Shown one piece after another: positions 1 through 64,000 of a DNA stretch of 64,000 nt. The notes beneath the pieces are model-generated. The model was not told the DNA's origin and did no database searches. It worked only from the letters and a program-made list of their open reading frames with translations. The stretch is from IMG/VR virus record IMGVR_UViG_3300027759_004177, positions 292,866 to 356,865 of that record; one strand, given 5' to 3'. The translations under genes were made by a program, and so were the position numbers. How positions within the stretch are numbered: position 1 is the stretch's first letter; each line of letters starts with the position of its first letter.

Positions 1-10
1 CGGATCGGTA

Positions 11-3000
11 ATGCCAGCATTTGGCGACTTCCGCGACAACTACATACTGGAACTTGAAAAGCGTATCTACAACAACATCAAGGCAGACTATACCAAAAAT
101 ATTATCAATTTATATGATATTGTTCCTGGACGCTTTAGAACAACCGAGTACACACGAGATGAGTTCGTACAAATTCTATCTCGCAACTTTTTACAATGGT
201 CCGGTACAAACAATGTGGACTATACCACCAACAGTTGGTATGATGCCAACAATTCCTGGACCTGGAACTATGAAAAGTTTACAGACACAGTAGATGACAA
301 ACCCTTGCAAGGCAGTTGGAGAGCAATTTATAACTATTGGTATGATACCGATCAACCCAATAGAGCACCATGGGAAATGTTGGGATTTGGATTTGAACCT
401 GCATGGTGGGAGACTCGGTATGGTCCAGCACCGTATACTCGAGGTAACTTTACTCTTTGGGAAGATTTAGAAGCTGGTTATGTTTGGAACAACGGAGACC
501 CCTACACTGACACTCGTTTTGCCCGTCCGGGGCTGACTGACTTTATTCCTGTAGACAGCGCCGGAAATTTATTACCACCAACTGACATCAACATAGTCAA
601 ACAATATAACCTAACTGCCGGCGGCAACAATTATGTCATTGGACAAGAAGGTCCTGTAGAAACAGCGTGGATACGCAGCAGTGACTATCCGTTTGCCGTA
701 CAAATGGCCATAGCCATGGCCAAACCTGCCAGTTATTTTGGAACACAGTATGATACATCGAGATTCTATGTCAGCGAAATCACGGGTCAATTTAGTAGTG
801 CCACCAATGAAAAAATTAACCCTGCCGATTTAAAAATCAACGGAGACACACGCACTGGGGCTGTCCAACGCACCAGTGGATACATTAACTGGATTGCTGA
901 TGTTATTAAAAACGTTGGCATAGATCCAGTTGAAAAAATTTCCAGTTATTTAGAAAATTTAAGTGTTAAGCTAAATTACAAAGTTGGCGGATTCACTGAC
1001 AAAAATATTCTAACAGTCACAGCAGAACAAACTACCCCAGGTGCCAAACGTGCTGGAGTTATCATACCTGACAGCAATTATAATGTATATCTGAATAAAT
1101 CAATACCTGTGTCTGTAGTTACCTATAGTGCAGTAATAGTGCAACGTACCAATGTTGGATATAGCGTGGTCGGATACAATACCAATGATCCATTCTTTAC
1201 AATTTTGCCCAGTGTCGCTAATAACAAAGCAGAGACAATCACGGTGGGCGATGTCAGCGCCAAACTGTATCAAGACACCACAAATCGCACAATATCAGTG
1301 CCATATGGTACAACCTACAGTAACATACAACAATTAAGTGACTTCTTGATCAGTTATGAACGATATCTCGAAAGTGTTGGATTTGTATTTGATCAATTTG
1401 ACAAAGATTTGCAAGAAGTAAAAAACTTCAGGACCAGTGTCAAAGAATTTTTATACTGGAGTCAACAGGGCTGGGAAGTAGGTACCATACTGGTGCTAAA
1501 TCCAACAACAGATCGACTGCTATTAAAAACATCCGGCACAGTGGTAGACGAAATAACCAATACACTAAACTCAGGACGCATATTGGATCAAAATTTCTTG
1601 CCTATCAAGAGTGGAAATTTTAACATTGTAAGAACTGAAAATTTTGCATTTGGCAACCAATTTGGTATAACCACACTCAACGGAACAGGTATATGTTTTG
1701 CCAGTCTAAATCTGGTTCAATTTGAACATGTGTTGGTATTTGACAACGAAAGTGACTTTGGTGACATTATCTATGTGCCATCGCAAGGAGTAAGACAGTA
1801 TCGATTAAGTTTGTCAGGAGCCAAGACCGGAGCCTGGACCGGCGCATTAAGTGCCAGTGGATACATGTACAATACTACAAATGTCAGTGGATGGACTGCT
1901 GGCACAGACTATCAAGTAGGCGACATTGTTACTTTTAATAATAACTATTATACTGCACTTGATTCTATACCAGCAACTACAAAATTCAATGTGGCAGACT
2001 GGGCACAAATTCAAGAATCTGATTTAAAAACTGGACTATTACCAAGCCTTGGTCTGTTAGCACAACAGTCAGAAAACATTTATAACGTTGATCGACCACC
2101 AGACAACGAAACATTGCAGTTATTCAGTGCAGGCTTAATTGGATTCCGTCCAAGAGACTATTTAACTGATTTGGGCATTGGTACCGCAACACAAACAAAA
2201 TTCTACCAGGGTCTTATCAAAGAAAAAGGCACATTAAATTCTATCACTGCCTTGACCAAGGGTAACTTTGACAACGTATCAGGTAACATCGCAATTTTTG
2301 AAGAGTGGGGATTCAAAGTTGGCGACTACGGCGACTTAGATGGCAATCAGTTTAAAGAATTCGTGCTAGACCAATCAGTTTTCAACACCAACCCTGTGGC
2401 ATTTACTCTGGGTAACACATACTCTGCTGGCAACATAATTGTTAATTTGCAGGCCAATGCCAATTTGACCATATCAAACGTGTACAATTCTAGCAATTTG
2501 TCCAACACCAGTACCGCAATATACAGCAACAGAGATAAAAGTTTTTACATCAACGATTTGCCTACCGCAGGATATGTGCATGTTGATGATACAGATTTAA
2601 CAATTTTTAACATCAATGAATACAATCAAAATCCTGATGTGGGTATTGGTAGTAAAATTTGGACAGCCAAAGACACCGGCAATAATTGGAACGTATATCG
2701 TGTAACAGAAACCGACATTTCTGCCACAACACTGACCTATGTTTTAGATGATTATGCACAGTTATTGTTCACAGACAAACACTCATTCCAGGTTGGAGAT
2801 CTATTAGTATTAAAAGGATTCCAGGTCGCCTATTTTGATAACTCTATTTTAGAAAATTTCAGTACCAACTATGATAACATTTATAAAATAGTTGATGTTG
2901 TTAATCAATTAACAGTTACAGTACAACTAAAAGACATCGCCGCATTGTCCAACTTGATTGCGACCAGCCCAGTCGTCAGCGAAGCGGCAGTTTATAAATT

Positions 3001-6000
3001 AGTATCGTCTAAAGTGCCAACTGTGACAGCGATTGACGGTCTTTTACCATTGCACGGATGGATTGATAACGACAGGATCTGGGTTGACACAGCTACCACT
3101 GATGCAGGATGGGGAGTCTATACGTTCAATCAGGCCTGGCCCAACACAGCCTCGGGTAATTTGACAGCCAATACAGTGACAGCCAATGATAGATTTGGTA
3201 GCCAAGTGACTATCAGCACCACCGGCAAATATTTTTATTCTAGTAATCCTGCACAAAAACAAGTGCAAGTGTTTGCTAATGTTGCTGGCAACTATAGTGC
3301 TAACATTACAATCTCCAACTCCGAAGCAAAATTTGGAAGCGTGTTAGAATCTCAAGGTAACTTGCTAGCCGTGGCTGCTGCAGGTAATGTTTATGTGTAT
3401 AGACAAAACGACAGCACCACCGCCAACACCATGGCCATTCCGTGGGTACCCAACGCTTTCCCAACACTGGGAACAGCCTGGACAGCCAATACTGTAATTG
3501 CTATCAACACCCAAATTAGCAACGGATCAAACACCTATATAACAACAGGCAATGTGTATGGTGCCACGTTTGCCAATATTATATCAAATACACGGGCAGT
3601 AAGTTTTATTCCTGTTAATTCCATTATTTCTTATCAGAGTAATATCTATGTTACCACTGCCAACGTTTGTCCGGCCAACGTATTTTTACCAACCACAGCA
3701 GAAAAATTTGCTGCAATTACTTCTAATATTCAATTGATCAACGTCTTGGCTGGTAATGTTCAATTGTTGCAGACCATTACCACAGGCAACATGTCCGGTA
3801 ATATTTCTAGTGTGTCAATGAGTGCAGACATGAAACAGATATACATTGGCGGAAACGATCGTGTTGAAGCCTATACTACTACCAATGGCGCCTGGGCCAA
3901 CATCAAATATACCTGGGCCAATGCTGTTACAGGCGTTGGTGCGTTTGGCAATGTGGTCAAAACCAATACCAATGGTACTCGTTTATTAATTGGTGCGCCA
4001 AATGCCACAAACACATATGATCAAAATGGTAATGTGTATTATTACACAGTTAACCTAACAACCAATGCTATCGCATTGACACAGACACTGAGTAGCGAAT
4101 ATAAGAATCAAGGCGCACAGTTTGGATACCAAATTGGAACAGACAGCACGGCCGCTAATGTGTTTATTGGTGCTCCTGGGTCACTGGGCACTGATAAGTT
4201 CTATGGCGTAGTAGAACATTGGACACATGACGGAAATGTTTATGTTCGTGCTGGAAATGTGTCTCGACCAAGAGACCAATCGGGTGCATTTGGCACCACT
4301 GTCAGCGTCAGTTCAGATGCAAAATTTGTGGCGGTAGGTAGCCGTGGTAGCGCCAGCGAAGAAACAACTGTGTTTGACAATTCCGACACAGTGATCGACA
4401 ACAATTCTACAAAATTTATTGATTCTATTGTGGCCAGTGGTAGTGTTTACGTATTTGAGTCATTGATGAATCAGTCCAATATCGCTGATGTTGTGTATTC
4501 GTTTACACAAGAATTAGAAACCGGCAGATATGCACAATTGGAAAGTGGCGACAACTTTGGAGCTGCTGTTGCGGTTGCTCCGGGATTGTTATTGGCCAGT
4601 GCACCTGAATCAGATTTGGCATCGGGCGTAGTGTATACATTTAACAATTTAACAAATACACCGTCTTGGCAGTTGACAAGAAGTCAATTGCCTCAAGTTG
4701 ACATTGACAGCATTAACAGATCATTTATATACAACAAATCAAATAATAATTTAATTGCACCATTGGACATTGTTGATCCGGCCAAAGGTAAAATTTTAGG
4801 CGGTGTGGCCAGCGACATTGATTATCGATTGGATCATGATCCTGCCACGTACAATGCTGGCACACAAAACACATATCAAGATTACCATTGGGGGCCTGCA
4901 CAAGTTGGTCGCATATGGTGGAATCTTGACAACCTACGATATACAAATTACGAACAAGATTCTTTGATTTATAGATTAAATCACTGGGGCGATCGTTTTC
5001 CTGAAAGTAAAGTAGAAATTTACGAATGGATAGAAAGTTCTGTATTACCTAGCGAATTTGTTGCCGGCGGAGAATCTGGCGTACCCTTATACGCAGACGA
5101 CTCAGCTTACAGCACATATGGATACGTAGATCAGTCTGGTGCAGTACGTGTCAAGTATTACTTTTGGGTAGCTCTTAGAGATCAAGCCAACACTCGTGCT
5201 GGCAAACAAAACAGCGTTGTTGCTATTACCGCAGCAATTGAAAATCCACAAAATCAAAATATACCGTACGCTACAGTTTTGCGTAACGACACAATAGCTT
5301 TATATAATGTTAAAAATCTATTGGTAGGAAAAAACAGCGTCCTGCATCTAGGAAGTCAAAGCAATCAGGCTGGATTAATACACAGCGAATATGCACTGGT
5401 GCAAGAAAATAGTCCCAGTAGCCAACTACCACAGTCTATTATTAATAAAGCATTTGATAGTCTATGCGAAGAAGATATCGAAGGAAATCCTGTTCCTGAT
5501 CCTAGCTTACCGGCTAGCCAGCGTTATGGTATCAGCATACGTCCTAGACAGACCATGTTTGTTGATCTGTATGCTGCACTAGCAAACGTTACAACTTTGG
5601 TCAATACAAAATTATATTATTATCCGGTTACCCAGCGTAAAGTATTAACTTTACTCAACAGTGAAGAAGCCCCACCAAGCTCACGCACCGGACAATATGA
5701 TTTAACTGTTGATACCAAACTTGAATTGTCTTACATTACTACCAATGGCCTGGCCGTTGGATATAAAGTTTTGGTGCTCAATGATCCAACCTATCTCACC
5801 AAGTGGGCAATATACAATTGGTCGGGCACAGCCTGGGCAGTACCTGCTGCCGGTACACGTCCACTGGGAAATGGATTGTATGGCAACTGGGTGCAATCAT
5901 ACAAGACCAGTCTTTATTGGAATTACATTGATTGGTATTCGGCCGATTTTGATCCCACCACAACAATCAATATCACTGTGGCAGACAACTTAGAATTTGG

Positions 6001-9000
6001 AAAACTAACTCTACAAGCAGATACCTATATCAAGGTTCTCAATGCCGGCAATGACAAATTTGCTATCTACTACATTGATCAAAACTTAAATCGTGTTACT
6101 GTGGGATTAGAGTCTGGCACTATTCAATTACCTGCAGCTGAAGCATTTATTCCCGGAAAAGAGTTCCGTAAAATTTTACAAAGCCTACAAACTGAAATAT
6201 TCATTGACGACTTGGCCGCAGATTTTAATGAATTATTTTTTACTTTGATCAAGTATGCGTTAGTAGAACAAAAAAATCTTGATTGGGTATTTAAAACCAG
6301 TTTTATCAGTGCCACGCAATACATTCGTAAACTTGAACAATTTGCCAGCTACATCACCGATAACCAAGACTTTTATCAAAGTTACATCAACGAAGTTAAA
6401 CCATACCGCACAATCCTGCGTGAGTTCAACATCAACTATCAACGAGACGACGAATTTGGCGGCGACATAACTGACTTTGATTTAGCACCATATTGGGACA
6501 GCAACATCAATGTGTATCGTAGTCCCAGCGGCGAACAGAGTTATGACGCAGGATTATTAAACAACCGTGTTTATTACGACTGGAAAAACAATTATGCCTA
6601 TGGCGTAGTTGACATCGTGGTTGGCGCAGGCGGCACTGGGTATGTGACAGCTCCACAGATCATTATATCAGGCGGTGGAGGCACTGGTGCCAATGCTGTG
6701 GCACAAATAAACGGGCTTGGCGAACTGGCCAACGTCACCGTTGTCAATGCCGGCACCGGTTACACCAGCAGTCCCTCAGTTATTATCAACGGCACCGGTA
6801 CAGGTGCAGTGGCCACCGCTGTATTACGCAATGTGTTTGACGGCGACGATCAAGGACACAATGTGGTTCGCAGTATTAAAACCAGTATTAAATTTGATAG
6901 ATTGACCTATGATATCAAGCGACCCGCACAATGGGCAAACACCATTGCAGAATCAACTGGATTAACCAACACCAACGCAGCAGTTATGTGGGATGAAGTT
7001 ACAGCAGGTCAGGTGATAGCTGCAAATACCGTTATAAATCTTGGCGGTGACTTATACCAACTATCAACTGTGCCGCACACAGTCAGTGCCAACGTTGATT
7101 TCCCGCTGGCCAACGTATCGTCAATCAATGCTGGAATATTGCCAACAGCCAACGATCGTATTGTGGCCTACAACGGAAACATTGACCTAAGAGCCAGTGC
7201 TGAAGGAATGGATTACCCGGGTGTCATAGTTGATGGCAGCACATACTTTGCATATGATACCGTCACCGAATGGACAGCAAACACTGACGTTGCCACAGAC
7301 ACACAAATTTCATACAACGGAAATGTTTACATTGTGACAGGAAATGTGTATGCCGGATATTTCGCCAACATTGTAGCCAATGTCACACAGGTCAGTGGAG
7401 AAAAAATTGACGCCATAATCCAAAGTAGATTTGCTGACAATCTAGGTTTAGACTCTGGTAACATTTATGTGGATGGCGGCGAGTATGTTGATAGATTCAG
7501 CAGCCATGCTCCAGAAGAGCTAGTTCCTGGACACATGTTTGACAGCCTAAATCTAAAAGTATTTTCAAATACAGCACCTGCAACCAATGAATATGCATTT
7601 AGATTGTTTGACAACATGAGTGAAGATCACGCTTTTTATAGAATCAGTGATGCATACACAACCACGCTGTCTAGAGATTTGCTAATTGCCGATGACAAGA
7701 TATTTGTAACTGATGGTACACGTTTACCAAACCCCAATAGAGATGCAGGCATTCCCGGTGTGGTTTTTGTCAATGGTGAAAAAATTAGCTACTATAGAAA
7801 CTATGCTCAAGAAACAATAACCGCCTGGACAGCAAATGCCACGATCCCAACAGATACCTTAACATCATTCAACGGAAATGTTTATCTAACACTGGGTAAT
7901 GTGTACGCACCAAATACTCCTTGGACGGCAAACACAACCTTTGCTGCCAATAGTTATGTGTACTTCAGCGGTAACAGTTATCGGATTACCGGAAATGTTA
8001 ACGCACCATACTTTGCCAACATTAGTGCCAATACTGCATTGATATATAACAATGAAAATTCAGGATTTGCCACGATAAGTTCTAATGTTGCATTGATTGC
8101 CAATACCGCCAATGTACTAGGGCAGATACGTCGAGCCACCGACGGAACTGCACCCAACGGTCTAAACACTACACCGTGGACCACTAACATAGTACTACCT
8201 ACCGGTACATATATCACATACAATAGCAACACTTATGTGACCACTGGAAATGTTTACGGATTTAATATACCGTGGAGATCCAATATTGTGTTGGCTGCAA
8301 ACACCTATTTCTTTTATGGATCCAATGTGTATCAGGTGTCCAGTAATGTTGGCGCCAATGTATACGGTGTTAGTTTTGCCAACATCAGTGCAAATGCAAA
8401 TGTAAAATACACCGGACGCATAGACTCGGGGTATGCGAGTATAGAATCTAATGTTCGATTGTTGTACACAGGCACAAATAACATACGACATCTTGCTAAC
8501 ACTAGAGTAGTAGACGCCAGTGAACAACAGGTTATACCGGATATTGTGGTCAGTAATACCAATATAGTTGCAACTACAGCAGTTAATACAACATCCAATG
8601 TCTCATTGAGATTGCGACTAAACGGTAATATCACTGCCAACATTGGCGATTATATTTTAACAAATATTGCCAATTTACGCTTGTTAGAAACAGTGACAAC
8701 TGCATCAAACATAGCAGTATTGCCACACACAGGAAATATTTTTGCAGGTAATGCTAATGCAATTTCCGTCGTTAGCAGAATTACAGGAAATGCATCAGCT
8801 ACCACAGCCCGAGTGATGTATGCCAATGTGTTAGGACAAGTAAGCAGCGTTGGTAATGTGACTGTGTCAGCCAACACTTATGTAACACGTAGTAATATTT
8901 GGTACGGAAATGTTACAAATGCGTTCTATGGCAACACCCTTGCCAACAGCACTACTGCCCAAGGCACATTCTTGATGGCATCACCAGGATACATACCATG

Positions 9001-9001
9001 A
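11..9001 (+). CDS. Very large virion structural protein (baseplate wedge/hub-like), 5'-truncated by the window
   Basis: 2996-aa ORF whose frame is open to the window edge (gga tcg gta atg). It contains FG-GAP-like propeller repeats (RFGSQV, QFGYQI, AFGTTV, NFGAAV; ~3190-4640), a GxGYxxxPxxxIxGGGGxGA repeat typical of myovirus structural proteins (~6614-6820) and several W-T-A-N-T aromatic modules. It lies directly upstream of the baseplate and fibre genes. Confidence 0.75.
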   Translation: MPAFGDFRDNYILELEKRIYNNIKADYTKNIINLYDIVPGRFRTTEYTRDEFVQILSRNFLQWSGTNNVDYTTNSWYDANNSWTWNYEKFTDTVDDKPLQGSWRAIYNYWYDTDQPNRAPWEMLGFGFEPAWWETRYGPAPYTRGNFTLWEDLEAGYVWNNGDPYTDTRFARPGLTDFIPVDSAGNLLPPTDINIVKQYNLTAGGNNYVIGQEGPVETAWIRSSDYPFAVQMAIAMAKPASYFGTQYDTSRFYVSEITGQFSSATNEKINPADLKINGDTRTGAVQRTSGYINWIADVIKNVGIDPVEKISSYLENLSVKLNYKVGGFTDKNILTVTAEQTTPGAKRAGVIIPDSNYNVYLNKSIPVSVVTYSAVIVQRTNVGYSVVGYNTNDPFFTILPSVANNKAETITVGDVSAKLYQDTTNRTISVPYGTTYSNIQQLSDFLISYERYLESVGFVFDQFDKDLQEVKNFRTSVKEFLYWSQQGWEVGTILVLNPTTDRLLLKTSGTVVDEITNTLNSGRILDQNFLPIKSGNFNIVRTENFAFGNQFGITTLNGTGICFASLNLVQFEHVLVFDNESDFGDIIYVPSQGVRQYRLSLSGAKTGAWTGALSASGYMYNTTNVSGWTAGTDYQVGDIVTFNNNYYTALDSIPATTKFNVADWAQIQESDLKTGLLPSLGLLAQQSENIYNVDRPPDNETLQLFSAGLIGFRPRDYLTDLGIGTATQTKFYQGLIKEKGTLNSITALTKGNFDNVSGNIAIFEEWGFKVGDYGDLDGNQFKEFVLDQSVFNTNPVAFTLGNTYSAGNIIVNLQANANLTISNVYNSSNLSNTSTAIYSNRDKSFYINDLPTAGYVHVDDTDLTIFNINEYNQNPDVGIGSKIWTAKDTGNNWNVYRVTETDISATTLTYVLDDYAQLLFTDKHSFQVGDLLVLKGFQVAYFDNSILENFSTNYDNIYKIVDVVNQLTVTVQLKDIAALSNLIATSPVVSEAAVYKLVSSKVPTVTAIDGLLPLHGWIDNDRIWVDTATTDAGWGVYTFNQAWPNTASGNLTANTVTANDRFGSQVTISTTGKYFYSSNPAQKQVQVFANVAGNYSANITISNSEAKFGSVLESQGNLLAVAAAGNVYVYRQNDSTTANTMAIPWVPNAFPTLGTAWTANTVIAINTQISNGSNTYITTGNVYGATFANIISNTRAVSFIPVNSIISYQSNIYVTTANVCPANVFLPTTAEKFAAITSNIQLINVLAGNVQLLQTITTGNMSGNISSVSMSADMKQIYIGGNDRVEAYTTTNGAWANIKYTWANAVTGVGAFGNVVKTNTNGTRLLIGAPNATNTYDQNGNVYYYTVNLTTNAIALTQTLSSEYKNQGAQFGYQIGTDSTAANVFIGAPGSLGTDKFYGVVEHWTHDGNVYVRAGNVSRPRDQSGAFGTTVSVSSDAKFVAVGSRGSASEETTVFDNSDTVIDNNSTKFIDSIVASGSVYVFESLMNQSNIADVVYSFTQELETGRYAQLESGDNFGAAVAVAPGLLLASAPESDLASGVVYTFNNLTNTPSWQLTRSQLPQVDIDSINRSFIYNKSNNNLIAPLDIVDPAKGKILGGVASDIDYRLDHDPATYNAGTQNTYQDYHWGPAQVGRIWWNLDNLRYTNYEQDSLIYRLNHWGDRFPESKVEIYEWIESSVLPSEFVAGGESGVPLYADDSAYSTYGYVDQSGAVRVKYYFWVALRDQANTRAGKQNSVVAITAAIENPQNQNIPYATVLRNDTIALYNVKNLLVGKNSVLHLGSQSNQAGLIHSEYALVQENSPSSQLPQSIINKAFDSLCEEDIEGNPVPDPSLPASQRYGISIRPRQTMFVDLYAALANVTTLVNTKLYYYPVTQRKVLTLLNSEEAPPSSRTGQYDLTVDTKLELSYITTNGLAVGYKVLVLNDPTYLTKWAIYNWSGTAWAVPAAGTRPLGNGLYGNWVQSYKTSLYWNYIDWYSADFDPTTTINITVADNLEFGKLTLQADTYIKVLNAGNDKFAIYYIDQNLNRVTVGLESGTIQLPAAEAFIPGKEFRKILQSLQTEIFIDDLAADFNELFFTLIKYALVEQKNLDWVFKTSFISATQYIRKLEQFASYITDNQDFYQSYINEVKPYRTILREFNINYQRDDEFGGDITDFDLAPYWDSNINVYRSPSGEQSYDAGLLNNRVYYDWKNNYAYGVVDIVVGAGGTGYVTAPQIIISGGGGTGANAVAQINGLGELANVTVVNAGTGYTSSPSVIINGTGTGAVATAVLRNVFDGDDQGHNVVRSIKTSIKFDRLTYDIKRPAQWANTIAESTGLTNTNAAVMWDEVTAGQVIAANTVINLGGDLYQLSTVPHTVSANVDFPLANVSSINAGILPTANDRIVAYNGNIDLRASAEGMDYPGVIVDGSTYFAYDTVTEWTANTDVATDTQISYNGNVYIVTGNVYAGYFANIVANVTQVSGEKIDAIIQSRFADNLGLDSGNIYVDGGEYVDRFSSHAPEELVPGHMFDSLNLKVFSNTAPATNEYAFRLFDNMSEDHAFYRISDAYTTTLSRDLLIADDKIFVTDGTRLPNPNRDAGIPGVVFVNGEKISYYRNYAQETITAWTANATIPTDTLTSFNGNVYLTLGNVYAPNTPWTANTTFAANSYVYFSGNSYRITGNVNAPYFANISANTALIYNNENSGFATISSNVALIANTANVLGQIRRATDGTAPNGLNTTPWTTNIVLPTGTYITYNSNTYVTTGNVYGFNIPWRSNIVLAANTYFFYGSNVYQVSSNVGANVYGVSFANISANANVKYTGRIDSGYASIESNVRLLYTGTNNIRHLANTRVVDASEQQVIPDIVVSNTNIVATTAVNTTSNVSLRLRLNGNITANIGDYILTNIANLRLLETVTTASNIAVLPHTGNIFAGNANAISVVSRITGNASATTARVMYANVLGQVSSVGNVTVSANTYVTRSNIWYGNVTNAFYGNTLANSTTAQGTFLMASPGYIP

Positions 9002-9684
9002 TAAATACTGATAACAAACAAAATTTAGAGGAAACAGCAGTGGAAAATACACCAAAACAGCCCGACGATACGTCCGGAATTTATGTTCGTGGACATATCA
9101 AGATATTTGATCCGGAATCTGGCGAAGTCTACATTGACAAGTCCAACGCTATTCACTACGAAAACTTCAGTCGTGCATTGGCCAGTAGTGTTGCCAACAA
9201 AGGACAGAATTTTATCTATGAAATGGTGCTAGGTAATGGCGGAACAAGTGTTGACACCACCGGTATCATCACATATCTTCCTACAAATACTTTGGGACAA
9301 AGCTCAAACTTGTACAATCCCACATTTAGTAAAATAGTAGACAACACCGCGGTTGCAAATTTGGACCCAGTCAATAACAAAATGACTGTAGCACACATTC
9401 CTGGTACAATTTATACAGACATTCTAGTTACTTGTTTGCTAGACTACGGCGAGCCAAGTGGTCAAGCCCTGTTTGACAACAGTCAAAACTTAAACAGCGA
9501 ATATGTGTTTGATGAATTAGGCCTGCGTGGTCGCAGTATAGATGGAACCACTGGGTTAACTTCAACTGGGTTGTTACTGACACACGTGGTATTTCATCCT
9601 GTACAAAAATCGTTAAACAGATTAATTCAAATAGACTATACTGTGCGTATTCAAACCCTAACTAACCTTAGCTCGATAGGATAA
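8998..9684 (+). CDS. Baseplate/virion structural protein
   Basis: ATG at 8998 overlaps the upstream stop (ATGA). An alternative GTG start at 9040 has SD GAGGA and follows a GATAAATA box. Motifs LLDYGEPSGQ, FDELGL and HPVQKSLNR; position between the giant structural gene and the fibre genes. The track start at 8899 is probably too long. Confidence 0.65.
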   Translation: MINTDNKQNLEETAVENTPKQPDDTSGIYVRGHIKIFDPESGEVYIDKSNAIHYENFSRALASSVANKGQNFIYEMVLGNGGTSVDTTGIITYLPTNTLGQSSNLYNPTFSKIVDNTAVANLDPVNNKMTVAHIPGTIYTDILVTCLLDYGEPSGQALFDNSQNLNSEYVFDELGLRGRSIDGTTGLTSTGLLLTHVVFHPVQKSLNRLIQIDYTVRIQTLTNLSSIG

Positions 9685-9688
9685 TGCC

Positions 9689-11266
9689 ATGAGTTATATT
9701 GTTAACAAAACAGATGGATCAGTACTAACAACCTTACTGGATGGTACTACCAACACCGAAACTGGATTAACTCTAATTGGTCGCAACTACACCAGCTACG
9801 GCGAAATTCAAAATGAAAATTTCATCAGATTGTTGGAAAATTTTGCCAGTACTTTGCCACCTGGACAAAGCGTAGGCTTTGCCCCAATTGCTGGACAGCT
9901 TTGGTGGGACACCACAAATCAACGACTCCGTGTTTATAACGGATCAGAGTTTATTAACGTCAGCGAGCGAACAGTTGGAGCAACAGCACCTAGTGTAGTT
10001 AAAACAGGCGACCAATGGTGGGATACCGCAGACCAACAACTAAAACTTTATAACGGCACCGCATGGATTGTGATAAATCCTCCATACTCTGCCACACAAG
10101 GTAAGAGTGGATCCTTGGTTGAAACAGTATCAGATACCAGTCTAATTTCTCATACTGTGGTCAACACCTACACCAACAATCGTTTAATTGCTGTATCCAG
10201 CTACGATCCGTCATTCCAGACTGGTGCATACAGTCAATTTAGTTTTATCAATCCTGGCATTACCCTGGCATCCAATGTGATGATACATGGTAATGTGACA
10301 AACAGTTTACAACTGGGTGGAACCTATGCCAATGCATTTCCACGCACCACTGCAAGAACAAATTTTTTATCAGATCTTGGAGTTGCAGGCAACTTGGTAA
10401 TTGGCAATGCCAACGTTTCGTACAGTAGCAATGCATTTGTAGTGACCAATTCTGTACTTGGTGGCAACGTTGACATTTACGTCAACACCACACTAGGTAA
10501 TACTCGTGCAGTTAGAATTAATGGCACCACTGGCATGATCACTGTGTCTGCCAATCCAACCAACAATTTGGGTGTAGTGACCAAAACATACGCCGATGAT
10601 ATTCAATTGGCACTGAACACTAGCCTTGTGGCCAACATAGCCAATGTCAATGCCAGTGTTGCTCAGTTACGTAGCGACTCATTTACGGCATTGACCACCA
10701 ACGTCAGCATACTAACATCTGCTACCAATCAATTGCGTACAGATACCAATGCCAATGTTGCGGCCTTGGACACAGCATTCAAAGCCAATGTGTCCTCTAT
10801 AGATTCTAACTTGGCCAACAAGACCACACGTATCGCAAGTCTTGAAAGTGACATAGTTCTCAAGTCTACCATTGCCAGTCCTGCATTTACAGGTACACCA
10901 ACTGCTACAACACCAACAGCCAGTGATAACAGTACACGTATTGCAACCACAGCCTATGTGGATGCAGCCGATCTAATTGGTACCAACTATACCAATACCG
11001 TAGTCAATGCTCTAGCAATCACAACAGCAGCAAATTTAGCTGTTGGCTTATCCAGTAAATCTAATATTGTCAGTCCATCATTTTCTGGAAACGCAACATC
11101 AGAGACCCCGGTATCAACAGATAATAGTACAAAGATTGCAACCACAGCATTTGTTCGTGGTGCCATTACTGGCAATTTAACTCGTTGGCAAGGCAGTCGC
11201 TATACTGTAAGTACCAGCGGTCCCACTGGCGGAGATGATGGAGATTTTTGGTTCCAGATCGGCTAG
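9689..11266 (+). CDS. Tail fibre-like protein 1
   Basis: N-terminus (YIVNKTDG...YGEIQNENFIRLLENFAS...GQLWWD) is shared with ORFs 12658 and 14657. It has a central coiled-coil-like stretch, two SPxFTGxPTAxTPxxxDNSTxIATTA repeats and a C-terminal GPTGGDDGDFWFQI motif. Confidence 0.75.
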   Translation: MSYIVNKTDGSVLTTLLDGTTNTETGLTLIGRNYTSYGEIQNENFIRLLENFASTLPPGQSVGFAPIAGQLWWDTTNQRLRVYNGSEFINVSERTVGATAPSVVKTGDQWWDTADQQLKLYNGTAWIVINPPYSATQGKSGSLVETVSDTSLISHTVVNTYTNNRLIAVSSYDPSFQTGAYSQFSFINPGITLASNVMIHGNVTNSLQLGGTYANAFPRTTARTNFLSDLGVAGNLVIGNANVSYSSNAFVVTNSVLGGNVDIYVNTTLGNTRAVRINGTTGMITVSANPTNNLGVVTKTYADDIQLALNTSLVANIANVNASVAQLRSDSFTALTTNVSILTSATNQLRTDTNANVAALDTAFKANVSSIDSNLANKTTRIASLESDIVLKSTIASPAFTGTPTATTPTASDNSTRIATTAYVDAADLIGTNYTNTVVNALAITTAANLAVGLSSKSNIVSPSFSGNATSETPVSTDNSTKIATTAFVRGAITGNLTRWQGSRYTVSTSGPTGGDDGDFWFQIG

Positions 11267-11269
11267 ACT

Positions 11270-12616
11270 ATGGCACGAGGAATCTTTCAAAAAATCAATG
11301 GTATATGGAAGCGGGTAATTGCTCCGTCGTATAAAGATAATGGCACGTGGAAATCCGTGCAAAAAGGATTTGTTAAACGAGACGGAGTTTGGCAACAGTT
11401 CTACCCCAGCGATGTCATTGCTGATATATTGGTAGTAGGTGGAGGCGGCGGTGGTGGAGTTGGTTATGGATATGAAGGCGGTGGTGGTGGCGGAGCCGGC
11501 GGAGTTGTATTCCAGGAAGATCAAACTTTATCGGTACTAAACGGCAACAACTACACAATTAAAGTTGGCACAGGTGGCGGCGCCAATGAATCAGGCACAT
11601 ACAGCCTATTTGGCACAGGTGGTATCACATTAACAAACACAGTAACTCCGGCTGTGTACGCAGGCACATACCCAGCGTACAATGGATTTTTAAACACATA
11701 CGGAGTCTGGACTCATCCAGGCATGGCTGGTGCTGCCGTTGGCACAGTATCAGCTACATACACCACACAGATACAAACAGGTCAAGATTACACTTTACGA
11801 GTCAGTGCCGACAATGCTATAGATGTTAGCATCGACGGCAACGCAGTTGGGTCAAATGGCGATTGGGGAACATATAACGATTATCGTGTAACATTAGCAT
11901 TTGGCGTTCATACTATAGTTTGTACAGCAACAAACTGGGGCGGCCCTGCCATGTTTGCTGCAGCACTATATGATCCACAGGAACGAGTGGTTTGGGATAC
12001 CAGAGCACCTATAAATTACCCTGTTGTTGTTGTAGAAAGCGGAATCACTGCATTGGGTGGCGGTAATGGCGGTTGGGGGACTTCCAATCAGACAGCAGGC
12101 TCGGGAGCCAGCGGTGGCGGCGGGTGCGGATTTGTGTATACACATGAAGGTGGCGCAGGATATCCAGGACAAGGATATGAAGGCGGTACAGGAATATGGC
12201 AAGGATTTGGCCAAGCTGGGGGTGGCGGTGGTGGTGGATTTGCTGGCGCCGGACAAGGTAGTAACGGATTTGCTGGCGGAGCAGGCGGACCCGGAATTAC
12301 TATATTGGGATTTAGTGTAGGCGGTGGCGGTGGTGGTGGCTATGGAAATCGAAGCCCATATGGTAGTGGTCCAGGCGGTCCGGGAGGCTCCGGCGGCGGA
12401 GGCGATGGAAACGGTGTAGATGCACAAGCCAATACTGGTGGCGGCGGTGGTGGTGGTCTGCACGGGGGTCAAACATCGGGTGGGCGTGGTGGCGATGGTA
12501 TTGTAGTGGTACAATATGCCGGTGCACCAGCATTTACAGGTGGTACAATTACCTATGATAACGGAATAACCACACATGTTTTCACTTCTAGCGGTTCGCT
12601 AACAGCATTAGGATAA
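11270..12616 (+). CDS. Glycine-rich fibre tip/adhesin-like protein
   Basis: N-terminal KINGIWK...KDNGTWK...KRDGVWQ repeats, many polyglycine runs, and a non-Gly beta-rich insert (~aa 120-255). Confidence 0.65.
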   Translation: MARGIFQKINGIWKRVIAPSYKDNGTWKSVQKGFVKRDGVWQQFYPSDVIADILVVGGGGGGGVGYGYEGGGGGGAGGVVFQEDQTLSVLNGNNYTIKVGTGGGANESGTYSLFGTGGITLTNTVTPAVYAGTYPAYNGFLNTYGVWTHPGMAGAAVGTVSATYTTQIQTGQDYTLRVSADNAIDVSIDGNAVGSNGDWGTYNDYRVTLAFGVHTIVCTATNWGGPAMFAAALYDPQERVVWDTRAPINYPVVVVESGITALGGGNGGWGTSNQTAGSGASGGGGCGFVYTHEGGAGYPGQGYEGGTGIWQGFGQAGGGGGGGFAGAGQGSNGFAGGAGGPGITILGFSVGGGGGGGYGNRSPYGSGPGGPGGSGGGGDGNGVDAQANTGGGGGGGLHGGQTSGGRGGDGIVVVQYAGAPAFTGGTITYDNGITTHVFTSSGSLTALG

Positions 12617-12623
12617 TATTGGC

Positions 12624-12631
12624 GATAAATA
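12624..12631 (+). promoter_or_regulatory. T4-late-promoter-like box GATAAATA
   Basis: Intergenic, 27 nt upstream of a fibre gene. Identical or similar boxes at 9000, 14624, 16665 (+) and 46357, 55406, 62050 (-). Confidence 0.55.
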
Positions 12632-12657
12632 AGTTAATATAATTAAGAAATTACAAT

Positions 12658-14628
12658 ATGCCATATCAAATTAACAAAACAGACGGAACGGTATTAACAA
12701 CAATTGCCGATGGAACTAGAGATACTACTACTAGTTTGAGTCTAGCTGGCCCAAATTTTGTTGGATATGGAGAATACTTGAATGAAAATCTAGTAGGTTT
12801 ACTAGAAAATTTTGCCAGTAACACAGCCCCAAGTTCGGTCAATTTGCAGGGACAGTTATGGTACGATAAGAATGCACAGATTCTAAAAGTTTTCACACCA
12901 CAAGGTTATGTGGCAGTTTCGGGAGTTACAAACTCAGGTAGCCAACCAGCCCTGGGCAAAAACGGTGATATCTGGTTTAACACATCCACTGAGCAAATGT
13001 ACGTGTACGACAACAGTGGAACAACACCAGGATTTAAAATTGTAGGTCCTGCATATACCAAACAGCAAGGTGTCAGCGGAGCAGTCCCCGTTACTGTAGA
13101 AGATGGTTCAATCAGTGGCACATATCATAATATTTTAAAACTACAGTATGGCAACGTAACCTATGCCACTGTCAGTGCAGATTCTGCATTCTTACCAACA
13201 CCGGCTATTCCAGGTTTTAGTTTTGTCAATCCTGGAATCACATTCAGTAGCAATGTAAATAATCCCACTGTCAATGCCAATGTTATAACCGGTGGCGCCA
13301 GTGGTTTGGTCATGGTAGATATCGTCAATCGTCAATTGCAAGGAACCTTACACGGCAACGTGGTAGCCACAACATTGAGTGGTACATTAACTGGCAATGT
13401 CATTGGTAATTTAACTGGTAATGTAGTGGCCACAACGCTACGCGGTAACCTAACTGGTAATGTTTCTGCAACAGTTACATATTCCGCAAACTTCAGTAGC
13501 GGCAATGCTGTAATCACTGGCGGATATGCACAAAATTTAACTAATGTGTCAGCCGCAATTGGTACCATAACAACATTATCTAGTACTACCGGTCAAGCAA
13601 CCAACTTTAGCTCAAGCAATGTTTTAGTCACCGGTGGTGCAGTTACAGGACTACTTAACTTTTCAACCTTGGTTGGACAAAGTACAAACTTTAGCAGTGG
13701 TAACATACGTGTGACTGGTGGTAGTGCTACAGGATTGCTTAATTTTTCAACTTCCTATGGTCAAAGCACAAACTTTAGCTCAAGCAACATTTTGGTCACC
13801 GGCGGTAGTGCTACAGGATTGACTAATTTCTCAGCCACAACAGGACAAGCAACTAATTTTAGTTCGGATAATATTTCGGTTACCGGTGGAAGCGCCACAG
13901 GACTAACCGCATACAGTGGCACAACTGGTCAAGCAACCAACTTTAGCTCAAGTAATATTTTGGTTAGTGGTGGCAATGTGTCGGGTGTCGCTGGCGTCAA
14001 TAACACATTTACGTTGGCTAACTTGGTTACTTCAGTGGCTACAACAAAAACTGCCAATGATAACACTACAGCAGTAGCCACAACAGCATTTGTACACGCA
14101 GTTTTACCCACTGGTATAATTGTGATGTGGAACAGCACAGCAGCCAGCATACCTGCAGGATGGCAGTTATGTAACGGTAGTAATGGAACTCCAGACCTGC
14201 GTGGACAATTTGTTGTGGGCGCCGGTGGCTCGTACACACCAGGCGACACAGGCGGCGCATCTTCAGTAACTTTAAGTGCCAATGCCATGCCAATACATAC
14301 ACACGAATTAACAGGATCGCTAACAACTGGATCAGCTGGTGGCCATACACATACAGTGAATGATCCTGGACATGCACACACTATAGACGGTCTTAATATT
14401 ACAAGTGGTGCAGGTGCTCAGTCGGGTTCAGGTTTTAACACAAGTGCAGCTACATTTAATACATCATCGGCCAGCACAAGCATTCAGATTAATGCTGCAT
14501 TAGATCACACACATTCATTAACTTTGAGTGGAAATACTCAAAGCACAGGCGGTACCGGCGGAACTACGCAACCGCACGAAAATCGTCCTCCGTACTACGC
14601 CCTATGTTACATCCAGAAAATGTACTAA
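12658..14628 (+). CDS. Tail fibre-like protein 2 with tail-collar domain
   Basis: Shared fibre N-terminus, 28-aa tandem repeats, and a collar motif (PTGIIVMW...IPAGWQLCNGSNGTPDLRGQFVVGAG...HTH...ENRPPYYALCYIQK). Confidence 0.8.
   Translation: MPYQINKTDGTVLTTIADGTRDTTTSLSLAGPNFVGYGEYLNENLVGLLENFASNTAPSSVNLQGQLWYDKNAQILKVFTPQGYVAVSGVTNSGSQPALGKNGDIWFNTSTEQMYVYDNSGTTPGFKIVGPAYTKQQGVSGAVPVTVEDGSISGTYHNILKLQYGNVTYATVSADSAFLPTPAIPGFSFVNPGITFSSNVNNPTVNANVITGGASGLVMVDIVNRQLQGTLHGNVVATTLSGTLTGNVIGNLTGNVVATTLRGNLTGNVSATVTYSANFSSGNAVITGGYAQNLTNVSAAIGTITTLSSTTGQATNFSSSNVLVTGGAVTGLLNFSTLVGQSTNFSSGNIRVTGGSATGLLNFSTSYGQSTNFSSSNILVTGGSATGLTNFSATTGQATNFSSDNISVTGGSATGLTAYSGTTGQATNFSSSNILVSGGNVSGVAGVNNTFTLANLVTSVATTKTANDNTTAVATTAFVHAVLPTGIIVMWNSTAASIPAGWQLCNGSNGTPDLRGQFVVGAGGSYTPGDTGGASSVTLSANAMPIHTHELTGSLTTGSAGGHTHTVNDPGHAHTIDGLNITSGAGAQSGSGFNTSAATFNTSSASTSIQINAALDHTHSLTLSGNTQSTGGTGGTTQPHENRPPYYALCYIQKMY
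13591..13975 (+). repeat. Five coding tandem repeats of 84 nt (28 aa), consensus GQ(A/S)TNFSSxNIxVTGGSATGLxNFSxxx
   Basis: Repeat starts at 13591, 13675, 13759, 13843 and 13927, exactly 84 nt apart. Confidence 0.9.
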
Positions 14629-14656
14629 ATACTAAGATAATCAAAGCGAAAAAAAC

Positions 14657-16651
14657 ATGGCATACACAATTAATTTAACCAATGGTACAGAAATAGTCGC
14701 AGGCGGTCTTTCCGACGGCTCTGTAGATACCAGTGCCACCAGTTTAACTCTAATTGGTAAAAACTATGCTGGCTACGGCGAAATTCTAAACGAAAATCTA
14801 GTGCACCTACTGGAAAATTTTGCCAGTCCAAATTCGGGTGCCACTTCAGGCCCACCCAATCCTTTAGCCGGACAGCTTTGGTGGGACACAACCAATAACA
14901 TTTTACGTGTGTATTCGGGCACAAGCTGGAAAATTTCAACTGGTGCTACCAGTGCTCCATTTTCAAGCCCTCCGGGAGATTTAAGTGCTCTAGGCGGGGA
15001 CTTATGGTTTGATAGTACCAATCAACAGTTAAAAATATACTCTGGAGCCAATTGGGTAACAGTAGGTCCTGCTGCAACACCGGTCACAGGTGACACAGGT
15101 GCTTTCCCGAGTGTAATGACAGATACACTGGGCGGTAGCCATATTGTTACACAGATTAGAATTGCTGGTGTTCCTTATATGATCGTCAGCAAAGACACTT
15201 TTCCCAGTGCCCTAGCAGGATTCAGCACAGTTAGAGCTGGTATTAATTTTAGTACTATTGCCAGTCCAGTTATGGGCATCAACACACAAGATATCAATGC
15301 CACGGCCAGCACCTTGGTCCAACGCGACTCATCTGCAGGCATCACTGGTGCTGGAATTACAGGTACAATATTGACTGGTACCAACTACATTACTTCGCCA
15401 ACTGTTATTGCGACAACCTCATTCAATGGAAATATTGCCGGCAATGTTACCGCAGACCTAGTAGAAGCAAGCACTATTCGTGCGTCTGGTATCAGTGCTA
15501 CGGGAGGATACACAGGCACACTATTGACTGCCAGCCAACCAAACGTGACCGGACTTGGCACTCTTACTGCACTCAATGTTAATGGCAACGTGGCCATAAC
15601 TGCTGCAAGTGCCATACTCAACGGCAGTCCAATTGCTAGAATTGGCGATCCTGCCAACTTTAGTTCTATCAACAGCACACCAATTGGCAATGCTGTGCCC
15701 AGTACCGGAGCATTTACCACACTAACAGCATCGGCCCTGACCACAACAGCGGCATTGACATCCAATGGTACTATTATTGCCAGTACTGTACAGGCTGGAA
15801 CCATTGGTAATTCAGGCGCAGTACTGTTTGGCACATTGAACTCATCAAGTGCAAGCCAGCCTAACCTTACCACAGCATCAGCTTTGGTCAGCGTGGGCAA
15901 CGTTACTACTGGTACATGGAGTGCTACCACAGTACAACCACAATATGGTGGTACAGGCGTCAACAATGGCACAAGAACAATTACCCTGGGCGGTAGCCTA
16001 ACAACCACAGCCGCTTGGACACTTAATCAAAACGTTGAAATTAATTCTAGCCCAACCTTGCGTGGCACAAACTTTAACAGCATTCCAAATGGTGCTTTGA
16101 TCAACAGCGGTATTGTTATCAACGGAATCAGTGTAGCTCTAGGCGGTACCTATAGTCAAACTTTAGTATCGAGTGTTACAGGAACAGCCAATCAAGTTAT
16201 TACCAGTGCGGCATCAGGAAACATTACTCTAAGCACACCACAAGATATTGGAACAGCGAGTAGCGTACGATTTGGTAGTTTGGGCATTGGTACAGCAGCT
16301 TCAGGAACCACCGGTGAAATACGTGCCACCAATAACGTAGTTGCTTATTACTCAGACGATAGACTAAAAACTCGTTTGGGTCGAATTGAAAACGCCCTGG
16401 ACAAGATATGTAGTTTGGAAGGTTTCTACTATGAAGCCAATCAAACTGCACAAGATTTGGGTTACGCTGTTCAACGTGAAATGGGTATCAGTGCCCAAAG
16501 CACACAATTGGTAGCACCCGAAATTGTTAAACCGGCTCCGATCGACGACCGGTATTTGACCGTACAATACGAGCGTCTTGCTCCGTTGATCATTGAAGCC
16601 ATCAAAGAGTTACGTGTTGAAATTGATGCTTTGAAAGCAAAAATTAAATAA
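14657..16651 (+). CDS. Tail fibre-like protein 3 with C-terminal intramolecular chaperone (peptidase S74-like)
   Basis: Shared fibre N-terminus. C-terminus YYSDDRLKT...ALDKICSLEGFYY...GISAQ...YERLAPLIIEAIKEL is the pattern of the autocleaving chaperone. Confidence 0.8.
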   Translation: MAYTINLTNGTEIVAGGLSDGSVDTSATSLTLIGKNYAGYGEILNENLVHLLENFASPNSGATSGPPNPLAGQLWWDTTNNILRVYSGTSWKISTGATSAPFSSPPGDLSALGGDLWFDSTNQQLKIYSGANWVTVGPAATPVTGDTGAFPSVMTDTLGGSHIVTQIRIAGVPYMIVSKDTFPSALAGFSTVRAGINFSTIASPVMGINTQDINATASTLVQRDSSAGITGAGITGTILTGTNYITSPTVIATTSFNGNIAGNVTADLVEASTIRASGISATGGYTGTLLTASQPNVTGLGTLTALNVNGNVAITAASAILNGSPIARIGDPANFSSINSTPIGNAVPSTGAFTTLTASALTTTAALTSNGTIIASTVQAGTIGNSGAVLFGTLNSSSASQPNLTTASALVSVGNVTTGTWSATTVQPQYGGTGVNNGTRTITLGGSLTTTAAWTLNQNVEINSSPTLRGTNFNSIPNGALINSGIVINGISVALGGTYSQTLVSSVTGTANQVITSAASGNITLSTPQDIGTASSVRFGSLGIGTAASGTTGEIRATNNVVAYYSDDRLKTRLGRIENALDKICSLEGFYYEANQTAQDLGYAVQREMGISAQSTQLVAPEIVKPAPIDDRYLTVQYERLAPLIIEAIKELRVEIDALKAKIK

Positions 16652-16692
16652 AACACTACAAAAAGATAAGTAATATAAACAGGAAATAAACT

Positions 16693-17688
16693 ATGAGTTA
16701 TGCACAAGGTGATATAATTGATGCCTCAGACTATAATAATCTGATAGGAACGGACCCTAGCAGTACCACCAATCGTATCAACACCATATGGGCCACGGGT
16801 TCAGGAAGTGCCGGATATGGACAAACCGCTATAAGCCAGGTCAGCACTGGCGGTGTGGTCACAGCCACACAATGGGCCAGTTTAATTAACACCTTAAACA
16901 GTATCAGAACACACCAAACGGGCTCTGGGTCAGGTATTACCGCAGTTGTATCTGGTAACAAAATTGATTTTTTAAGTAACCTAACCACAGTGATTGCTGC
17001 TGGATACACTTCAAGATTGGCATTTGCCTCAAACTCTGCTGTAACTGCAGCCGTGGGCGGTACCCTAAGCACAGCATGGACAGTAACAGTTACCCCTCCC
17101 GGCTCAAATCCCCCCGCTGGCGGATCCAGCATAACCAGTGTGACTAGAGGATTTGGCACTAGATGTACTTTTGCCAGCGCCGATCAAGCACGTTACTTCT
17201 TCAATGCTGGTGGCCGTTTAAAATTAAATCTCAGTGCTACACAAAACTCTAGTACTACTGCTCGTACCAATGAAATTATTAGTTTGGTGGGTTTTGCTGG
17301 TGGCGTAGCCACATTTGGTGCCAACACCAATGGCGGTCGTACTGGCGCAGGTGCCACATTGGTCACCAATGATACCACCGACGGCTACTGGACCAGCACA
17401 TTCAATTCCAATAACACCATTATTGATATTACCAGCACCACAACCAACTACACATCAGACAAAATTTATGTTTATGTAAATCCCAATGGTAACCAAGGCA
17501 GCTACAACGGCAACGGCGCCAATGTAGATTTTTGGACTGTTATCCAAACCTTCTCTGGTGGCGACAACGGTACCTACAGTTTTGATGACTCATTTGGTGT
17601 CAACGTGATTCGAACCGTTGATATTAGCTGGCCAGAAACCACAAACCTAAGTAATACCTGGGGTGCGGTAACAGTTACTTCAATTTAA
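16693..17688 (+). CDS. Putative virion structural protein
   Basis: 331 aa, Thr/Ser/Gly-rich, with an ARYFFNAGG motif. It has SD AGGA and an upstream GATAAGTA box, and is the last gene of the structural block. Confidence 0.55.
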   Translation: MSYAQGDIIDASDYNNLIGTDPSSTTNRINTIWATGSGSAGYGQTAISQVSTGGVVTATQWASLINTLNSIRTHQTGSGSGITAVVSGNKIDFLSNLTTVIAAGYTSRLAFASNSAVTAAVGGTLSTAWTVTVTPPGSNPPAGGSSITSVTRGFGTRCTFASADQARYFFNAGGRLKLNLSATQNSSTTARTNEIISLVGFAGGVATFGANTNGGRTGAGATLVTNDTTDGYWTSTFNSNNTIIDITSTTTNYTSDKIYVYVNPNGNQGSYNGNGANVDFWTVIQTFSGGDNGTYSFDDSFGVNVIRTVDISWPETTNLSNTWGAVTVTSI

Positions 17689-17706
17689 TTTTCCTAGTCA
17701 ACCCAG

Positions 17707-17735
17707 TTGACAAACCGGCATAGTTAGTGTAAACT
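17707..17735 (+). promoter_or_regulatory. Sigma70-type promoter for the modification cluster
   Basis: TTGACA (17707-17712), 17-nt spacer, TAAACT (17730-17735), upstream of ATG 17767. Confidence 0.65.
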
Positions 17736-17750
17736 ATACTATGCCTTTAT
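17717..17750 (+). terminator. Hairpin with GTAA tetraloop followed by a T-rich tract; possible terminator of the structural operon
   Basis: GGCATAGT-TAGT-[GTAA]-ACTA-T-ACTATGCC forms 12 bp with one bulge, then TTTATTCT. It lies 29 nt after the stop at 17688. Confidence 0.5.
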
Positions 17751-17766
17751 TCTATCCATTTTAACT

Positions 17767-18081
17767 ATGTCAGATATCAATCAACTTGTCGAGCAAGTGC
17801 GTCTTGCCACAGATTATCAAATCAACAAACAAATCTTACGTGAAAAGATCCTAACAGATCTGCATGTTGCCCATAACGGCGGGCTATTTTTTGTTACCAC
17901 AGAGTTGATCGGCTTTTTAACCACATGGCCAGATGATACAGTATACCTTGAAGATACTTATCACAATCCCATTGAAGTTGACCGAATTGAATTGTTGACT
18001 TTGTGTAGAGAACACTATCAAAAAGTAATGAACCGCTGGCATCAAGAACATGCAAAACTCAAACAGATCAGAAAAATCTAG
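17767..18081 (+). CDS. Hypothetical protein
   Basis: 104-aa ORF, first gene after the promoter, overlapping the next gene. Confidence 0.6.
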   Translation: MSDINQLVEQVRLATDYQINKQILREKILTDLHVAHNGGLFFVTTELIGFLTTWPDDTVYLEDTYHNPIEVDRIELLTLCREHYQKVMNRWHQEHAKLKQIRKI

Positions 18082-18835
18082 AGGTATTGTTGCGTTTGCT
18101 ATCAACACAGCAACCACAGACTATGCCAGCATAGCCCAGCAAACTGTTGCCTTGGCTGCTCGGGTATTAGATTTACCTTATACCATTGTCACCGAAGATC
18201 ATATGGCCCGTATGAATTGGCACAACTATAGACATGATGTAGATCTTGGCCACGAAGTTGAATGGAAAAATTTTGGTCGCAATCTCTGCTATGAGTTGAG
18301 TCCATATGATGAAACCCTGGTCATTGATGTAGACTATGTGGTACAAGATGCTGGACTATTAAAAATATTTGATTTGCCGTGGGACTACTTGTTACAACGA
18401 TCAGCTAGAAGTTTAAATGATGAGTATGTGCCTGAGGTTATGGGTGCTCACAGTTTGCCTTATGTGTGGGCCACGGTGTTTGCATTTAGAAAAACTAGCC
18501 GTGCCAAAACATTTTTTGATTTGGTGCAGAGAATTGAAGCCAACTATCACTATTATAGAGAATTGTTTAATGCGGAAAGTAGGAGTTATAGAAACGATTA
18601 TGCATTTGCCATGGCCGATGTAATACTAAATGGATTTGCTGTTTCCGATGTCAGTATACCAGGACCCATGCTCAACATACTACAACCCGTTGAATCAATG
18701 ACCGTGCAAGGCAATCGAATAGTTATTAAAGACCGACAAACTGCTTATGTGGTGCCAAGGATGAACATGCATGTGATGGGCAAAGCATATCTACAAAGCG
18801 AAAACTTCAAAGAATTTATAAATGCCGCAACATAA
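18050..18835 (+). CDS. Glycosyltransferase-like protein (GT-A fold)
   Basis: SRGIVAFA N-terminal strand, ELSPYDETLVIDVDY (DxD-type motif), WATVFAF, YRNDYAFA. Confidence 0.6.
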   Translation: MQNSNRSEKSRGIVAFAINTATTDYASIAQQTVALAARVLDLPYTIVTEDHMARMNWHNYRHDVDLGHEVEWKNFGRNLCYELSPYDETLVIDVDYVVQDAGLLKIFDLPWDYLLQRSARSLNDEYVPEVMGAHSLPYVWATVFAFRKTSRAKTFFDLVQRIEANYHYYRELFNAESRSYRNDYAFAMADVILNGFAVSDVSIPGPMLNILQPVESMTVQGNRIVIKDRQTAYVVPRMNMHVMGKAYLQSENFKEFINAAT

Positions 18836-19673
18836 AGAACAACAAGGATTTGTAACCTTTGCACAAAATACACAGGATACAGACTATCTTGACTTGGCCT
18901 ATGTACAAGCATTAAATATTAAAGCAACACAAAAGAATAATCGGTACGCAGTCATTGTTGATGCTGCTACCCGGGAGAAAGTAAATGAACGCCATCATCG
19001 TGTTTTTGATTATATCATTGATTTGCCCGTGGATCATAATGAGCCTACCAGTGCTAGGAAGTTTGCTAACGAATGGCAAGTGTTTCGTCTCACGCCATTT
19101 AAAGAAACTATCAAGTTAGAATCGGACTTGTTGTTTACACGCACGATTGATCATTGGTGGATAGCATTTAGATTAAAGAACGTTTGTCTAAGTACAGGCT
19201 GTAAAAATTATCAGGGAATTAACAGCACCATTCGAAAATATAGAGAACTGTTTGATGCAAACCATTTGCCTGATGTATATAATGGCCTGATGTATTTTAG
19301 ATTCAGTCAAGAAGCCAAACAATTCTTTGAAGCCGCACAGTATATACAAATGAATTGGTCTTATGTACGTACCGGACTTAAACAATGTATGGAAGATCGG
19401 CCCAGCACAGATGTATTGTATGCACTGGCCGCATCAATGGTTGGCCAAGAAACATGCACAATGCCCAGCATGGACTTCTTAAATTTCGTACACCTAAAAC
19501 CCGCAATCAATGGTGTGGAAGAAACTGTACCGGTAACTGATCAATTGGTTACAGAATTTGATCGTGGTATGATACGTATCAACAACGTAAATCAATTACA
19601 ACCCATACATTATTTTGAAAAAGATTTTGTAACAGCAGAAATGAAGGAGTGGTATGAGTCCAGAAATTGTTGA
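18822..19673 (+). CDS. Glycosyltransferase-like protein (GT-A fold), paralogue of ORF 18050
   Basis: QQGFVTFAQN, LTPFKETIKLESDLL, YNGLMYF, STDVLYALAA, HLKP. Confidence 0.6.
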   Translation: MPQHKEQQGFVTFAQNTQDTDYLDLAYVQALNIKATQKNNRYAVIVDAATREKVNERHHRVFDYIIDLPVDHNEPTSARKFANEWQVFRLTPFKETIKLESDLLFTRTIDHWWIAFRLKNVCLSTGCKNYQGINSTIRKYRELFDANHLPDVYNGLMYFRFSQEAKQFFEAAQYIQMNWSYVRTGLKQCMEDRPSTDVLYALAASMVGQETCTMPSMDFLNFVHLKPAINGVEETVPVTDQLVTEFDRGMIRINNVNQLQPIHYFEKDFVTAEMKEWYESRNC

Positions 19674-20022
19674 AGCATTGCGGTTAGTTGAAGAATACGA
19701 TCGTCAACGTCCCAAACTGACAACAGAGTTTAGGATATACCATGACGAAGAAGGTCGAGTCACCATGTATTGTGAAACTGCTCATCCCGACGATACCAAC
19801 TACATTGTGATAGACAATCCTGATATGTTTTTTAAAACCAATACTGGTAGGTTGCGTGTAATCGATGGAGAATTAAAGATTATCGACACACGACCAACAC
19901 GAACACATCTTGCAAAAAGCACTACAGGACAACCAGTAGTACGAGGCATGGCTGCACTGGCATTAACGCCCACAGAAGAATATCAAGACATAGAATATTA
20001 TGACAGAAAAACAATTAATTGA
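19654..20022 (+). CDS. Hypothetical protein
   Basis: 122-aa ORF overlapping both neighbours. Confidence 0.6.
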   Translation: MSPEIVEALRLVEEYDRQRPKLTTEFRIYHDEEGRVTMYCETAHPDDTNYIVIDNPDMFFKTNTGRLRVIDGELKIIDTRPTRTHLAKSTTGQPVVRGMAALALTPTEEYQDIEYYDRKTIN

Positions 20023-20899
20023 CGTTGCAGACTTAGACTGCATCTATCTAACATATGACGAACCAAACAAAGAAACAAACTGGATCCGGATACAAAACAT
20101 GGTCCCGTGGGCCAAAAGAGTAGACGGAGTTAAAGGCAGTGACGCAGCTCACAAAGCGGCTGCAGACGCTAGCGACACAGACCGTTTTATTCTTATTGAT
20201 GGTGACAACGTTCCAGATCCTGAATTTTTCAATTTACAACTGGCCCTTGACAAAACCAATGACTCTTGCGTTTTTCGTTGGAGGGCTCGCAATGCCGTTA
20301 ACGGACTGATGTATGGCAATGGTGGTATGAGTTCGTGGACTCGAGAGTTTAGCTATGCTATGCGTACACACGAAGCAACAGACGGCTCTGCAGAGAATGA
20401 TGTAGAGTTTTGTTTTTATCCCAACTACTGGGCTATGAATGATTGCTACTCAACCACGTATCCCAATGCAACACCTTATCAAGCATGGCGAGCCGGCTTC
20501 CGAGAAGGCGTTAAGATGGCCCTGGATCGTGGAGCAAAGATTTCCATGCAAGAATTTGAAAGTCGTGTTAATACTCGTAACTATGACAACTTATGCATCT
20601 GGCAAAGTGTGGGTAGCGATGCAGAGCACGGTTTTTGGGCCATATACGGTGCCAGACTTGGTACATATATGATGATGTTGGAGGGCTGGGATCATCGACA
20701 GGTACAGGACTTTGATGTGTTGGCAATGTTGTGGAGAAACTTTGAACAAGATGGCCCAGACCAATGTCGTAGCGTAGGAGATATCTTACGCACACGACTA
20801 GGCTTGCCTATTGTGGACATGGATCCTGAAGAAAGCCGATTCTTCAAACATCATTATAAATCAATGTTTAAAAATCAAGGTCCCATGGTCAGAGAATGA
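20000..20899 (+). CDS. Glycosyltransferase-like protein (GT-A-like)
   Basis: CIYLTYDEP, VDGVKGSDAAHKAAA, FILIDGDN (DxD), NGLMYGNGG, AWRAGFREGVK; paralogous to the C-terminal domain of ORF 39064. Confidence 0.55.
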   Translation: MTEKQLIDVADLDCIYLTYDEPNKETNWIRIQNMVPWAKRVDGVKGSDAAHKAAADASDTDRFILIDGDNVPDPEFFNLQLALDKTNDSCVFRWRARNAVNGLMYGNGGMSSWTREFSYAMRTHEATDGSAENDVEFCFYPNYWAMNDCYSTTYPNATPYQAWRAGFREGVKMALDRGAKISMQEFESRVNTRNYDNLCIWQSVGSDAEHGFWAIYGARLGTYMMMLEGWDHRQVQDFDVLAMLWRNFEQDGPDQCRSVGDILRTRLGLPIVDMDPEESRFFKHHYKSMFKNQGPMVRE

Positions 20900-21615
20900 A
20901 TATCTTAGTCAATGGAACTTCTATCAGTCGCGGCGAAAATTCGTGGCCATATTTTTTACAATCGCAGATGAATTGTTCTTTGATTAATCTAGCTCAGGCT
21001 GGTAGTGGCAACACGTACATACATGAAGCAACAGTAGCAGAACTCAGCGAAAGATCCTACAACCTCGTGTTAATACAATGGACATACGCAGATCGTTTTG
21101 ATTTCAGAGTTAAAGATATCAGCAAGTTCGGCGACACAACATATACAACCAACTTTCAATCCCGGCAGAACGATTGGCCTAGCAAACAAATACATCCTGT
21201 AAATGATCAAGACTACGTACAACCGGATTGGATATTTGGATGTGGGTATCTAAACGAACGCCAGGATAACAGCCTTGGCAGGGTATTTAAACCTTTATAC
21301 CAGCACGTTGGAGCAAATGAACATGTATTTTCAACTTTAATAAAAATTATATCATTGCAAAGCACACTCAAGGCCTTGGGTATTCCTTACTTGTTTACAG
21401 AATACCGCCCAATGACTCGACTAAGTCGATTCGATCAGCTTTACAAATTAATTGATTGGAATAACTTTTATTCGGGCAAACATTTATTTACTATTGCCAA
21501 AGAACATGATGCACTGGATGATACTTTACACCCATCCACGGAATGTCAGCAACTATATGCCGTTGACTTACATAACGATTTAGTTAAACGGGGATATATC
21601 AATGCAAGATCTTAG
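20896..21615 (+). CDS. SGNH/GDSL-like hydrolase or acyltransferase
   Basis: ILVNGTSIS, NLAQAGSGN, QWT, C-terminal DTLHP. Confidence 0.55.
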   Translation: MNILVNGTSISRGENSWPYFLQSQMNCSLINLAQAGSGNTYIHEATVAELSERSYNLVLIQWTYADRFDFRVKDISKFGDTTYTTNFQSRQNDWPSKQIHPVNDQDYVQPDWIFGCGYLNERQDNSLGRVFKPLYQHVGANEHVFSTLIKIISLQSTLKALGIPYLFTEYRPMTRLSRFDQLYKLIDWNNFYSGKHLFTIAKEHDALDDTLHPSTECQQLYAVDLHNDLVKRGYINARS

Positions 21616-22594
21616 CCCAAACAATCCAGCAGGTTGTCAAGATCGATTCATCTTTGATTTGAACGACAACAGAATCTGGAACATCAACGGGTTTATTAAA
21701 TTTTTAGTTGATAATCAAGGTCGAGTCATTGACATAGAGATACCCGAGGGTGTGGCGTTAGACAGCATAGGCATTTACGATTTGTTAGATTTGTTCTCAT
21801 TTAAATCGGTCACTATACGCAGTTTTAATCTAGTGCAACAATCACATCCTGTATACAAATTAAATTTTCATCCGTTGGCATTTAAATACTTTATTGTATC
21901 TCCTAATACAGATTACAGCCAATATCATGGTTGGTCTGGAAAATATATGTTTGGGGCATTTTATAATAGACCAACTTGGTCACGAATTGGCCTAGCCGCA
22001 TATTTACACACCAATCACAGTGACAAGACTCTGTTGAATTTCCGTTACGACCCTGACAATACAGACATTAGAAACACATTTGAACTAGACCAACTATTTC
22101 AAATTGACCCTAAATCCTTGGAATATTTTGGTCATCTAATACCTGCGTTGCCATTACGAGTGGAGCCCGTGGATGGGTACACCATCGGAGTCAGCACCAA
22201 AGAGCATACTGACCAACTTAGTGAATTTTATACTGACTTCTTAATTGACATTGTAAGCGAAACATTTGTACGTGGCAGATGTTTTTATCCTACAGAAAAA
22301 ACTGTTAGACCCATGCTGATGAAAAAGCCTTTTATACATATGGGACCCAAATGTTTTTTAATACATTTACGTCAAATGGGATTTCGAACGTTTGGTGATT
22401 TTTGGTCCGAGGACTATGATGGATACGGTATGGATCAGCGGTATAAGTATATACTCAAATTAATTGACACGCTGGCAGCCAAGTCCAAACAAGAACTACA
22501 AGACATGTATGCCCGTATGCAACCAATTTTAGAGCACAATTATCAATTGTTACTGACAAAACAATTTACACGAGAAATTACCTATGTTGAATAG
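21602..22594 (+). CDS. Glycosyltransferase-like protein (GT10/GT47-like C-terminus)
   Basis: DIVSETF...PTEKTVRPMLMKKPFI...LRQMGFRTF...EDYD...LEHNYQ. Confidence 0.45.
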   Translation: MQDLSPNNPAGCQDRFIFDLNDNRIWNINGFIKFLVDNQGRVIDIEIPEGVALDSIGIYDLLDLFSFKSVTIRSFNLVQQSHPVYKLNFHPLAFKYFIVSPNTDYSQYHGWSGKYMFGAFYNRPTWSRIGLAAYLHTNHSDKTLLNFRYDPDNTDIRNTFELDQLFQIDPKSLEYFGHLIPALPLRVEPVDGYTIGVSTKEHTDQLSEFYTDFLIDIVSETFVRGRCFYPTEKTVRPMLMKKPFIHMGPKCFLIHLRQMGFRTFGDFWSEDYDGYGMDQRYKYILKLIDTLAAKSKQELQDMYARMQPILEHNYQLLLTKQFTREITYVE

Positions 22595-23630
22595 CGAATA
22601 CCATGTTGGTATCAACGACAACAAGTTTTGGCGTAAAGACTTGTTAGTTATGCACCTGTACGATTGCTTAAACACCAACCAACAGCCAGCCCTGCGGGTA
22701 ACTCCAGAAGGTTCAAGCCTTGCAGGCTGTGGTTTATATAGGTACTTGGATGCGTTTTGCAAACATACTGGATACGATAAAAAGAACATCAGCATACGCA
22801 CAGGCAACATGATCGAACAACACCCTGAGTACACAATTATAAAAGATGCCACCGCTTGGTTCGAAGTTCCTATTATGCAACAATGGGCACAAAAAAATCC
22901 GATCAACACAGGCACTATGCCTAGATTACACTTTGGACACTTTGTTGGAAAAAGCAATTGGAATAGATTGTGGATTGGTGCTGTGTTGCACAGTAAATAC
23001 AATGATAAGTTATTTCAAACATATAACACCGGCATTGGTACACACTATCTTACTAAGAATGACGGCCTTTGTGATTTTGTGGGCTTAGAAGATCTGGTCA
23101 AAATGGAATGTGATCAAATTGATGTGGCTGTCGAATTTTTAAAGTCTTGTCCAAAGTTTATACCTGAGGACATAGAAGCAATTAAAAATATGTCAACTTA
23201 CATCAAACAAGACGATTACTACCCTATACAATTACCAGCCAATCTTAACATATTGAAATACTATAACAATATATTTGTGGACATTATCCATGAAACATTT
23301 GTTCGTGATGAAGTATGTTTTGCTACAGAAAAAACTTGGAGAACAATGTTAGCACGTAGGCCTTTTATTACCATGGGAGGCAGAAATCATTTGGCTAATT
23401 TAAAGCGTCTAGGATTCCGTACATTCAATGACATCTGGGATGAAGGTTACGACGAGTATGGTATGCAGTGGCGTGTTAAAGAAATACTAAAACTAATAGA
23501 TACTATCAGTTCTTGGTCAGTGGAAAAGATACAACAGGTCTTACAAGATATGCAACCTATACTAGAACACAACTATCAAACTTTTATGACACTAACACAT
23601 CAAAAAATACAGCGAACATTCAATGACTAA
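22584..23630 (+). CDS. Glycosyltransferase-like protein, paralogue of ORF 21602
   Basis: DIIHETF...ATEKTWR...RPFI...LGFRTF...EGYD...LEHNYQ. Confidence 0.45.
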   Translation: MLNSEYHVGINDNKFWRKDLLVMHLYDCLNTNQQPALRVTPEGSSLAGCGLYRYLDAFCKHTGYDKKNISIRTGNMIEQHPEYTIIKDATAWFEVPIMQQWAQKNPINTGTMPRLHFGHFVGKSNWNRLWIGAVLHSKYNDKLFQTYNTGIGTHYLTKNDGLCDFVGLEDLVKMECDQIDVAVEFLKSCPKFIPEDIEAIKNMSTYIKQDDYYPIQLPANLNILKYYNNIFVDIIHETFVRDEVCFATEKTWRTMLARRPFITMGGRNHLANLKRLGFRTFNDIWDEGYDEYGMQWRVKEILKLIDTISSWSVEKIQQVLQDMQPILEHNYQTFMTLTHQKIQRTFND

Positions 23631-24459
23631 ATTCCATTTACCTTTTGTAGAAATGATGGTTACACAATTTTGTAATCTAAGCTGTGTTGGCTGTAGTAAC
23701 TATGCTGACCTAAAACACACAGGTTATGTTCCTTGGGCAGATGGTCGGCGCGAAATAGAATCGTGGCTACCACGCATGACAATTGAAGACTTTGGTATCA
23801 TGGGTGGCGAGCCCCTGATCAATCCCGAACTTAAACAATGGATACGTGGCTTGCGTGAGTTATTACCCACAAGCCCCATACGCTTTAGCACCAATGGCGA
23901 ATTGCTAGATCGACATTTAGATGTGCTAGAAACAGCACACGAAGTGGGCAACTTTGTTTTTAAGATCACTGTACACCAACACAGCGAGCGTGTAGAACGT
24001 GTCATTGCTAAAATCTTCTCAATGTACAAGTGGGAACCTGTGTACGAATATGGCATCTATCGTTACAAAACCACAAACGGATTAAGATTTCAGGTCAATC
24101 GTCCGCTGACATTTATCAAGTATTATAAGAATGATTACGCCAACATGATGCCGTTCAATTCCAATCCTGTGGATAGTTTCAATATTTGTATGCAACAACG
24201 ATGTCCACTCATGTTCAATGGACGTATGTACAAGTGTAGTACACTAGGCGGATTGGAACAAACACTAGATCGTTTTAGTAACACCGACCCTGCATGGGAG
24301 CCATACAAAGGCAAATACATTACACCTACGAGCCCAGATGCAGATATTGCGGCGTTCTTAAACAATTATGGTCGTCCACATCAAGTGTGTACAATGTGTC
24401 CTACCGCCCAGGATGACGAAAGTGTTATTTTACATTATAATAACGTAATAACAAAATGA
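23623..24459 (+). CDS. Radical SAM protein with C-terminal Cys cluster
   Basis: CNLSCVGC, GGEP, and C-terminal C...CP...YKC...CTMC (SPASM/twitch-like). Confidence 0.85.
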   Translation: MTKFHLPFVEMMVTQFCNLSCVGCSNYADLKHTGYVPWADGRREIESWLPRMTIEDFGIMGGEPLINPELKQWIRGLRELLPTSPIRFSTNGELLDRHLDVLETAHEVGNFVFKITVHQHSERVERVIAKIFSMYKWEPVYEYGIYRYKTTNGLRFQVNRPLTFIKYYKNDYANMMPFNSNPVDSFNICMQQRCPLMFNGRMYKCSTLGGLEQTLDRFSNTDPAWEPYKGKYITPTSPDADIAAFLNNYGRPHQVCTMCPTAQDDESVILHYNNVITK

Positions 24460-25337
24460 CAAGATTCTTTGCCTTCGGGTGCTCCTTTACTAACTCTAAA
24501 AATCCTACTTGGGCTGACATAGTGGCGCACGAGTACAACCATTACCAAAACTGGGGACAGGCTGGTGCAGGTAATAGTTTTATATTCTACAGTCTAATGG
24601 AATGTAACAAGCGTAATCAGATTACTCCGGACGATGTAGTAATGATCATGTGGAGCAGCATTGGTAGAGAAGATCGTTATGTTGGAGGAGAATGGTTGAC
24701 TCCTGGTAGTATATACAATCAACAAGATTATGATGAGAACTTTGTAAAGAAGTTTACAGATCCAACAGGATACTTGTTACGAGATGCAGCACACTTGGCT
24801 GGTGCTAAAGCCATATTAGATAATATTGGGTGTCGGTATTATTTTTTTAGTATTGTTCCGTTTAATGTTCCAGACGATAACGTTTTTAAAATCTTTAGCA
24901 TAGATAATAAAATATTAAATGTTTATGCTGAAGAATTTCGATCTGTGCGTCCCAGTGTATACGAAGTTGTCTTTGATCACGACTGGTACAGCCGGGCCGG
25001 CATTAAACAAGAAGACAAGCTCAAAGAAGAATACGAAATTAAACGTGGCGATGATTGGCCCACATGGGATAAGTTTATAATACAAGACTTCGGCGGTGTA
25101 CCCAAAGATATTAAAGATGAAATAAACAACCAACACGAGTTTACCAACAGATATTTGCGTAGGTATGACACACATCCAACTCCAGCAGAATATTTAGAAT
25201 ATATCACACGAGTAGCACCAGACATAGAAGTATCCTCTGCCACACAAGATTGGGTAGCAACAGTGACTGATAGATTAATCAAACACCAAGACTTAACCAA
25301 ACTTTGGAAACCTAATAGAAAGCCTGCGAGATTCTAA
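24456..25337 (+). CDS. SGNH-like hydrolase or acyltransferase
   Basis: FFAFGCSFT, NWGQAGAGN, MWS, DTHPT. Confidence 0.55.
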   Translation: MTRFFAFGCSFTNSKNPTWADIVAHEYNHYQNWGQAGAGNSFIFYSLMECNKRNQITPDDVVMIMWSSIGREDRYVGGEWLTPGSIYNQQDYDENFVKKFTDPTGYLLRDAAHLAGAKAILDNIGCRYYFFSIVPFNVPDDNVFKIFSIDNKILNVYAEEFRSVRPSVYEVVFDHDWYSRAGIKQEDKLKEEYEIKRGDDWPTWDKFIIQDFGGVPKDIKDEINNQHEFTNRYLRRYDTHPTPAEYLEYITRVAPDIEVSSATQDWVATVTDRLIKHQDLTKLWKPNRKPARF

Positions 25338-26719
25338 TGACCAAATCAACATTTATGACAGCCGCAGAAAAGATGAAGGAACTATTGGGCCCGAGTCTTT
25401 GCCTGGCCAAATGGAAACAGGTTAGCCTGCATCTAGCTACTGGTATGACCAACAGTTGTTACCATCCACCCTTACATGAAATAGATCCTGCACCCTTAAA
25501 AGAAAATCCTGGTGCACTACACAACACAGTACACAAAAAAGATCAACGTGTGATCATGCTCAAGAACGAACGCCCTACGGAATGTAATTATTGCTGGACA
25601 CAAGAGGACATGGGCAATCTCAGTGATCGTCATTACAGATCAGGAGAACCCTGGGCCGCCGACGACTACAATGCAATTAAAGCCAGCACAGGTACGGAAG
25701 ATTGGATACCCAGTTATGTTGAAGTTAATTTTAATCACGTGTGTAATCTCAAGTGTAGCTATTGTAGTCCGCAGTTCTCTAGTACCTGGATGCAAGAAAC
25801 TGACTATTATGGTGCCTATCCCACAAGCACTCCGCATAACGATCCTGCTCACTTCGCTGGTCGTCGCAGGCCTATACCGGTCAGCTACGATAATCCATAT
25901 GTGGATGCATTCTGGGAATGGTGGCCTGAGCTGTATCCGCACCTGAAACATTTCCGTATGACCGGTGGCGAGCCGCTAATGGACAAGAATACTTATAAGG
26001 TATTTGATTATGTGTTGGCACTACCAAATCCAGAACTACACTTGGACGTGACCAGCAACTTTAGTGTTGACGATCGTTTATTTGACAAGTATCTGGGTTA
26101 TGTCAAACAGTTATGTAACACACAGATAGAACACTTTATGCAGTACGTGAGTTTGGATAGTGGTAAACCCAGGCATGCAGAATACATTAGACACGGATTA
26201 AATTTTGCCAGAATGACTGATAATGTAAATCGTTTCTTAACAGGCGTTCCCTACCGTAATAGTCTAACATTTATCATTACCATGAACAATCTAAGTGTGT
26301 TGGGCCTACAGCGACAACTGGAATGGATACTTGATCTCCGAAGCACACATAGTAAAACCTATCAACGTGTTTGGTTTGATACTCCCCTGCTACGTACACC
26401 CACTTGGCAAAGTGTACAAATACTGCCCGAAGTCTACGTTGGTGTGTTAGAACGTGTGGCCGACTGGATGGAACTACAGTTGGAAACAGCAGATAGACCA
26501 TTTCAGGGATTCAAAGACTACGAAGTACAGCGTATGCGCCGTGATATAGATTGGATGAAAGCAGGTCGCAATTTGGATCCAGAATATGTTAAACTGCAAC
26601 GTGCAGATTTTTATCGTTTCTTTAACGAGCACGACAAACGACGCAAAACTGACTTTTTAAAAACTTTTCCAGAAATGACAGAATTTTGGAACGAATGTAA
26701 GTACCATGCCCAGAATTAA
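25337..26719 (+). CDS. Radical SAM protein with N-terminal twitch/SPASM-like Cys cluster
   Basis: CLAKW...SCYH...CNYCW, then CNLKCSYC and TGGEP. Confidence 0.9.
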   Translation: MTKSTFMTAAEKMKELLGPSLCLAKWKQVSLHLATGMTNSCYHPPLHEIDPAPLKENPGALHNTVHKKDQRVIMLKNERPTECNYCWTQEDMGNLSDRHYRSGEPWAADDYNAIKASTGTEDWIPSYVEVNFNHVCNLKCSYCSPQFSSTWMQETDYYGAYPTSTPHNDPAHFAGRRRPIPVSYDNPYVDAFWEWWPELYPHLKHFRMTGGEPLMDKNTYKVFDYVLALPNPELHLDVTSNFSVDDRLFDKYLGYVKQLCNTQIEHFMQYVSLDSGKPRHAEYIRHGLNFARMTDNVNRFLTGVPYRNSLTFIITMNNLSVLGLQRQLEWILDLRSTHSKTYQRVWFDTPLLRTPTWQSVQILPEVYVGVLERVADWMELQLETADRPFQGFKDYEVQRMRRDIDWMKAGRNLDPEYVKLQRADFYRFFNEHDKRRKTDFLKTFPEMTEFWNECKYHAQN

Positions 26720-28055
26720 CAACGAAACTGATTTAGAGTACAAACGCAGAGTGATTGACATCAAGTCAGACAGCTTCTGTGCGGCCAAGTGGTACAATGC
26801 CACCATATGGCTAGGCTCGGGGCAAACCACCAGTTGTCATCATCCCCTGCCGCATCAAGTCAGTGTAGCTGAAGTAGAAGCGAACCCCAAAGCCTTACAC
26901 AACACCCCAAAGAAAAAAGCCGAACGTGCTCAAATGCAACGAGGAGAACGTCCCAGCGGTTGCGAATACTGCTGGAAAATAGAAGACATCGGTCGCGACA
27001 ACATTAGCGATCGTGTTTACAAAACAGTCATATATGATGACAAGGATTTGGATTATGCTTTTCAAACTCCAGCAAATGAAGATGTGGATTTACAAACACT
27101 TGAAATTGCCTTTGACCGCACCTGCCAGTTCGCTTGCTCTTATTGCAACCCGGCGTTTAGTAGCACTTGGGTCAAGGACATTAGGAATAATGGTGCTTAT
27201 ACCAATCTTGTCAGCGATGGCCGCAATCACTTTACTCACGCTCATGACGGCAGTCAGCTATACCGGTTTGGAGAAACGAATCCGTATGTTGAAGCCTTCC
27301 ACAAATGGTGGGAAACAGACTTACATAGAACGTTGAAAGAGTTACGTATCACTGGGGGCGAGCCATTGATGAGTGCAGAAACTTGGAAGTTGATTGATTG
27401 GTTTAAAACTAACAAAGGCAAAAGTTTTACACGTCTTGCTATCAACAGTAACTTAGGCACTGAAGTAGACATTGATCGTTTACTTGCCGCCATTGATGGT
27501 GTAGAAGTTGACCTATATACCAGCAATGAATCAATAGGCTTGCAGGCCGAATACATTAGAGATGGTCTTGTGTTTGACGACTGGGCTAACAATGTAGAAC
27601 GTTTGCTAGATTCGGGTAAGTTTCGTGGCCTGCATGTCATGTGTACTATTAATGCATTGTGCTTGGATACACTAGACAGCTTTCTTGAAATGGTATATAA
27701 CTGGAAACTTGAGTACGGCACGGATGCCATTAACTTCTCGCTGAATATATTACGTTTTCCAAGTTTTCAAAGTCCTCTGGTATTGCCAGACAACATACGA
27801 ACACAATACAGAACACAATTAAGTGACTTCTATAAAACACACAAAGACACTGGGGTGCTACATGGTTTTGAGATTGATCAATTAAAACGCCTGATTGATT
27901 ATCTTGATGTTGTTATAACTCCACACACGGGTGCCATGGAACAATCTATCTTACAACACGATTTTAAAAACTTCTTCTCACAATACGATCAACGTCGTGG
28001 TAAGAATTTTGTAGAGACGTTTCCTAATTTAACAGAATGGTATAATACACTATGA
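26706..28055 (+). CDS. Radical SAM protein with N-terminal twitch/SPASM-like Cys cluster
   Basis: CAAKW...SCHH...CEYCW, then CQFACSYC and TGGEP. Confidence 0.9.
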   Translation: MPRINNETDLEYKRRVIDIKSDSFCAAKWYNATIWLGSGQTTSCHHPLPHQVSVAEVEANPKALHNTPKKKAERAQMQRGERPSGCEYCWKIEDIGRDNISDRVYKTVIYDDKDLDYAFQTPANEDVDLQTLEIAFDRTCQFACSYCNPAFSSTWVKDIRNNGAYTNLVSDGRNHFTHAHDGSQLYRFGETNPYVEAFHKWWETDLHRTLKELRITGGEPLMSAETWKLIDWFKTNKGKSFTRLAINSNLGTEVDIDRLLAAIDGVEVDLYTSNESIGLQAEYIRDGLVFDDWANNVERLLDSGKFRGLHVMCTINALCLDTLDSFLEMVYNWKLEYGTDAINFSLNILRFPSFQSPLVLPDNIRTQYRTQLSDFYKTHKDTGVLHGFEIDQLKRLIDYLDVVITPHTGAMEQSILQHDFKNFFSQYDQRRGKNFVETFPNLTEWYNTL

Positions 28056-29383
28056 CCAAAGAATTTTATAACAAGGGTTATGACTATATGGCACGTAAAC
28101 CATATTTTATTGAACTCGAACAGTTGAATGACTCTCAGCAAGACTTATTAATAAAAAGCGAAACATTTTGCATGATGCCTTGGGTACACATGCATGCCTT
28201 CCCAGACGGTCGTGCATATCCTTGCTGTGTGGCAGACTATTGGCATCCTGTGGGGGACCTACGTAAAAGCACTATGGAACAAGTTTGGAATCAAGAACCT
28301 TATCGTAACTTGCGTAAGAATATGGTTAGCGAAACCAAGAGCAAAGAGTGTACCAAGTGCTACGAACAAGAACGCAATGGATTTTTTAGTATGCGTAACG
28401 ATGCCAATCGTAACTACGGACATCATATAGGAGAAGTAAATGAAACCAAAGAAGATGGAACCAATCCTAAGTTCAAAATACGTTATTGGGACGTTCGTTT
28501 TAGTAACCTTTGTAACTTCCGTTGTCGCAGCTGTGGGCCTATTTTTAGCAGTAATTGGTATCAAGATCACGTAAAAATGTACGGCAAGAAACCTGATGTG
28601 TTAGGCCGTGACATGGCTGTGATTGAATATACCACAGGCAACGAAGATGACATGATTGCACAAATGATGCCACACGTTCCACACCTGGAGCAGGTATACT
28701 TTGCCGGTGGCGAGCCCTTGATCATGAAAGAACATTATTACTTGCTTGAGAAGTTGATTGAAGCAGGTAAAACTGATGTGCGTATCCAATATAACACAAA
28801 CTTTAGTGAACTGGCATTTAAGGACAAGCACGTATTTGAATATTGGCGACATTTTAAAAATGTCAGTGTAGGTGCCAGTTTAGATGCCAGCGGAGCTAGA
28901 GCGGAGCTGATGCGTAAAGGAACAGATTGGACACAGGCAGTAGATAATCGTCGTCGCATGATAGCAGAAGTGCCACATGTGGATTTTTACATTAGTGCCA
29001 CAGTTAGTTCAATGAACGTGTTGCATGTATTAGACTTTCATAGAGAATGGACCGAGCTTGGATTGATCAAAGCCAAGGACTTTAATGTAAACATTTGCCA
29101 AAGCCCGGAATGGTATCGAGTAGATATCTTTCCAGAACAGTTTAAACAGGATGTTATTGTGCCCGCCTACGAGCAACACATTGAGTGGTTAACACCGCAA
29201 GACAATCTTAAACGTGCTACCAATGGATTTCGTAGCACTCTCAAATTCATGAACAGCACAGATCAAAGTCATTTGTGGCCACGCTTTGTTGAGGAGTGTG
29301 CCAAACTAGACGCTGTACGTCGAGAAGATTTTTGGGCAACATTCCCTGAATTAGCCAGCTTACGAGATTATGAACCTACCTAA
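28052..29383 (+). CDS. Radical SAM protein with N-terminal twitch/SPASM-like Cys cluster
   Basis: CMMPW...PCC...CTKCY, then CNFRCRSC and AGGEP. Confidence 0.9.
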   Translation: MTKEFYNKGYDYMARKPYFIELEQLNDSQQDLLIKSETFCMMPWVHMHAFPDGRAYPCCVADYWHPVGDLRKSTMEQVWNQEPYRNLRKNMVSETKSKECTKCYEQERNGFFSMRNDANRNYGHHIGEVNETKEDGTNPKFKIRYWDVRFSNLCNFRCRSCGPIFSSNWYQDHVKMYGKKPDVLGRDMAVIEYTTGNEDDMIAQMMPHVPHLEQVYFAGGEPLIMKEHYYLLEKLIEAGKTDVRIQYNTNFSELAFKDKHVFEYWRHFKNVSVGASLDASGARAELMRKGTDWTQAVDNRRRMIAEVPHVDFYISATVSSMNVLHVLDFHREWTELGLIKAKDFNVNICQSPEWYRVDIFPEQFKQDVIVPAYEQHIEWLTPQDNLKRATNGFRSTLKFMNSTDQSHLWPRFVEECAKLDAVRREDFWATFPELASLRDYEPT

Positions 29384-30587
29384 CACGATATGTATGTTGC
29401 CGTGGGTCAGCATTGAAGCTAGTCCAATGGGCACCACACGTCCTTGCTGTATGGCATATGATGAGATTACCGATGAGTCAGGCAAGAAGTACGACTTAAA
29501 CGAAACTAATCTTGAAGTGGCATACCACAGTGAGTATATGCAGGACTTACGACGTCAGTTTCGTTGTGGAGAAAAACCTGCAACCTGTAATCGTTGTTGG
29601 GAAGAAGAAGCCGCAGGTAGGGACAGTAAACGTATACACAGCCAAGTAAGATTAAAAGAATTATACAAACAAGTAGACTGGGCTAATGACGATCCTGATC
29701 AACTATGGTTTGTTGATTTAAAACTGGGTAACATCTGTAACTTAAAATGTCGTATATGTGGTTCTTGGTCCAGTAGTAAGTGGGCTGAAGAAGAACTTGC
29801 TTACATGCCCAAAGACTTTAACAAAAAAGAGCACATTGCCTACACTTGGCTACGGCAAGGTGCATGGCCACGCAAGACCACAACCTTCTGGGATAACATG
29901 CGTGACTTGTTGCCCAACATCCGGTACTTTGAATTTACCGGTGGCGAGCCCTGGATGATACAAGAACACTTTGATTTATTACAGTACGCAGTAGATCAAG
30001 GATACAGTAAAAATATTGATATACACTACAACACCAATGCTACACAACAACCTAGTACTCCACAAATTTTAATGTGGAAAGAGTTTGGCCGAGTTGACAT
30101 TGCCTTTAGTATTGACAACGTAGGCTCACGTTTTGAATATGAACGCTACGGAGCCAATTGGCTATTGGCAAACAAGATCATTGATGATGTGCATTTTACA
30201 CAGGCTGTCGACGCTCCTAATATTACCACACAGTTATGCTTTACTATCAACATACAAAACGTGTATTACCTAGACGAACTACTAGCCTGGGCGGATACAA
30301 AAAGATTTGGCGACGTCTATTTTAATATGATGCATAGCCCAGATCACATGAGCATACAAATGATGACTCCGGCAGCACAGGAGTTGGTACTAAACAAATT
30401 AAAAACAACATTTTGGAAAAATAACAAATATCAACAAGAAATTGATAGTGTAATTAAATTTATTGAACTTGGCACAGGCAGTGATGGCCGAGAGTTTTTG
30501 TTTAAGATGCAACGTACAGATGAACATCGCAAACAAAACTTTATGGATACACATGAAGAAATAGCACGGGCAATGGGTTATGAATAA
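29370..30587 (+). CDS. Radical SAM protein with N-terminal twitch/SPASM-like Cys cluster
   Basis: CMLPW...PCC...CNRCW, then CNLKCRIC and TGGEP. Confidence 0.9.
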   Translation: MNLPNTICMLPWVSIEASPMGTTRPCCMAYDEITDESGKKYDLNETNLEVAYHSEYMQDLRRQFRCGEKPATCNRCWEEEAAGRDSKRIHSQVRLKELYKQVDWANDDPDQLWFVDLKLGNICNLKCRICGSWSSSKWAEEELAYMPKDFNKKEHIAYTWLRQGAWPRKTTTFWDNMRDLLPNIRYFEFTGGEPWMIQEHFDLLQYAVDQGYSKNIDIHYNTNATQQPSTPQILMWKEFGRVDIAFSIDNVGSRFEYERYGANWLLANKIIDDVHFTQAVDAPNITTQLCFTINIQNVYYLDELLAWADTKRFGDVYFNMMHSPDHMSIQMMTPAAQELVLNKLKTTFWKNNKYQQEIDSVIKFIELGTGSDGREFLFKMQRTDEHRKQNFMDTHEEIARAMGYE

Positions 30588-31887
30588 ACCGGCAACACTA
30601 TGCATGGCACCATGGACACACACTTATCTTAGTCCACAAACAGAACGACGCTTGTGCTGTGCCAGCCGTGAACCTGCACAAAACTTTGAACAGTATATAG
30701 ATACATCGGCCGGCACAGGACGATACATTCCCATCACATTAGATGAGCATTGGAACAGTGAACACATGCGTAGTGTGCGCCGTAGAATGATGGCTGGAGA
30801 AACCTTGCCCGAGTGTGAAGTGTGTAACAACAAACTATTAAACACAGACGTTTACCGTAGTTATTTTAATCAATTGTTTGGAGATAAGTACTTACAGGCC
30901 CGAGAGCATACTGATGCAACAGGCTACACGACAATGAAGCCAGTTTCGTGGGATTACAGGTTCAGCAATCTCTGTAATTTTAAATGCCGCATGTGCGGCG
31001 ACATGTTGTCGAGTGCTTGGGAGAGCGAGCAACGCCAACACGGAATGATCGACTTTACAAATCCAAAGAACAATTGGATGCGTCTTGAAGTCAAAGAGCA
31101 AATAGAACAGTTTCAAGACACCCAGATAGAGCAAGAGTTTGCAGATGCCGTGGAACAGCATCGAGTTGAGGAAGTCTACTGGGTTGGTGGTGAACCGTTG
31201 ATGTATGAGCAACACTGGCGCTATATGCAACGGATAATTGAATTGGGAGATGGACCAAATGTTTACGCTCGATACAACACTAATCTTAGTCGTATTAGTT
31301 ATAGAGGCGTTAATTTGTTTAGCGATATTTTATGCCGGTTACGTGACTGGCAAATCTGTGCAAGCATCGACGGCACGGGCAGAATTGGAGAGTATATTAG
31401 ATCAGGTCTTGATTTTGATCAGTGGCTTGCGAACATCCGCCAGGGACTTGCGTACCACCATCACCGCCGCCAGATCCGTCTGGACTTCACTCTTACTACA
31501 CCAGGACTCTTTGAAGTACAAGCGATACAAACGCTCGCCCAAGAACTCGGAGTAGATGTTTTAGCAAAGGTGGTGTTCTCGTTTAGTCCGGACATCATTA
31601 TGAGCCCGTTGGCACTACCTAAAGATGTACTGCATCCTTGGATAGACGAAATTGTGAATGGTACTCCTGGGGAACGTCCTCTTACCGGCCCGTTACGGGA
31701 CATACTGATTCAACTCAAAACAAGACCCACTTTTGCCGAACAATGGCCTGACTCGTATCAAGCAGGCCTACGCAAGGGCAAACAACGAATTCTACAGTTG
31801 GAAAAAATCAGAAACGACACATATACGTTTAGAGATATAATGTACTCGAGACCTGCGGCACTAGAATGGTATGACTCAATCAATTAA
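30580..31887 (+). CDS. Radical SAM protein with N-terminal twitch/SPASM-like Cys cluster
   Basis: CMAPW...LCC...CEVC, then CNFKCRMC and VGGEP. Confidence 0.9.
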   Translation: MNKPATLCMAPWTHTYLSPQTERRLCCASREPAQNFEQYIDTSAGTGRYIPITLDEHWNSEHMRSVRRRMMAGETLPECEVCNNKLLNTDVYRSYFNQLFGDKYLQAREHTDATGYTTMKPVSWDYRFSNLCNFKCRMCGDMLSSAWESEQRQHGMIDFTNPKNNWMRLEVKEQIEQFQDTQIEQEFADAVEQHRVEEVYWVGGEPLMYEQHWRYMQRIIELGDGPNVYARYNTNLSRISYRGVNLFSDILCRLRDWQICASIDGTGRIGEYIRSGLDFDQWLANIRQGLAYHHHRRQIRLDFTLTTPGLFEVQAIQTLAQELGVDVLAKVVFSFSPDIIMSPLALPKDVLHPWIDEIVNGTPGERPLTGPLRDILIQLKTRPTFAEQWPDSYQAGLRKGKQRILQLEKIRNDTYTFRDIMYSRPAALEWYDSIN

Positions 31888-32956
31888 AGTAATCTTACGC
31901 AACCCTTTAAACTACACAGATCAAGTTGATTATACAATTACGGCTGCAGATAACCAATTGGCACGGGATTGGGTATCAGCATTAAAATTAGAACTATCGA
32001 GTGGTCGGCTATTAGAAAAGAATTTTTGTTTTATGGGTTTTCCCCGTACAGCCCGCACACTGGAATATCTTTGTGACGAACTCAATCAAGCAGTAGATAT
32101 CATTAATAGTTCTGGCATAGAATATCATATTCCTGAAGTGTTTTCCCCTGACACGGTACGTGGATTTGATTATGCAGATAATGGTGTCAATCATGCTGTA
32201 ATGAATCAACTACACAATCACTTTGAGCGATTGCAAGGAACTGTTTGGGGTTTAAGTGATTATTACCGACGTGCCAACTACGAAACAAAGTATGCTATCC
32301 GACAGTTAAACAACATCTGTCACGAGATGGAAAACCTAATACTAAGTCAGCGTAAAGAAGCCACAGCACCTTATTGGGTACGTCCAAGCCAAATTACTAC
32401 ATTTCTACAAGCCGAGCGTTATGACCTCAAAGGCGAACATCGCACAGGGTTTGCCATCAATGGATATGATCGTGTACTAGGCGGAGTATATATGCATTGG
32501 ACACAGATAGGCAAAACCTTGTTTGAAGTGTTCCGCGACGAAGGAGCACCAGAACTTACAGCAACAACGTGTGAGGCCATCACAGAGTTAAAATACTACT
32601 CAGGCGAATTTGATGTAGAGTGGGGTAACGATGTGACCTTACTAGGCGACAACAATCCTTGGCACACAAAGGAGCAGATAGAGTTTCGCAAGTGGCTAAT
32701 AGCCAACAATCGAGATCCTGCAGATCCTGCATTAAGTCTAGGATACTTGCCTGTAGGACAAGTAGAATTGACAAAGAGTTTTGGTACAGCAGATTATCAA
32801 CAGATATGGAACATACTTGGCAATCATTTGGACATATATCAAATAGAAGCAGGAGACGTATCCGCAACATTTGATTATTGCTGGACCGATGCCACGTACA
32901 AACAACAACAAATAGATCGGATGAGGCCGGGATATGACTATAGTAGCCGGGGGTGA
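31871..32956 (+). CDS. Hypothetical protein
   Basis: 361-aa ORF overlapping both neighbours; His/Glu motifs HNHFE and CHEME; family not recognised. Confidence 0.7.
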   Translation: MTQSIKVILRNPLNYTDQVDYTITAADNQLARDWVSALKLELSSGRLLEKNFCFMGFPRTARTLEYLCDELNQAVDIINSSGIEYHIPEVFSPDTVRGFDYADNGVNHAVMNQLHNHFERLQGTVWGLSDYYRRANYETKYAIRQLNNICHEMENLILSQRKEATAPYWVRPSQITTFLQAERYDLKGEHRTGFAINGYDRVLGGVYMHWTQIGKTLFEVFRDEGAPELTATTCEAITELKYYSGEFDVEWGNDVTLLGDNNPWHTKEQIEFRKWLIANNRDPADPALSLGYLPVGQVELTKSFGTADYQQIWNILGNHLDIYQIEAGDVSATFDYCWTDATYKQQQIDRMRPGYDYSSRG

Positions 32957-33737
32957 TAGTTTTGTTTTTGGTCACGAATTAAAAGACTGCGGCAAGAACC
33001 CTAGTAAAAATACCTTTACGGCTTTATTGGGCGCCGACGTTTGTGTAGCTCGTGGCGGATACTCCAATAGTGCTATTGCTAGAACAGTGATGTCTGAATG
33101 CAGTCGACATCAAGACAATCTTGGCGTTATTGTTAGTTGGACTTTTTCTAGTAGGTTTGAATTTAGATTTGCCTACAGTACTGGACAAGTTAGCAGCCCC
33201 TGGTACAGCATCAATGCCTGGACCATAGAAGATAATTTTGAAAATATCAAAAGTGAGTTTGTTACAGAAAACGAAGCAATATTTAACAGCCAAGTAGAAA
33301 CTATAAAACGGGCACAGAGCACAGGGGTACAGGACTTTGCAAAAACATTTTATAAACATGTGGGCAGTACAGAGTACTGGGAAATATATACTACACTTAA
33401 AGAAATTGTATTATTACAAAATTATTTGAAGCTACGCAATATACCTTATATGTTTACCTGTGCTGATAACCAAATTGTAAAAAATTATACTGTAGACAAT
33501 GCAGACGTACATATTTCTGCATTATACAATCAAATTGATTTTGATCATTGGTTTTGGTTCCCGCCGGGCACCGGAGCAAATCAAACCGAAACCCCAAGAG
33601 GTTTTTATCAGTGGGCCGTGGAGAATAAATACCCAGTAGGCACCACACATCCGCTGGAACAAGCACACATAGACGCATCCACGTTGATGCAAGGAAAATT
33701 CAATGAATTGGTTACGAAACATTTACAATCGAATTAA
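32934..33737 (+). CDS. SGNH-like hydrolase or acyltransferase
   Basis: IVAGGDSFVFG, ARGGYSN, SWT, THPL. Confidence 0.6.
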   Translation: MTIVAGGDSFVFGHELKDCGKNPSKNTFTALLGADVCVARGGYSNSAIARTVMSECSRHQDNLGVIVSWTFSSRFEFRFAYSTGQVSSPWYSINAWTIEDNFENIKSEFVTENEAIFNSQVETIKRAQSTGVQDFAKTFYKHVGSTEYWEIYTTLKEIVLLQNYLKLRNIPYMFTCADNQIVKNYTVDNADVHISALYNQIDFDHWFWFPPGTGANQTETPRGFYQWAVENKYPVGTTHPLEQAHIDASTLMQGKFNELVTKHLQSN

Positions 33738-33804
33738 ACTAGAATTACGCTATCGCAAGAAGTTAAAAGAGCTTCGTAAACGAGATCCATTTATCTATAA
33801 ATGA
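33703..33804 (+). CDS. 33-aa basic peptide MNWLRNIYNRIKLELRYRKKLKELRKRDPFIYK (below the ORF-track cutoff)
   Basis: Translated by hand. It fills the only gap in the operon, and its TGA overlaps the ATG of the next gene (ATGA at 33801-33804) like the other coupled genes. Confidence 0.65.
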   Translation: MNWLRNIYNRIKLELRYRKKLKELRKRDPFIYK

Positions 33805-34445
33805 TTTATTGTATCGGAGACAGTTTTACCTACGGGGAAGAACTTGCTGACCGTAATACAGCATGGCCGGCAATATTGGGTAAAAAATTAAATCAACCTG
33901 TGACCAATTGGGGCAAACCAGCAACTGGAAACCATCGCATGGTCAAGCGTACAATGGATGCTGTATTTGCGGGTGCTTCGTTGATTGTCGTTGGTTGGTC
34001 AGATCCAGCTAGACAAGAGTTTGCTGATGATATCAGTATTACTGACTTATGGGCAGGTAGGGATTATCGTAGAATGCAAACCTGTACTGATCATCGACGT
34101 GATTTAATCAAGTATATGACAGCGTATGACGTTCCGGGATATTACTACGCACAGTGGATACGACAAATCGTTTTAACACAGACTTTTTGTCGTGCAAATG
34201 CCGTTCCTTGTGTGATGTTTAGTGCGTGTAATGCTGAAAGTTGGAATATTGATTATATAAAAAAACAAAGTCAACACGAGCATTTAACGCGACACGTAGA
34301 TGTAGACACATACATTGGTTGGCCATATTCAGGATCAACGGAATGGACATATGGTACACCGCATGGCCCGGGCGGTCATCCTCTGGAACAGGGTCATGAG
34401 ATTATAGCAGAAAAAATTTATGAGCATATTAGCCGTCGGGTGTAG
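33801..34445 (+). CDS. SGNH-like hydrolase or acyltransferase
   Basis: IYCIGDSFTYG, NWGKPATGN, GWS, GGHPL. Confidence 0.65.
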   Translation: MIYCIGDSFTYGEELADRNTAWPAILGKKLNQPVTNWGKPATGNHRMVKRTMDAVFAGASLIVVGWSDPARQEFADDISITDLWAGRDYRRMQTCTDHRRDLIKYMTAYDVPGYYYAQWIRQIVLTQTFCRANAVPCVMFSACNAESWNIDYIKKQSQHEHLTRHVDVDTYIGWPYSGSTEWTYGTPHGPGGHPLEQGHEIIAEKIYEHISRRV

Positions 34446-35070
34446 TTTTACAGCAGGTGCAGAATTACCCAATCCTGCAGAATCTGCTTGGCCCAACCTA
34501 ATAGGAAAATTAAATAATCGTCCAGTAAAAAATTTGGGACTTGGCGGCGCATCCAATGATCGTACATTTAGATTGGTTATAGAGGAAACTGCTCAACAAC
34601 GATTTGATTTGGTTGTTATACAGTGGACTGAACCTAGTCGTATGGAAATATGGAATGCCCGCCGCCGCAATACCATGGATGTAAATATAGGAAAGTTGCA
34701 TTCAAACATGTTTGAGATGTCTTGGCTCGATACTTACTATTGCAATCACTACGATGATTTCCACGCTCATCGTAAATGGGCCGCACAGATATTGTCCTTG
34801 CAAGGATATTTAAAATCAATCGATCAGCCCTATGTTATGGTCAGTTTAAATGGACTTGATCAAAGACTTTACACGGGTGCATGGAGTAGTGTAAAATACT
34901 TGTGGGACGGTGTTGACACCATGCATTACCCAGGTTGGCCGTTTGAGGGAATTTATATGTGGCAAGGTGATTGTCCTAGAGCTCCCGGCGGGCATCCATT
35001 GGAGCTGGGACACAAAAGAATAGCAGAAAAAATAAATGAGCATATTAGGAATCTCGGCTGGCTTCCATGA
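34420..35070 (+). CDS. SGNH-like hydrolase or acyltransferase, tandem paralogue of ORF 33801
   Basis: ILAVGCSFTAG, NLGLGGASN, QWT, GGHPL. Confidence 0.6.
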   Translation: MSILAVGCSFTAGAELPNPAESAWPNLIGKLNNRPVKNLGLGGASNDRTFRLVIEETAQQRFDLVVIQWTEPSRMEIWNARRRNTMDVNIGKLHSNMFEMSWLDTYYCNHYDDFHAHRKWAAQILSLQGYLKSIDQPYVMVSLNGLDQRLYTGAWSSVKYLWDGVDTMHYPGWPFEGIYMWQGDCPRAPGGHPLELGHKRIAEKINEHIRNLGWLP

Positions 35071-36517
35071 CGCCGCCATTTCGTTAATTAACTCCGATGG
35101 AGAAATAGTATTTGCCGGGCATTCAGAACGCTACAGCAAACGTAAGAACGATCCAAATCTTTGTATTAGTCTATTAGAAGAGATATGCGATTACCCCATC
35201 GATACCATCGCATACTATGAACGACCTTGGAACAAACAATTACGTCAATTGTACAGTGGGCAAGGAATAGAGTGGAACAAACTTTTTGTTAAACAAATTG
35301 TTCGGGATCAATTGCATGGCTGGTTGGCGTATCCTCCTAAAAACATAAAAACTTATAATCATCATTTGAGTCACGCCGCAGCAGGATTTCAAACAAGTGT
35401 GTTTGACAAAGCCACAGTGGTTGTAATTGATGCTATTGGCGAATGGGATACCATTAGCATTTGGGGTGCTCATTACGTGGATGGTCAGGCCAAATATCAC
35501 AGACTGTGGGGACAGCGGTATCCGCATAGTATTGGACTGTTTTATTCAGCAATGACTCAGCGTGTGGGACTAAAACCCAACGAAGAAGAGTACATATTAA
35601 TGGGCATGAGTGCATATGGTAAAGATAATGTTGCTGACGTTATAAAAAATGCTGTAATTAACAATGAGTGGGATTTGACTTTTAAACAAAATTTACACAC
35701 TGGCGTTGACACGGAGTTTTTACGTGGAATCTCAGACATGGATATTGCCACATCTAGCCAGGCTTTTACAGAAAATCTGATATATAATGTTATGCGTCGA
35801 GCCAAAGACTTTGGCTGGAGCAGAAATTTGGTTTACATGGGCGGAGTTGCCCTAAATTGTTTAGCTAATCGTAATCTTGGTGATTATTTTGAAAAAATTT
35901 GGATCATGCCTAATCCTGGTGACGCTGGTAGCAGTCTTGGCGCCGCTGCCCTTGCCTACGGTAAAAGAATTGACTTCAACAACGCATACCTTGGTCACTG
36001 CATTAGCGGCGACTATCCCGTCAATGCCATCCTTGATTGTTTACTCCACGATAAAATCGTTGGAGTTGCTTCCGGCCGAGCCGAATTTGGACCTCGTGCC
36101 CTTGGGAACAGAAGTCTCCTCGCCGATCCGCGTGGATCAGATATAAAAGATCGTGTCAACCAAATCAAACGTCGTCAAAAGTTTAGGCCATTTGCGCCGG
36201 TTATCTTGGCTGAGCAAGCTGAGTTATTTTTTGATATGCCCCGTGGTTTCAGTGATAGTCCATATATGCAGTCAGTCGCCCATTGCCGGCATCCTGACAC
36301 TTACCCTGCTATTGTGCATCACGACGGCACTAGCCGAGTACAAACGGTTACAGATAATGGCTCAGGCATTAGAGAACTCCTAGAAAAATGGTATGTAATG
36401 ACCGGCTGTCCCATGTTGCTCAACACCAGTCTCAACATTAGAGGTGAACCCATGGTCAACGATCGTGCTGATGCAGATCGATTTGAACAACTATACGGAG
36501 TGCGTGTATGCTCGTAA
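35036..36517 (+). CDS. Carbamoyltransferase (CmcH/NodU family)
   Basis: HDAA, SERYSKRKND, HHLSHAA, IDAIGE, HSIGLFY, GGVALNC, PGDAGSSLG, EFGPRALGNRS, KRRQKFRPFAP, HHDGTSRVQ, LLNTSLN. Confidence 0.95.
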   Translation: MSILGISAGFHDAAISLINSDGEIVFAGHSERYSKRKNDPNLCISLLEEICDYPIDTIAYYERPWNKQLRQLYSGQGIEWNKLFVKQIVRDQLHGWLAYPPKNIKTYNHHLSHAAAGFQTSVFDKATVVVIDAIGEWDTISIWGAHYVDGQAKYHRLWGQRYPHSIGLFYSAMTQRVGLKPNEEEYILMGMSAYGKDNVADVIKNAVINNEWDLTFKQNLHTGVDTEFLRGISDMDIATSSQAFTENLIYNVMRRAKDFGWSRNLVYMGGVALNCLANRNLGDYFEKIWIMPNPGDAGSSLGAAALAYGKRIDFNNAYLGHCISGDYPVNAILDCLLHDKIVGVASGRAEFGPRALGNRSLLADPRGSDIKDRVNQIKRRQKFRPFAPVILAEQAELFFDMPRGFSDSPYMQSVAHCRHPDTYPAIVHHDGTSRVQTVTDNGSGIRELLEKWYVMTGCPMLLNTSLNIRGEPMVNDRADADRFEQLYGVRVCS

Positions 36518-37050
36518 GAATTACAGACAATTTTTATCAACTTACTGATGTGTTTAGTCCAACTCTTTATCAAAGACTGACATCTAGTTTTGATCAAGAT
36601 AGATCCGCCTGGAATCAAATTTCAGATGATAACACTGATGTAAAACGTCAACAGTTAAGTTTATCAGTCAATGAATATCTTGCACAACAGATACATGCAG
36701 AATTAAGAAAGTATGTTAGAATAGCAGAACCACGTGTTGGACCACTATATCAAAATGGTCCACAACTATGGTACGACGACAACGGCTATATTAATACTAT
36801 ACATGATGGTGATGTCAGCCCCAACCACTGTGTCAATGTACAAGTTTACCTCAGCAATGGTGCAGAAAACATGGGCACCTGTTGTTACGATGAAGGTGCT
36901 TGGCATAGTGTACCCTATCAAGCCAACTCAGGATACATGCTGATAGGTCCTACTCGTATACCGCATGGTATGCAACATCCAGTAACCAATCACAGAATGA
37001 GTTTATATCAGGGATTTAGAAACACCGAAGTACCGTCAGATATTTGGTAA
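36508..37050 (+). CDS. 2OG-Fe(II) oxygenase-like protein
   Basis: IHDGD...VQVYL...GT...YQANSGY...PHGM...RMSLY follows the DSBH layout, but the first motif is HxxD rather than HxD. Confidence 0.55.
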   Translation: MLVRITDNFYQLTDVFSPTLYQRLTSSFDQDRSAWNQISDDNTDVKRQQLSLSVNEYLAQQIHAELRKYVRIAEPRVGPLYQNGPQLWYDDNGYINTIHDGDVSPNHCVNVQVYLSNGAENMGTCCYDEGAWHSVPYQANSGYMLIGPTRIPHGMQHPVTNHRMSLYQGFRNTEVPSDIW

Positions 37051-37061
37051 AGGAAAACAAA

Positions 37062-37901
37062 ATGACACAACGTATTTTAATTATGGGCCTGCCGGGTGCA
37101 GGTAAAACAACCTTGGCTGGTGCTCTTAAAAAGTATTTGGAACAGTACGGAACAATGAGTATGTATTCTGCTGAACAACTTCCAGTAACCGGGTTTGATG
37201 CTAAGGTAACTTGGTTTAATGCTGACGATATTCGTCGTAAGTACAACGACTGGGATTTTAGCAATGAAGGACGCATCCGCCAAAGCCTACGTATGTTTCA
37301 GTTTAGTATAGAAGCCGGCGGAGAATATGTGATCTGCGACTTTGTTGCACCCTTGGTAGAAATGCGTAACAACTTCAAAGCTGATTGGACCATTTGGGTA
37401 GATACTATACGTGAAGGTCGTTATGCTGACACCAATGCGGCCTTTGTTGAGCCTGACGTGTATGACTTCCGTGTCACAGAACAAAACGCAGAAAAATGGG
37501 CTGAGTTTATTGGATCGCATATTATTGATAACCGCCGCAGGCCCACGTTTGATTGGCGGAAAGAAACTGTACAAATGTTAGGACGTTGGCAACCTTGGCA
37601 CGATGGACACCGTGCTTTGTTTGAGCGTCTAATACAACGCACAGGACAAGTAGTCATACAAATACGTGACGTACAAGGTTGGCAAGGATCAAATCCATTT
37701 GAAGTAGAAAAGGTTAAAGGCTTTATTCGTCGCGACCTAGATCCAATCTATCAAGGACAATATGAAATACAAGTGGTACCTAATATTGTACACATTGGTT
37801 GGGGTCGTGGAGTAGGATATACCAGTGGTGAAGAAACATTTGATGAAGCTGTCACAGACATCAGTGCCACAAAGATTCGTCGAGAACTAGGACTCAAGTG
37901 A
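37062..37901 (+). CDS. Fusion of an adenylyl-sulfate-kinase-like P-loop domain and a cytidylyltransferase-like domain
   Basis: GLPGAGKTT, NADDIR, DFSNEGRIRQ, ICDFVAP; C-terminal LGRWQPWHDGH (HxGH). ATG at 37062 has SD AGGA; the track starts at TTG 37044. Confidence 0.75.
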   Translation: MTQRILIMGLPGAGKTTLAGALKKYLEQYGTMSMYSAEQLPVTGFDAKVTWFNADDIRRKYNDWDFSNEGRIRQSLRMFQFSIEAGGEYVICDFVAPLVEMRNNFKADWTIWVDTIREGRYADTNAAFVEPDVYDFRVTEQNAEKWAEFIGSHIIDNRRRPTFDWRKETVQMLGRWQPWHDGHRALFERLIQRTGQVVIQIRDVQGWQGSNPFEVEKVKGFIRRDLDPIYQGQYEIQVVPNIVHIGWGRGVGYTSGEETFDEAVTDISATKIRRELGLK

Positions 37902-39065
37902 GATAGGTATAGGCAAGCCAGTTCTGACATCTAGGCGATATGGGGGTATGCGTTGAAACGCACGATCTATCGCTGTAATAGACCGAATCAAATGATCCCA
38001 TTCACGCTTGATAAACGCCGGATCATTAAATAATTGATAGTTGTGTTCTAAGACGGGTTGCATGTCTAGCAACATGGTCATTTGTTGTTCTGTGCTTAAT
38101 TCGCTAACAGTTTTTATTACTTGAGCAATAGCTTCAATACGTATTACAGGATCTTCTATTGCATCGTAACTTTCATCCCAGTAGTCACCAAATGTACGAA
38201 AGCCATAACTACGCAAATACTCTAAGTTATGGGCACAACCAGCAAGTACAAATGGCATACGAAGTACAATAGGTTTAAATATCTTTTCTGTCAAGTGTGT
38301 TTTTGTTTGAAAGAAACAGGTTTCCGTTACCAAGAATACAAAACTTTTCATCAACTCAGTCATGGGACTTAACAACATACTTTGATTAGGAATGTTTTGT
38401 CCAGCAAAATCTATACGCAACTCTGGTATCTGTTTTATGTTGGCAATAGCTTGTTCGATGTATGCAGAGTCAAATTTATATTCGGGAACACCTCGGCGTA
38501 GGTTATCATCAAACGCACCATCGTCGGGGCAATGGTGACTGTAACTTACATATCCTGAGTCTAGTAAATTGTTTTTGTACAACTCATTGACTAACAAACT
38601 ACGATACATGCGACGATTACTGGTCAACCGATTGAATGATATATAAGATTTTTCTAAAGTACGTTCGTGTGGTAGTTGTAGACCAGGAAGCATTTGGTGT
38701 CCTCGGAACCAATCGTGTGCAGCAAAAATATGAAAGAAGTAATTGATATGCAGGAATGGAAATTCTTTACAGATGCGTTTGGCTTCGTCACTGTCACGTT
38801 CAGTGGATACTAGAATAAATGGTTTTTGCTCAAGACCGGTGATGGCTTCAAACACCGGACGATTGTAATCTAAATCCAACGGCTCTTGATCATAAAAGAT
38901 AAACAATGGCCCGCGAAATTTACCTGCATCTTCGTCATTGCGTCGAAATTCAAGATTTTCTGGTAGAGTTGATCCAAAAGGATGTAGGTAAACTACCCTG
39001 GGATCTGTTATAATAGTTTGTAGGTGTTGGAATATATTTTCGTAATGACTGGATAAGTTATACAT
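37887..39065 (-). CDS. Glycosyltransferase-like protein (same family as ORFs 21602 and 22584)
   Basis: SFNRL...R, LVTET...LTEKIFKPI...PFV...LRSYGFRTF...DESYD...LEHNYQ. Confidence 0.5.
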   Translation of the reverse strand: MYNLSSHYENIFQHLQTIITDPRVVYLHPFGSTLPENLEFRRNDEDAGKFRGPLFIFYDQEPLDLDYNRPVFEAITGLEQKPFILVSTERDSDEAKRICKEFPFLHINYFFHIFAAHDWFRGHQMLPGLQLPHERTLEKSYISFNRLTSNRRMYRSLLVNELYKNNLLDSGYVSYSHHCPDDGAFDDNLRRGVPEYKFDSAYIEQAIANIKQIPELRIDFAGQNIPNQSMLLSPMTELMKSFVFLVTETCFFQTKTHLTEKIFKPIVLRMPFVLAGCAHNLEYLRSYGFRTFGDYWDESYDAIEDPVIRIEAIAQVIKTVSELSTEQQMTMLLDMQPVLEHNYQLFNDPAFIKREWDHLIRSITAIDRAFQRIPPYRLDVRTGLPIPISLES

Positions 39066-40896
39066 GTTTGATGTTTTTTACTTTGGCGATAAACCGGGCT
39101 TGTTTGCTTTTGAACAACCTGCGACTAGTCTCAAAGATGCCGCTGATAAATGTAAGACTACACACTACTGGTATATTTATGGGGGCAATGATTACACCGG
39201 CTTCGACTTTGAATACGTACCGGTACCTTGGGAAACCACGCACTTGCATGTATGGCCTAGCCAGCATCAACGCAATGGCGAAGTGTATCTAGCCAATCGA
39301 CGTACAGCACACAATCAAGAATGGCACTTCCATACAGAACAGAGTGTTGTCCGTAAGCCCGATCGCGGCATATGGCGTGTACCCGACAACATAGACGACA
39401 CAGACTTTGATTATTCATGGCATCCTGATCGTACCGAACCTGACTACGAATATCGATTTCCCACACAGTGGCAACGCGAAGGTGGTCCTGTGTATCCAGG
39501 CTCAGCCGGCGTCAAGTACATGACTGACCAACGCATACGTGCAGGCGCCACACAAATATTCTACATGGACTTTATGAATGGTGGTATAGCACGTCATCAA
39601 TTTGATTTATTAAAATTAGATCACCCTGATATCAAGCGAACACGGTATGTGGACAACCATCTCAACGTGTTCAAGCGTATTATGAACATGGCCACCACAG
39701 AATATGTATGGATCATCAGTAGCATCTGCGACTATACGCAATTTGATTTTACCTGGCACCCCAGCGAAGCACAGCGTGAAATGATCCACTGCTTTCCTTC
39801 GGGTAACCAACGTCGTGGCGACACATTCTATATACATGTCCCCAGTTTCACTCGGCAGATGTTTGAGTTAGAGCTGTTGGATTGGTTCAATGTTATCAAC
39901 TACTCAGATGATCAACAGGTAGAACGTTTTGGTATGCCGGTGCACCAATACTCAACCGACGATCTAGTAACCGAAATCAAAAACTACAAGTTCGAAACTC
40001 CTTATGTGATGTTCACTAACCAAAAGGACCTGGTGTTACATGATAGCCCTTGTTTATGGACCAAGAAAGACCGTACAGTGGTTCGTATTAGCACAGCAGG
40101 TGCTACTGCGATAGTGCCTCGAGATATCAAGGAGGATTTACGCACACAAATCTACGATTATCCTTACATTGAGGACACGAAACCCAGGTTAAACGACTAC
40201 TTAGGAGGCCGTGATTGTCTCGACATAGTCTATATCAGCAACGGTGAACCGGACGAAGAACGTTGGTATAATCATTTGTGCTATATGAGCAATACCCGAG
40301 CAAAATGGGTTAGAGGAGTTGATGGTAGAACAGCCGCTTATCAAGAAGCTGCACGTCAAAGTGCAACACCCTGGTTTTTTGCTGTGTTTGCCAAATTAGA
40401 AGTGTTGGGCAATCAGTTTCCTTGGGACTCCTGGTTACCAGACTACTTCCAAGAACCCAAACATTATATTTTTAATAGTCGTAATCCTGTAAACGGATTA
40501 GAGTATGGGCACCAAGGTGTCATTGCTTACAACAAGCGATTGGTGTTAGAGAATAACGCACCTGGCATAGACTTTACACTAAGCCAACCACACGAAAGTG
40601 TTCCTATCCTGTCAGGTACAGCACACTACAATCAAAGCCCATGGATGACTTGGCGTACCGCTTTCCGTGAAGTGGTCAAACTACGACACTTTATGGACAT
40701 AAAACCTACTGTGGAAACAGAACATAGACTCGCGACATGGTTGACTGTTGCTGAGGGAGATTTTGCTGAGTGGAGTATACGTGGAGCAGAAGATGCTGTA
40801 GCTTATTACGCAGAAGTTGCGGGAGACTATGAACAGTTAAAACTCAGCTTTGAATGGCTATGGTTGAGAGAACGATTTAATTCAAGTAAGCCGTAA
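39064..40896 (+). CDS. Multi-domain glycosyltransferase-like protein
   Basis: C-terminal domain paralogous to ORF 20000 (DIVYISNGEP, GVDGRTAAY, NGLEYGHQG, TWRTAFREVVK); internal repeats of a DYxxFDFxW/YxP motif. Confidence 0.55.
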   Translation: MFDVFYFGDKPGLFAFEQPATSLKDAADKCKTTHYWYIYGGNDYTGFDFEYVPVPWETTHLHVWPSQHQRNGEVYLANRRTAHNQEWHFHTEQSVVRKPDRGIWRVPDNIDDTDFDYSWHPDRTEPDYEYRFPTQWQREGGPVYPGSAGVKYMTDQRIRAGATQIFYMDFMNGGIARHQFDLLKLDHPDIKRTRYVDNHLNVFKRIMNMATTEYVWIISSICDYTQFDFTWHPSEAQREMIHCFPSGNQRRGDTFYIHVPSFTRQMFELELLDWFNVINYSDDQQVERFGMPVHQYSTDDLVTEIKNYKFETPYVMFTNQKDLVLHDSPCLWTKKDRTVVRISTAGATAIVPRDIKEDLRTQIYDYPYIEDTKPRLNDYLGGRDCLDIVYISNGEPDEERWYNHLCYMSNTRAKWVRGVDGRTAAYQEAARQSATPWFFAVFAKLEVLGNQFPWDSWLPDYFQEPKHYIFNSRNPVNGLEYGHQGVIAYNKRLVLENNAPGIDFTLSQPHESVPILSGTAHYNQSPWMTWRTAFREVVKLRHFMDIKPTVETEHRLATWLTVAEGDFAEWSIRGAEDAVAYYAEVAGDYEQLKLSFEWLWLRERFNSSKP

Positions 40897-41986
40897 TACT
40901 GTCAATTACAAGCTCTACTTCGGTGTCGGTCATTTCGGGATAGATAGGTAAACTCAATGCTTCTTTGCTGTGTGCTGTACTACCACGCATGATGTCTCTA
41001 GCATAATCCACATAATCCCAGCCCACTGGATGTTCAAATAAAGGTTGTTCGTAGTGTATTTTAGTTTCAATGCCTTTGCTGGCCAACATGCCTTGCATGG
41101 CACTACGTGATCCTGTACGAATAACAAACTTGTGCCAAGCATGTTCTACGTCTTGGTTGGGTAATAGCACATCCACCCAATCAGTTAAGTTTTCTATGTA
41201 CAAGTCAGCAATCTCTGCACGTCGTCGTTGCCAAGTATCAAAGTACTTTAATTTAACTAACATTTGAGCACAGTCTGAATCACTCATCTTGCTGTTGGTA
41301 CCAGCATGGTCGTGATTTAATACCTTGCCATTATCCCTAAGAGCCAGAGCAAATTGATAGATATCATAATCATCTGTGAGTATCATGCCGCCTGAACCAT
41401 AATTGTTTAGATTCTTTGTGGGATCAAAACTCAATACGCTTACATCGCCTAGTTTGCCTGACGGGATACCGTTGTAGGTGGCACCAAAACTTTGTGCGGC
41501 ATCTTCAATAATTTTGACATCTTCGTTAAAAAACTTGGTAACATTTAATAGTCTATTGTAGTCTAACACGTTGCCAAACATATTGACATACATGACAGTA
41601 TCTATGTGTCCGTCTAGGGCATAGTCAATTGTTTCTATATCCAACAAGGCATTATGGTCTACATCGCAGTACACAGGTTCATTGCCGGCCATTAACACTG
41701 AGTTAAGTGTGGCAACAAAACTAATGCCCGGGATCATGATCTTTTCTATGTCCTTGCTACGAGCAGTAGCCAATTGGGCAAACACCAGGGCTTGTGTTCC
41801 AGAGTTAACTGCCACAGCATATTGACGCATACATCGTTGAGCCATTTGTCGTTCAAACATCTGTGTATAGGGACCATCCAGTACTTGTCCCGTACGATAT
41901 GCACGGTCACTGGCATCAAGTATCTCGTCCCGGAGCAGTCGGTATTGGCGAGCTACGCCATTAAATGGTACGCTGTAGCCACTCAT
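40877..41986 (-). CDS. DegT/DnrJ/EryC1/StrS-family PLP-dependent sugar aminotransferase
   Basis: VNSGTQAL, FVATLNSV, IIEDAAQSFGA, SFDPTKNL (PLP lysine), GSGGMILT, HAWH, LSLPIYP. Confidence 0.93.
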   Translation of the reverse strand: MSGYSVPFNGVARQYRLLRDEILDASDRAYRTGQVLDGPYTQMFERQMAQRCMRQYAVAVNSGTQALVFAQLATARSKDIEKIMIPGISFVATLNSVLMAGNEPVYCDVDHNALLDIETIDYALDGHIDTVMYVNMFGNVLDYNRLLNVTKFFNEDVKIIEDAAQSFGATYNGIPSGKLGDVSVLSFDPTKNLNNYGSGGMILTDDYDIYQFALALRDNGKVLNHDHAGTNSKMSDSDCAQMLVKLKYFDTWQRRRAEIADLYIENLTDWVDVLLPNQDVEHAWHKFVIRTGSRSAMQGMLASKGIETKIHYEQPLFEHPVGWDYVDYARDIMRGSTAHSKEALSLPIYPEMTDTEVELVIDSITAYLN

Positions 41987-42908
41987 AATATTTTTGAAAA
42001 CCTTCTTCTATGTCCACACGTCCACGATAGCCAAAGTCTTGGCCGGCACGTATGGTGCTTAGTGTGCCACGACTGGGGAATCTTGGATTGGCATCGGCCA
42101 TTTTAATACGTCCGCCACCTGCAATCGCGACAGCCAGTTCTGCAGCTTCTAGTAGACTGCGGCCACAACTGCGTGTGATGTTATATGTACGTTTGGAACT
42201 GTTAAAACTAAGTGAGGCTTTGACAATACCATCAACGGCATCATCAACATAGGTAAAGTCTAAGTGTTCTTCTGCCCCGCATACCACAAGTTCTTGGTCT
42301 AGCATGGCACGGGTTAGGAACTTGCTGACCACGCGATCTTCAACATCTCGTGGTCCATACACCGCACTTGGACGTAACACGACATAATCAATTCCGGCCC
42401 GTTCACATAGATCACGTGTTAGGCTTTCACCGGCATACTTTAAAATACCATAGATACCTTTTGGATTACAACGCATATCTTCGTAGCCGTACAGCTCAAA
42501 GTCTCCGTAGACCATGCTAGAACTGATGTAAACAAATCTACGAACATCGAAGCGTTCGCTACAGCGTAATAAGTTAATCAATCCATTGGTCAATACTGTG
42601 GCGCCTTCTTCGGGATTTTCATCTACGGCTTTGGCCCTGGGAAATGCTGCACAATGTATCACAACATCAGGTCTACATTCATCAAACACATTTAGTAAGG
42701 CATTGTAGTTTTTAATGTCTACATGATGTATATCAGTCGTAGCAATACGTTCTAAACGTTCTTGATGTAGCTTGGACATTTCAGCATCAGGTACAATACC
42801 GTAGTTGGTAAAGTTATCTAGGATACAAACATTGTGTCCTTGTGCTTCAAGTTCAGCTACCACATTGTGCCCAATAAAACCTACACCACCGGTGACTAAT
42901 ATGTTCAT
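41961..42908 (-). CDS. NAD-dependent NDP-sugar epimerase/dehydratase (extended SDR)
   Basis: ILVTGGVGFIG, ISSSMVYG, YGILK (YxxxK), RPSAVYGP, DFTYVDD. Confidence 0.93.
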   Translation of the reverse strand: MNILVTGGVGFIGHNVVAELEAQGHNVCILDNFTNYGIVPDAEMSKLHQERLERIATTDIHHVDIKNYNALLNVFDECRPDVVIHCAAFPRAKAVDENPEEGATVLTNGLINLLRCSERFDVRRFVYISSSMVYGDFELYGYEDMRCNPKGIYGILKYAGESLTRDLCERAGIDYVVLRPSAVYGPRDVEDRVVSKFLTRAMLDQELVVCGAEEHLDFTYVDDAVDGIVKASLSFNSSKRTYNITRSCGRSLLEAAELAVAIAGGGRIKMADANPRFPSRGTLSTIRAGQDFGYRGRVDIEEGFQKYYEWLQRTI

Positions 42909-43816
42909 ACAGCCATCTCTGCTCGAATTGATGCATGGCTAGTGTAGCCTTCTAATGTGATATCTGACATGGTAAAATCAAAGATACTTTTAACATCGGG
43001 GTTGAGTAGAAGTTGTGGGGCAGGTAATGGTTCACGATCCAATTGTTCTCGAACCTGCTCTACATGATTCAAGTAGATGTGTGCATCTCCGAGAACATGA
43101 ACAAACTCCCCAACCGATAGGTCGCACACCTGAGCAATCAAGTGAGTTAAAAGAGAGTAGCTGGCAATGTTAAAAGGAACTCCTAGAAACATGTCACAAC
43201 TTCTTTGGTACATTTGGCAACTCAGTTTACGATCTCGACTTACATAAAACTGAGCAAACATGTGGCAAGGTGGTAGAGCCATTTGATCTAGTTCGCCAGG
43301 ATTCCACGCTGTTAATACATGTCTACGTCCATATGGATCTTGTTTAAGACTTTTAATTAGATCTTGTAATTGATCAACTTCTTTGATATGCAATAGGCCG
43401 CCACGATTAAAAATGTTACCAAAATCATCTTTAAATGTTTCGGCTTTGTGTTCTACAGGAGTGCGCCAACGGCGCCACTGTACTCCGTACACACGACCCA
43501 AGTCACCTTCAAATTTAGCCTTAGACTTCCAATAAGGAGCCAGAGCATTAGGAGTCCATATGGTTACTGTGCCATCGCTAGTACCATGTGTAATTTCTGC
43601 CAGTCTGCGTTCACTGCCTGAACCTTCAATCATCCATAGCAGTTCGCCTACACAGGCTCGCCAGGCAAGTTTTTTAGTAGTTACTGCCGGGAATGAAACA
43701 GATAAGTCATAGCGTTGTTGCAAACCAAACAGGCCGATAGTGCCCACGCCGGTTCGATCATCTCTTTGTTCGCCCTGCTCAAGAACTTGTCTAAGTGCGT
43801 CTAGGTATTGTTTCAT
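42905..43816 (-). CDS. thyA: Thymidylate synthase
   Basis: DDRTGVGT, ELLW, YGVQWR, MALPPCH, YQRSCDMFLGVPFNIASY, DAHIY. Confidence 0.97.
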   Translation of the reverse strand: MKQYLDALRQVLEQGEQRDDRTGVGTIGLFGLQQRYDLSVSFPAVTTKKLAWRACVGELLWMIEGSGSERRLAEITHGTSDGTVTIWTPNALAPYWKSKAKFEGDLGRVYGVQWRRWRTPVEHKAETFKDDFGNIFNRGGLLHIKEVDQLQDLIKSLKQDPYGRRHVLTAWNPGELDQMALPPCHMFAQFYVSRDRKLSCQMYQRSCDMFLGVPFNIASYSLLTHLIAQVCDLSVGEFVHVLGDAHIYLNHVEQVREQLDREPLPAPQLLLNPDVKSIFDFTMSDITLEGYTSHASIRAEMAV

Positions 43817-44598
43817 AGGTGTAATAAGTCTGTTAGGTGTTTATACAGTATTGTATGACCTTCTCGGTTAGGATGCAAGCCATCTGGGTGAAAAATAAGT
43901 TCATCCATTATTCTAGTACTGTCGGATATTGAGTTGAATTCCTGCCGAACTTGATCAGCGAACTCTGGCGTATATGTGGATAAGTTGATGTAGTTGATAT
44001 CCCAAGTATACGTTATACCAAATTCAGGATTATCTGTTCCGGGGTGTTCTTGATATTGTCCTGCTAACAAGTATATCCAACTTACCACTGTGGGCAATAG
44101 GTTTGTGTATTTGTTGAGTATATTAGTGTTTACATTATAGGTGCCACCAACACAATGTATGTTGGCATTGTGCTTTTTGGCCACTGTATCAAGTTGACGG
44201 TATATAGAGTCTTGTTGTTGACGTACTAGATTAATTAACCCGGCAGCTGTTTTAATGGCTTCGGTAAACCCGGGCAAGTTACCGGCATCACTGTCACGTT
44301 TGAGATTTAATTCAGCAAGTTCTGGCATGATAAGATCTAGCAAAGGATCAGCCATTATAAAAAATACAACGTCTCCGTCTTGGTATCGGCTCGCTAATTT
44401 ACCATCTAGATATGTGATCACACGACTGTGGTAACTACGAGCTTGACTGGCATCTACTACTGTGTATCCTGCATCGGCAAAATACTGTTTTATGCCATCA
44501 TGTTGGACCACGGGATTACCAGGAGCCCATTCTCCACGAGCCCAGCTGGATCCTGATACAAATATTTTAGGTTGGTTTGCGTTTGAAGACCGACTCAT
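43813..44598 (-). CDS. SGNH-like protein
   Basis: IFVSGSSWARG and C-terminal DGLHPN; lies between dfr and thyA. Confidence 0.5.
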   Translation of the reverse strand: MSRSSNANQPKIFVSGSSWARGEWAPGNPVVQHDGIKQYFADAGYTVVDASQARSYHSRVITYLDGKLASRYQDGDVVFFIMADPLLDLIMPELAELNLKRDSDAGNLPGFTEAIKTAAGLINLVRQQQDSIYRQLDTVAKKHNANIHCVGGTYNVNTNILNKYTNLLPTVVSWIYLLAGQYQEHPGTDNPEFGITYTWDINYINLSTYTPEFADQVRQEFNSISDSTRIMDELIFHPDGLHPNREGHTILYKHLTDLLHL

Positions 44599-45067
44599 AG
44601 ACCGTAAATGTTGATTGAAAATCTCGACTTACTTGAGCACGTACAGGATGGAATCCTGTCAAGAACTCTTTTACATATATTCTAGTGTCTGCACGATAAG
44701 TTCCTTTGACGTGTGTTAGGTATATCCTATCAAACAAAGGTTTAGCAGTTTCTAACAGGGCGGAACCACCAATCACAAATATTTTTTTAGTGGGATTTTC
44801 ACGCTCTAGATCCAGAAGTTTTTCTTGTACATCTCCGCTGAAAGGATTTGCATGTGTCACAGGTCTATGTGTGGCTACATACACAGTACGATTAGGTAAC
44901 GGCTTGGGCATCTTGGGATCGTCCCAGGTCTTGCGGCCCATGACAACCACATGCCCAGTGGTCAAGTTTTTAAAGTGTTGTAAATCTTCAGCGTTATGCG
45001 GCCAAGGTAACGTTCCGTTATGGCCCATACCGCCGTTGAAATCAACGGCAAATATAGCATTTATCAT
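44567..45067 (-). CDS. folA: Dihydrofolate reductase
   Basis: GGMGHNGTLPW, DLQHFK, VVMGRKTW, PLPNR, FVIGGS. Confidence 0.95.
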   Translation of the reverse strand: MINAIFAVDFNGGMGHNGTLPWPHNAEDLQHFKNLTTGHVVVMGRKTWDDPKMPKPLPNRTVYVATHRPVTHANPFSGDVQEKLLDLERENPTKKIFVIGGSALLETAKPLFDRIYLTHVKGTYRADTRIYVKEFLTGFHPVRAQVSRDFQSTFTVYESVFKRKPT

Positions 45068-45411
45068 AAGTCTTTGAGTAAGTTGTCAGTGAAAGGCTGG
45101 ATTACTTTGGCCACGCTGTCTACACTTATATGAAAATCAACATCTTGTATGATATCATCCAAGGCTTCTAGTTTGGCATTGATAATTTTTTCCACTACAG
45201 CAGGATCGGCACCTTCGTCAATCATCTCAGCGACGTTGACATCTACACTGGTGCCATCTTTTAAATTAACAGTAATATAACGTAAGACACCAATGGGTAC
45301 TTGTTCTTTGGTTACTTCTTTTAAGAGCTTTTCCCATTGATCTTTACGGTTTAAGTTAAGCCGCTTGCTTCTTGGTCGTCGTGGCTTTTTTGGCTCTTGT
45401 TGGTTTGGCAT
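45064..45411 (-). CDS. Hypothetical protein
   Basis: 115-aa ORF overlapping neighbours. Confidence 0.7.
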   Translation of the reverse strand: MPNQQEPKKPRRPRSKRLNLNRKDQWEKLLKEVTKEQVPIGVLRYITVNLKDGTSVDVNVAEMIDEGADPAVVEKIINAKLEALDDIIQDVDFHISVDSVAKVIQPFTDNLLKDL

Positions 45412-46060
45412 TTTTCGCAGGTGTTAGTGATTGTGCTTCTTCAGTTAAACGCTTGGCTTCGGCTAATAGTTGCTCGGCTTGTTTTTGCATCTGAGCAGCC
45501 TGGCTTAGTCTTTGTGTGGCCAAATCATCATCGCTTAGTACACCCTTGAGATAGGCAGCGGCGCTATCGGTTGCTTCAACATCAAGATTGGTTCTGCTGA
45601 TACTGGAATTGTTTGGTGGCATACCAACTTCACGACCTTCTGTGGTACGACGTTTTTTAGTTTGCAATCCTGCATTGGCGTCAATGTCGGCCAACTTCTT
45701 GATGGCCTCTTCGCCTTTTTCCATTTCATCTAGGATACTGTTTAGTTCATCTAAACGTACACTGGATTTCATTGTGGGAGTTATCAACACTTGGCTGGTT
45801 GGAACCTTCTTGATAAAACCTTCTTTGTGTAATACTTCAAGAGCATTACGACCATCAGCCATGGTTGTACGGAACAACACGTCACTGAATTCTTTGGCGT
45901 TTTGACCAATTGGGCTTTCCAAGGCCTTCATGACTTCGTCATGAATCATGCGTGGAAGTGTTTCGCTGTATGTAAGCAAGGCCATATGATCCTCGTTTGG
46001 TACACGGCGCCATAGTAATACTATTCTTTTGTTGTTGTGTTTACCCACATGTTTAATCAT
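45356..46060 (-). CDS. Hypothetical protein with coiled-coil and basic C-terminal tail
   Basis: 234-aa ORF with AGGA upstream. Confidence 0.75.
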   Translation of the reverse strand: MIKHVGKHNNKRIVLLWRRVPNEDHMALLTYSETLPRMIHDEVMKALESPIGQNAKEFSDVLFRTTMADGRNALEVLHKEGFIKKVPTSQVLITPTMKSSVRLDELNSILDEMEKGEEAIKKLADIDANAGLQTKKRRTTEGREVGMPPNNSSISRTNLDVEATDSAAAYLKGVLSDDDLATQRLSQAAQMQKQAEQLLAEAKRLTEEAQSLTPAKNAKPTRAKKATTTKKQAA

Positions 46061-46074
46061 TTTGAATTTTCCTT

Positions 46075-46332
46075 TTATTCAGCAGCTGGTGTGGCTACTG
46101 TTTCATCACTGGCTGGTGCAGAAGATGATGACATTGCGCCACTGGCTGTAAGGAAAGTGGTTATGCGATCAAATACTCCGCCAATCTGTGTGAATTCTTC
46201 GGCACGAAATGCGCCACGTGTACTGGCCAACTGAAGGGCCTGGGCACACAGCATCAAGTCCGATAATTGTAACTGAACTGCTGTTTCATCGGGCTGTGCT
46301 ACTTGTTCTTGTTGTATTGCTTGTTCTTGCAT
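46075..46332 (-). CDS. Hypothetical protein
   Basis: 85 aa; SD GGAG; upstream CGTAAATA box at 46357-46364. Confidence 0.7.
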   Translation of the reverse strand: MQEQAIQQEQVAQPDETAVQLQLSDLMLCAQALQLASTRGAFRAEEFTQIGGVFDRITTFLTASGAMSSSSAPASDETVATPAAE

Positions 46333-46389
46333 AGATATCTCCGTAAACTATGCATATATTTACGATCTATACAGCCACCGGAAAAATTT

Positions 46390-46680
46390 TTAGAACTCGA
46401 AATCGAAGGTGTTGATTTGATCTAGTACTAGGGCAAACATACTAGCTTCTACGGCTATTTCAAATGCGGCACAGCGATGGCTGTGTACATTGGCATCGGC
46501 ATCTTTGTAATACTGTTCACCATGGTAAAACCTACCTGAAAGATTGGTCCAGATCCAATCTGAAATGGTTTTTTCGGTGCATTTTAATTCAAAGGTAACC
46601 GGTGTAAAGTGCGGCGGGCAATGATCTAATTCTCTAAGTCCAAATACCGCCAGGGGATTGGCTTCGTTATACTTTAGCAC
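46390..46680 (-). CDS. Hypothetical protein
   Basis: 96-aa ORF in the coupled series. Confidence 0.65.
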   Translation of the reverse strand: MLKYNEANPLAVFGLRELDHCPPHFTPVTFELKCTEKTISDWIWTNLSGRFYHGEQYYKDADANVHSHRCAAFEIAVEASMFALVLDQINTFDFEF

Positions 46681-46966
46681 TGGACCGGATGGAATCGATG
46701 GTTTCTTGGCTTAGTTCGCCTTCAACCAAGGTAAATTTGGTATCGCTTTGATCAGCTTCGGGTATTACCAATCTATCTGCAAGCAAGGCTTCAGCATCAC
46801 GCACAAAAGTTTCGGTTACTTGATACTGTTTGGTATACTGAGCAATTTCCATGGAGCGGCTAAGATCATCTAGACAGTTTTCTAGTTTGAGAATACGCAA
46901 CTGCAACTTTAGTGCCAATTCACGTGCGGCCTTGGGTTTTAAATCTTTGGGATTTACAAATTCCAT
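46667..46966 (-). CDS. Hypothetical protein
   Basis: 99-aa ORF in the coupled series. Confidence 0.65.
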   Translation of the reverse strand: MEFVNPKDLKPKAARELALKLQLRILKLENCLDDLSRSMEIAQYTKQYQVTETFVRDAEALLADRLVIPEADQSDTKFTLVEGELSQETIDSIRSSAKV

Positions 46967-47148
46967 TATTCTACTCCAAAATGTTTTAAAATATTGTCAC
47001 TGCTCTGATAAGGTTCGGCGGTGTGTGCAATATCAGCACACTCCCGCACAATGGCCTGGGCAAACTCTTCAACCTTGAGTCGCCATATGGGGCTATGAGC
47101 AATGGTAAAGTGAGTGTCCTCGGCTATGCGTTGGATATTTTCGTTCAT
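46966..47148 (-). CDS. Hypothetical protein (MNENIQRIAED...)
   Basis: ATG at 47148 overlaps the vWA stop (ATGA); 60 aa. The track start at 47232 is probably too long. Confidence 0.6.
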   Translation of the reverse strand: MNENIQRIAEDTHFTIAHSPIWRLKVEEFAQAIVRECADIAHTAEPYQSSDNILKHFGVE

Positions 47149-48389
47149 TTCACAGCATCTTCGTAGTGGGCATACACACCAAACTCGGGCTGGGCTTCTT
47201 TGTTGCCTTTGATAATCCACACAGTATCGCAATACTGCTCGACCTGATCAGGGCTCCAACCAAAGAAACAAAAGTCAGTAAACATGATCAATTTCTTGGG
47301 TTCGATGTTGTTTTCTTCCAACCAAGTCCAAACACAATGCGGATCTGTACCACCGCCACCACCCGGTACAAAGCTCTCAATGTCAGCGATATTGTCCGAT
47401 GTGAATATTTCGTGATTGTGTACTTGGGTATCCCAACCCAACACATGGATACGATATTCGTCGTAACTTTCCATGATACCTTTGATTTCACTCAAGAAAA
47501 TCTTGAGATCTGGGTCAGTGATACTACCTGAAGTATCAATACCAATCACAACATCAATCTGGTTGCCGGGCAACATGCCGGGCATGACAGCATCCATATG
47601 CCACCCTCTGCGGCTGGGACGTTGCCAAGTAAAATCACTCTTGATAGAACTTTCAACCTGCTGATTGATCAACTCACGCCAGTTAATCACAGGTTCGGTT
47701 AGGTCCTTGATCATGCGTTTGACACCACCGGGCAAATTACCTGCACCCGAAGCATTGGCGGCATTTAGTACTGCATCTTTGATTTCGTCGCGAATAGCCT
47801 TCTTTTCTTCTTCGCTCAGGCGTGGACGACCGTTGCCTGGCTTGTCGCCATCTTCGCCTTCACCACCTTCTCCGTCCAAATGTTCGTCTAGTAGACGCTT
47901 CATCAATTCATCAATGTTGATTTTGTCGGCATTGGCATACAAGTCATCATACACTTCTTCGGCACTCATACCTTTGTACTTCGAGTCGTACAGGGCAACG
48001 GGAATCTTGTCGCCAATACGTTGTTCTACCAGGTCCCAGTTTACGCAATAGTCATCGGCAATGTTCCACAGTTTTGGATCTCTGTTGCCACGACGTCCCA
48101 TATGGTCATAAACCGCATGAAGCACTTCATGTCCGACCAAGAATTCCAATTGCTTTAGGGGAAGGTTATTGACAAACTCTGAATTATAGTAAAATTTACG
48201 GCCGTCTGTGGCGGCAGTAGGACACCATTCATCTGCGTTGATAAGTGTTAGGCGGGTAGCAAGGTTGCCAAAGAATGGAGCACGGAGCAAAAGACCAATA
48301 CGTGCGGTAACCAGTTTTTCGCGGGCACTTGCATCCGTCTTGGGATCTGTTACTGTTACCGCTTTACTTTTTTCTGCTAGTGTAGTCAT
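47145..48389 (-). CDS. DUF2201-like protein: HExxH metallopeptidase-like N-terminus plus vWA domain
   Basis: AATDG, HEVLH, WNIADDY, WQRPSRR, IDTSGS (MIDAS), GGGGT, FTD. ATG at 48389 has SD AGGAG. Confidence 0.88.
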   Translation of the reverse strand: MTTLAEKSKAVTVTDPKTDASAREKLVTARIGLLLRAPFFGNLATRLTLINADEWCPTAATDGRKFYYNSEFVNNLPLKQLEFLVGHEVLHAVYDHMGRRGNRDPKLWNIADDYCVNWDLVEQRIGDKIPVALYDSKYKGMSAEEVYDDLYANADKINIDELMKRLLDEHLDGEGGEGEDGDKPGNGRPRLSEEEKKAIRDEIKDAVLNAANASGAGNLPGGVKRMIKDLTEPVINWRELINQQVESSIKSDFTWQRPSRRGWHMDAVMPGMLPGNQIDVVIGIDTSGSITDPDLKIFLSEIKGIMESYDEYRIHVLGWDTQVHNHEIFTSDNIADIESFVPGGGGGTDPHCVWTWLEENNIEPKKLIMFTDFCFFGWSPDQVEQYCDTVWIIKGNKEAQPEFGVYAHYEDAVK

Positions 48390-48413
48390 TCTGTTCGCTC
48401 CTGTATTATATAT

Positions 48414-48442
48414 ATTATACATTTAATTGATTTTTTGGTCAA
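48414..48442 (-). promoter_or_regulatory. Sigma70-type promoter of the vWA gene
   Basis: TTGACC, 17-nt spacer, TATAAT, with TG at the extended -10 position. Confidence 0.8.
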
Positions 48443-48734
48443 CCTTTTGGTTAGCACGGTTTTTTCGTTGATTAAACACATCTTCCATGCCCTGTACACT
48501 AGAACCAGGCTTGATCACTTGTGGTGCTGTGGGCTGGCTGACTGCGACTGTGGCACGTGGTTCAGGTGCTGTGGGACGGCAAATATCATTGCCGCTGATG
48601 CTTCGGCTGATCTTGCAGTCTTGATCGCGAACAGCACTGATACCATGGTCTGCTAGACCTTTACCGGTGGTTTCTACCGAAGCCACACTAGCTAGACCGA
48701 CTATGAGCAAAGGACCTATGACCATTGTGGCCAC
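48423..48734 (-). CDS. Hypothetical protein
   Basis: 103 aa; hydrophobic N-terminus and two Cys; start uncertain (GTG 48734 or ATG 48725). Confidence 0.5.
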   Translation of the reverse strand: MATMVIGPLLIVGLASVASVETTGKGLADHGISAVRDQDCKISRSISGNDICRPTAPEPRATVAVSQPTAPQVIKPGSSVQGMEDVFNQRKNRANQKVDQKIN

Positions 48735-48913
48735 CTTAACATAAAATAAGTACGGTCTGCTGGGTCGGGGATATATAACATCATTTGTCCTAGTGCTATC
48801 TTATTGTGGCCTAACCAAGTACCAATGGATTCTTTGTTATCTAACCACCATTTACGATTCATGACTACACAAATCTCTGGAGTATCTAGATCTGGACAAA
48901 AGTCATAGTTCAT
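48716..48913 (-). CDS. Hypothetical protein
   Basis: 65-aa ORF following the AAA+ gene. Confidence 0.5.
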   Translation of the reverse strand: MNYDFCPDLDTPEICVVMNRKWWLDNKESIGTWLGHNKIALGQMMLYIPDPADRTYFMLRWPQWS

Positions 48914-48968
48914 AAGAATAAGGAGGACTTACAGCGTGTGCCTGCCCCCTGCCTGTGACAGCAACCTT

Positions 48969-50078
48969 TTACTTACCGCCTGCCGCGATAATGTACTTGC
49001 CGTACCGCTTGTGGAACTCATCAAAGTTCTTGAGCTTGCCTGGTACCAGGGGTAAGTTGTAAGTGGTCAACGCAACTCTAGCACCCATAACAACCAATTC
49101 AGTGGTAAAGTTATCCATCATAAAGCGGAAGAAGTTATCGGCCATACCGTGCCATTGGCTGATCTTTTCCTTGCCTAGTTTGGCATAAGCATCTTGCAAT
49201 TCATAGCACATGGACACAGTCAAGGAGTACATGGCACTGACTTCTTTGACATCTAAAGTCTTGACCTTACCTGCCAAGATTTCGCTTGGGTTAGGCATCT
49301 TGCTGGCAACCTTGCGGTGTGCCATAAACTTAACTGCCAAGCCATCACCGATAGTACCAGCAATCAAGTCCGACAATTCTGCATCTGTGGCATCTTCGTC
49401 ATGTAAGAATTCACTTACAAAGTGCCATGAACGTGGTGTTGCAAAGGCACGGCTGGCTGAGCGTGGGTTAAAATCCATCAAGTCTTGCTTGGCAAAACCA
49501 ATGTAACCTACCACGTCCTTGTGCTCACGATTCTGCACAGCCCACTCGTTCCATGAGTCGTAATCAGCACGTACTTCCAAATGTACGAAACGATTTGCCA
49601 GGGGCATTGGCATACGGAAACTAACACCTTTGTCGCTTTCACGATTACCCGCGGCCACAATTACCACATTCTTGGGCAGGTGATACTTGCCTAGTCTGCG
49701 ATTGAGAATCAACTGATAGGCCGCGGCCTGTACTGCCGGGGCCGCCACATTCATCTCGTCTAAGAACAAGGTCACAACAGGGTATTCTGCGGCCAACTCT
49801 GGTGTTGGTAAGTCCACTGGCTCGGCCCAGTCCATTTTGCCCAACTCTTTGTTATAAAACGGAATACCACGCAGATCTGTGGGCTCCATTTGGCCTAGAC
49901 GTAAGTCAATGGTATAACCGCCTAATTCTTGGGTAAGACCGGCTACCAATTCACTTTTACCTACTCCGGGAGGACCCCAAATAAAAACAGGGCGTTGGAC
50001 TTTGAATGCACGAAGCAAGCGGCTACGGCATTCATTGGGTGTTACTGTACGGCTTTCACTAATAGTTGTACTCATCAC
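48969..50078 (-). CDS. MoxR-type AAA+ ATPase
   Basis: Walker A GPPGVGKS, Walker B LFLDEMN, QLILNR, AAGN, LANRF, TPRSW; partner vWA gene downstream. Confidence 0.92.
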   Translation of the reverse strand: MMSTTISESRTVTPNECRSRLLRAFKVQRPVFIWGPPGVGKSELVAGLTQELGGYTIDLRLGQMEPTDLRGIPFYNKELGKMDWAEPVDLPTPELAAEYPVVTLFLDEMNVAAPAVQAAAYQLILNRRLGKYHLPKNVVIVAAGNRESDKGVSFRMPMPLANRFVHLEVRADYDSWNEWAVQNREHKDVVGYIGFAKQDLMDFNPRSASRAFATPRSWHFVSEFLHDEDATDAELSDLIAGTIGDGLAVKFMAHRKVASKMPNPSEILAGKVKTLDVKEVSAMYSLTVSMCYELQDAYAKLGKEKISQWHGMADNFFRFMMDNFTTELVVMGARVALTTYNLPLVPGKLKNFDEFHKRYGKYIIAAGGK

Positions 50079-50119
50079 AGGCTCCTAAAAATTACTACAA
50101 AATTAACTACTATAGAACT

Positions 50120-50148
50120 ATTATACAATTAAATGATTTTACGGTCTA
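50120..50148 (-). promoter_or_regulatory. Sigma70-type promoter of the AAA+ gene
   Basis: TAGACC, 17-nt spacer, TATAAT, with extended TG; SD AGGAG downstream. Confidence 0.7.
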
Positions 50149-50464
50149 CTAAATTTTCACGATCGCTGTAAATTTTATTACCACGATCACGAATTAAATC
50201 AGCCGAACCTTGCGGATCTGCGTCAAACATACCACGAATATCTTCGTCTGAAATACCTTCCGCCACATTCATGGTATAGATTTCATAATGTCTTTGGCTG
50301 TTGGCCCTAGCACGAAGCATCAAATGATTGACCATACTGCCCAACCGAACCGGTGGATCTTCATTCTTGAGTGTGGCCCAAGTGGCTTCTTTTTCATAGT
50401 CTGTGATATTGATCACAGCCTCAAGCCCCGTGCAGTCCCACGACACAAGAAACAGGTTGCTCAT
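50129..50464 (-). CDS. Hypothetical protein
   Basis: 111-aa ORF; ATGA overlap with the upstream gene. Confidence 0.7.
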   Translation of the reverse strand: MSNLFLVSWDCTGLEAVINITDYEKEATWATLKNEDPPVRLGSMVNHLMLRARANSQRHYEIYTMNVAEGISDEDIRGMFDADPQGSADLIRDRGNKIYSDRENLVDRKII

Positions 50465-50649
50465 ACTTCGGCGATTTCCCAGGCCATGATACGGCGTTCC
50501 ATTTCGGCATCAAGTACATCACGAATAGCCCGTTCGCCTTCAGTCAATGTAGTCGAGCTCCAAAACGTATCTAGCAAGGATGATAATTCTTGAGCCGGCA
50601 TAGTCCGGGCCATTGCTTGGTATTCTTCTCGGGTACGATATTTCGACAT
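50461..50649 (-). CDS. Hypothetical protein
   Basis: 62 aa; SD AGGAG. Confidence 0.65.
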   Translation of the reverse strand: MSKYRTREEYQAMARTMPAQELSSLLDTFWSSTTLTEGERAIRDVLDAEMERRIMAWEIAEV

Positions 50650-50663
50650 TTCGATCTCCTGTT

Positions 50664-50702
50664 TAAAAAGTACTGGTTTTTATTTTGAGTCAAAAACCAG
50701 TA
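50664..50702 (-). terminator. 11-bp inverted repeat followed by CTTTTT; terminator or operator
   Basis: TACTGGTTTTT-N10-AAAAACCAGTA (50671-50702), directly upstream of the SD of ORF 50649. Confidence 0.4.
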
Positions 50703-50770
50703 AAAAGTGACTGCGTCGTTTCTGGGGTATCAAGGCTCCCCAAGGACCGCACGGCCCCATCACAGCCTTA
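50702..50770 (-). ncRNA. Candidate structured RNA (three-way junction plus pseudoknot)
   Basis: GC-rich intergenic stretch. Pairings found by eye: GUGAU/GUCAC, GGGCC-GUGC-GGUCC, UGGGG/CCCCA, and loop AGCCUU with the 5' AAGGCU. Confidence 0.35.
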
Positions 50771-51049
50771 TCTGGAAAGATTCATTACACGACCTTGGAA
50801 CTCGTTGAAGCTGACTCTCCAAGGCACAAATATTTCATGACCCACACGACTGTCAGGACCGGATTGATTAGTATCGGTGTCGGCACCAAAATGATCACGG
50901 GTAACACGGATCTTGTAGGCCTGATAACCTTGCTCGGTATTGTGAGCATCAATCACTTGACCTTCGATAAAACAATCATCACGTCCCGCCATGGGTTTGA
51001 AATCATAGCTACGGATGATATCACCATCTACTATTGTTAGTCCAACCAT
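50768..51049 (-). CDS. Hypothetical protein
   Basis: ATG at 51049 with SD AGGAG; 93 aa. The track start at 51088 lies inside the promoter. Confidence 0.7.
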   Translation of the reverse strand: MVGLTIVDGDIIRSYDFKPMAGRDDCFIEGQVIDAHNTEQGYQAYKIRVTRDHFGADTDTNQSGPDSRVGHEIFVPWRVSFNEFQGRVMNLSR

Positions 51050-51079
51050 TTTCTGCTCCTTATTAATCACTATACATAC

Positions 51080-51108
51080 ATTATACATTTTAATGAATTA
51101 TGGATCAA
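51080..51108 (-). promoter_or_regulatory. Sigma70-type promoter
   Basis: TTGATC, 17-nt spacer, TATAAT, with extended TG. Confidence 0.75.
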
Positions 51109-51124
51109 CCAGAATTTTAAGTAC

Positions 51125-51150
51125 AAAAAACCCCCTAAAAACAGGGGGTT
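51125..51150 (-). terminator. Rho-independent terminator of the 51177-54617 operon
   Basis: AACCCCCT-GTTTTT-AGGGGGTT followed by TTTT on the minus strand, 27 nt after the stop codon. Confidence 0.8.
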
Positions 51151-51176
51151 ATGGGTGTTGTTTTTAGGCAACAGAG

Positions 51177-52229
51177 TTACTTTTTACCTATATACTCGTG
51201 ACTGTAACAAACCCTATAAGCATCTCGAACAGTGGTTGTACCGCCGTAACCTGCCATTTTTCTAGCAGTACCATCCTTGTTCAAGTAACTACCTACCCTG
51301 GATTTTTTATTCATTGACGTAGGGCGCCATAGTTCGGATTTTTCACGATGCTCGCCGAAACTAGGGTGTGCTGTTTTACTAAAGTATCTTAGACCATGGC
51401 TAACATAGATTTCGGCAATGGCATCACTAAATCGTGTACCTATGCCCATGCCTTGAAACTCGGGTAAGATCACAGTACGATGGCCACGCCAGTAACTGTG
51501 AATATCTCTATTAGTTGAATGTATAGCAGCATGAAACCCAATGGGTTTATCACCTAAGAGTAAGACATAGTAATGAGCACTTTTACTAATAGCAGTATCT
51601 AAATAGTGATACTTACTGAAATATCTCCAATAGTCGACACTTGAGCTTTTGATGGTGAGTGCAAGTTTTGGTCTTGTCCCCAATCGAAGAAGTGACCTCC
51701 GATTTTCTAAGACACAGAGATCTGTGTCATAAACGTATTCAGGATCTAACCATTCTACTATGTCTCTATGGCAACTTGCAATATATAGTGGATCTGTTTT
51801 ACCCTGCCGATTGTAGAACTTGCGAATACTTAGGGCAAGACTTTTAGCAGTATCGCGATCAACAACTGACGTAAACTCGTCAACTGTGCCGAGTCCTTGA
51901 TCTAAACTAATGGCCATTTCAAAGCGATGATACTCGCCATTGCTTAAGGTATTGGGTGGTCGGAACCAAGTAGGAATACTACGCAGTCCGCAGGCAAGTA
52001 AGAGTTCTTCGCCACGTTCCGGAGTAGAGAAGTTTTCTATTGTAGTGCGAGCGTTATCTACTACAGGCTGACGTAGTTCACCTAGGCTACGCAGGATAGT
52101 GCTTTTACCACTACCGCTTGTGCCTACAATTAATACAATACCATCAGTTGGAAGCTCGGGGATAGTTACGCCGCTTTCCTTATAGTCTGTAATATCGTAC
52201 TTCTTTTTAATTTCTTCTAAGTAACTCAT
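51177..52229 (-). CDS. ABC-ATPase fused to a GNAT acetyltransferase
   Basis: Walker A GTSGSGKS, signature LSNGE, Walker B VDEF, H-loop SCH; C-terminal RTVILPEFQGMGIG (acetyl-CoA motif A). No transmembrane segment. Start is ATG 52229 or 52235. Confidence 0.88.
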   Translation of the reverse strand: MSYLEEIKKKYDITDYKESGVTIPELPTDGIVLIVGTSGSGKSTILRSLGELRQPVVDNARTTIENFSTPERGEELLLACGLRSIPTWFRPPNTLSNGEYHRFEMAISLDQGLGTVDEFTSVVDRDTAKSLALSIRKFYNRQGKTDPLYIASCHRDIVEWLDPEYVYDTDLCVLENRRSLLRLGTRPKLALTIKSSSVDYWRYFSKYHYLDTAISKSAHYYVLLLGDKPIGFHAAIHSTNRDIHSYWRGHRTVILPEFQGMGIGTRFSDAIAEIYVSHGLRYFSKTAHPSFGEHREKSELWRPTSMNKKSRVGSYLNKDGTARKMAGYGGTTTVRDAYRVCYSHEYIGKK

Positions 52230-53017
52230 ATGCAAACCTTATAATTTCCTTGTTTAGACCAATCAGATATGCTAGTTACATTGGTGGGTATAGCAGTACT
52301 AGGCCAAACAAACAAGTAACCGTTACCGAGATCAAATCTCTTTAGAAAATTTATACTAGAACCTTCTCCGTATGGAGCTGAGGAGTATAATACTTTCCCG
52401 TCAGCATCTAACGCTTCATAACCGTTGTTAATAGGCACAGGATTTTTTTTAGTTTTTCTAGTCTGGTGAATTTTATAAGAACTTGCGTTGGGTGTTGCAA
52501 AATTTTGTTCTTCTAAGTAAATTGACTTGTGCCCTAAGTCCTCTCCGTAAATTAAAAGAATACTAGTTAGTACTGTACAATTGGCGGCCGTTATTGTCTT
52601 ATTGGCATAATCTCGATACTCCTGAATCGCCAACGGCATAAGAATTCCAGGATCTCCTTTCCATCCTTGCATGTCAATTGGTGAACGACGAGAAGGCAAC
52701 AATACAGAATTTGGTCTACGCACCCATAAAGAATCTTTGATAATTTCAAAGTATTGGCCACCGCTTTTGAGCATATGAGGTTTTGGTTTGGTATTGTAAA
52801 ACTTAATAGCATCGTTACTCTTAACATCAAATGCTCGATGATCGACCTTTACGTCAACAATGGTACCTGATCCGCCAACTCTTACTGCATTGGCATAAAA
52901 AGGTTTTAGGCCAAGAGCAATAACCTTTTCTGCTGTGGTGCTGTTAGGGACATTGATGCTCCAGGCCGTTTGAGCCCATGCAGCAATGTTAGTGGCAATT
53001 TGTTCTGTTAGTATCAT
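52226..53017 (-). CDS. Hypothetical protein, possible PD-(D/E)XK nuclease
   Basis: GGSGTIVDVKVDHRAFDVKS fits a D...(D/E)xK arrangement; overlaps both neighbours. Confidence 0.45.
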   Translation of the reverse strand: MILTEQIATNIAAWAQTAWSINVPNSTTAEKVIALGLKPFYANAVRVGGSGTIVDVKVDHRAFDVKSNDAIKFYNTKPKPHMLKSGGQYFEIIKDSLWVRRPNSVLLPSRRSPIDMQGWKGDPGILMPLAIQEYRDYANKTITAANCTVLTSILLIYGEDLGHKSIYLEEQNFATPNASSYKIHQTRKTKKNPVPINNGYEALDADGKVLYSSAPYGEGSSINFLKRFDLGNGYLFVWPSTAIPTNVTSISDWSKQGNYKVCI

Positions 53018-53571
53018 ATAATTAAATGTTTAAAGTAATTATAATGCTTTTCCAAGGTCCATGTCAATGGATCAATTGCCGTTCCATCGTGTGTTTGGTA
53101 AGTGGCAGAGAACACATTGGTATAGCGTTCAAATGGCAACCACATGTTGGGAGTTTTAGAGGCCCAACCTGCATCTTTGAGGGCCCGGTGTTTGGCACGA
53201 CTCAATCTTACTGTGGGCGGATTCAGAGCTTGCTCTACGGAGATACGGCCAGCCAACAGCAAGTCACGGATACGACTGGCTGGAATCAAATGTTCAAAGT
53301 CACAATCTTCGTCTGCACCAATTTCGTGATAGTGTGCTTTCATGCCATCACGTTGTTGGATACAGTATTCGTGATAACGACGTAGGTAGTAATCAATGTC
53401 ATTGCGGATTTCACGCAACAACTGTTGATCATTTACTACTTCACTATAATCAACTACCAAGCGATCCAAATTCTTTCGACAGTAAGCGGCCACGGTTCGA
53501 TAAGTATCTGCGGTGCGTGTGGTCTTACCGTAGTTGGGGGCAATAAAAGTGTCTAGGGATTCTTTTAACAT
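53014..53571 (-). CDS. Hypothetical protein with an EHxxP (HNH/His-Me-finger-like) motif
   Basis: DFEHLIPAS...LNPPTVRLSRAKH. Confidence 0.4.
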   Translation of the reverse strand: MLKESLDTFIAPNYGKTTRTADTYRTVAAYCRKNLDRLVVDYSEVVNDQQLLREIRNDIDYYLRRYHEYCIQQRDGMKAHYHEIGADEDCDFEHLIPASRIRDLLLAGRISVEQALNPPTVRLSRAKHRALKDAGWASKTPNMWLPFERYTNVFSATYQTHDGTAIDPLTWTLEKHYNYFKHLII

Positions 53572-54617
53572 TATGACGCCTCTGGAAACAAGCCAGGAAC
53601 AAAATTACCAGCTTCAATGCCTACTTTACTACCTTCTCCGTGATATGGTAAGTTTAATGCACCACCATTATGAATATGCAATTCACGCATGAAGTTGGCC
53701 ATGGCCATCGGAGCAGTCCAACCTGCACCTGGGTGAGTATGGTCCCATTGCAGTTTAGCTTTGGCATGAATAGTGGCTGAATTTCTATGAGTTTTCTTCA
53801 AGCTGTCTAACAAGGTTTTCATCCAATCTGCAGGCAATTTGATGTTGGGATTGGTACCAGCTAGACGTTGTAGTTCATGTAAGCCGATATAAACACCTTG
53901 ATCAATTTCTTCTCCAATTGGGAAAGTTTCCTTGATTGCCGACAGGATATTGTGTAGCACTCGACCAGACTCATCCAACTCAATGCCCTTTTGTGCATAT
54001 TTAAAGTGACTGAAGAAGTAATCGTTGTCGCCACGCAGATTATCGCTGGCACGGCTACCTTTGTCTTGCAGGTCAATGCCTAACTTATCAAACTGATCCT
54101 GCATGGTTCTAGCGTGTACTACCTTAATATCACGGCTACCATTTTTGTAGCGTACAAGAGCATTGCGATGTAAGTCACCTGGGGTAAGACGTTTAACACC
54201 TGTGTCGTTTAACATTTCAAAAGCATAACTAGCAAAGTTCTTGTCATCTGTAACAACCACCGCACAAGGAATTTCTGTAAAACCTAAGATAGCGGCACTG
54301 ATAGTACGATGCTGGCCGTCGTAAGTATCAATACGATCTGTATCTATTAATTGGCAAGCCGACACAGGTGAACAGATGCGACTGTCCCATTTCTTCATGA
54401 TATTGATAATATGTTTGTGTAGCACATCACGTTGGACTTCGTAGTCGATCCAAAGATCGGCAATGGCGACCATGGTGCTTTTGGGGAACGAATGACCGAT
54501 TCTGGCCGCAACTCGCCAGGCAGTTAATTCTCTATCAGTTACGTTGTAATGAGCTTTGAGTTGACGTTCAACTTCTTGAGCCACGTCAGTGAGTTTGCGT
54601 GTGAGACGCTTTGACAT
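53571..54617 (-). CDS. DGQHR/ParB-Srx-fold protein
   Basis: IDYEVQR...TYDGQHRT...IPCAVV; SD AAGGAG. Confidence 0.75.
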   Translation of the reverse strand: MSKRLTRKLTDVAQEVERQLKAHYNVTDRELTAWRVAARIGHSFPKSTMVAIADLWIDYEVQRDVLHKHIINIMKKWDSRICSPVSACQLIDTDRIDTYDGQHRTISAAILGFTEIPCAVVVTDDKNFASYAFEMLNDTGVKRLTPGDLHRNALVRYKNGSRDIKVVHARTMQDQFDKLGIDLQDKGSRASDNLRGDNDYFFSHFKYAQKGIELDESGRVLHNILSAIKETFPIGEEIDQGVYIGLHELQRLAGTNPNIKLPADWMKTLLDSLKKTHRNSATIHAKAKLQWDHTHPGAGWTAPMAMANFMRELHIHNGGALNLPYHGEGSKVGIEAGNFVPGLFPEAS

Positions 54618-54683
54618 TGTAATTCTCCTTCGTTGCCCGACACAATGCGGGATTGGTTAATAAAACTGCTACTTCTAATTACT

Positions 54684-54712
54684 ATTATACGCTCTTTTTC
54701 TGCGGTTGTCAA
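54684..54712 (-). promoter_or_regulatory. Perfect-consensus sigma70 promoter
   Basis: TTGACA (54712-54707), 17-nt spacer, TATAAT (54689-54684). Confidence 0.9.
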
Positions 54713-54731
54713 CCATCTAAGTTAGTGATCA

Positions 54732-55118
54732 CTAACCTTGTGATTCTATATTATCTAAATATGATGCTAAGTCATTGCCGTGTAAGGTCAGCATCATGGC
54801 TTCTTCCTCTTCAAACACTATAATTTTTTGACGTTTGAGCAGGTAGTACATGCTTTTAAACTGTCGTTCTAATTGCAACAGATGATGATTGGTCAGTTCT
54901 TCAGGCAAAGCAAATTCATAACTTTGTAGTTTGAGCACAGCCTTGACAAATTGTAGTCCTTGAAGACTCAACCTTAGGCTGGTGTCGTCTGTGGGATTCT
55001 TCCACCAACGCAGTTGTAGGTCGGTAGTTTGGCCAATTGGAAACTCAGCCTGTTCTACAAATATTTTTGTGAGTTGACGTTGAGTGTAACGCTTATGGGA
55101 AGATTTTGTCGCCGGCAC
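54732..55118 (-). CDS. Hypothetical protein
   Basis: Open frame; start uncertain (GTG 55118 proposed; the track gives 55193). Confidence 0.6.
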   Translation of the reverse strand: MPATKSSHKRYTQRQLTKIFVEQAEFPIGQTTDLQLRWWKNPTDDTSLRLSLQGLQFVKAVLKLQSYEFALPEELTNHHLLQLERQFKSMYYLLKRQKIIVFEEEEAMMLTLHGNDLASYLDNIESQG

Positions 55119-55380
55119 GTAACAGTACCACACTGAACTTGTCAGTCTTAAACAAGGTGTTGAGTTTCTTGCAGAGATTAATTGCATGGCCACTGTTACT
55201 GAAACTTACTTTTTTGTACTTGGGGCCAGGGTAACTCACTAAAATATTGTGTGTCTTGAGATTGATAGGTTGATTGTCGTAGAACACCGCCCAGATACCT
55301 TCAGAGGCCAGCACTTGCTCGCTCTTGTAAGTGGTTTTGTTAACGTGGTCCAACAACACAGTTGGCTTGGGTCTAGACAT
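55093..55380 (-). CDS. Hypothetical protein
   Basis: 95 aa; SD AAGGA; upstream GATAAATA box at 55406-55413. Confidence 0.75.
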   Translation of the reverse strand: MSRPKPTVLLDHVNKTTYKSEQVLASEGIWAVFYDNQPINLKTHNILVSYPGPKYKKVSFSNSGHAINLCKKLNTLFKTDKFSVVLLRAGDKIFP

Positions 55381-55429
55381 TTTCAGTTATCCTTGATATA
55401 CTGTTTATTTATCTCTTAATATACGTATA

Positions 55430-55648
55430 TTATTTAAAACCGCCACCGTCCATGCTGATATCAGTTTTGATGATGGAATTTTCAGTATTTTTACAGAATC
55501 CACTGATGGTGGCCAGCAACTCGTAAATTTCGGCATGCAAGTTGCGAGCTTCTTGAGCATTCAGTGTTAAGATTTTGCCATTGCTTTGATTCATGGCTCT
55601 AACACGATCGTTAAACATGCGTACATGGACAGATACGTTATTGTCCAT
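55430..55648 (-). CDS. Hypothetical protein
   Basis: 72-aa ORF in the coupled series. Confidence 0.65.
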   Translation of the reverse strand: MDNNVSVHVRMFNDRVRAMNQSNGKILTLNAQEARNLHAEIYELLATISGFCKNTENSIIKTDISMDGGGFK

Positions 55649-56114
55649 TGGCTTCTCGCATGGCTTCTATCATGCGGTCTTGAGTTTTGAATGGACCTTG
55701 ATATTCGTAACGATTCAGTGTGATAAGTTTTGGACAGTAGGCACGAACCCAGGTTGAACTGAATTTAATAATGTAGTAGCCGGCACAGAAGAAACTTTTA
55801 CTTTTGCTACCTTTGGTGTAGATGGGCAAGTAACGTTGCACATCTAACACTTCGTTGTTGGGTTGTGTGTTGGTGGGAAATCCATACACATCATACACAT
55901 CTAGTTTTTCTTTCTTGGGTTTTTCAGCCTTGACAAATTCGATGTTGTATTTTTTACTGATCATCTTGATTGATGGAAACAGTTCTCTTTGCTCATCGTG
56001 TACATAAGCAAAGCCGCCTTCTTCAATGGCCTGGATGGTGGCAATCTTTTCTCCACCTTCTTCTACAATCCAAAATTTATTTTTTACAACAGGTTTAGCA
56101 ATAATATCACTCAT
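55638..56114 (-). CDS. Hypothetical protein
   Basis: 158 aa; SD AAGGAG. Confidence 0.75.
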   Translation of the reverse strand: MSDIIAKPVVKNKFWIVEEGGEKIATIQAIEEGGFAYVHDEQRELFPSIKMISKKYNIEFVKAEKPKKEKLDVYDVYGFPTNTQPNNEVLDVQRYLPIYTKGSKSKSFFCAGYYIIKFSSTWVRAYCPKLITLNRYEYQGPFKTQDRMIEAMREANGQ

Positions 56115-56123
56115 GGTGACTCC

Positions 56124-56483
56124 TTAAATAGCTTCTTGTAAGATCCATACCAACCAGATATAGAACGTGTAGTGAGCCAGCTGATCGGCTCCCAGTTGAA
56201 TCCAAAACTTTTGTGTGTTGGCATTTCGTGTGCCCCATTTGGCCTTGACGTAATCTATGTGATAATGTACAACACTATCTAAGAGACCGAACACCAAACC
56301 CACCGGTGCACTATTCACAAATACTGTCACTATGATGCCAGTAAACACGCCATGCATGACAGCATGTTCTATGCCTCCCATAAGACCATATGTGCCTTTT
56401 TGTTCGACCATGTATTCAAACTGCAATACGAAATCTGCAATCCAATGTTTGACAGCCATCACAAACAATAACAAAAAAATCAT
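56124..56483 (-). CDS. DUF3307-like membrane protein
   Basis: KHWIADFVLQ...HAVMHG...HYHIDYVK...LGADQLAH with hydrophobic helices. Confidence 0.7.
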   Translation of the reverse strand: MIFLLLFVMAVKHWIADFVLQFEYMVEQKGTYGLMGGIEHAVMHGVFTGIIVTVFVNSAPVGLVFGLLDSVVHYHIDYVKAKWGTRNANTQKFWIQLGADQLAHYTFYIWLVWILQEAI

Positions 56484-56650
56484 CTTTTAATAAACCAATA
56501 ATTTATCGCAGCAACCAACCAACTGATCGAAGCGTCAACATACTCTCCGCGACCAATCTGAGCACAACCGGCCATGATCAAAAAACCAATAAGAAACCAA
56601 GTGATTTCGGTGTAGTTACGCAAATACCACTGTCTAAAATTTTCTAACAT
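56480..56650 (-). CDS. 56-aa small membrane protein (MLENFRQWYLRNYTEITWFLIGFLIMAG...)
   Basis: Translated by hand; SD AAGGA; ATGA overlap with the next gene; two hydrophobic segments. Confidence 0.6.
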   Translation of the reverse strand: MLENFRQWYLRNYTEITWFLIGFLIMAGCAQIGRGEYVDASISWLVAAINYWFIKR

Positions 56651-56651
56651 A

Positions 56652-57647
56652 TTATTCCTTTTCTGGGTAACTTGCTTCTAAAAATCTAGTGTACTGTTCA
56701 GCGTATTCTGACATTTTTACTAGATCATATTTGCCGCAAAACTTTAAAAAATGGGCACCAATCATGGGGCGGTTAAGTGCCACGCTATTTCCATCTATGG
56801 TGCCACGGATTTTAACTTTGACGTCGTCGGGTTGTGCGGTTAGGTCAACTAGCACACGATTACGTTCATAGTCGTCCAGCACACGATGTTCCTGACCGTT
56901 GTGATCAGTCCAGCGTTGTAGCATTAGATTATTCCACGCAAAGCCTTTCGCTGTTTTATCGTTAAATGCCTCAATGAGTCCCACTTTATTTTTACTTCCC
57001 ACCTTACGCACCCCTGGGTATGCCGAGAAAATGTTATCTGTGGGGTCACCTCGCATACATTTTTCGAAAAGAATCCACTTAGGATCCGGAATTGTTTTTG
57101 GTTCCTTAGTTTTTTTATCTTTGACTGGGGCACCTTTCTTGTCGAAAATACCTTGAATAGTGTGGAGCTCATCTGCGATTCCGTTATATTGATTTACATT
57201 TTCTGCTAGTAGTTGATGAAAGTCTGTATCACTTGACACAATGGTATGATGATCACGTGGGTGGGCTTGTATCCAACCGGCAATCAAATCATCTGCTTCA
57301 AGTTCAGGGTGTTGTAATACTGTGCAGTTTGTTTTTGTGGCCAAGAAGTCTTTGAGAGTATCGAAGCTTTCCCAAAACAATGCATCTTCTTCAGCTTCTT
57401 TTTCTGTCAAGGCCGCACGAGCCACACTACGATTCTTTTTATAAGGCTCATAATAGTCTTTACGCCAACTACGACCTTCCAAGCAGAAAATAACGTGATC
57501 TGCCTTTTGATCTCTCCAGCTCTTATTAACACTATTTAGCGTTACCTGAATGGCGAAACCCAGCCTATCCCAAGTATCAGCTTGACGGTGTGCGGCATGC
57601 CTGGCACGGAAGAAAGTATTAGCGGTGTCAACAAGTAGATATCTCAT
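56652..57647 (-). CDS. rnh: T4-like RNase H / 5'-3' flap exonuclease
   Basis: YLLVDTAN, YKKNR, LEADDLIA, IVSSDTDFHQL, GDPTDNI. ATG at 57647 sits just downstream of a promoter. Confidence 0.88.
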   Translation of the reverse strand: MRYLLVDTANTFFRARHAAHRQADTWDRLGFAIQVTLNSVNKSWRDQKADHVIFCLEGRSWRKDYYEPYKKNRSVARAALTEKEAEEDALFWESFDTLKDFLATKTNCTVLQHPELEADDLIAGWIQAHPRDHHTIVSSDTDFHQLLAENVNQYNGIADELHTIQGIFDKKGAPVKDKKTKEPKTIPDPKWILFEKCMRGDPTDNIFSAYPGVRKVGSKNKVGLIEAFNDKTAKGFAWNNLMLQRWTDHNGQEHRVLDDYERNRVLVDLTAQPDDVKVKIRGTIDGNSVALNRPMIGAHFLKFCGKYDLVKMSEYAEQYTRFLEASYPEKE

Positions 57648-57653
57648 GTAGTT

Positions 57654-57682
57654 ATAATAGCATATAATGATTAAGTTGTCAA
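57654..57682 (-). promoter_or_regulatory. Sigma70-type promoter of rnh
   Basis: TTGACA, 17-nt spacer, TATTAT. Confidence 0.7.
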
Positions 57683-58372
57683 TAGCGTTTGGACATAATT
57701 TTGGTATAGGAATTCGGCCCAGGCGGTATGGGCATCTGGACCAAAATGATATGATCCAGGACGAACCGTTTCGAATCCCCGTTGCTTTAACCAATTGTAG
57801 TAAGTATATTCTGGACTGTATGGATGTATATAACTGTTGCCCCATTCAAATTTTAAAGTTTTGGTAAATGGTTCAAATGTGTTAAAAAATATGTGTGGTA
57901 TTTTGTTCTGGTCAAGATATCTATGCAGTTGGTGTATTTTTTCGTGTGCGTTTCTAACAGCATGATCGTAGTTGATGTTTAAAATGTAACCGCGGTATTG
58001 ATCTTTGATTTCTGTAGGCCAATCTTCACCAATGCCACCGGCATTGACTTGCCAATACTGTTCAGTGCCTTCGTGCCACCACTCTTCTCGTTCCCATGTT
58101 GACCACCCAATGATGGCCAACTCGGGTTTTACAATGTCAAGGGCCTTGTAAGTGGTACGAATGATTCTGTCGTTGCTACTGGCTGACTCTGCATCACATT
58201 GTAGTATGGCACCCAGCATGTTGGCCAACTCACAGCCGTAGCTGACACGTAGATTATCTGGATGCGGTTCACGTGCCATGTTCCAATATAGGCTATCGTC
58301 TTGGGCAAACGAATAGGTGTTTACTGCTTCGGCACCAGCACTATGGCTGTCACCATTTACATACAAGATCAC
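57671..58372 (-). CDS. SGNH-like hydrolase or acyltransferase
   Basis: ILYVNGDSHSAG, AESASSN, GWS, SYHFG. Confidence 0.55.
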   Translation of the reverse strand: MILYVNGDSHSAGAEAVNTYSFAQDDSLYWNMAREPHPDNLRVSYGCELANMLGAILQCDAESASSNDRIIRTTYKALDIVKPELAIIGWSTWEREEWWHEGTEQYWQVNAGGIGEDWPTEIKDQYRGYILNINYDHAVRNAHEKIHQLHRYLDQNKIPHIFFNTFEPFTKTLKFEWGNSYIHPYSPEYTYYNWLKQRGFETVRPGSYHFGPDAHTAWAEFLYQNYVQTLLTT

Positions 58373-58755
58373 GATACTTCAGTACGCCCGTCACCAATAT
58401 CTCTACGTTCAATGTTGCGTGGACGTGCATCTATTGGCTGATTGGCTTCCCATTGTTCAAAGTTTTCTGCCACTACATTTTTACACACATCAGCAAACCA
58501 ACGGTCTACCATGTCTGCATCTGTATCTGCAGGTTTGTGTTGATAACCAGCACGTACCAGATTGGCAATAAACTTGTCATTCCAATCTAGCTCAAATGCA
58601 CCGTTGCCAATGTTGTCTGGATCTAAATCTACACTAAGAATCGCCACATAAGGTTCGCCCTTTTCTGTGGCCAAGTCCTTGGCAGATTTTTTTCGAGTCT
58701 TGGGTGCTTCTGGTTTTGTTTCGGGTTTCTTTTTAAAGCGATCAAATATTCCCAT
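58369..58755 (-). CDS. Hypothetical protein
   Basis: 128 aa; SD AAGGA. Confidence 0.75.
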   Translation of the reverse strand: MGIFDRFKKKPETKPEAPKTRKKSAKDLATEKGEPYVAILSVDLDPDNIGNGAFELDWNDKFIANLVRAGYQHKPADTDADMVDRWFADVCKNVVAENFEQWEANQPIDARPRNIERRDIGDGRTEVS

Positions 58756-59704
58756 TTTTATTCCTTATGTTCTTAATGTAAAAACTTGCTACAAAAAATA
58801 TTACAAATGATGCCAGTGTTATCACAGTTGGTGTCAGCATATTTAGATTTTTACTCATGAAGTAAAAATAGTTTACAGCATTCATGGCCAGTACTGTGTA
58901 CAACATGGTTTCTTTACGTACCCATCCCAACAGTATGTTACCAAATGGAGCAAAAAACAACACCACCGGGGCAGCCGCCAGCCACATCAAATAAACATCC
59001 GGGTGTACAGCATCCAAAAACAAACCACGATAGGCAATGCCAAACACAGTGATCACAGCCATGAGCACAATGCTGATGTCTGTGCTGATCTTTTCCTTCA
59101 TGCCGTAGTAGCAGGTCAACGCAATGTAAATCAACATGTCACTGCCTGTGCCGAACATGGCAGAGGCACAACCACCTATGAATGAAAATATTGTAAAAGT
59201 AACAAATTGGGAACCTTTGAGTTCGACATCATCCACGGTGCCACGACCACGGCTGATCAAGTAGGCCACAATAAAGGCCAAGGCCAGACTCACAAACAAC
59301 ATCTGTACGGTTTTGAAAGCAACAGCACCGGCCACAGTGGTCATAAGCACAAAACCAATCATGTTTACGGCCGCATAGAACGGTATGTGTCTAAATGTTC
59401 GTAGATCATGTCCTTTGCGTGTCAAGATCCATATGGCCGCTGATACCATGCCAATGCTTTGTATAGCCAGACTAAAATCACGTGCCGCAGGCGGAGTAAT
59501 GTTAAAGTATAAACTCAAAATTGGAAATGCCACAGCACCGCCGCCTTCTGGGGTAAAGCCAGCCACTGCTGACCCAAACACCATCATTAACGCATACAGC
59601 CAGTGTGTTTCGTACAAGGCAAAACCCGGTCCGGTCAAGATCAGGTATAACCAAGTGGTCAATACTGCCACTGCCCACACGGGCCAAATCATCATTTTAT
59701 TCAT
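58742..59704 (-). CDS. TauE/SafE-like (sulfite exporter family) membrane protein
   Basis: Multiple transmembrane helices; GFTPEGGGAVAFP and the internal repeat SAMFGTGSD. Confidence 0.65.
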   Translation of the reverse strand: MNKMMIWPVWAVAVLTTWLYLILTGPGFALYETHWLYALMMVFGSAVAGFTPEGGGAVAFPILSLYFNITPPAARDFSLAIQSIGMVSAAIWILTRKGHDLRTFRHIPFYAAVNMIGFVLMTTVAGAVAFKTVQMLFVSLALAFIVAYLISRGRGTVDDVELKGSQFVTFTIFSFIGGCASAMFGTGSDMLIYIALTCYYGMKEKISTDISIVLMAVITVFGIAYRGLFLDAVHPDVYLMWLAAAPVVLFFAPFGNILLGWVRKETMLYTVLAMNAVNYFYFMSKNLNMLTPTVITLASFVIFFVASFYIKNIRNKNGNI

Positions 59705-60201
59705 TTTGCATCCTGTTCTGTTACTTCTACCCAGGTGTAATCACCCAACCACTTGACCTGGCAAATATATTCATAATCTGCAGGCGCACCTGTGGTCCAA
59801 TCATTTGGGCCCAAGTGGGTCAATCTAGTGCCTTGTTTGTTGTGTTCGTAAGCCAACCAATAGGTTTGGCCGTGATACACTTGGAACTCGTACTTGGCGG
59901 CATGTACCATGTCGGTAATATCTAATCGACGCTTGAGTTCTGCTGCTTGTTTTTGTAATACTGTTACCAATTCTGTAATACGGTTATATTCTTGTTGAGC
60001 ATACATACGGGCCACATTGACCATGATGTCTTTTTGCTTTTCAACAGGAATAAGATCAAACTTGGGTCCACCCGCTTCAGTGGGATACGTGCTTACGTTG
60101 CGATTAAAAAACGCAACTAAGGTATTGCCAACTGTGACGTCAAAACTCTCTCGTCCGTCGGTGACATTGGATTTTTTTTCAGTCACTGTTGTAGTTGCCA
60201 A
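59701..60201 (-). CDS. Hypothetical protein (DUF2452-like by recall)
   Basis: YPTEAGGPKF...KQAAELKRR...AKYEFQVYHGQTYWL. Confidence 0.5.
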   Translation of the reverse strand: MATTTVTEKKSNVTDGRESFDVTVGNTLVAFFNRNVSTYPTEAGGPKFDLIPVEKQKDIMVNVARMYAQQEYNRITELVTVLQKQAAELKRRLDITDMVHAAKYEFQVYHGQTYWLAYEHNKQGTRLTHLGPNDWTTGAPADYEYICQVKWLGDYTWVEVTEQDAK

Positions 60202-60407
60202 ATTAAGTGTTCCTGGGGAGCATGATATCTGTATTCAAACACAGGTTCACCGGGGCCGACCCAGACTGCTGTGCCACGATATGCATGTTGCAACCAGATT
60301 TGACGGTTAGTGAGTTCACATTGTTTCGGCCACCAGACAAATACGTAATCCCAGTCGGCTCGTGCATGAAACTGATCATAGTGGTCCATGCCCGGTATGG
60401 GAGCCAT
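60183..60407 (-). CDS. Hypothetical protein
   Basis: ATG at 60407 immediately follows the queE stop; 74 aa, Trp-rich. Confidence 0.55.
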   Translation of the reverse strand: MAPIPGMDHYDQFHARADWDYVFVWWPKQCELTNRQIWLQHAYRGTAVWVGPGEPVFEYRYHAPQEHLIWQLQQ

Positions 60408-60408
60408 A

Positions 60409-61269
60409 TTATTTGCCCCAGCCGTTGCCCCAGAGATCCACATGCAAGCGTGGGCTGTAGTTGAATCCCAGTTTGCAACAGATGTTGGCAATGTTTAGTT
60501 TGTTTGATTCGTATGGATCAACTACACCGCCCTGTGGCATCAAGTATACCACGCCTTTGAAACCGTCATGTCTAAATGCATCCACAGCACGTATGGCTTC
60601 TGTAACGTGATCTTCAGTTTCAACCACAAACTTGAGATAAGTGTGTCCGTAAGTTTGATAGATATTGACAATCTTGGGTTTGATAGCATCATCCCACGAC
60701 TCGCCTGACGCACTTAGTTTGGCACTGACACTGAATGTGACTTCACGTCCGGCTTTGTCACTGGCCCAGTCAATCAAGTAATCGCGGAAGTCTTCGTGTA
60801 GTTCTTGAGTACCGTTGGTTTCAAATGTGATATTCTTCAAGTCTGCCATGCGGTGATGACTCAACAGTTCTGCATAAGCACGTTGCCAACCTAGCAAAGG
60901 TTCACCGCCTGTAATAACCAAGTGAACATCATTGCCATTGTTTTGCATCCACATGTTATTAGGTGTCAGCGCCAACATCTTTTCCACAAGTTCTTCTGTG
61001 GTCAGTGTGTGACTCAGGTGTTTGTAGGCTGGATGCCACGATGCATAACTGTCACATCCTGTTTCTACCAATGGAAGATCGTTGAATGTTTTGTACAGTT
61101 CTACCTTTTTGGCCACGTCATCTGCACCTGTTGATTTTTCGCCAGGCTTGCAACCAAAACCTGAACAGGTAAAGTTACATCCGTATGTTCTTAAGAATAC
61201 GCTAGGTACTCCAACAAAGCGACCTTCGCCTTGTAAGCTATAAAATATTTCGCTGACTTTAATCTTCAT
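60409..61269 (-). CDS. queE: 7-carboxy-7-deazaguanine synthase (radical SAM)
   Basis: EIFYSLQGEG...VFLRTYGCNFTC...GCDS...ITGGEP...ETNGT...SAKL...KFVV...PRLHVDLWG; next to queD and folE. Confidence 0.88.
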   Translation of the reverse strand: MKIKVSEIFYSLQGEGRFVGVPSVFLRTYGCNFTCSGFGCKPGEKSTGADDVAKKVELYKTFNDLPLVETGCDSYASWHPAYKHLSHTLTTEELVEKMLALTPNNMWMQNNGNDVHLVITGGEPLLGWQRAYAELLSHHRMADLKNITFETNGTQELHEDFRDYLIDWASDKAGREVTFSVSAKLSASGESWDDAIKPKIVNIYQTYGHTYLKFVVETEDHVTEAIRAVDAFRHDGFKGVVYLMPQGGVVDPYESNKLNIANICCKLGFNYSPRLHVDLWGNGWGK

Positions 61270-61534
61270 ATATTGTTGACCATTGTGTTAATTTTTGACT
61301 CTTTCTCACTTGTGCCGCATGTAATTCTGCTTCTGTAAAAATATTGTGTGCCTTGAGTAATTCTACTAACAATGTAACATCGCCTAGTTCTTGTACCAAA
61401 TGTTCACGCTGGGTACCACCATCCTTGTAGCTATTGTCAATACCAAAGCGGCGAATCTTGCTGATAGCAACAATAACTTCAGCACACTCCTCTTGCAGTA
61501 TGTCTAAGATTTCGTTAACCTTCGTAGATTGCAC
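61259..61534 (-). CDS. MazG-like nucleotide pyrophosphohydrolase
   Basis: LQEECAEV...ISKIRRFG...LVQELGDV. GTG at 61534 has SD GGAG; the track gives 61570. Confidence 0.75.
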   Translation of the reverse strand: MQSTKVNEILDILQEECAEVIVAISKIRRFGIDNSYKDGGTQREHLVQELGDVTLLVELLKAHNIFTEAELHAAQVRKSQKLTQWSTIYED

Positions 61535-61964
61535 TATTGGCTCCGTGTTCGGCACACTCAACTCTAACACAATAACAACGATTATTAGTTTTTTCTCGAA
61601 TCAATTGATCTGCAAAATTAAAAGCGTGTTCAGCAAACTTTTCTGCACCTACTCCATCAAACATTCGGATCTCTACTAGGTCTAATGCTTGTAATTCTTC
61701 GAACTTGGCCAAGTGTGGATCTTGTCGATCCAGGGCCAACTTGTGATCAAAGTGATCTTCTAGCCAGGCTTTTAGTTCTTTAAGTCCTCCAAAGTCCACT
61801 GCCCAGTTCTTGTTGTCTAATTGGTCACAACCAAATGTAAATGTGAACGCTAGGCTGTAACCATGTAGCAGATGACAGTGACTGTGATCAGCATTGGGCT
61901 GTCTAAATACAGCACTCAATCCAATGTTGTGTCCGTAATGTTTTGTTGAGTAATACTTTGCCAT
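61515..61964 (-). CDS. queD: 6-carboxy-5,6,7,8-tetrahydropterin synthase
   Basis: SHCHLLHGY, VDFGGLK, FDHKL, AEKFAE, VECAEH; SD AGGAG. Confidence 0.9.
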   Translation of the reverse strand: MAKYYSTKHYGHNIGLSAVFRQPNADHSHCHLLHGYSLAFTFTFGCDQLDNKNWAVDFGGLKELKAWLEDHFDHKLALDRQDPHLAKFEELQALDLVEIRMFDGVGAEKFAEHAFNFADQLIREKTNNRCYCVRVECAEHGANSAIYEG

Positions 61965-61970
61965 TGATTT

Positions 61971-62035
61971 CTCCTATGTTAATTATAGCATAGGCGGCAG
62001 AATTTATCAAGCGGGAATGACGCCAAGACCGCTGT
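61971..62035 (-). ncRNA. Candidate cis-regulatory pseudoknot with anti-SD hairpin in the queD leader
   Basis: AGCGG/CCGCU stem with a 14-nt loop; loop GGCG can pair with downstream CGCC; CCUAUG/CAUAGG hairpin covers part of the SD. Confidence 0.4.
61982..62010 (-). promoter_or_regulatory. Sigma70-type promoter upstream of queD
   Basis: TTGATA (62010-62005), 17-nt spacer, TATAAT (61987-61982). Confidence 0.6.
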
Positions 62036-62052
62036 TTTGGGGATATAACTAT

Positions 62053-62598
62053 TTATCTCCACCATTCTTCCCAAGGAAAAACACACCATATGGGTTCTTC
62101 CAGTTTGTTTATTGACATGCCTGTATAGTCTACATCTTTAAAGTCACTGGCCTCGTTGTTGATCAACACAGCAAAACGAACATTGTTGCCCCATACTGTC
62201 TTCCAACGCTCGTGGTCTGGCAAGCAACCGCTTGTCCAATCTTCGCGAATCCAATTTAGGGTAGCACCTGTGTCATTGATATCATCCACAACCAGAATGT
62301 TTTTGGCGTTGATACTGTAATCAAAGTCGGCTAACAACCGTTCTTCTTTGGGCACATATCCAAATGCTTCTTCGGCCATCCACAAGTTGCTTTCTGGTCC
62401 ATGATCACTGTCACGTAAACTTACTTTCAGCGTTTCCATTGGAACTTCTAAATAATGACTCAGCATGGCAGCTGGTACTAGGCCGCCACGAGTAAGTCCC
62501 ACAATGTAGTCAGGCTTCCATCCATCTGCATTCATGGCACGAATGATATCGTGTACCCAAGCTCGAACTGTTGAATCTTTGTAATATACTTTGTTCAT
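62053..62598 (-). CDS. Type I phosphoribosyltransferase (purine-PRT-like)
   Basis: IVGLTRGGLVPA, PRPP-binding ILVVDDINDTGATL, WCVFPWE. Confidence 0.9.
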   Translation of the reverse strand: MNKVYYKDSTVRAWVHDIIRAMNADGWKPDYIVGLTRGGLVPAAMLSHYLEVPMETLKVSLRDSDHGPESNLWMAEEAFGYVPKEERLLADFDYSINAKNILVVDDINDTGATLNWIREDWTSGCLPDHERWKTVWGNNVRFAVLINNEASDFKDVDYTGMSINKLEEPIWCVFPWEEWWR

Positions 62599-62599
62599 T

Positions 62600-62770
62600 T
62601 TATCTTCTCGTGTTAATTCTTATACATTCGGCTAATTCTCGATCTGAATGCGATTTTGTAATACAGTTTCTAGCACTGGCATCAGCCAGCGGATCGTGAG
62701 TTTGATAATATACTGCCATGGCAAGTATGATAGCAAGTAGAATTGCAATAACGATGTCGCTCAATTTCAT
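62600..62770 (-). CDS. 56-aa protein with N-terminal transmembrane helix
   Basis: Translated by hand: MKLSDIVIAILLAIILAMAVYYQ...; SD AAGGA. Confidence 0.55.
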   Translation of the reverse strand: MKLSDIVIAILLAIILAMAVYYQTHDPLADASARNCITKSHSDRELAECIRINTRR

Positions 62771-62780
62771 TTGAATATCC

Positions 62781-63008
62781 TTATTTTTCTAAATTACGTA
62801 TACGCAAGCTAAGATCACGACCATCTGTGACCTGTCGATTTTCAAGTTGTGTTACCTTGCGTTGCAATCTAGAAATTCTAATGTGTGCATATACCAGCAC
62901 AGCAACCACAAGAGTAAATGTCAGTCCCCAACCGGCAACAATGCCGATCATCCAAGACCATAGGTCGGATATTTCTGTTACAACAGCCTGTAGACTTTGT
63001 GTAATCAT
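62781..63008 (-). CDS. Small membrane protein with coiled-coil C-terminus
   Basis: 75 aa; ATGA overlap with the upstream gene. Confidence 0.6.
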   Translation of the reverse strand: MITQSLQAVVTEISDLWSWMIGIVAGWGLTFTLVVAVLVYAHIRISRLQRKVTQLENRQVTDGRDLSLRIRNLEK

Positions 63009-63430
63009 GCAAATGCTTCCTCTTCTAAATAGCGTTTTAATTCTTTGTCCGTGGGTTCTACTGTGTAATTGTTCTTGAAGAAGATTTCGTAGCTGTCCGA
63101 ACCGTATTTTCCAATGCCATACAGTTTGTCAGCTTCATTGCCATCCCATTCCATGAAATCCAGACTCATCTGTGTGAGACGATCATAGCGACGATTTACC
63201 ATGCCCAGACTCCAGATCACATCACGCACCTCGTCCGGAGTGGCCTGCAGGAACGCATAAGGGGTTCTCCACTTGCTCCAAAATACAGGAGCCACAGTCT
63301 TTACGGGTTTACGGCCTGTTTGGTTCAACATTATGACCGCAACCATGTGTTGCCAGGCCGCATCGACACCCTCCAAGCCATCAGGCAACTGCTGTTGCAC
63401 CATGAGATCATCGCGGAGTGGCTGTATCAT
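63005..63430 (-). CDS. HhH-GPD (MBD4-like) DNA glycosylase
   Basis: WQHMVAVIMLNQT...LGMVNRR...LYGIGKYGSDSYEIF...PTDKELKRY. Confidence 0.8.
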   Translation of the reverse strand: MIQPLRDDLMVQQQLPDGLEGVDAAWQHMVAVIMLNQTGRKPVKTVAPVFWSKWRTPYAFLQATPDEVRDVIWSLGMVNRRYDRLTQMSLDFMEWDGNEADKLYGIGKYGSDSYEIFFKNNYTVEPTDKELKRYLEEEAFA

Positions 63431-64000
63431 CTTGGTGCAAACTCTTGTTGCAGTTTGATATTGTCCATGAACTCTTTCTTGGTGCCAGGATCATCTTTGA
63501 ACGCACCTTTGAGCACCGTGGTCTGAGTCAAACTTGAATGTGCCATGATACCACGATTTTCACAGCAACCATGTGTGGCCTGTATGTACACACCAATATT
63601 TTCGCTGTCGGTGGCCCGTGCTATTTCTCTGGCAATGTCGTTGGCCAGTTCTTCTTGTAGAGTACCGCGACGAGCACACCACTGAGCAATCCTAGTGTAC
63701 TTAGATAAGCCAATAAGTTTGTTGGCAGCAATGATACCAATATAAGCCACCCCAGATACAGGCTGGTGATGATGACTGCACATACTACGCAATTCACTTC
63801 TAACAACCAACATTCCTTCATATCGATCCTCACTATCGTTGGGGAAAGCAGTGGCATCGGGTCTGGGTTCATATCTACCTGCCATGATTTCGTTGAAATA
63901 CATCTTGGCCAAGCGTCGTGCTGTGCCACGACTGTTGGGATCTGTCGCACGATCAATCAACAAGGTGTCCAACACCTGTTCAAATGCTTTGGTAGCCTCG
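63427..64000 (-). CDS. folE: GTP cyclohydrolase I, 5'-truncated by the window
   Basis: TARRLAKMY, SMCSHHHQP, GLSKYTR, QEEL, HGCCENRG; frame open to the window edge. Confidence 0.95.
   Translation of the reverse strand, partial: EATKAFEQVLDTLLIDRATDPNSRGTARRLAKMYFNEIMAGRYEPRPDATAFPNDSEDRYEGMLVVRSELRSMCSHHHQPVSGVAYIGIIAANKLIGLSKYTRIAQWCARRGTLQEELANDIAREIARATDSENIGVYIQATHGCCENRGIMAHSSLTQTTVLKGAFKDDPGTKKEFMDNIKLQQEFAPR

What the first reader, a model, noticed from the sequence alone, without database searches (positions are those of the whole stretch)
17767..42908. 25-kb phage-encoded complex-modification cluster adjoining the tail genes
Seen: about 26 mostly overlapping genes, including about 7 GT-like, 6 radical SAM, 5 SGNH-like, a carbamoyltransferase, a 2OG-oxygenase-like gene, a kinase/nucleotidyltransferase fusion, a DegT aminotransferase and an NDP-sugar epimerase. 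Established: epimerase plus DegT make NDP-amino-sugars, NodU/CmcH enzymes O-carbamoylate sugars or small molecules, and some SGNH proteins O-acylate glycans. Inference: a pathway builds and decorates an unusual glycan on virion proteins, hypermodified DNA bases or the host envelope. I know of no characterised product for such a cluster. No flippase or polymerase-like membrane gene is in the block, which favours a cytoplasmic acceptor.
Basis: partly seen in the sequence, partly recalled or inferred. Interest (0 to 1): 0.8.

Follow-up and report, generated by a model that had tools for sequence, protein, structure and literature searches.

The report
Jumbo-phage radical-SAM glycan-tailoring operon
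An uncultivated 357-kb phage carries, next to its tail-fibre genes, a conserved operon of sugar-transferring, acyl-editing, carbamoylating and six radical-SAM enzymes that probably builds an unusual decorated sugar structure inside the infected cell; neither the product nor what it is attached to is known.

Summary
The gene block is real. There are 26 ORFs in 17767-42908, and g01-g22 form one tightly overlapping + strand operon. Profile searches confirm six radical SAM genes, a NodU/CmcH-type carbamoyltransferase, a P-loop kinase/HxGH nucleotidyltransferase fusion, a DegT aminotransferase and an SDR NDP-sugar epimerase/dehydratase. The SGNH-like set is plausible. The '7 GT-like' count is only partly supported, and the 2OG-oxygenase call is not supported.

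Five of the radical SAM genes are strong members of the uncharacterised family NF033640, which has an N-terminal twitch domain. The same core order follows the tail-fibre genes in more than 40 diverged IMG/VR jumbo-phage contigs, and partly in the cultured Ralstonia phage RsoM2USA. dN/dS is 0.04-0.16, so the genes are not decaying. None of the 31 proteins has a membrane segment. Each of the five radical SAM subfamilies has its own sister gene in a chromosomal array of a Bacteriovoracaceae MAG, so the five are an old, co-inherited set.

Best reading (about 0.45): a cytoplasmic pathway makes and heavily tailors a glycoconjugate, most likely on a virion or tail-fibre protein. Radical protein maturation, a small-molecule product and DNA modification are not excluded. 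I found no characterised counterpart.

The parts
16693..17688 (+). u16693: 331-aa protein with 28% Ser+Thr, fibre-like. It is always the gene just upstream of g01 and is sometimes duplicated. Candidate acceptor (inference only).
   Evidence: no PHROG hit
17707..17753 (+). Terminator hairpin (17717-17745, then a T-run) overlapping a sigma70-like promoter (TTGACA 17707-17712, 17 nt, TAAACT 17730-17735). It marks the start of the g01-g22 operon.
   Evidence: TTGACC-17-TATAAT with compensatory stems in relatives; z = -4.7
17767..18081 (+). g01: conserved 104-aa protein of unknown function. No Cys- or Ser/Thr-rich core, so it does not look like a RiPP precursor.
   Evidence: RsoM2USA ORF354 at 30% identity
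18050..18835 (+). g02: paralogue of g03. GT-A-like sequence pattern (xxIDVDY) only; the fold was not established.
18822..19673 (+). g03: paralogue of g02 (hhalign probability 97%); matches phrog_1903, function unknown.
19654..20022 (+). g04: conserved 122-aa protein, function unknown.
20000..20899 (+). g05: probable GT-A-fold glycosyltransferase with invariant D67-G-D69. One of the most conserved genes (64-85% identity across the alignment).
   Evidence: dN/dS 0.06
20896..21615 (+). g06: DUF6071/SGNH-like, paralogue of g17. First gene of the variable insert g06-g10.
21602..23630 (+). g07 and g08: paralogues whose C-terminal domain carries ET...TEK..RP. Possible GT-B enzymes of the fucosyltransferase (GT10) type. 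Part of the variable insert.
23623..24459 (+). g09: short (278 aa) radical SAM protein with CX3CX2C at residue 17. Part of the variable insert.
24456..25337 (+). g10: SGNH-like by its N-terminal FGCSFT motif only. Part of the variable insert.
25337..31887 (+). g11-g15: five paralogous radical SAM enzymes with an N-terminal twitch domain (NF033640). Starts at 25337, 26706, 28052, 29370 and 30580. Twitch and CX3CX2C cysteines are invariant.
   Evidence: (288-398 bits against a cut-off of 170)
31871..32956 (+). g16: conserved 361-aa core protein. The model (pLDDT 75) matches no known fold.
32934..35070 (+). g17, g18, g19: three SGNH/DUF6071-like proteins with GDS or GCS in block I.
35036..36517 (+). 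g20: NodU/CmcH-type carbamoyltransferase.
36508..37050 (+). g21: unknown 180-aa protein, found in only a few relatives. The 2OG-oxygenase call is unsupported.
37044..37901 (+). g22: fusion of an APS-kinase-like P-loop kinase and an HxGH nucleotidyltransferase.
37887..39065 (-). g23: third member of the g07/g08 family; shares the C-terminal domain.
39064..40896 (+). g24: 610 aa. The C-terminal domain is homologous to g05 but lacks the DGD motif; the N-terminal 380 aa are unknown.
40877..41986 (-). g25: DegT/DnrJ/EryC1 sugar aminotransferase (best NCBIfam model PseC, below its cut-off).
41961..42908 (-). g26: extended SDR, an NDP-sugar epimerase or 4,6-dehydratase.
Possibly related to the pathway.

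Best explanation
The block is a functional, conserved phage operon (g01-g22, plus g23-g26) that makes and heavily tailors a glycoconjugate in the cytoplasm of the infected cell.

Proposed flow; only the enzyme families are shown by data, and every step is inferred:
1. The SDR (g26) and the DegT aminotransferase (g25) make an NDP-amino-deoxy-sugar.
2. The kinase/nucleotidyltransferase fusion (g22) makes a nucleotide-activated donor. Its P-loop-kinase-plus-HxGH architecture parallels PAPS synthase, CoA synthase and the Campylobacter Cj1415/Cj1416 pair.
3. Soluble transferases attach sugars to a cytoplasmic acceptor: g05, perhaps g02/g03, and g07/g08/g23.
4. The five N-terminal-twitch radical SAM enzymes (g11-g15), plus the short g09, each carry out a different radical C-H-activating step such as oxidation, epimerisation, dehydration or C-C/C-X bond formation.
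5. The SGNH-like proteins add or remove O-acyl groups.
6. The NodU/CmcH-type enzyme (g20) O-carbamoylates a hydroxyl.

The most likely acceptor is a virion protein, probably a tail-fibre-type protein such as the Ser/Thr-rich product of 16693-17688. The accessory genes that vary between relatives would then diversify the decoration.
For: - Enzyme families are established by profile searches.
- The core order tail fibres - u16693 - g01-g05 - g11-g15 - g16 - SGNH - g20 - g22 is kept in more than 40 diverged IMG/VR contigs, with variable inserts.
- dN/dS is 0.04-0.16 for every gene tested.
- 20 of 21 junctions overlap, and the operon has its own promoter.
- No protein has a convincing transmembrane segment.
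- g05 is GT-A-like. The g07/g08/g23 domain has a GT10 lead, and other phages fuse structurally similar domains to NDP-sugar epimerase/dehydratase.
- The twitch domain matches that of BtrN, a radical SAM enzyme acting on a sugar-like substrate.
- In a bacterial MAG, a family member sits among three GT2, one GT4, GDSL lipases and other radical SAM genes. Another lies near an epimerase, an RmlD-type reductase and a GT2.
- Link to fibres: in the cultured phage RsoM2USA, at only 30-37% identity, the same head of the cluster (g01, g02, g03, g05, a g11/g12-type radical SAM enzyme, a second g05-like gene) directly follows a fibre-N-terminus-like gene. This is inside the tail module, and an SDR gene lies between the tail sheath gene and a virion protein gene.
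Against: - No product or acceptor has been observed.
- Most 'GT' assignments are weak. There is no Pfam or PDB sequence match, Foldseek E-values are about 1e-2, and hhalign against GT2 is not significant.
- The operon starts behind a terminator with a sigma70-like promoter. That promoter type is otherwise seen in this window only before three of the minus-strand non-structural genes and before none of the fibre genes, so co-expression with fibres is not shown.
- Cellular relatives of the radical SAM enzymes are often fused to TPR or Sel1 repeats, and they form arrays without any glycosyltransferase nearby. Among 136 neighbouring ORFs, 23 are radical SAM and only about 7 are glycosyltransferases. 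The radical SAM substrate may therefore be a protein rather than a sugar.
- Adjacency to fibre genes may be inherited synteny among related jumbo phages.
Confidence: 0.45

Rival explanations
1. Radical maturation of a protein. The five N-twitch radical SAM enzymes modify amino-acid residues of a phage protein, for example a fibre, by cross-links, epimerisation, C-methylation or oxidation, as SPASM/twitch maturases do for peptides and proteins. The sugar enzymes would add a separate decoration or be secondary.
For: - Most characterised SPASM/twitch enzymes act on peptides or proteins (established knowledge).
- Cellular family members are fused to TPR or Sel1 protein-binding repeats.
- The Bacteriovoracaceae chromosome has an eight-gene array with a small secreted Sel1-repeat protein and no glycosyltransferase within 10 kb.
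- In bacteria the commonest neighbours are further radical SAM/SPASM genes.
- The Ser/Thr-rich fibre-like gene always lies next to the operon.
Against: - No precursor-like small ORF was found. g01 is a conserved globular-looking protein without a Cys/Ser/Thr-rich core.
- No RiPP recognition element, leader peptidase or transporter is present.
- The enzymes are far more conserved (60-85% identity) than the fibre proteins (about 40-60%).
- The only PDB match to the twitch domain is BtrN, which acts on a small molecule.
Confidence: 0.2
2. A free small molecule. The operon would make an aminoglycoside-, nucleoside- or oligosaccharide-like metabolite, or a nucleotide-linked one, during infection, for host takeover, counter-defence or competition.
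For: - The enzyme set mirrors aminoglycoside-type pathways: a twitch radical SAM enzyme (BtrN-like), a DegT aminotransferase, a TobZ/NodU-type carbamoyltransferase, glycosyltransferases and an SDR.
- All proteins are soluble.
- The operon has its own sigma70-like promoter, like the presumed early genes.
- In RsoM2USA the two halves of the pathway lie 95 kb apart, so the whole pathway need not be tied to fibres.
Against: - There is no scaffold-forming enzyme, for example no 2-deoxy-scyllo-inosose synthase-like gene, in the window.
- There is no exporter or self-resistance gene.
- The head of the cluster stays next to fibre genes in two lineages.
Confidence: 0.15
3. DNA hypermodification. The transferases and tailoring enzymes would decorate bases in phage DNA to evade restriction.
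For: - Phage DNA-modification clusters are known to combine glycosyltransferases, P-loop kinases, PLP enzymes and radical SAM enzymes (own knowledge of Lee et al. 2018; Pyle et al. 2024 as cited in PMC12619734).
- The block abuts nucleotide-metabolism genes (ThyA, DHFR), and 11 relatives have a dCMP deaminase inside it.
- The acceptor is cytoplasmic.
Against: - ThyA is canonical: 352 bits to PF00303, with the ALPPCH and PFNIASY motifs. It is paired with DHFR, which indicates ordinary dTMP synthesis.
- The window has no hydroxymethylase-type thymidylate-synthase homologue, no dNTP pyrophosphatase and no known DNA glycosyltransferase family.
- The rest of the 357-kb genome was not examined.
Confidence: 0.08
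4. Modification of the host envelope (LPS, capsule or peptidoglycan), for superinfection exclusion or release.
For: Enzymes of glycan-cluster type are present, and SGNH proteins and carbamoyltransferases are known to decorate surface glycans (established knowledge).
Against: None of the 31 proteins has a convincing transmembrane segment or signal peptide, and there is no flippase, polymerase or lipid-carrier transferase. The phage is a virulent-type jumbo phage, and no lysogeny genes were seen in the window.
Confidence: 0.05

Closest known systems
NCBIfam NF033640, 'twitch domain-containing radical SAM protein' (N_Twi_rSAM)
   Same: g11-g15 score 288-398 bits against a cut-off of 170. They have the N-terminal Cys-rich twitch domain followed by the CX3CX2C radical SAM core.
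   Different: I found no characterised member of the family, so it gives no function. Here five distinct subfamilies are kept together in a phage.
BtrN (butirosin 2-deoxy-scyllo-inosamine dehydrogenase), together with the DegT aminotransferase BtrS and TobZ-type carbamoyltransferases of aminoglycoside pathways
   Same: The twitch domain of the g11-g15 profile matches the BtrN twitch domain (E 7e-4). DegT and carbamoyltransferase families are both in the block.
   Different: The domain order is permuted: the twitch domain is N-terminal here and C-terminal in BtrN. Identity is very low, there is no inosose synthase, and the context is a phage.
Mycobacteriophage virion O-glycosylation (Freeman et al. 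2023, as cited in PMC12619734)
   Same: Phage-encoded soluble glycosyltransferases lie beside structural genes and decorate virion proteins in the cytoplasm.
   Different: To my own knowledge those clusters are small and lack radical SAM enzymes, carbamoyltransferase, SGNH proteins and nucleotide-sugar synthesis. No glycan has been shown here.
Giant-virus (Mimivirus) fibril glycosylation gene clusters (own knowledge)
   Same: The virus makes its own NDP-amino-deoxy-sugars (a 4,6-dehydratase plus a DegT-type aminotransferase) and has many glycosyltransferases for a virion surface glycan.
   Different: Those are eukaryotic viruses, and no radical SAM set is present. I recalled this resemblance and did not test it with sequences.
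'Nol-like' carbamoyltransferase auxiliary genes of cyanophages and pelagiphages (phrog_1601)
   Same: g20 matches phrog_1601 at E 5e-95. tblastn finds relatives in 142 phage records.
   Different: Those genes have 26-30% identity, stand alone or in other contexts, and are also of unknown function. The closest are RsoM2USA (46%) and a marine single-cell virus contig (49%).
Phage DNA hypermodification clusters (T4 glucosylation; thymidine hypermodification in ViI/M6-type phages)
   Same: They combine transferases, a P-loop kinase, a PLP enzyme and radical SAM chemistry, and act in the cytoplasm.
   Different: The window has no pyrimidine hydroxymethylase. ThyA is canonical and sits with DHFR.

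Membership tests
NF033640 N_Twi_rSAM | Whole-protein score above the curated cut-off (170 bits) | tested here: met
   g11 305, g12 295, g13 398, g14 330, g15 288 bits. g09 scores only 31 bits and is not a member.
NF033640 N_Twi_rSAM | CX3CX2C cluster motif plus N-terminal twitch cysteines | tested here: met
   In g13 numbering, C40, C100, C103 and C154/C158/C161 are invariant in both paralogue alignments. The CC pair C58/C59 is kept in most sequences: C59 is invariant and C58. The N-terminus matches Pfam SPASM and the BtrN twitch domain.
Carbamoyltransferase NodU/CmcH/TobZ (PF02543 + PF16861) | Both domains above Pfam gathering scores | tested here: met
   132 and 164 bits against cut-offs of 24 and 27.
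NodU equivalog NF041651 | Score above 1000 bits | tested here: not met
   139 bits. g20 belongs to the superfamily but is not NodU itself.
DegT/DnrJ/EryC1 aminotransferase | Pfam PF01041 above the gathering score | tested here: met
   261 bits. No NCBIfam equivalog is reached (PseC 173 bits against 423.5), so the sugar specificity is unknown.
Extended SDR NDP-sugar epimerase/dehydratase | PF01370 / PF16363 above the gathering score | tested here: met
   157 and 109 bits. No equivalog is reached, so epimerase and 4,6-dehydratase cannot be told apart.
SGNH/GDSL hydrolase-acyltransferase | Pfam GDSL or DUF6071 above the gathering score | tested here: inconclusive
   Only g18 passes DUF6071 (32 bits against 27). 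g06 and g19 fall below it, and g10 and g17 have no hit.
SGNH/GDSL hydrolase-acyltransferase | Block I Ser near the N-terminus and block V D-x-x-H | tested here: inconclusive
   All six candidates have G-x-S within the first 25 residues. A clear block V is present in g28 (DGLHPNREGH), and a possible one in g06 and g17. g18 and g19 have GGHPLE-GH instead.
GT-A glycosyltransferase (g05) | DxD motif and Rossmann-like GT-A fold | tested here: inconclusive
   D67-G-D69 is invariant in 16 orthologues. The model (pLDDT 74) matches almost only GT-A enzymes, but at E 6e-3 (PDB) and 2e-3 or weaker for named viral glycosyltransferases. There is no Pfam GT hit, and hhalign against GT2 gives probability 1%.
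GT-A glycosyltransferase (g02, g03, g24 C-terminal domain) | DxD motif and fold | tested here: inconclusive
   For g02/g03 there is only a motif-level resemblance, with no significant profile match. The g24 domain is homologous to g05 but lacks DGD.
GT10-type fucosyltransferase (g07, g08, g23) | Match to Pfam PF00852 and the conserved E...TEK donor-binding motif | tested here: inconclusive
   No Pfam hit. The motif ET-x8-TEK-x2-RP is invariant or nearly so. The nearest named Atlas clusters are GT10 at 0.79, which is a lead only.
2OG-Fe(II) oxygenase (g21) | Profile match and the HxD/E...H facial triad | tested here: not met
   No hit in Pfam, PHROGs, NCBIfam or PDB, and no standard triad pattern.
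Wzx/Wzy- or ABC-dependent surface polysaccharide locus | Membrane initiating transferase, flippase or polymerase | tested here: not met
   No convincing transmembrane segment in any of the 31 proteins.
Phage DNA hypermodification cluster | Pyrimidine hydroxymethylase (a divergent thymidylate-synthase homologue) or another base-precursor enzyme | tested here: not met
   The only thymidylate-synthase homologue in the window is a canonical ThyA paired with DHFR. The rest of the genome was not examined.
RiPP gene cluster | Precursor peptide next to the radical SAM maturases | tested here: inconclusive
   g01, g04 and the 33-aa ORF at 33703-33804 show no core-peptide features. A full-length protein substrate cannot be excluded.
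Phage virion glycosylation system | Glycan demonstrated on virion proteins | not testable with these tools
   This needs glycoproteomics. RsoM2USA is the available cultured relative.

The most novel reading that the evidence does not exclude
An ancient, co-inherited set of five N-terminal-twitch radical SAM enzymes performs five successive radical tailoring steps. The set is shared between a large clade of environmental jumbo phages and predatory Bacteriovoracaceae. In the phage it acts together with soluble transferases, acyl-editing enzymes and a carbamoyltransferase, and yields a new chemical class of radical-SAM-modified glycoconjugate, either on virion or tail-fibre proteins or as a free phage-made metabolite. 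That chemistry is not known from any virus.
Probability: 0.3. Interest if true: 0.85.

Novelty: new variant of a known kind. Interest (0 to 1): 0.72.

Why it matters
Virus-encoded glycosylation is known for mycobacteriophages, giant viruses and T-even DNA. No described case uses a battery of radical SAM enzymes.

The family involved (NF033640) is large and, as far as I could find, has no known function. There are 24,404 representatives at 50% identity with E <= 0.001 in 1.84 billion proteins.

The phage operon is compact, highly conserved and free of membrane proteins. It shows which five subfamilies work together and with which partner enzymes. The cultured relative RsoM2USA makes the question testable by experiment.

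If the product sits on tail fibres, it bears on host recognition, virion stability and escape from adsorption-blocking defences in a very abundant group of environmental jumbo phages.

Tried and rejected
- Megablast of the whole block against 50,697 phage records found no match.
- tblastn of g07 and of g16 against phages found nothing.
- Profile searches of PDB sequences for g05, g07/g08, g16, g02, g24 and g21 gave nothing significant.
- The AlphaFold model of g16 (pLDDT 75) has no Foldseek match in the PDB, and the ESM Atlas gave no lead.
- hhalign of g02, g03 and g05 against a small GT2 profile built from bacterial neighbours was not significant. In each case the best local alignment fell on the DxD region.
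- hhalign of g16 against the 320-aa ORF of the Bacteriovoracaceae array showed no relation.
- Literature searches on phage, radical SAM, glycan, carbamoyltransferase, N-terminal twitch and SPASM returned nothing relevant. The 'moraphage' paper (PMC12619734) reports four putative glycosyltransferase orthogroups among its core orthogroups but never mentions radical SAM or carbamoyl; I did not test whether it is the same lineage.
- The motif CTATACTRT looked like a promoter shared with fibre genes (3 hits, all upstream of + strand genes). I rejected it as a distinct motif: at g01 it lies just after, and overlaps by two bases, the -10 (TAAACT) of a sigma70-like promoter, and 9 of 100 shuffles gave at least 3 hits.
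- The T4-type late promoter TATAAATA is absent from the window.
- There is no tRNA and no Rfam family in the window.
The genome scan with the too-diverse alignment A8 failed.
- No such tool was offered, so that note had no effect.

Full report
**Origin and setting**

The window is part of IMG/VR contig IMGVR_UViG_3300027759_004177 (356,865 bp). A 352,116-bp ENA assembly carries the identical g13 protein with the same gene layout around it, and a third IMG/VR contig is 88-100% identical over these genes. Upstream of the flagged span lie a 2996-aa virion protein (phrog_10938) and several tail-fibre genes. The N-terminus of the giant protein finds Atu_ph07, SCTP-2, PA5oct and Rak2-like jumbo phages at about 30% identity. 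Downstream, on the minus strand, lie thymidylate synthase, DHFR and other non-structural genes. Megablast of the block finds nothing among 50,697 phage records. This is therefore an uncultivated jumbo myophage.

**The observation**

Twenty-six ORFs fill 17767-42908; I call them g01-g26. On the + strand, 20 of the 21 junctions from g01 to g22 overlap.

Profile searches confirm the following:
- A short radical SAM protein, g09.
- Five 405-460-aa radical SAM paralogues, g11-g15.
- A carbamoyltransferase with both NodU/CmcH domains, g20.
- g22, a fusion of an APS-kinase-like P-loop (GLPGAGKT) and an NMNAT/cytidylyltransferase-like half carrying HDGH.
- A DegT aminotransferase, g25.
- An extended SDR, g26.

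The SGNH-like set (g06, g10, g17, g18, g19, plus g28 outside the span) rests on weak DUF6071/GDSL hits, on paralogy and on a conserved G-x-S block I. g28 has a textbook block V.

The '7 GT-like' count is the weakest part of the observation.
- g05 has an invariant DGD. Its AlphaFold model (pLDDT 74) matches almost only GT-A enzymes in both the PDB and BFVD, but with weak scores. Its neighbours in the ESM Atlas include a cluster named 'Glycosyltransferase 2-like'.
- g07, g08 and g23 share a C-terminal domain with an invariant ET...TEK..RP motif. The nearest named Atlas clusters are GT10 fucosyltransferases at 0.79, which is a lead only. Structurally similar phage proteins are fused to NDP-sugar epimerase/dehydratase domains.
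- g02 and g03 are homologous to each other (hhalign probability 97%), but nothing identifies their fold.
- The C-terminal domain of g24 is homologous to g05 but has lost the DGD motif.
- None of the 31 proteins has a convincing transmembrane segment.

**The radical SAM enzymes**

g11-g15 are strong members of NCBIfam NF033640, 'twitch domain-containing radical SAM protein', at 288-398 bits against a cut-off of 170. The Cys-rich auxiliary-cluster domain is N-terminal. Its only match among PDB sequences is the C-terminal twitch domain of BtrN, so the domain order is permuted relative to BtrN. The twitch cysteines and the CX3CX2C cysteines are conserved across the paralogues.

The family is very large. 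A profile search of 1.84 billion representatives gives 24,404 proteins at E <= 0.001. These include tandem fusions of two or three units (800-1466 aa) and fusions to TPR or Sel1 repeats. I found no paper describing a member.

**Conservation**

Scans of viral contigs returned 74 loci carrying g13 relatives. In more than 40 of them the order is the same: tail fibres - u16693 - g01-g05 - g11-g15 - g16 - SGNH genes - g20 - g22 (- g23/g24 - g25/g26 - ThyA). Each radical SAM orthologue is 60-85% identical to the window's copy. g06-g10 are present in only a subset. Other accessory ORFs, among them extra radical SAM genes and a dCMP deaminase, are inserted at various points. This is a conserved core with a variable periphery.

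Pairwise dN/dS is 0.04-0.16 for every gene that could be tested.

**A cultured relative**

Ralstonia phage RsoM2USA is the only record in the phage collection with homologues of g05, the g11/g12-type radical SAM enzymes and the closest g20. Its ORF354-348 are g01, g02, g03, an unmatched 184-aa ORF, g05, a g11/g12-type radical SAM enzyme and a second g05-like gene. They directly follow ORF355, whose N-terminus resembles the window's fibre proteins. All of this lies inside the tail module: ORF361 is a giant structural protein, ORF359 the tail sheath, ORF358 a g26-like SDR and ORF356 a virion protein confirmed by MS. A second locus 95 kb away holds a g12-type radical SAM enzyme (51% identity), three SGNH-like genes and the carbamoyltransferase (46%). 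Vibrio phages K566 and K567 have at least four N-twitch radical SAM genes in another context.

**Cellular relatives**

A scan of one genome per species returned 79 loci. The best few (L100, L103-L107) carry the whole phage cluster and are evidently phage contigs binned into MAGs. The rest are bacterial, and many are Bacteriovoracaceae or other Bdellovibrionota.

I scanned 136 nearest-neighbour ORFs from 35 such loci. Of these, 23 are further radical SAM proteins, 12 carry SPASM domains, and only about 7 are glycosyltransferases. One bacterial MAG places a Sel1-fused member among three GT2, one GT4, two GDSL lipases, TPR proteins and other radical SAM genes. Another locus has an epimerase-methyltransferase, an RmlD-type reductase and a GT2 nearby.

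A Bacteriovoracaceae chromosome has an eight-gene array next to rplU, rpmA and obg, with no glycosyltransferase within 10 kb. A maximum-likelihood tree puts one gene of that array as sister to each of the phage g11, g12, g13, g14 and g15 clades. Four of those pairings have support 98-100; the g13 one is weaker (about 83-87) and includes other bacterial sequences. The five subfamilies therefore predate the phage clade and travel together.

**Transcription**

A hairpin at 17717-17745 (z = -4.7), followed by a T-run, sits between u16693 and g01. It overlaps a sigma70-like promoter, TTGACA-17-TAAACT. In relatives the promoter is often a perfect TTGACC/TTGACA-17-TATAAT, and the stem changes by compensatory substitutions. 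Elsewhere in the window, promoters of this type matching 11 or 12 of 12 positions lie before three of the minus-strand non-structural genes and before none of the fibre genes. g01-g22 is thus its own transcription unit, and co-expression with the fibres is not shown.

**Interpretation**

Shown:
- The block is a selected, conserved and entirely soluble multi-enzyme operon.
- It combines nucleotide-sugar enzymes, probable transferases, acyl-editing enzymes, a carbamoyltransferase and six radical SAM enzymes.
- It is linked by position to fibre genes in two lineages that share only about 30-37% identity.

Inferred:
- It assembles and tailors a glycoconjugate on a cytoplasmic acceptor.
- The acceptor is most likely a virion or fibre protein. 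I put this at about 0.45.

The main rival is that the radical SAM pentad works on protein residues rather than on sugars. The TPR/Sel1 fusions and the glycosyltransferase-free arrays support it. It could also hold alongside glycosylation. A free metabolite is possible, given the aminoglycoside-like enzyme set and the early-type promoter. DNA modification is unlikely because ThyA is canonical (ALPPCH and PFNIASY motifs) and is paired with DHFR. Envelope modification is unlikely without membrane proteins.

**Novelty**

Virus-encoded glycosylation is a known kind of system. A version built around five co-inherited subfamilies of an uncharacterised radical SAM family, with a carbamoyltransferase and multiple SGNH proteins, has no described counterpart that I could find. 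I rate it a new variant of a known kind, with a real chance that the chemistry is new.

Noticed in passing
L112 / L178 (Bacteriovoracaceae bacterium UBA6144, DIVA01000093.1), locus coordinates 6055-18051 of L178: A chromosomal array of eight N-twitch radical SAM genes lies next to rplU, rpmA, obg and rsfS. It also holds a 110-aa secreted Sel1-repeat protein and a 320-aa unknown ORF. Each of the five phage subfamilies has a sister gene in this array.
   Followed up: partly
P0121-P0270; P0154, P0185, P0189, P0181: Many family members are tandem fusions of two or three N-twitch radical SAM units (800-1466 aa), or are fused to TPR or Sel1 repeats.
   Followed up: partly
L099-L107 (genome contigs): Contigs carrying this phage cluster are binned into MAGs labelled Polynucleobacter, Legionellales, Haliscomenobacter (contigs of 183 and 148 kb), Betaproteobacteria TMED41, Verrucomicrobia TMED56 and Rickettsiales. 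These are probably phage contigs within the MAG bins. At best they are weak hints about the host.
   Followed up: no
window 17707-17753, and upstream of g01 orthologues in L005-L088: A compact terminator hairpin carries the -10 of a sigma70-like promoter in its loop. It is conserved across relatives through compensatory stem changes.
   Followed up: partly
window 54712-54684, 53067-53038, 62010-61982 (minus strand): Perfect or near-perfect sigma70 consensus promoters (12/12, 12/12 and 11/12) lie 18-67 nt upstream of minus-strand gene starts. No fibre gene has one.
   Followed up: no
window 11-9001: A 2996-aa virion structural protein (phrog_10938, E 1e-198). One stretch also matches a head-closure family (phrog_460).
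   Followed up: no
window 11270-12616: A 448-aa protein with 28% glycine, including a poly-Gly run, lies among the fibre genes. It has partial matches to phrog_2295 and to a 'major head protein' family.
   Followed up: no
window 39064-40896 (g24): The g05-like domain (residues 386-578) has lost the DGD motif that is invariant in g05. It may be catalytically inactive or repurposed.
   Followed up: partly
L060:10000-10677 and 10 other related loci: In 11 relatives a dCMP deaminase gene sits inside the cluster, between orthologues of cluster genes. It is absent from the window.
   Followed up: no
window 33703-33804: A 33-aa, very basic ORF fills the only gap in the operon, between g17 and g18, and ends 4 bp into g18. 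Public gene calls include it as well.
   Followed up: no
window 46060-47145 and 47145-48422: About 1.1 kb has no ORF of 100 aa or more. It is followed by a 425-aa HNH endonuclease (phrog_1314, E 4e-109). No tRNA or Rfam family lies there.
   Followed up: no
L002 (Vibrio phage K566, OZ196521.1, ORFs 303-308 and 322): At least four N-twitch radical SAM genes sit in a different context, among NAD-salvage genes (NadV-like, PnuC-like, NMNAT) and a PagP-like gene.
   Followed up: no

What the first reader, a model, noticed from the sequence alone, without database searches (positions are those of the whole stretch)
25337..31887. Five tandem radical SAM paralogues with the auxiliary Cys cluster at the N-terminus
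Seen: each has CxxxW...(S/P/L)C(C/H/Y)...CxxC before the CxxxCxxC...SSxW core and GGEP, and most end in a D/ExxR...F...FPE-like tail. They form two subtypes (25337 and 26706; 28052, 29370 and 30580). Established: SPASM/twitch domains are normally C-terminal and typify peptide maturases, anaerobic sulfatase maturases and sugar dehydrogenases such as BtrN. Inference: a permuted subfamily acting in sequence or as a hetero-oligomer on one substrate.
Basis: partly seen in the sequence, partly recalled or inferred. Interest (0 to 1): 0.7.

Follow-up and report, generated by a model that had tools for sequence, protein, structure and literature searches.

The report
Five-gene radical SAM cassette in phage
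A 357-kb freshwater jumbo phage carries five old, individually conserved radical SAM enzymes with their extra iron-sulfur domain at the front instead of the back; they sit in a large sugar-building gene island and most likely tailor an unusual glycan, but the enzyme family is already catalogued and its chemistry is untested.

Summary
All five ORFs match NCBIfam NF033640 (N_Twi_rSAM) at 288-398 bits against a cut-off of 170. A profile of their N-terminal domain hits only the C-terminal twitch domain of BtrN in the PDB, and the four cluster-ligand Cys align. The "permuted" architecture is therefore real, but it is already a curated family whose function is uncharacterised.

New findings:
- The window lies in a 356.9-kb freshwater jumbo phage with 12 N_Twi copies and 5 other radical SAM genes.
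- The five tandem copies share only 18-33% identity, and dN/dS is 0.04-0.10 where it could be estimated.
- Each copy forms its own supported clade. The order R1-R2-R3-R4-R5 recurs in most of 80 diverged viral loci.
- Natural R3+R4 fusion proteins exist.
- The phage has co-expanded GT-B-like glycosyltransferases (10) and SGNH-like proteins (10). The island also holds a NodU-like carbamoyltransferase, a sugar aminotransferase and an SDR.
- Cellular homologues sit beside GT2, PhyH, UbiA-like and carbamoyltransferase genes.

Best reading: five non-redundant sugar-tailoring enzymes, BtrN-like oxidation or epimerisation, in a phage glycan pathway. The substrate and the glycan's target are inferred, not shown. 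The hetero-oligomer idea remains untested.

The parts
25337..26719 (+). R1, N-terminal-twitch radical SAM protein (460 aa)
   Evidence: NF033640 at 305 bits, cut-off 170. Cys 22, 41, 83, 86 plus C136xxxC140xxC143. Own orthologue clade, SH-aLRT 100.
26706..28055 (+). R2, N-terminal-twitch radical SAM protein (449 aa)
   Evidence: NF033640 at 295 bits. Cys 25, 44, 86, 89 plus C140/144/147. Own clade, SH-aLRT 96. 33% identical to R1.
28052..29383 (+). R3, N-terminal-twitch radical SAM protein (443 aa)
   Evidence: NF033640 at 398 bits. Pfam SPASM on residues 40-104, E 9e-13. AF2 model pLDDT 94.7. N-terminal domain aligns to the BtrN twitch domain.
29370..30587 (+). R4, N-terminal-twitch radical SAM protein (405 aa)
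   Evidence: NF033640 at 330 bits. Found fused behind an R3-like module in P0121, P0124 and P0127. Own clade, SH-aLRT 99.
30580..31887 (+). R5, N-terminal-twitch radical SAM protein (435 aa)
   Evidence: NF033640 at 288 bits. Own clade, SH-aLRT 98-100.
31871..32956 (+). Conserved 361-aa partner ORF of unknown function directly after R5
   Evidence: A homologue lies within 8 kb of the array in 60 of 80 viral loci. Follows R5 in L013, L014 and L016. No Pfam, NCBIfam, PHROG or Atlas hit.
23623..24459 (+). Small radical SAM protein (278 aa) without an auxiliary domain
   Evidence: Pfam Radical_SAM E 1e-13. Only sub-threshold NCBIfam matches. CxxxCxxC at residue 17.
24456..25337 (+). SGNH/DUF6071-like protein directly upstream of R1
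   Evidence: Matches an HMM built from the genome's DUF6071-like paralogues, E 8e-14; N-terminal G-C-S-F block.
20896..21615 (+). SGNH/DUF6071-like paralogue
   Evidence: Pfam DUF6071 E 1.7e-5. Member of the 9-member paralogue family.
32934..35070 (+). Three SGNH/DUF6071-like paralogues (32934-33737, 33801-34445, 34420-35070), with a 33-aa ORF at 33703-33804 between the first two
   Evidence: DUF6071 and Lipase_GDSL_2 hits. GDSF block-I motifs visible in the translations. Paralogue family.
21602..23630 (+). Two GT-B-like glycosyltransferase paralogues (21602-22594, 22584-23630)
   Evidence: Ten-member paralogue family. AF2 model of 22584-23630 has pLDDT 92. Nearly all top fold matches are GT-B glycosyltransferases: T4 beta-glucosyltransferase Z 9.2, fucosyltransferases, POGLUT, OGT.
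37887..39065 (-). Third GT-B-like paralogue in the window
   Evidence: Same BLAST family as 22584-23630.
18050..19673 (+). Two GT-A-like nucleotide-sugar transferase candidates (18050-18835, 18822-19673)
   Evidence: The two are paralogues. Nearest named Atlas clusters are nucleotide-diphospho-sugar transferase, Nucleotid_trans and GT8, score 0.95-0.96, with 10 of 10 in one clan. This is a lead, not an alignment.
35036..36517 (+). NodU/CmcH-type carbamoyltransferase
   Evidence: Pfam Carbam_trans_N and _C, E 4e-38 and 3e-48. NodU model at 139 bits, below its cut-off. Homologues lie near the array in 42 of 80 viral loci and in 8 cellular loci.
37044..37901 (+). P-loop kinase-like protein (APS_kinase/AAA_18)
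   Evidence: Pfam APS_kinase E 8e-7. Conserved in relatives.
40877..41986 (-). DegT/PseC-type sugar aminotransferase
   Evidence: Pfam DegT E 2e-77. PseC-like at 173 bits, below its cut-off. Lies directly beside the array in L102.
41961..42908 (-). SDR sugar-nucleotide epimerase/dehydratase
   Evidence: Pfam Epimerase E 1e-45. One of five paralogues in the genome.

Best explanation
R1-R5 are five non-redundant members of the N-terminal-twitch radical SAM family (NF033640). Each should bind the SAM-cleaving [4Fe-4S] cluster on CxxxCxxC and a second, fully Cys-ligated [4Fe-4S] cluster on the N-terminal twitch domain. Together they form an old, conserved five-gene cassette, transcribed in one direction with overlapping reading frames, inside a glycan-biosynthesis island of a freshwater jumbo phage.

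Most likely mechanism (inferred): each enzyme abstracts a hydrogen atom from a different C-H position of a sugar, either a nucleotide-sugar or a growing glycan. The radical is then resolved by oxidation to a ketone, with the electron leaving through the twitch cluster as in BtrN, or by epimerisation. The products would be handed on to the neighbouring aminotransferase, carbamoyltransferase, SGNH-type acyl-handling proteins and glycosyltransferases.

Shown here: family membership, the domain permutation, conservation of the Cys ligands, age and purifying selection of each copy, conserved gene order across many phages, and the sugar-enzyme context.

Inferred: Fe-S binding, sugar as the substrate, the reaction type, and what the final glycan decorates (virion, host envelope or DNA).
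For: Family and architecture:
- NF033640 at 288-398 bits.
- The N-terminal profile hits only the BtrN twitch domain, with the four Cys aligned.
- The full-length profile shows the permutation.
- The R3 model is confident, pLDDT 94.7. Its core resembles the SPASM/twitch clade: BlsE Z 12.6, SkfB, CteB, anSME, MoaA, viperin.

Non-redundancy:
- Pairwise identity is 18-33%.
- dN/dS is 0.04-0.10 where dS is not saturated: R1 and R3-R5 against L014, R3-R5 against L016. R2 was saturated in every comparison.
- Each of R1-R5 is a supported clade with orthologues from seven diverged viral loci.
- Of the 80 best viral loci, 69 hold 5 or 6 copies within 8 kb. The order R1-R2-R3-R4-R5 is exact in 32, and most others show the same order with an insertion or a contig end.

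Coupling:
- Overlapping reading frames.
- R3-like + R4-like fusion proteins in three separate 50%-identity clusters, carried on phage-like contigs.

Sugar context in the phage:
- A 10-member GT-B-like family and SGNH/DUF6071-like proteins, 9 by BLAST plus w24456.
- GT-A-like candidates.
- Carbamoyltransferase, DegT aminotransferase, SDR, and a heptose-1-P adenylyltransferase-like/cupin protein.

Sugar context in cells: nearest neighbours of homologues are enriched in PhyH, GT2, other radical SAM, UbiA-like and carbamoyltransferase genes, plus ABC ATPase and UDP-Glc dehydrogenase. No RiPP machinery was seen. A GT2-N_Twi fusion protein exists (P0156).
Against: - No member of NF033640 has a known reaction as far as I could find, so the chemistry is analogy only.
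- The rSAM core is about as similar to peptide maturases (TigE, SkfB, CteB, SuiB) as to sugar enzymes (BlsE, BtrN, DesII).
- Some homologues are fused to TPR, Sel1 or ankyrin repeats, which bind proteins.
- Many neighbouring ORFs have no annotation. The GT-B assignment rests on modest fold scores: Z about 9, Foldseek E about 1e-3, TM below 0.5.
- The island lies next to tail-fibre genes, which fits a protein substrate equally well.
- No phage-encoded reductant or SAM synthetase was found.
Confidence: 0.55

Rival explanations
1. The five enzymes modify a protein or peptide, not a sugar. Candidates are residues of virion proteins such as the neighbouring tail fibres, or a RiPP-like peptide, by epimerisation, cross-linking or oxidation as SPASM/twitch peptide maturases do.
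For: - Structural and profile neighbours of the core include TigE (E 8.5e-11), SkfB, CteB, SuiB, anSME and EpeE.
- Homologues are fused to the protein-binding TPR, Sel1 and ankyrin repeats.
- The array lies about 8 kb downstream of tail-fibre genes, and the genome has an 18-member tail-fibre-like family.
- A conserved 33-aa ORF sits nearby.
Against: - Pfam finds no RRE/PqqD-type peptide-recognition domain; the N-terminal region is the twitch domain itself.
- The twitch domain matches only BtrN, a carbohydrate enzyme.
- No protease, leader-peptide or exporter genes appear in the phage or cellular neighbourhoods; those are dominated by sugar enzymes.
- The 33-aa ORF is Lys/Arg-rich with no Cys, and no repeated core motif was noted.
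Confidence: 0.17
2. The island, including the radical SAM cassette, builds a glycan that hypermodifies the phage's DNA to evade restriction, as phage DNA glycosyltransferases do.
For: - The best fold match of the GT-B-like family is T4 DNA beta-glucosyltransferase (Z 9.2). T4 alpha-glucosyltransferase (Z 8.5) and a phage HY126 glycosyltransferase (Z 8.8) are also near the top.
- A P-loop kinase, ThyA and DHFR lie beside the island.
- Phage glycosyltransferases that hypermodify DNA with diverse glycans are reported (Pyle et al. 2024, cited in PMC12619734).
Against: - The genome has one Thymidylat_synt homologue, and it scores above the cut-off of a thymidylate synthase equivalog model. No second, hydroxymethylase-like copy exists.
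- Ten GT-B-like, several GT-A-like and ten SGNH-like proteins plus a carbamoyltransferase suggest a larger glycan (my inference).
- Cellular homologues sit beside GT2, UbiA-like and ABC-ATPase genes, a surface-glycan type of context.
Confidence: 0.1
3. R1-R5 work as one hetero-oligomeric machine rather than as separate sequential enzymes.
For: - Overlapping reading frames allow translational coupling.
- Gene order is fixed across many phages.
- R3+R4 fusions recur in the same order, as do two-module fusions in Elusimicrobia and others.
Against: - No direct evidence of binding.
- Insertions of unrelated ORFs between copies are tolerated: a 356-aa ORF between R4 and R5 in L014, and a DUF6071-like ORF between R1 and R2 in L016.
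- Eight loci have R5 before R4.
- Cellular arrays have other compositions.
Confidence: 0.2
4. The copies are redundant recent duplicates drifting under relaxed selection.
For: They are tandem and in the same orientation. One of the 12 genomic copies, at genome position 211318-212202, is short, and its HMM match spans two in-frame stops.
Against: Pairwise identity is 18-33%. dN/dS is 0.04-0.10 for the copies where it could be estimated. Each copy has its own orthologue clade across diverged phages and Bdellovibrionota MAGs. All Fe-S Cys and GGE are invariant.
Confidence: 0.01

Closest known systems
NCBIfam NF033640, N_Twi_rSAM (twitch domain-containing radical SAM protein)
   Same: All five ORFs score above the curated cut-off over the full model. 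They share the architecture: N-terminal 4-Cys twitch domain, CxxxCxxC core and GGE.
   Different: The family model is a bioinformatic definition. I found no paper assigning a reaction. The conserved five-paralogue cassette and its phage context are not part of the definition as far as I can tell.
BtrN (2-deoxy-scyllo-inosamine dehydrogenase of butirosin biosynthesis; PDB 4M7S/4M7T)
   Same: It is the only solved protein whose sequence matches the N-terminal domain (E 6.7e-6), and the four Cys are aligned. From memory, these are the four ligands of BtrN's auxiliary [4Fe-4S] cluster (Goldman et al. 2013). It is a carbohydrate-type radical SAM enzyme that works alongside a DegT-family aminotransferase (my knowledge of the 2-deoxystreptamine pathway).
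   Different: In BtrN the twitch domain is C-terminal (residues 162-244); here it is N-terminal. BtrN is about 250 aa, these are 405-460 aa with an extra helical C-terminal region. Core similarity is no closer than to other SPASM/twitch enzymes. No 2-deoxy-scyllo-inosose synthase-like gene is in the genome.
SPASM/twitch radical SAM enzymes acting on sugars or nucleosides (BlsE, DesII, AprD4; HygY and NeoN epimerases)
   Same: The radical SAM core has the same fold: BlsE Z 12.6, DesII Z 10.4, AprD4 Z 7.2. They are single-step tailoring enzymes in sugar pathways.
   Different: Sequence identity is 11-17%. In those enzymes the auxiliary domain, where present, is C-terminal. None is known to occur as a conserved five-paralogue array (my knowledge).
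SPASM peptide maturases (anSME, SkfB, CteB, SuiB, TigE)
   Same: Core fold and profile similarity: TigE E 8.5e-11, SkfB Z 12.2.
   Different: Only one auxiliary-cluster motif (4-5 Cys) is present, not the 7-8 Cys of SPASM. No RRE domain, no precursor gene and no peptide-processing neighbours.
Virus-encoded glycosylation systems (giant-virus and chlorovirus glycan machinery, mycobacteriophage virion glycosylation, phage DNA glycosyltransferases)
   Same: A virus carrying its own multi-enzyme sugar pathway with several glycosyltransferases (discussed for phages in PMC12619734).
   Different: I know of no described viral glycan pathway that includes a set of radical SAM enzymes (from memory, not checked). 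Here there are 12 N_Twi copies and 17 radical SAM genes in total.

Membership tests
NF033640 N_Twi_rSAM | Full-length HMM score at or above the curated cut-off (170 bits) | tested here: met
   305, 295, 398, 330 and 288 bits for R1-R5.
NF033640 N_Twi_rSAM | Twitch-type auxiliary-cluster domain N-terminal to the radical SAM core | tested here: met
   Pfam SPASM hits at the N-terminus of R3-R5. The profile of the N-terminal domain aligns to the BtrN twitch domain with four Cys matched. The permutation is shown by the full-length profile.
Radical SAM superfamily | CxxxCxxC cluster motif and GGE SAM-binding motif in a partial TIM barrel | tested here: met
   Motifs are invariant in all 12 genomic copies and in 107 aligned homologues. 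The AF2 model core matches radical SAM structures at Z 10-12.6.
Radical SAM superfamily | Binds [4Fe-4S] and reductively cleaves SAM | not testable with these tools
   Needs anaerobic purification, Fe/S analysis, EPR and a 5'-deoxyadenosine assay.
SPASM subfamily (two auxiliary clusters) | Seven or eight auxiliary Cys, including CxxCx5Cx3C | tested here: not met
   Only 4-6 Cys lie before the core and there is no CxxCx5Cx3C. The domain is twitch-like, not full SPASM.
BtrN-type sugar/cyclitol dehydrogenase | C-terminal twitch domain on a compact (~250 aa) enzyme | tested here: not met
   The domain is N-terminal and the proteins are 405-460 aa.
BtrN-type sugar/cyclitol dehydrogenase | Oxidises a secondary alcohol of an amino-cyclitol or sugar | not testable with these tools
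   Only context supports a sugar substrate. No 2-DOI synthase-like gene was found.
RiPP radical SAM maturase | Peptide-recognition (RRE/PqqD-like) domain and a cognate precursor peptide gene | tested here: not met
   No such Pfam domain in any of the five. The only small conserved ORF is basic and Cys-free. No peptide-processing neighbours.
GT-B glycosyltransferases (for the co-expanded 'family X') | Two Rossmann-like domains with the GT-B topology | tested here: inconclusive
   The model has pLDDT 92 and nearly all top matches are GT-B enzymes, but Z is at most 9.2, Foldseek E is about 1e-3 and TM is below 0.5. No Pfam or NCBIfam hit.

The most novel reading that the evidence does not exclude
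The R1-R5 cassette is a self-contained five-step radical pathway, carried by a large and widespread clade of jumbo phages. It would make a heavily C-H-functionalised sugar or pseudo-sugar of a kind not yet described, possibly aminoglycoside-like given the BtrN-like domain, DegT aminotransferase, NodU/TobZ-type carbamoyltransferase, kinase and glycosyltransferases. The phage would use the product on its virion or release it, for example against competing phages or host defences. It would be the first radical-SAM-based glycan or natural-product pathway known from a virus, and it would give a function to the uncharacterised N_Twi_rSAM family.
Probability: 0.12. Interest if true: 0.85.

Novelty: new variant of a known kind. 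Interest (0 to 1): 0.6.

Why it matters
N_Twi_rSAM is a large family with no known reaction: 1,491 clusters at 50% identity with E <= 1e-30. Here it appears as a fixed five-enzyme cassette under strong purifying selection, in phages found in many lake metagenomes. This has three consequences.
- It provides a defined, compact gene set for working out the chemistry.
- It suggests that some jumbo phages invest about a tenth of their genes in making their own complex glycan with radical chemistry (my estimate). That bears on how phages disguise virions, alter host surfaces or protect DNA.
- Cultured phages with family members exist and are annotated only as hypothetical or generic radical SAM proteins: Ralstonia phage RsoM2USA with two copies over the cut-off, and Vibrio phages K566/K567 with tblastn matches at about 23% identity. 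Experiments are therefore feasible.

If the enzymes prove to be ordinary sugar dehydrogenases or epimerases, the result is a useful annotation rather than a surprise.

Tried and rejected
- **Literature.** Searches for N-terminal twitch/SPASM radical SAM, for radical SAM in jumbo phages and for RsoM2USA found no paper on the family's function. The 'moraphage' paper describes another lineage, up to 307 kb, with no radical SAM mention.
- **PDB by sequence.** phmmer with R3, and with its N-terminal domain alone, found nothing useful. Only the profiles worked.
- **Fold searches.** Foldseek against PDB and Swiss-Prot gave only generic radical SAM core matches, TM below 0.5. AFDB clusters returned unnamed family members.
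- **Related loci.** The search for related loci with all paralogues aligned failed because no stretch was conserved enough; the R3-type alignment worked.
- **Complex prediction.** Complex prediction for R3+R4 gave no verdict (score 0.00) and is not evidence either way.
- **Unannotated ORFs.** Atlas found nothing for the 361-aa partner ORF and only a weak GT-A lead for 20000-20899. Pfam, NCBIfam and PHROGs found nothing for most island ORFs.
- **Promoters and terminators.** The scan was no better than shuffled sequence.
- **Transcription.** One metatranscriptome gave eight short contigs (six near-identical) over the R1-R2 genes and the R3/R4 junction, and the tool warns that DNA can be present in such libraries. 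This is not proof of transcription.
- **Rejected ideas.** Relaxed-selection duplicates. Full SPASM with two auxiliary clusters. An hmC/hmU-type DNA modification route based on a second ThyA homologue. A phage-encoded 2-DOI synthase, flavodoxin, Fer2 ferredoxin or SAM synthetase.
- **dN/dS limits.** dS was saturated for the more distant relative L013, for R2 in every comparison, and for R1 against L016, so no value is given for those.

Full report

Yes. Five same-strand ORFs lie at 25337-26719, 26706-28055, 28052-29383, 29370-30587 and 30580-31887. I call them R1-R5. Each overlaps the next by 4-14 nt.

Their translations each show the following:
- four N-terminal Cys, C-x18-C-x39-52-CxxC; R3-R5 have a CC doublet at the second position, and R4 has one further Cys at residue 66;
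- then CxxxCxxC, an SSxW motif and GGEP;
- a C-terminal D/ExxR..F..FPE-like tail, clear in R1-R3 and degenerate in R4 and R5.

All five match NCBIfam NF033640 'N_Twi_rSAM, twitch domain-containing radical SAM protein' at 288-398 bits against a cut-off of 170. Pfam places a SPASM-type domain at the N-terminus of R3-R5. The tree splits the same way.

**2. Is the auxiliary domain really permuted?**

I tested this directly. A profile of the N-terminal 100 residues of 22 family members finds only one protein in the PDB, BtrN (E 6.7e-6). The match falls on BtrN residues 162-239, its C-terminal twitch domain, and all four invariant Cys align with BtrN Cys. From memory, these are the four ligands of BtrN's auxiliary [4Fe-4S] cluster.

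With the full-length profile, positions 7-86 map to BtrN 162-244, while positions from about 100 onward map to the N-terminal barrels of TigE, viperin, SkfB and others. The architecture is therefore a twitch domain moved to the front.

Four conserved Cys suggest a fully ligated cluster, which in BtrN serves electron transfer rather than substrate ligation. That last point is inference.

The AF2 model of R3 is confident, pLDDT 94.7 and pTM 0.92. Only its core, residues about 140-400, matches solved structures, at the level of the SPASM/twitch clade in general: BlsE Z 12.6, SkfB 12.2, CteB 12.1, anSME 11.5, MoaA 11.3.

The architecture is not a discovery. It is a curated NCBI family, and the RadicalSAM.org paper notes that some Megacluster-1-1 members carry extra conserved Cys N-terminal to the barrel (PMC9477430). 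I found no paper assigning a reaction to the family.

**3. Where is it?**

The window is the last 64 kb of a 356,865-bp IMG/VR virus record rated 100% complete by CheckV. Tail-fibre proteins, a 2,999-aa ORF, ThyA and DHFR surround the island. Near-identical sequence occurs in freshwater and lake metagenomes from at least nine studies.

The genome holds:
- 12 N_Twi copies, 10 above the cut-off;
- 5 other radical SAM genes.

All-against-all BLAST shows the following co-expanded families:
- an 18-member tail-fibre-like family;
- the 12 N_Twi proteins;
- a 10-member family of ~340-aa proteins with no database hit;
- 9 DUF6071/SGNH-like proteins, plus w24456, making 10;
- 5 SDR epimerase/dehydratases.

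I modelled the 340-aa family (pLDDT 92). Nearly all of the top 50 matches by two methods are GT-B glycosyltransferases: T4 beta-glucosyltransferase Z 9.2, fucosyltransferases, POGLUT, OGT, T4 alpha-glucosyltransferase. The scores are modest, so this is a probable rather than a proven assignment.

The island also encodes:
- a NodU/CmcH-type carbamoyltransferase;
- a P-loop kinase-like protein;
- a DegT/PseC-like aminotransferase;
- an SDR;
- two GT-A-like candidates.

A second N_Twi cluster elsewhere in the genome sits beside a heptose-1-P adenylyltransferase-like/cupin protein, a methyltransferase, more GT-B-like proteins and an SGNH-like protein.

**4. Are the five copies redundant?**

No.
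- They are only 18-33% identical.
- Against close relatives on other contigs, dN/dS is 0.04-0.10. This covers R1 and R3-R5 against L014 and R3-R5 against L016. R2 was saturated in every comparison.
- A scan of IMG/VR found at least 597 viral contigs with an R3-like gene.
- In the 80 best loci (47-81% identity to R3), 44 have five and 25 have six N_Twi genes within 8 kb.
- Classified by best match, the order R1-R2-R3-R4-R5 is exact in 32 loci. Most others show the same order with one extra copy or a contig end, and eight have R4 and R5 swapped.
- In a maximum-likelihood tree, each of R1-R5 forms a clade with SH-aLRT 96-100 together with orthologues from seven diverged viral loci. Copies from Bdellovibrionota MAGs are their sisters.

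The duplications therefore predate the divergence of these phages, and each copy has been kept.

**5. Do they work together?**

Evidence for coupling:
- overlapping reading frames;
- fixed gene order;
- a 361-aa ORF of unknown function that follows R5 in 60 of 80 loci;
- natural fusion proteins with an R3-like module followed by an R4-like module, in three separate 50%-identity clusters: P0121 (57% and 45% identity to R3 and R4), P0124 and P0127. P0121 and P0124 lie on phage-like contigs.

Evidence against an obligate complex:
- unrelated ORFs are inserted between copies in close relatives;
- cellular arrays have other compositions.

One complex prediction for R3+R4 gave no verdict and is not used.

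**6. What do they act on?**

Family members occur in many cellular genomes, mainly Bdellovibrionota, Bacteroidota, Elusimicrobia and Acidobacteria. They are often in arrays of 2-8, and some have several modules fused.

Among 124 nearest-neighbour proteins from 33 such loci, the commonest Pfam families are:
- PhyH dioxygenases (8), GT2 glycosyltransferases (7) and other radical SAM proteins (7);
- then PhoX and UbiA-like proteins (3 each);
- then carbamoyltransferase and ABC ATPase (2 each), with single sugar enzymes such as a UDP-GlcNAc 2-epimerase and a DegT aminotransferase.

Whole-locus clustering adds SDR epimerases in 10 loci, carbamoyltransferase in 8 and UDP-Glc dehydrogenase in 6.

One homologue is fused to a GT2 domain. 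Others are fused to TPR, Sel1 or ankyrin repeats. No RiPP-type genes appear.

Together with the BtrN-only match of the twitch domain and the phage island's content, this points to sugar or glycan tailoring. By analogy with BtrN, HygY and NeoN (my knowledge), the likely chemistry is H-atom abstraction from a sugar C-H followed by oxidation or epimerisation. A keto product would suit the nearby aminotransferase. This step is inference.

The target of the final glycan is open. A DNA route through hmC or hmU is unlikely, because the only Thymidylat_synt homologue scores as a canonical thymidylate synthase. No 2-deoxy-scyllo-inosose synthase-like gene, flavodoxin, Fer2 ferredoxin or SAM synthetase is encoded, so reductant and SAM must come from the host.

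**7. Rivals**

| Rival | Confidence | Main point |
|---|---|---|
| Protein or peptide modification | about 0.17 | Supported by core similarity to peptide maturases, repeat-domain fusions and the tail-fibre neighbourhood. Weakened by the absence of an RRE domain, precursor or processing genes. |
| DNA glycan hypermodification | about 0.10 | Phage DNA glycosyltransferases are among the best fold matches, but there is no hydroxymethylase-like gene. |
| Hetero-oligomeric machine | about 0.20 | Not exclusive of the best explanation. |
| Relaxed-selection duplicates | about 0.01 | Rejected. |

**8. Verdict**

The proteins belong to a known but uncharacterised family. What is new is the conserved five-paralogue cassette in a widespread clade of jumbo phages, embedded in a very large phage-encoded sugar pathway. 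I rate it a new variant of a known kind, interest 0.6.

Noticed in passing
window 2-9001 (+): A 2,999-aa ORF, open at the window's 5' end, sits directly upstream of the tail-fibre genes. It has one BLAST paralogue in the genome (136917-138923). Its function was not examined.
   Followed up: no
window 9689-16651 (+) and 15 other genome sites: An 18-member paralogue family of tail-fibre-like proteins (PHROG tail-fibre hits, Peptidase_S74 chaperone domain, Gly_rich_2 neighbour). This is an unusually large fibre repertoire for one phage.
   Followed up: partly
window 33703-33804 (+): A 33-aa Lys/Arg-rich, Cys-free ORF overlaps both neighbouring SGNH-like genes and is also called as a gene in relatives L014 and L015. 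Nothing marks it as a precursor.
   Followed up: partly
genome 77487-78941 (-), outside the window (L100): The genome's one classical C-terminal SPASM radical SAM protein (484 aa) resembles peptide maturases: PapB model at 80 bits, below its cut-off. It is the only RiPP-like radical SAM gene in the phage.
   Followed up: partly
genome 211318-212202 (-), outside the window (L009): A short (294 aa) N_Twi copy. The HMM match runs across one TGA and one TAG, so it may be a decaying copy within the second cluster.
   Followed up: no
L023, L024 (Haliscomenobacter MAG, contigs of 183 and 148 kb), L020 (Legionellales MAG): These 'bacterial' MAG contigs carry a similar N_Twi array: L023 and L024 have the same R1-R5 order, while L020 has R1-R2-B1-R3-R5. 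L023 and L024, and in part L020, also carry phage-clade families (GT-B-like, SGNH-like, tail-fibre-like). They are probably mis-binned jumbo-phage contigs.
   Followed up: partly
L019 (2.5-kb contig binned as Polynucleobacter sp. MAG): It carries R2- and R3-like genes at 58-72% identity. This is a weak hint that the host may be a freshwater betaproteobacterium, in line with the distant match to a Ralstonia phage, but it could equally be a binning artefact.
   Followed up: no
L061, L069, L077, L078, L091, L096 (one Elusimicrobia MAG): This single MAG carries well over a dozen R3-type N_Twi genes across at least 10 contigs. Many are 560-1,130 aa and so carry extra domains or modules. It is an even larger expansion than in the phage.
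   Followed up: no
L102 (15.6-kb phage-like contig): A compact version of the island: an R3-R4 fusion, a 447-aa ORF, DegT, another radical SAM gene, then ThyA and DHFR. An ART-PolyVal and a phosphomannomutase gene lie nearby.
   Followed up: no
Ralstonia phage RsoM2USA MG752970.1, 126888-128168 and 217357-218661: This cultured jumbo phage has two N_Twi genes above the family cut-off, and the one whose annotation was checked (126888-128168) is labelled 'hypothetical protein'. It could serve as an experimental system.
   Followed up: partly

What the first reader, a model, noticed from the sequence alone, without database searches (positions are those of the whole stretch)
51125..54712. Self-contained four-gene operon: DGQHR, HNH-like, PD-(D/E)XK-like and ABC-ATPase-GNAT
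Seen: a perfect TTGACA-17-TATAAT promoter, four overlapping genes and a clean terminator. Motifs are DGQHR, EHLIP, D...DVK, and a full ABC cassette fused to an acetyl-CoA-binding GNAT without membrane partner. Established: a DGQxR ParB/Srx NTPase domain paired with an EHxxP HNH domain is the architecture of GmrSD and SspE modification-sensing nucleases, and acyl-transfer enzymes such as Mu Mom protect phage DNA. Inference: a phage-borne conflict system, with NTP-dependent sensing and nucleases against host or competing phage DNA and ATP-driven acetylation for self-protection. An anti-defence module is the alternative. I do not know this four-gene combination from a described system.
Basis: partly seen in the sequence, partly recalled or inferred. 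Interest (0 to 1): 0.8.

Follow-up and report, generated by a model that had tools for sequence, protein, structure and literature searches.

The report
Mosaic early-gene island in jumbo phage
The four tightly packed genes are real, but they are three independently swapping modules in a variable early-gene island of an uncultured 357-kb phage: an undescribed ParB-like plus small "EHxxP" protein pair, an optional third gene, and an ATPase-acetyltransferase that others had already predicted to modify phage DNA.

Summary
Four co-directional minus-strand genes have overlapping stops and starts. They follow a perfect TTGACA-17-TATAAT promoter and end at a terminator-like hairpin.

The reading as one self-contained four-gene system is only partly supported. 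The window is IMG/VR contig 3300027759_004177 (356,865 bp). A relative whose flanks are 95-96% identical at nucleotide level keeps gene D but replaces promoter, A, B and C with unrelated genes. The right-hand break falls exactly at D's ATG.

- **A and B:** A (ParB/Srx-like, DGQHR) and B (185 aa, invariant EH..P) form a pair seen in about 1,000 protein clusters, all from uncultured phages. Most A-B loci lack C and D. Deeply divergent A-B alleles occupy the same site.
- **C:** It is rare. It keeps an invariant E...D...DxK pattern, but its confident model matches no solved fold.
- **D:** It belongs to a widespread phage ABC-ATPase-GNAT family (phrog_11143). Iyer and colleagues had already predicted that family to acylate DNA bases.
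- **Nuclease folds:** B's HNH nature rests on motifs and weak profile hits only. Foldseek found nothing for B.

My best reading is a conflict-type variable island. A-B would act as a split, GmrSD-like NTP-gated nuclease, and D would be an independent DNA modifier. Both functions are inferred, not shown.

The parts
54721..54736 (.). Perfect palindrome or hairpin GTTAGTGATCACTAAC. It overlaps the stop codon of the upstream 153-aa gene, lies 8 nt before the -35 hexamer, and marks the left edge of the swap cassette.
   Evidence: It occurs once in the window. The motif GTTAGTnnnnACTAAC lies 116-146 nt upstream of the A start codon in 11 of 77 related loci, including loci that lack the upstream 153-aa gene. 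Only 10 other matches occur in 718 kb. Nucleotide homology to relatives with other cassettes ends at 54741-54707.
54684..54712 (-). Consensus sigma-70-type promoter TTGACA-17-TATAAT driving A.
   Evidence: 12 of 12 matches. At least 10 of 12 matches, mostly with 17-nt spacing, are found upstream of A in 73 of 78 related loci.
53571..54617 (-). Gene A, 348 aa: ParB/Srx-like protein. Boxes IDYEVQRD (57-64), YDGQHR (99-104) and FEMLNDTG (133-140), followed by a C-terminal part of about 200 aa with no assignment.
   Evidence: phrog_1033 'ParB-like partition protein' at E 2e-5, and in 30 of 30 members. Atlas neighbours are ParB/Sulfiredoxin, DUF6551 and ParB_N. 1,076 clusters, none named and none with a Pfam domain. 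No Pfam, NCBIfam or PDB sequence hit. No structure was predicted here.
53014..53571 (-). Gene B, 185 aa: small protein with invariant E93-H94-x-x-P97. It is a candidate His-Me (HNH-like) nuclease and the partner of A.
   Evidence: 960 clusters and 145 representatives at 50% identity, nearly all standalone proteins of about 185 aa. Family-wide invariants are Y81, E/D93, H94, P97, P119, R149, Y150 and H176; position 128 is D, H or N. HNH_4 gives weak hits in 8 of 30 members, best E 0.017. The Cas9 HNH region scores E 0.003 in PADLOC. The AF2 model has pLDDT 92.3, but Foldseek against PDB found nothing.
53038..53067 (-). Second perfect TTGACA-18-TATAAT site, inside the 3' end of B and 21 nt before the ATG of C. 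It may be an internal promoter, or a by-product of coding for the peptide LTWTLEKHYN.
   Evidence: It is perfect in only 8 of 75 related B genes, and these only partly coincide with C or D lying downstream.
52226..53017 (-). Gene C, 263 aa: rare rider gene with invariant E30, D55 and D64-x-K66. This is a PD-(D/E)XK-like pattern lying in a predicted helix and beta-hairpin.
   Evidence: Only 9 clusters. Invariant residues come from a 13-sequence alignment. The AF2 model has pLDDT 86.7. Foldseek found no PDB match. BFVD matched only uncharacterised phage proteins, the best being A0A6J5LH57 at E 1e-8 and TM 0.56. No Pfam hit.
51177..52235 (-). Gene D, 352 aa from TTG 52235, more likely 350 aa from ATG 52229: ABC-type ATPase (residues about 25-175) fused to a GNAT acyltransferase (about 195-310).
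   Evidence: phrog_11143 matched over the full length at E 1e-79. Pfam Acetyltransf_1 passes its cut-off, and ABC_tran also hits. The signature and Walker B motifs align with EttA and MJ0796. 91 cultured-phage records hold homologues, including Tenacibaculum phage pT24 at 34% identity over 100% of the query. Homology to relatives carrying other cassettes resumes exactly at 52229.
51129..51150 (-). Intrinsic-terminator-like hairpin followed by a T-run, closing the transcription unit.

Best explanation
The region is a hypervariable, host-RNA-polymerase-transcribed (probably early) island of an uncultured 357-kb jumbo phage. It is assembled from modules that recombine independently.

**Module 1.** A swappable cassette made of a short hairpin, a consensus sigma-70 promoter, gene A and gene B. 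A is a ParB/Srx-fold protein that probably binds a nucleotide triphosphate. B is a small protein with an invariant EH..P centre that I take to be a His-Me finger nuclease. I infer that the two work together like a split GmrSD/SspE-type enzyme: A senses or clamps DNA under NTP control, and B cuts. Because deeply divergent A-B alleles replace one another at the same site between otherwise near-identical phages, the likely targets are host DNA or the DNA of competing phages.

**Module 2.** Gene C, an occasional rider, found next to B in most cases. Its conserved residues mimic a PD-(D/E)XK nuclease site.

**Module 3.** Gene D, a member of a known phage family in which an ABC ATPase drives a GNAT. 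Others have predicted that it acylates DNA bases. It works on its own and does not depend on A, B or C.

**Shown:** gene order, promoter, family sizes, independent assortment, cassette boundaries, ParB-like sequence signal in A, ABC and GNAT domains in D.

**Inferred:** NTP binding by A, nuclease activity of B and C, the A-B complex, the substrate of D, and early timing.
For: **Mosaic structure**
- A and B are adjacent in essentially all of 78 A-anchored loci, while C is present in 4 and D in 7.
- The space between A and B, and the region downstream of B, carry many unrelated inserts, including HNH-type homing-endonuclease genes.
- L126 matches window 56802..54741 at 96.5% and 52229..47000 at 95.1% nucleotide identity. 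Between these stretches it has 2.9 kb of other genes. L094, L099 and L114 also resume homology at 52229.
- L175 has A 91%, B 95%, C 45% and D 74% identity. L103 and L104 share flanks, but their B genes are 40% and 75% identical and neither has an A.

**A-B linkage across divergence**
- Type-2 alleles (A-like 400-423 aa at 15-20% identity, B at 34-43%) sit at the same site. They keep the ID..QR and D.QH motifs.
- A still more distant B (P0310) is preceded by a 401-aa protein that matches the A motifs (hhalign E 7e-5).

**A is ParB-like:**. Phage ParB-fold/DUF6551 proteins bind CTP or ATP (preprint 10.1101/2025.10.10.680097).

**B:** invariant EH..P, position 128 as D, H or N, a beta-strand/helix arrangement around these residues, and weak HNH_4 and Cas9-HNH hits.

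**GmrSD is a ParB plus HNH architecture** (PMC12839542).

**D:**. Its predicted role is stated in PMC7824862.

**Phage-only distribution:** only 3 hits among 185,579 species genomes, all on MAG contigs. No cultured phage holds A or B.

**Promoter conservation:**
Against: - No profile of GmrSD, BrxU, SspE, DndB, DUF262 or DUF1524 matches A or B.
- B's confident model has no Foldseek match to any HNH structure; the best hit has E 0.75.
- Profile searches of PDB sequences with B found nothing relevant.
- The Asn expected of an HNH motif (N117) is not conserved across the wider B family.
- No fused A-B protein exists among 145 B representatives.
- The Arg of DGQHR is Thr in type-2 alleles.
- Some loci have B without A (L103, L104) or an A-like gene without B (L140, L148), so the pair is not obligatory.
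- A was not modelled here.
- Nothing shows how a phage nuclease would spare the phage's own DNA.
- Locus counts include near-duplicate contigs, so they are not independent events.
Confidence: 0.45

Rival explanations
1. One reading: the four genes are one integrated restriction-modification-like system. A senses, B and C cut, and D acylates the phage's own DNA to protect it.
For: - All four genes overlap and share one promoter and one terminator.
- The full A-B-C-D order recurs in diverged relatives: L172/L173 with C 60% and D 71% identity, and L175 with C 45% and D 74%. L176 is partial.
- D abuts a B-family gene in 21 of about 60 D-anchored loci, including deeply divergent B alleles.
- C abuts B in 12 of 19 C-anchored loci.
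Against: - About 90% of A-B loci lack D and about 95% lack C.
- About half of the loci with a close D have no A or B within reach.
- L126 keeps D after losing A-B-C.
- D homologues stand alone in T4-like, Mu-like and siphovirus genomes.
- Adjacency can be explained by all modules sharing one recombination hot spot.
Confidence: 0.15
2. A is a non-nucleolytic ParB-type NTP switch, acting as a DNA clamp, a partition or condensation factor, or a transcription regulator like KorB, Noc or DndB. B is its accessory or loading factor. The pair organises or regulates the large phage genome rather than attacking DNA.
For: - PHROG families matched are annotated as ParB-like partition proteins.
- All three ParB N-domain boxes are recognisable in A.
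- Phage ParB-fold/DUF6551 proteins bind CTP or ATP.
- A and B are strongly conserved, with 72-73% mean column identity.
- B has no structural match to a nuclease.
Against: - Cassette replacement and 15-20%-identity alleles at one site in near-identical phages are unusual for a housekeeping function.
- Some relatives lack A-B at this site altogether.
- No HTH or parS-like repeat was identified, though neither was searched for exhaustively.
- The invariant E-H pair in B suggests catalysis.
Confidence: 0.2
3. The hairpin-promoter-A-B(-C) unit is itself a selfish mobile nuclease cassette of the homing type. It spreads between co-infecting related phages and gives them no other function.
For: - The unit has sharp boundaries and its own promoter.
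- It is found in at least two different genomic contexts, with the same upstream hairpin motif in both.
- It has nuclease-like motifs.
Against: - Classical homing-endonuclease genes are themselves inserted between A and B in most relatives, which marks A and B as conserved targets rather than parasites.
- About 1,000 clusters stay 70-80% identical over the full length.
- Homing cassettes of two or three genes are not the known pattern (my own knowledge).
Confidence: 0.08
4. The island is an anti-defence module. D acetylates a host defence protein or an RNA, as the GNATs AcrVA5 and Rac, or TmcA on tRNA, are known to do. A-B neutralises host defence nucleic acids or nucleotide signals.
For: - Likely early expression from a consensus host-type promoter.
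- GNATs act on proteins and RNA as well as other substrates (PMC7824862 and PMC12839542).
- ParB/Srx proteins can degrade nucleotides (PMC10853773).
- The patchy distribution is typical of counter-defence genes.
Against: - There is no similarity to any characterised anti-defence protein.
- PADLOC and PHROG give no functional hit beyond generic domains.
- The only published prediction for the D family is DNA base modification.
Confidence: 0.12

Closest known systems
GmrSD / BrxU / SspE type IV restriction enzymes (ParB-like DUF262 NTPase fused to a DUF1524 HNH nuclease)
   Same: A carries a DGQxR-type ParB/Srx motif. B carries a (D/E)HxxP centre followed by a polar D/H/N position. The order is the same, with the ParB-like part first and the EH part second. 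The pair is linked across deep divergence.
   Different: - The two parts are separate genes and are never fused in 145 B representatives.
- No profile-level similarity to DUF262, DUF1524 or the PADLOC models was found.
- The pair is phage-encoded and essentially absent from bacterial genomes.
- A has an extra C-terminal part of about 200 aa that remains unassigned.
- B has a long N-terminal helical hairpin.
- Activity and substrate are unknown.
Phage ABC-ATPase-GNAT fusion predicted to acylate DNA bases (Iyer et al. 2013, as summarised in PMC7824862; phrog_11143)
   Same: D matches phrog_11143 end to end at E 1e-79. It is 34% identical over its full length to the Tenacibaculum phage pT24 region named as an example. 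It has the same two-domain order and no membrane partner.
   Different: Nothing separates D from that family. No member has been tested experimentally in the literature I could search. In this phage lineage D sits in a hot spot next to ParB-like cassettes, which has not been reported.
Plastic regions of T4-type phages, where early-promoter/stem-loop cassettes mediate modular shuffling (my own knowledge; not checked in the library)
   Same: The locus has a consensus host-type promoter preceded by a short conserved hairpin at the cassette edge, gene-exact recombination junctions, variable content between conserved flanks, and homing-endonuclease inserts.
   Different: The phage lineage is different. 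The hairpin motif GTTAGTnnnnACTAAC is seen in only 11 of 77 loci. No experiment links it to recombination.
DndB / DpdB (ParB-like NTPases that accompany DNA-modification enzymes)
   Same: Both are ParB-superfamily proteins with a DGQHR-type motif encoded next to a DNA-modifying enzyme.
   Different: NCBIfam DGQHR and DndB models do not match A at E up to 0.1. Most A genes have no modification enzyme next to them. No Dnd or Dpd partner genes are present.

Membership tests
ParB/Srx superfamily (gene A) | Sequence-profile similarity to ParB N-terminal domain families | tested here: met
   phrog_1033 at E 2e-5 for A and matched by 30 of 30 family members, best 2e-7. Other ParB-like PHROGs match some members. 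Atlas neighbours carry ParB_N or DUF6551. Pfam ParB_N itself does not reach E 10.
ParB/Srx superfamily (gene A) | ParB/Srx fold with a nucleotide-binding GxxR box | tested here: inconclusive
   The boxes IDYEVQRD, YDGQHR and FEMLNDTG are invariant or nearly so. No structure of A was predicted because both prediction jobs went to B and C. R104 is Thr in type-2 alleles.
GmrSD / BrxU / SspE | N-terminal DUF262-type domain detectable by profile | tested here: not met
   No Pfam hit at E up to 10 in 30 members. No PADLOC GmrSD, BrxU or SspE hit at E up to 0.1.
GmrSD / BrxU / SspE | C-terminal DUF1524-type HNH domain with (D/E)HxxP | tested here: inconclusive
   The EHLIP motif is invariant. There is no PF07510 hit, and the only link is an Atlas feature score of 0.72 to a cluster in which 16% of members carry GmrSD_C.
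GmrSD / BrxU / SspE | Both domains in one polypeptide | tested here: not met
   A and B are separate genes in all loci. Of 145 B representatives none is fused to a ParB-like domain.
GmrSD / BrxU / SspE | NTP-dependent cleavage of modified DNA | not testable with these tools
   This needs biochemistry.
HNH / His-Me finger nucleases (gene B) | Beta-beta-alpha metal finger fold recognisable against solved structures | tested here: inconclusive
   The AF2 model has pLDDT 92.3 and pTM 0.85. Foldseek against PDB gave a best E of 0.75. The predicted order is strand 90-94 ending in E93-H94, strand 120-124, then helix 125-133 carrying position 128. That order is compatible with the fold, but it was judged by eye only.
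HNH / His-Me finger nucleases (gene B) | Profile similarity to an HNH family above threshold | tested here: not met
   HNH_4 gives a best E of 0.017 in 8 of 30 members, below the gathering score, and appears in only 2 of 73 members of the wider family. The PADLOC Cas9 model scores E 0.003 over residues 18-118.
PD-(D/E)XK nucleases (gene C) | Conserved E ... D ... (D/E)xK residues on a helix and a beta-hairpin | tested here: met
   E30, D55, D64 and K66 are invariant in 13 sequences with identity down to 39%. They fall in helix 26-37 and in strands 56-58 and 61-69 of the model.
PD-(D/E)XK nucleases (gene C) | Restriction-endonuclease-like fold recognisable against solved structures or profiles | tested here: not met
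   Foldseek against PDB found no match at E up to 0.001, and no nuclease appears among the listed hits. BFVD returned only uncharacterised phage proteins. No Pfam or PDB-sequence hit.
Phage ABC-ATPase-GNAT fusion (phrog_11143; gene D) | Full-length similarity to the family | tested here: met
   phrog_11143 at E 1.3e-79, residues 5-351 against profile positions 14-351 of 357. 91 phage records match, 41 of them covering at least 80% of the query.
Phage ABC-ATPase-GNAT fusion (phrog_11143; gene D) | Intact ABC motifs and the GNAT acyl-CoA motif | tested here: met
   Walker A, LSNGE signature, Walker B-DE, H-loop and QGMGIG are all present. Acetyltransf_1 scores 26.2 bits against a cut-off of 20.7.
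Phage ABC-ATPase-GNAT fusion (phrog_11143; gene D) | Acylation of a DNA base | not testable with these tools
   This is a published prediction only (PMC7824862). I found no experimental report in the library.
ABC transporter | Membrane permease partner, and equivalog-level similarity to a transporter ATPase | tested here: not met
   The operon has no membrane protein. NCBIfam transporter models score about 30 bits or less against cut-offs of 130-970.
Described anti-phage defence systems (PADLOC-DB 2.0) | Any component model matched convincingly | tested here: not met
   There are only P-loop-level hits for D and hits with E above 0.002 for A and B.

The most novel reading that the evidence does not exclude
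A-B, with C as an optional second blade, is a new phage-specific family of split, NTP-gated nucleases used in phage-against-phage or phage-against-host warfare. Its alleles diversify and are exchanged as promoter-bearing cassettes. In the lineages that carry D, the D acyl mark on DNA is the self-label that A-B reads.
Probability: 0.15. Interest if true: 0.8.

Novelty: new variant of a known kind. Interest (0 to 1): 0.55.

Why it matters
The A-B pair is large (about 1,000 clusters at 90% identity), strongly conserved, confined to uncultured jumbo phages and entirely unannotated. It also sits at a site where alleles only 15-20% identical replace one another between phages whose flanks are 95% identical. 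That combination is a hallmark of genes in an arms race. If the pair is a split relative of GmrSD, it would show that phages deploy this enzyme logic themselves.

The locus also gives natural D-plus and D-minus sister phages. That makes the long-standing but untested prediction that ABC-GNAT enzymes acylate DNA directly checkable in metagenomes, through modification signals in long reads, and at the bench.

For annotation, the result warns against reading tight operons in phage plastic regions as functional systems.

Tried and rejected
- **Nucleotide and protein searches of cultured phages.** Megablast of the operon and of 24 kb around it found nothing. tblastn with A and B also found nothing.
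- **Profile searches of PDB sequences.** Alignments of A, B (narrow and wide) and C gave only chance hits.
- **Pfam scans at lenient thresholds.** Scans of all members of the A, B and C alignments gave no consistent family except weak HNH_4 for B.
- **Foldseek.** B and C against PDB gave nothing usable. C against BFVD returned only uncharacterised proteins.
- **Search for A-B fusion proteins.** None found. P0294 (347 aa) has an unrelated C-terminal extension and sits on a 1.6-kb contig.
- **Candidate divergent B genes.** The 167-aa gene before C in L184 and the 193-aa gene before D in L099 are not B relatives.
- **L126 replacement genes against A and B.** They are unrelated. One has a weak hit to the M.BseCI methyltransferase, E 0.003.
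- **Base composition.** The cassette is not unusual.
- **Papers not held.** Iyer et al. 2013 (PMC3763556) and Maindola et al. 2014 (PMC4241021) could not be read. Their content is cited only through later papers.
- **Neighbouring genes.** PHROG annotation of ten neighbours gave no functional context beyond a 5'-3' exonuclease and a MoxR-like ATPase.
- **Rejected: a transporter role for D.** There is no permease, and the family stands alone in phages.
- **Rejected: A-B as a universal core gene pair.** Close relatives lack it at this site.

Full report
**What is in the sequence**

The finding lies on the minus strand. Four open reading frames run head to tail:
- A, 54617..53571, 348 aa
- B, 53571..53014, 185 aa
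- C, 53017..52226, 263 aa
- D, 52235..51177, 352 aa from a TTG, or 350 aa from the ATG at 52229

The junctions are TAATG, ATGA and ATGA, so the genes are packed as tightly as genes can be.

A perfect TTGACA-17-TATAAT lies at 54712..54684. A 9-bp hairpin with a T-run lies at 51150..51129, 27 nt after the stop of D.

Perfect sigma-70 consensus sites are rare here. Only two occur in the 64 kb, against 0.04 expected, and both lie in this operon on this strand. The second, 53067..53038, sits inside the end of B, 21 nt before the ATG of C.

**Where the window comes from**

The window is part of IMG/VR contig IMGVR_UViG_3300027759_004177, 356,865 bp. The plus-strand half of the window encodes tail-fibre-like proteins.

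No cultured phage shares nucleotide similarity with the region. None encodes a relative of A or B. Among one genome for each of 185,579 bacterial and archaeal species, the A profile found only three contigs. All three are in metagenome-assembled genomes: Haliscomenobacter, Chitinophagales and Polynucleobacter. These are most simply phage contigs binned with bacteria.

**The four proteins one by one**

*Gene A.*
- It has no Pfam, NCBIfam or PDB-sequence match, even at lenient thresholds.
- It matches PHROG 1033, 'ParB-like partition protein', at E 2e-5, and all 30 sampled family members do so too.
- The protein-language-model atlas places it among phage clusters named ParB/Sulfiredoxin, or carrying DUF6551 and ParB_N.
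- Three stretches are invariant or nearly so: IDYEVQRD, YDGQHR and FEMLNDTG. They correspond in order to the three ParB N-domain boxes (my reading).
- A recent preprint reports that phage ParB-fold/DUF6551 proteins bind CTP or ATP (10.1101/2025.10.10.680097).
- I did not obtain a structure for A.

*Gene B.*
- The close family holds 960 clusters. At 50% clustering there are 145 representatives, almost all standalone proteins of about 185 aa.
- Across that wider family the invariant residues are Y81, E/D93, H94, P97, P119, R149, Y150 and H176. Position 128 is D, H or N in 64 of 73 sequences. The Asn at 117 is not conserved.
- AlphaFold gives a confident model with pLDDT 92.3. It has a long N-terminal helical hairpin. 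After that come a strand ending in E93-H94, two short helices, a strand at 120-124, and a helix carrying position 128.
- That order is compatible with a His-Me finger carrying an insertion. Even so, Foldseek found no solved structure resembling the model; the best hit had E 0.75.
- The only profile signals are weak: HNH_4 in 8 of 30 members, best E 0.017, and the HNH region of a Cas9 model at E 0.003.
- B is therefore a candidate nuclease, not a demonstrated one.

*Gene C.*
- It is rare, with only 9 clusters.
- E30, D55, D64 and K66 are invariant in sequences down to 39% identity.
- They fall on a helix and a beta-hairpin of a confident model, pLDDT 86.7. That is the classical layout of a PD-(D/E)XK site.
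- Foldseek found no solved relative. Among viral models it found only uncharacterised phage proteins.

*Gene D.*
- It is unambiguous. It matches phrog_11143 end to end at E 1e-79.
- It has an intact Walker A, signature, Walker B and H-loop, which align with EttA and MJ0796.
- It carries a GNAT domain that passes Pfam's threshold.
- Homologues occur in 91 cultured-phage records of very different kinds, including T4-like Aeromonas and Vibrio phages, Mu-like Burkholderia phage phiE255, Nonlabens, Leptospira, Streptococcus and Gordonia phages. In the five records I inspected their neighbours differ from one phage to the next.
[quoted passage not shown] It names Tenacibaculum phage pT24 as a carrier (PMC7824862). 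pT24 is one of my full-length hits.
- I found no experimental test of the family.

**Do the four genes belong together?**

I fetched loci anchored on each of A, D and C.

*Anchored on A* (78 usable loci):
- B follows A everywhere the contig allows.
- C is present in 4 loci and D in 7.
- In about three quarters of the loci, 355-583 bp separate A and B. This space holds at least five unrelated small gene families, some of them HNH-type homing endonucleases.
- The genes downstream of B differ from locus to locus.

*Anchored on D* (about 60 loci with D at least 70% identical):
- A B-family gene abuts D in 21 loci and lies within 2.2 kb in 8 more.
- About 30 loci have no A or B, although the same flanking genes are present: a 5'-3' exonuclease and three small genes upstream, and a MoxR-like ATPase downstream.
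- The 17 more distant D loci (33-46% identity) have no A or B at all.

*Anchored on C* (19 loci):
- C abuts B in 12 loci.
- One gene intervenes in 1 locus.
- In 6 loci C has no A or B nearby.

*The decisive comparison* is with close relatives at nucleotide level. L126 comes from a 219,879-bp contig.
- It matches window 56802..54741 at 96.5% and 52229..47000 at 95.1%.
- Between these stretches it carries 2.9 kb of unrelated genes. One of them has a weak hit to the M.BseCI methyltransferase.
- The right-hand break is the first base of D's ATG. The left-hand break is just upstream of the promoter.
- L094, L099 and L114 break at the same right-hand point.

The unit that is exchanged is therefore promoter-A-B-C. 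In this comparison D belongs to the backbone.

Other mosaics point the same way:
- L175 has A 91%, B 95%, C 45% and D 74% identity.
- L103 and L104 share about 92%-identical flanks with the window, yet carry B genes 40% and 75% identical and no A.
- The full A-B-C-D order does recur, in L172/L173, L175 and partly L176. But each module is far more often found without the others.

Counts of loci include near-duplicate contigs and are not independent events.

**The A-B pair as a diversifying cassette**

Many D-anchored loci carry a 'type-2' pair at the same site, between the same flanks. The A-like protein is 400-423 aa and only 15-20% identical to A. The B protein is 34-43% identical to B.

The A-like proteins keep I-D-x-x-x-Q-R and D-x-Q-H, but replace the Arg of DGQHR by Thr. 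A still more distant B (P0310) is again preceded by a 401-aa protein that matches the A motifs (hhalign E 7e-5).

The pairing is therefore old. The alleles are very divergent, and they replace one another between phages whose flanks are nearly identical.

The promoter travels with the cassette. A site with at least 10 of 12 matches lies upstream of A in 73 of 78 loci. In the window, the palindrome GTTAGTGATCACTAAC lies 8 nt before the -35 hexamer and overlaps the stop of the upstream gene. The motif GTTAGTnnnnACTAAC recurs at the same distance in 11 of 77 loci, including loci with a different upstream gene. Only 10 further matches occur in 718 kb.

**How it most likely works**

*Shown:*
- The island is transcribed from a host-type consensus promoter.
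- It consists of independently assorting modules.
- A has a ParB-like sequence signature.
- D is an ABC-GNAT fusion of a known family.

*Inferred:*
- A binds an NTP and DNA.
- B is a His-Me nuclease that works with A, in the manner of GmrSD, BrxU or SspE, which join a ParB-like NTPase to an HNH nuclease (architecture as described in PMC12839542).
- C is an optional second nuclease.
- D uses ATP to drive acyl transfer to a nucleic acid, most likely DNA, as predicted in the literature.

Cassette swapping, deep allelic divergence, phage-only distribution and the probable early promoter all fit a role in conflict with the host or with co-infecting phages. I put 0.45 on this composite explanation. 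The mosaic part is well supported. The enzymology is the weak part.

**Rivals**

The rivals are listed separately.

**Comparison with known systems and novelty**

The A-B pair works, by my inference, like GmrSD. It fails the membership tests that could be run: no profile similarity to DUF262 or DUF1524, no fusion, and no match to the PADLOC models.

D is a member of a described but untested family.

The overall locus resembles the plastic early regions of T4-type phages (my own knowledge).

I rate the finding a new variant of a known kind, with interest 0.55. The pair is large, conserved, unannotated and evolving like an arms-race gene. But the 'four-gene system' is not a unit, and the nuclease claims remain unproven.

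Noticed in passing
L005:7028-7510, L029:1491-1937, L039:7049-7459, L013:7053-8045 and many others; the equivalent point in the window is 53571-53573: In about three quarters of related phages the A/B junction holds an inserted small gene from at least five unrelated families. Several have HNH-type homing-endonuclease motifs (one hits HNH_3). The window has no insert at this point.
   Followed up: partly
window 54721-54736: A perfect 16-bp palindrome, GTTAGTGATCACTAAC, overlaps the stop of the upstream gene 8 nt before the -35 hexamer. The motif GTTAGTnnnnACTAAC recurs upstream of A in 11 of 77 loci, in two different genomic contexts. It could be a recombination or regulatory element at the cassette edge.
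   Followed up: partly
window 53038-53067: A second perfect TTGACA-18-TATAAT lies inside the 3' end of B, just before C. It encodes the conserved peptide LTWTLEKHYN. It is perfect in only 8 of 75 relatives, so whether it acts as a promoter is open.
   Followed up: partly
window 48414-62010, minus strand: Five of the seven sigma-70-like sites with at least 11 of 12 matches lie on the minus strand between 48 and 62 kb, against about 2.3 expected in the whole window by simple shuffling. This suggests a block of host-polymerase-transcribed genes. A TTGACA/TATAAT consensus would be unusual if the host were a Bacteroidota species, as two of the three MAG assignments would suggest (my own knowledge of Bacteroidota promoters).
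   Followed up: no
L126:2063-5000: A sister phage with 95-96% identical flanks carries a different cassette in place of promoter-A-B-C. It includes a 402-aa protein with a weak hit to the M.BseCI adenine methyltransferase (E 0.003). The hot spot may therefore collect DNA-modification genes.
   Followed up: partly
L001:4863-6595 (Burkholderia phage phiE255 gp29-gp30): In this Mu-like phage the D homologue gp29 overlaps a putative formyltransferase gp30, directly after the tail-fibre genes. That is the position phage Mu gives to its DNA-modification gene mom (the Mu layout is from my own knowledge).
   Followed up: no
window 11-9001: A single open reading frame of 2,996 aa on the plus strand, followed by a run of large plus-strand genes. 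The 664-aa product of 14657-16651 resembles distal tail-fibre proteins and an intramolecular chaperone domain of T4-like phages over its C-terminal part only.
   Followed up: no
window 47145-50078: A MoxR-like AAA ATPase (phrog_1297, E 4e-92) lies next to a 425-aa protein of phrog_1314, which PHROGs labels 'HNH endonuclease'. The pair is conserved downstream of the island in many relatives.
   Followed up: no
L090, L091, L092: The only A homologues in the species-genome collection lie on contigs of metagenome-assembled genomes assigned to Haliscomenobacter, Chitinophagales and Polynucleobacter. They are either mis-binned phage DNA or hints to the host.
   Followed up: no
L172:3552-4004: In one relative with the full A-B-C-D order, the B gene is called as only 148 aa. 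It lacks the first 36 or so residues and is separated from A by about 110 nt. B may be truncated at its N-terminus there.
   Followed up: no
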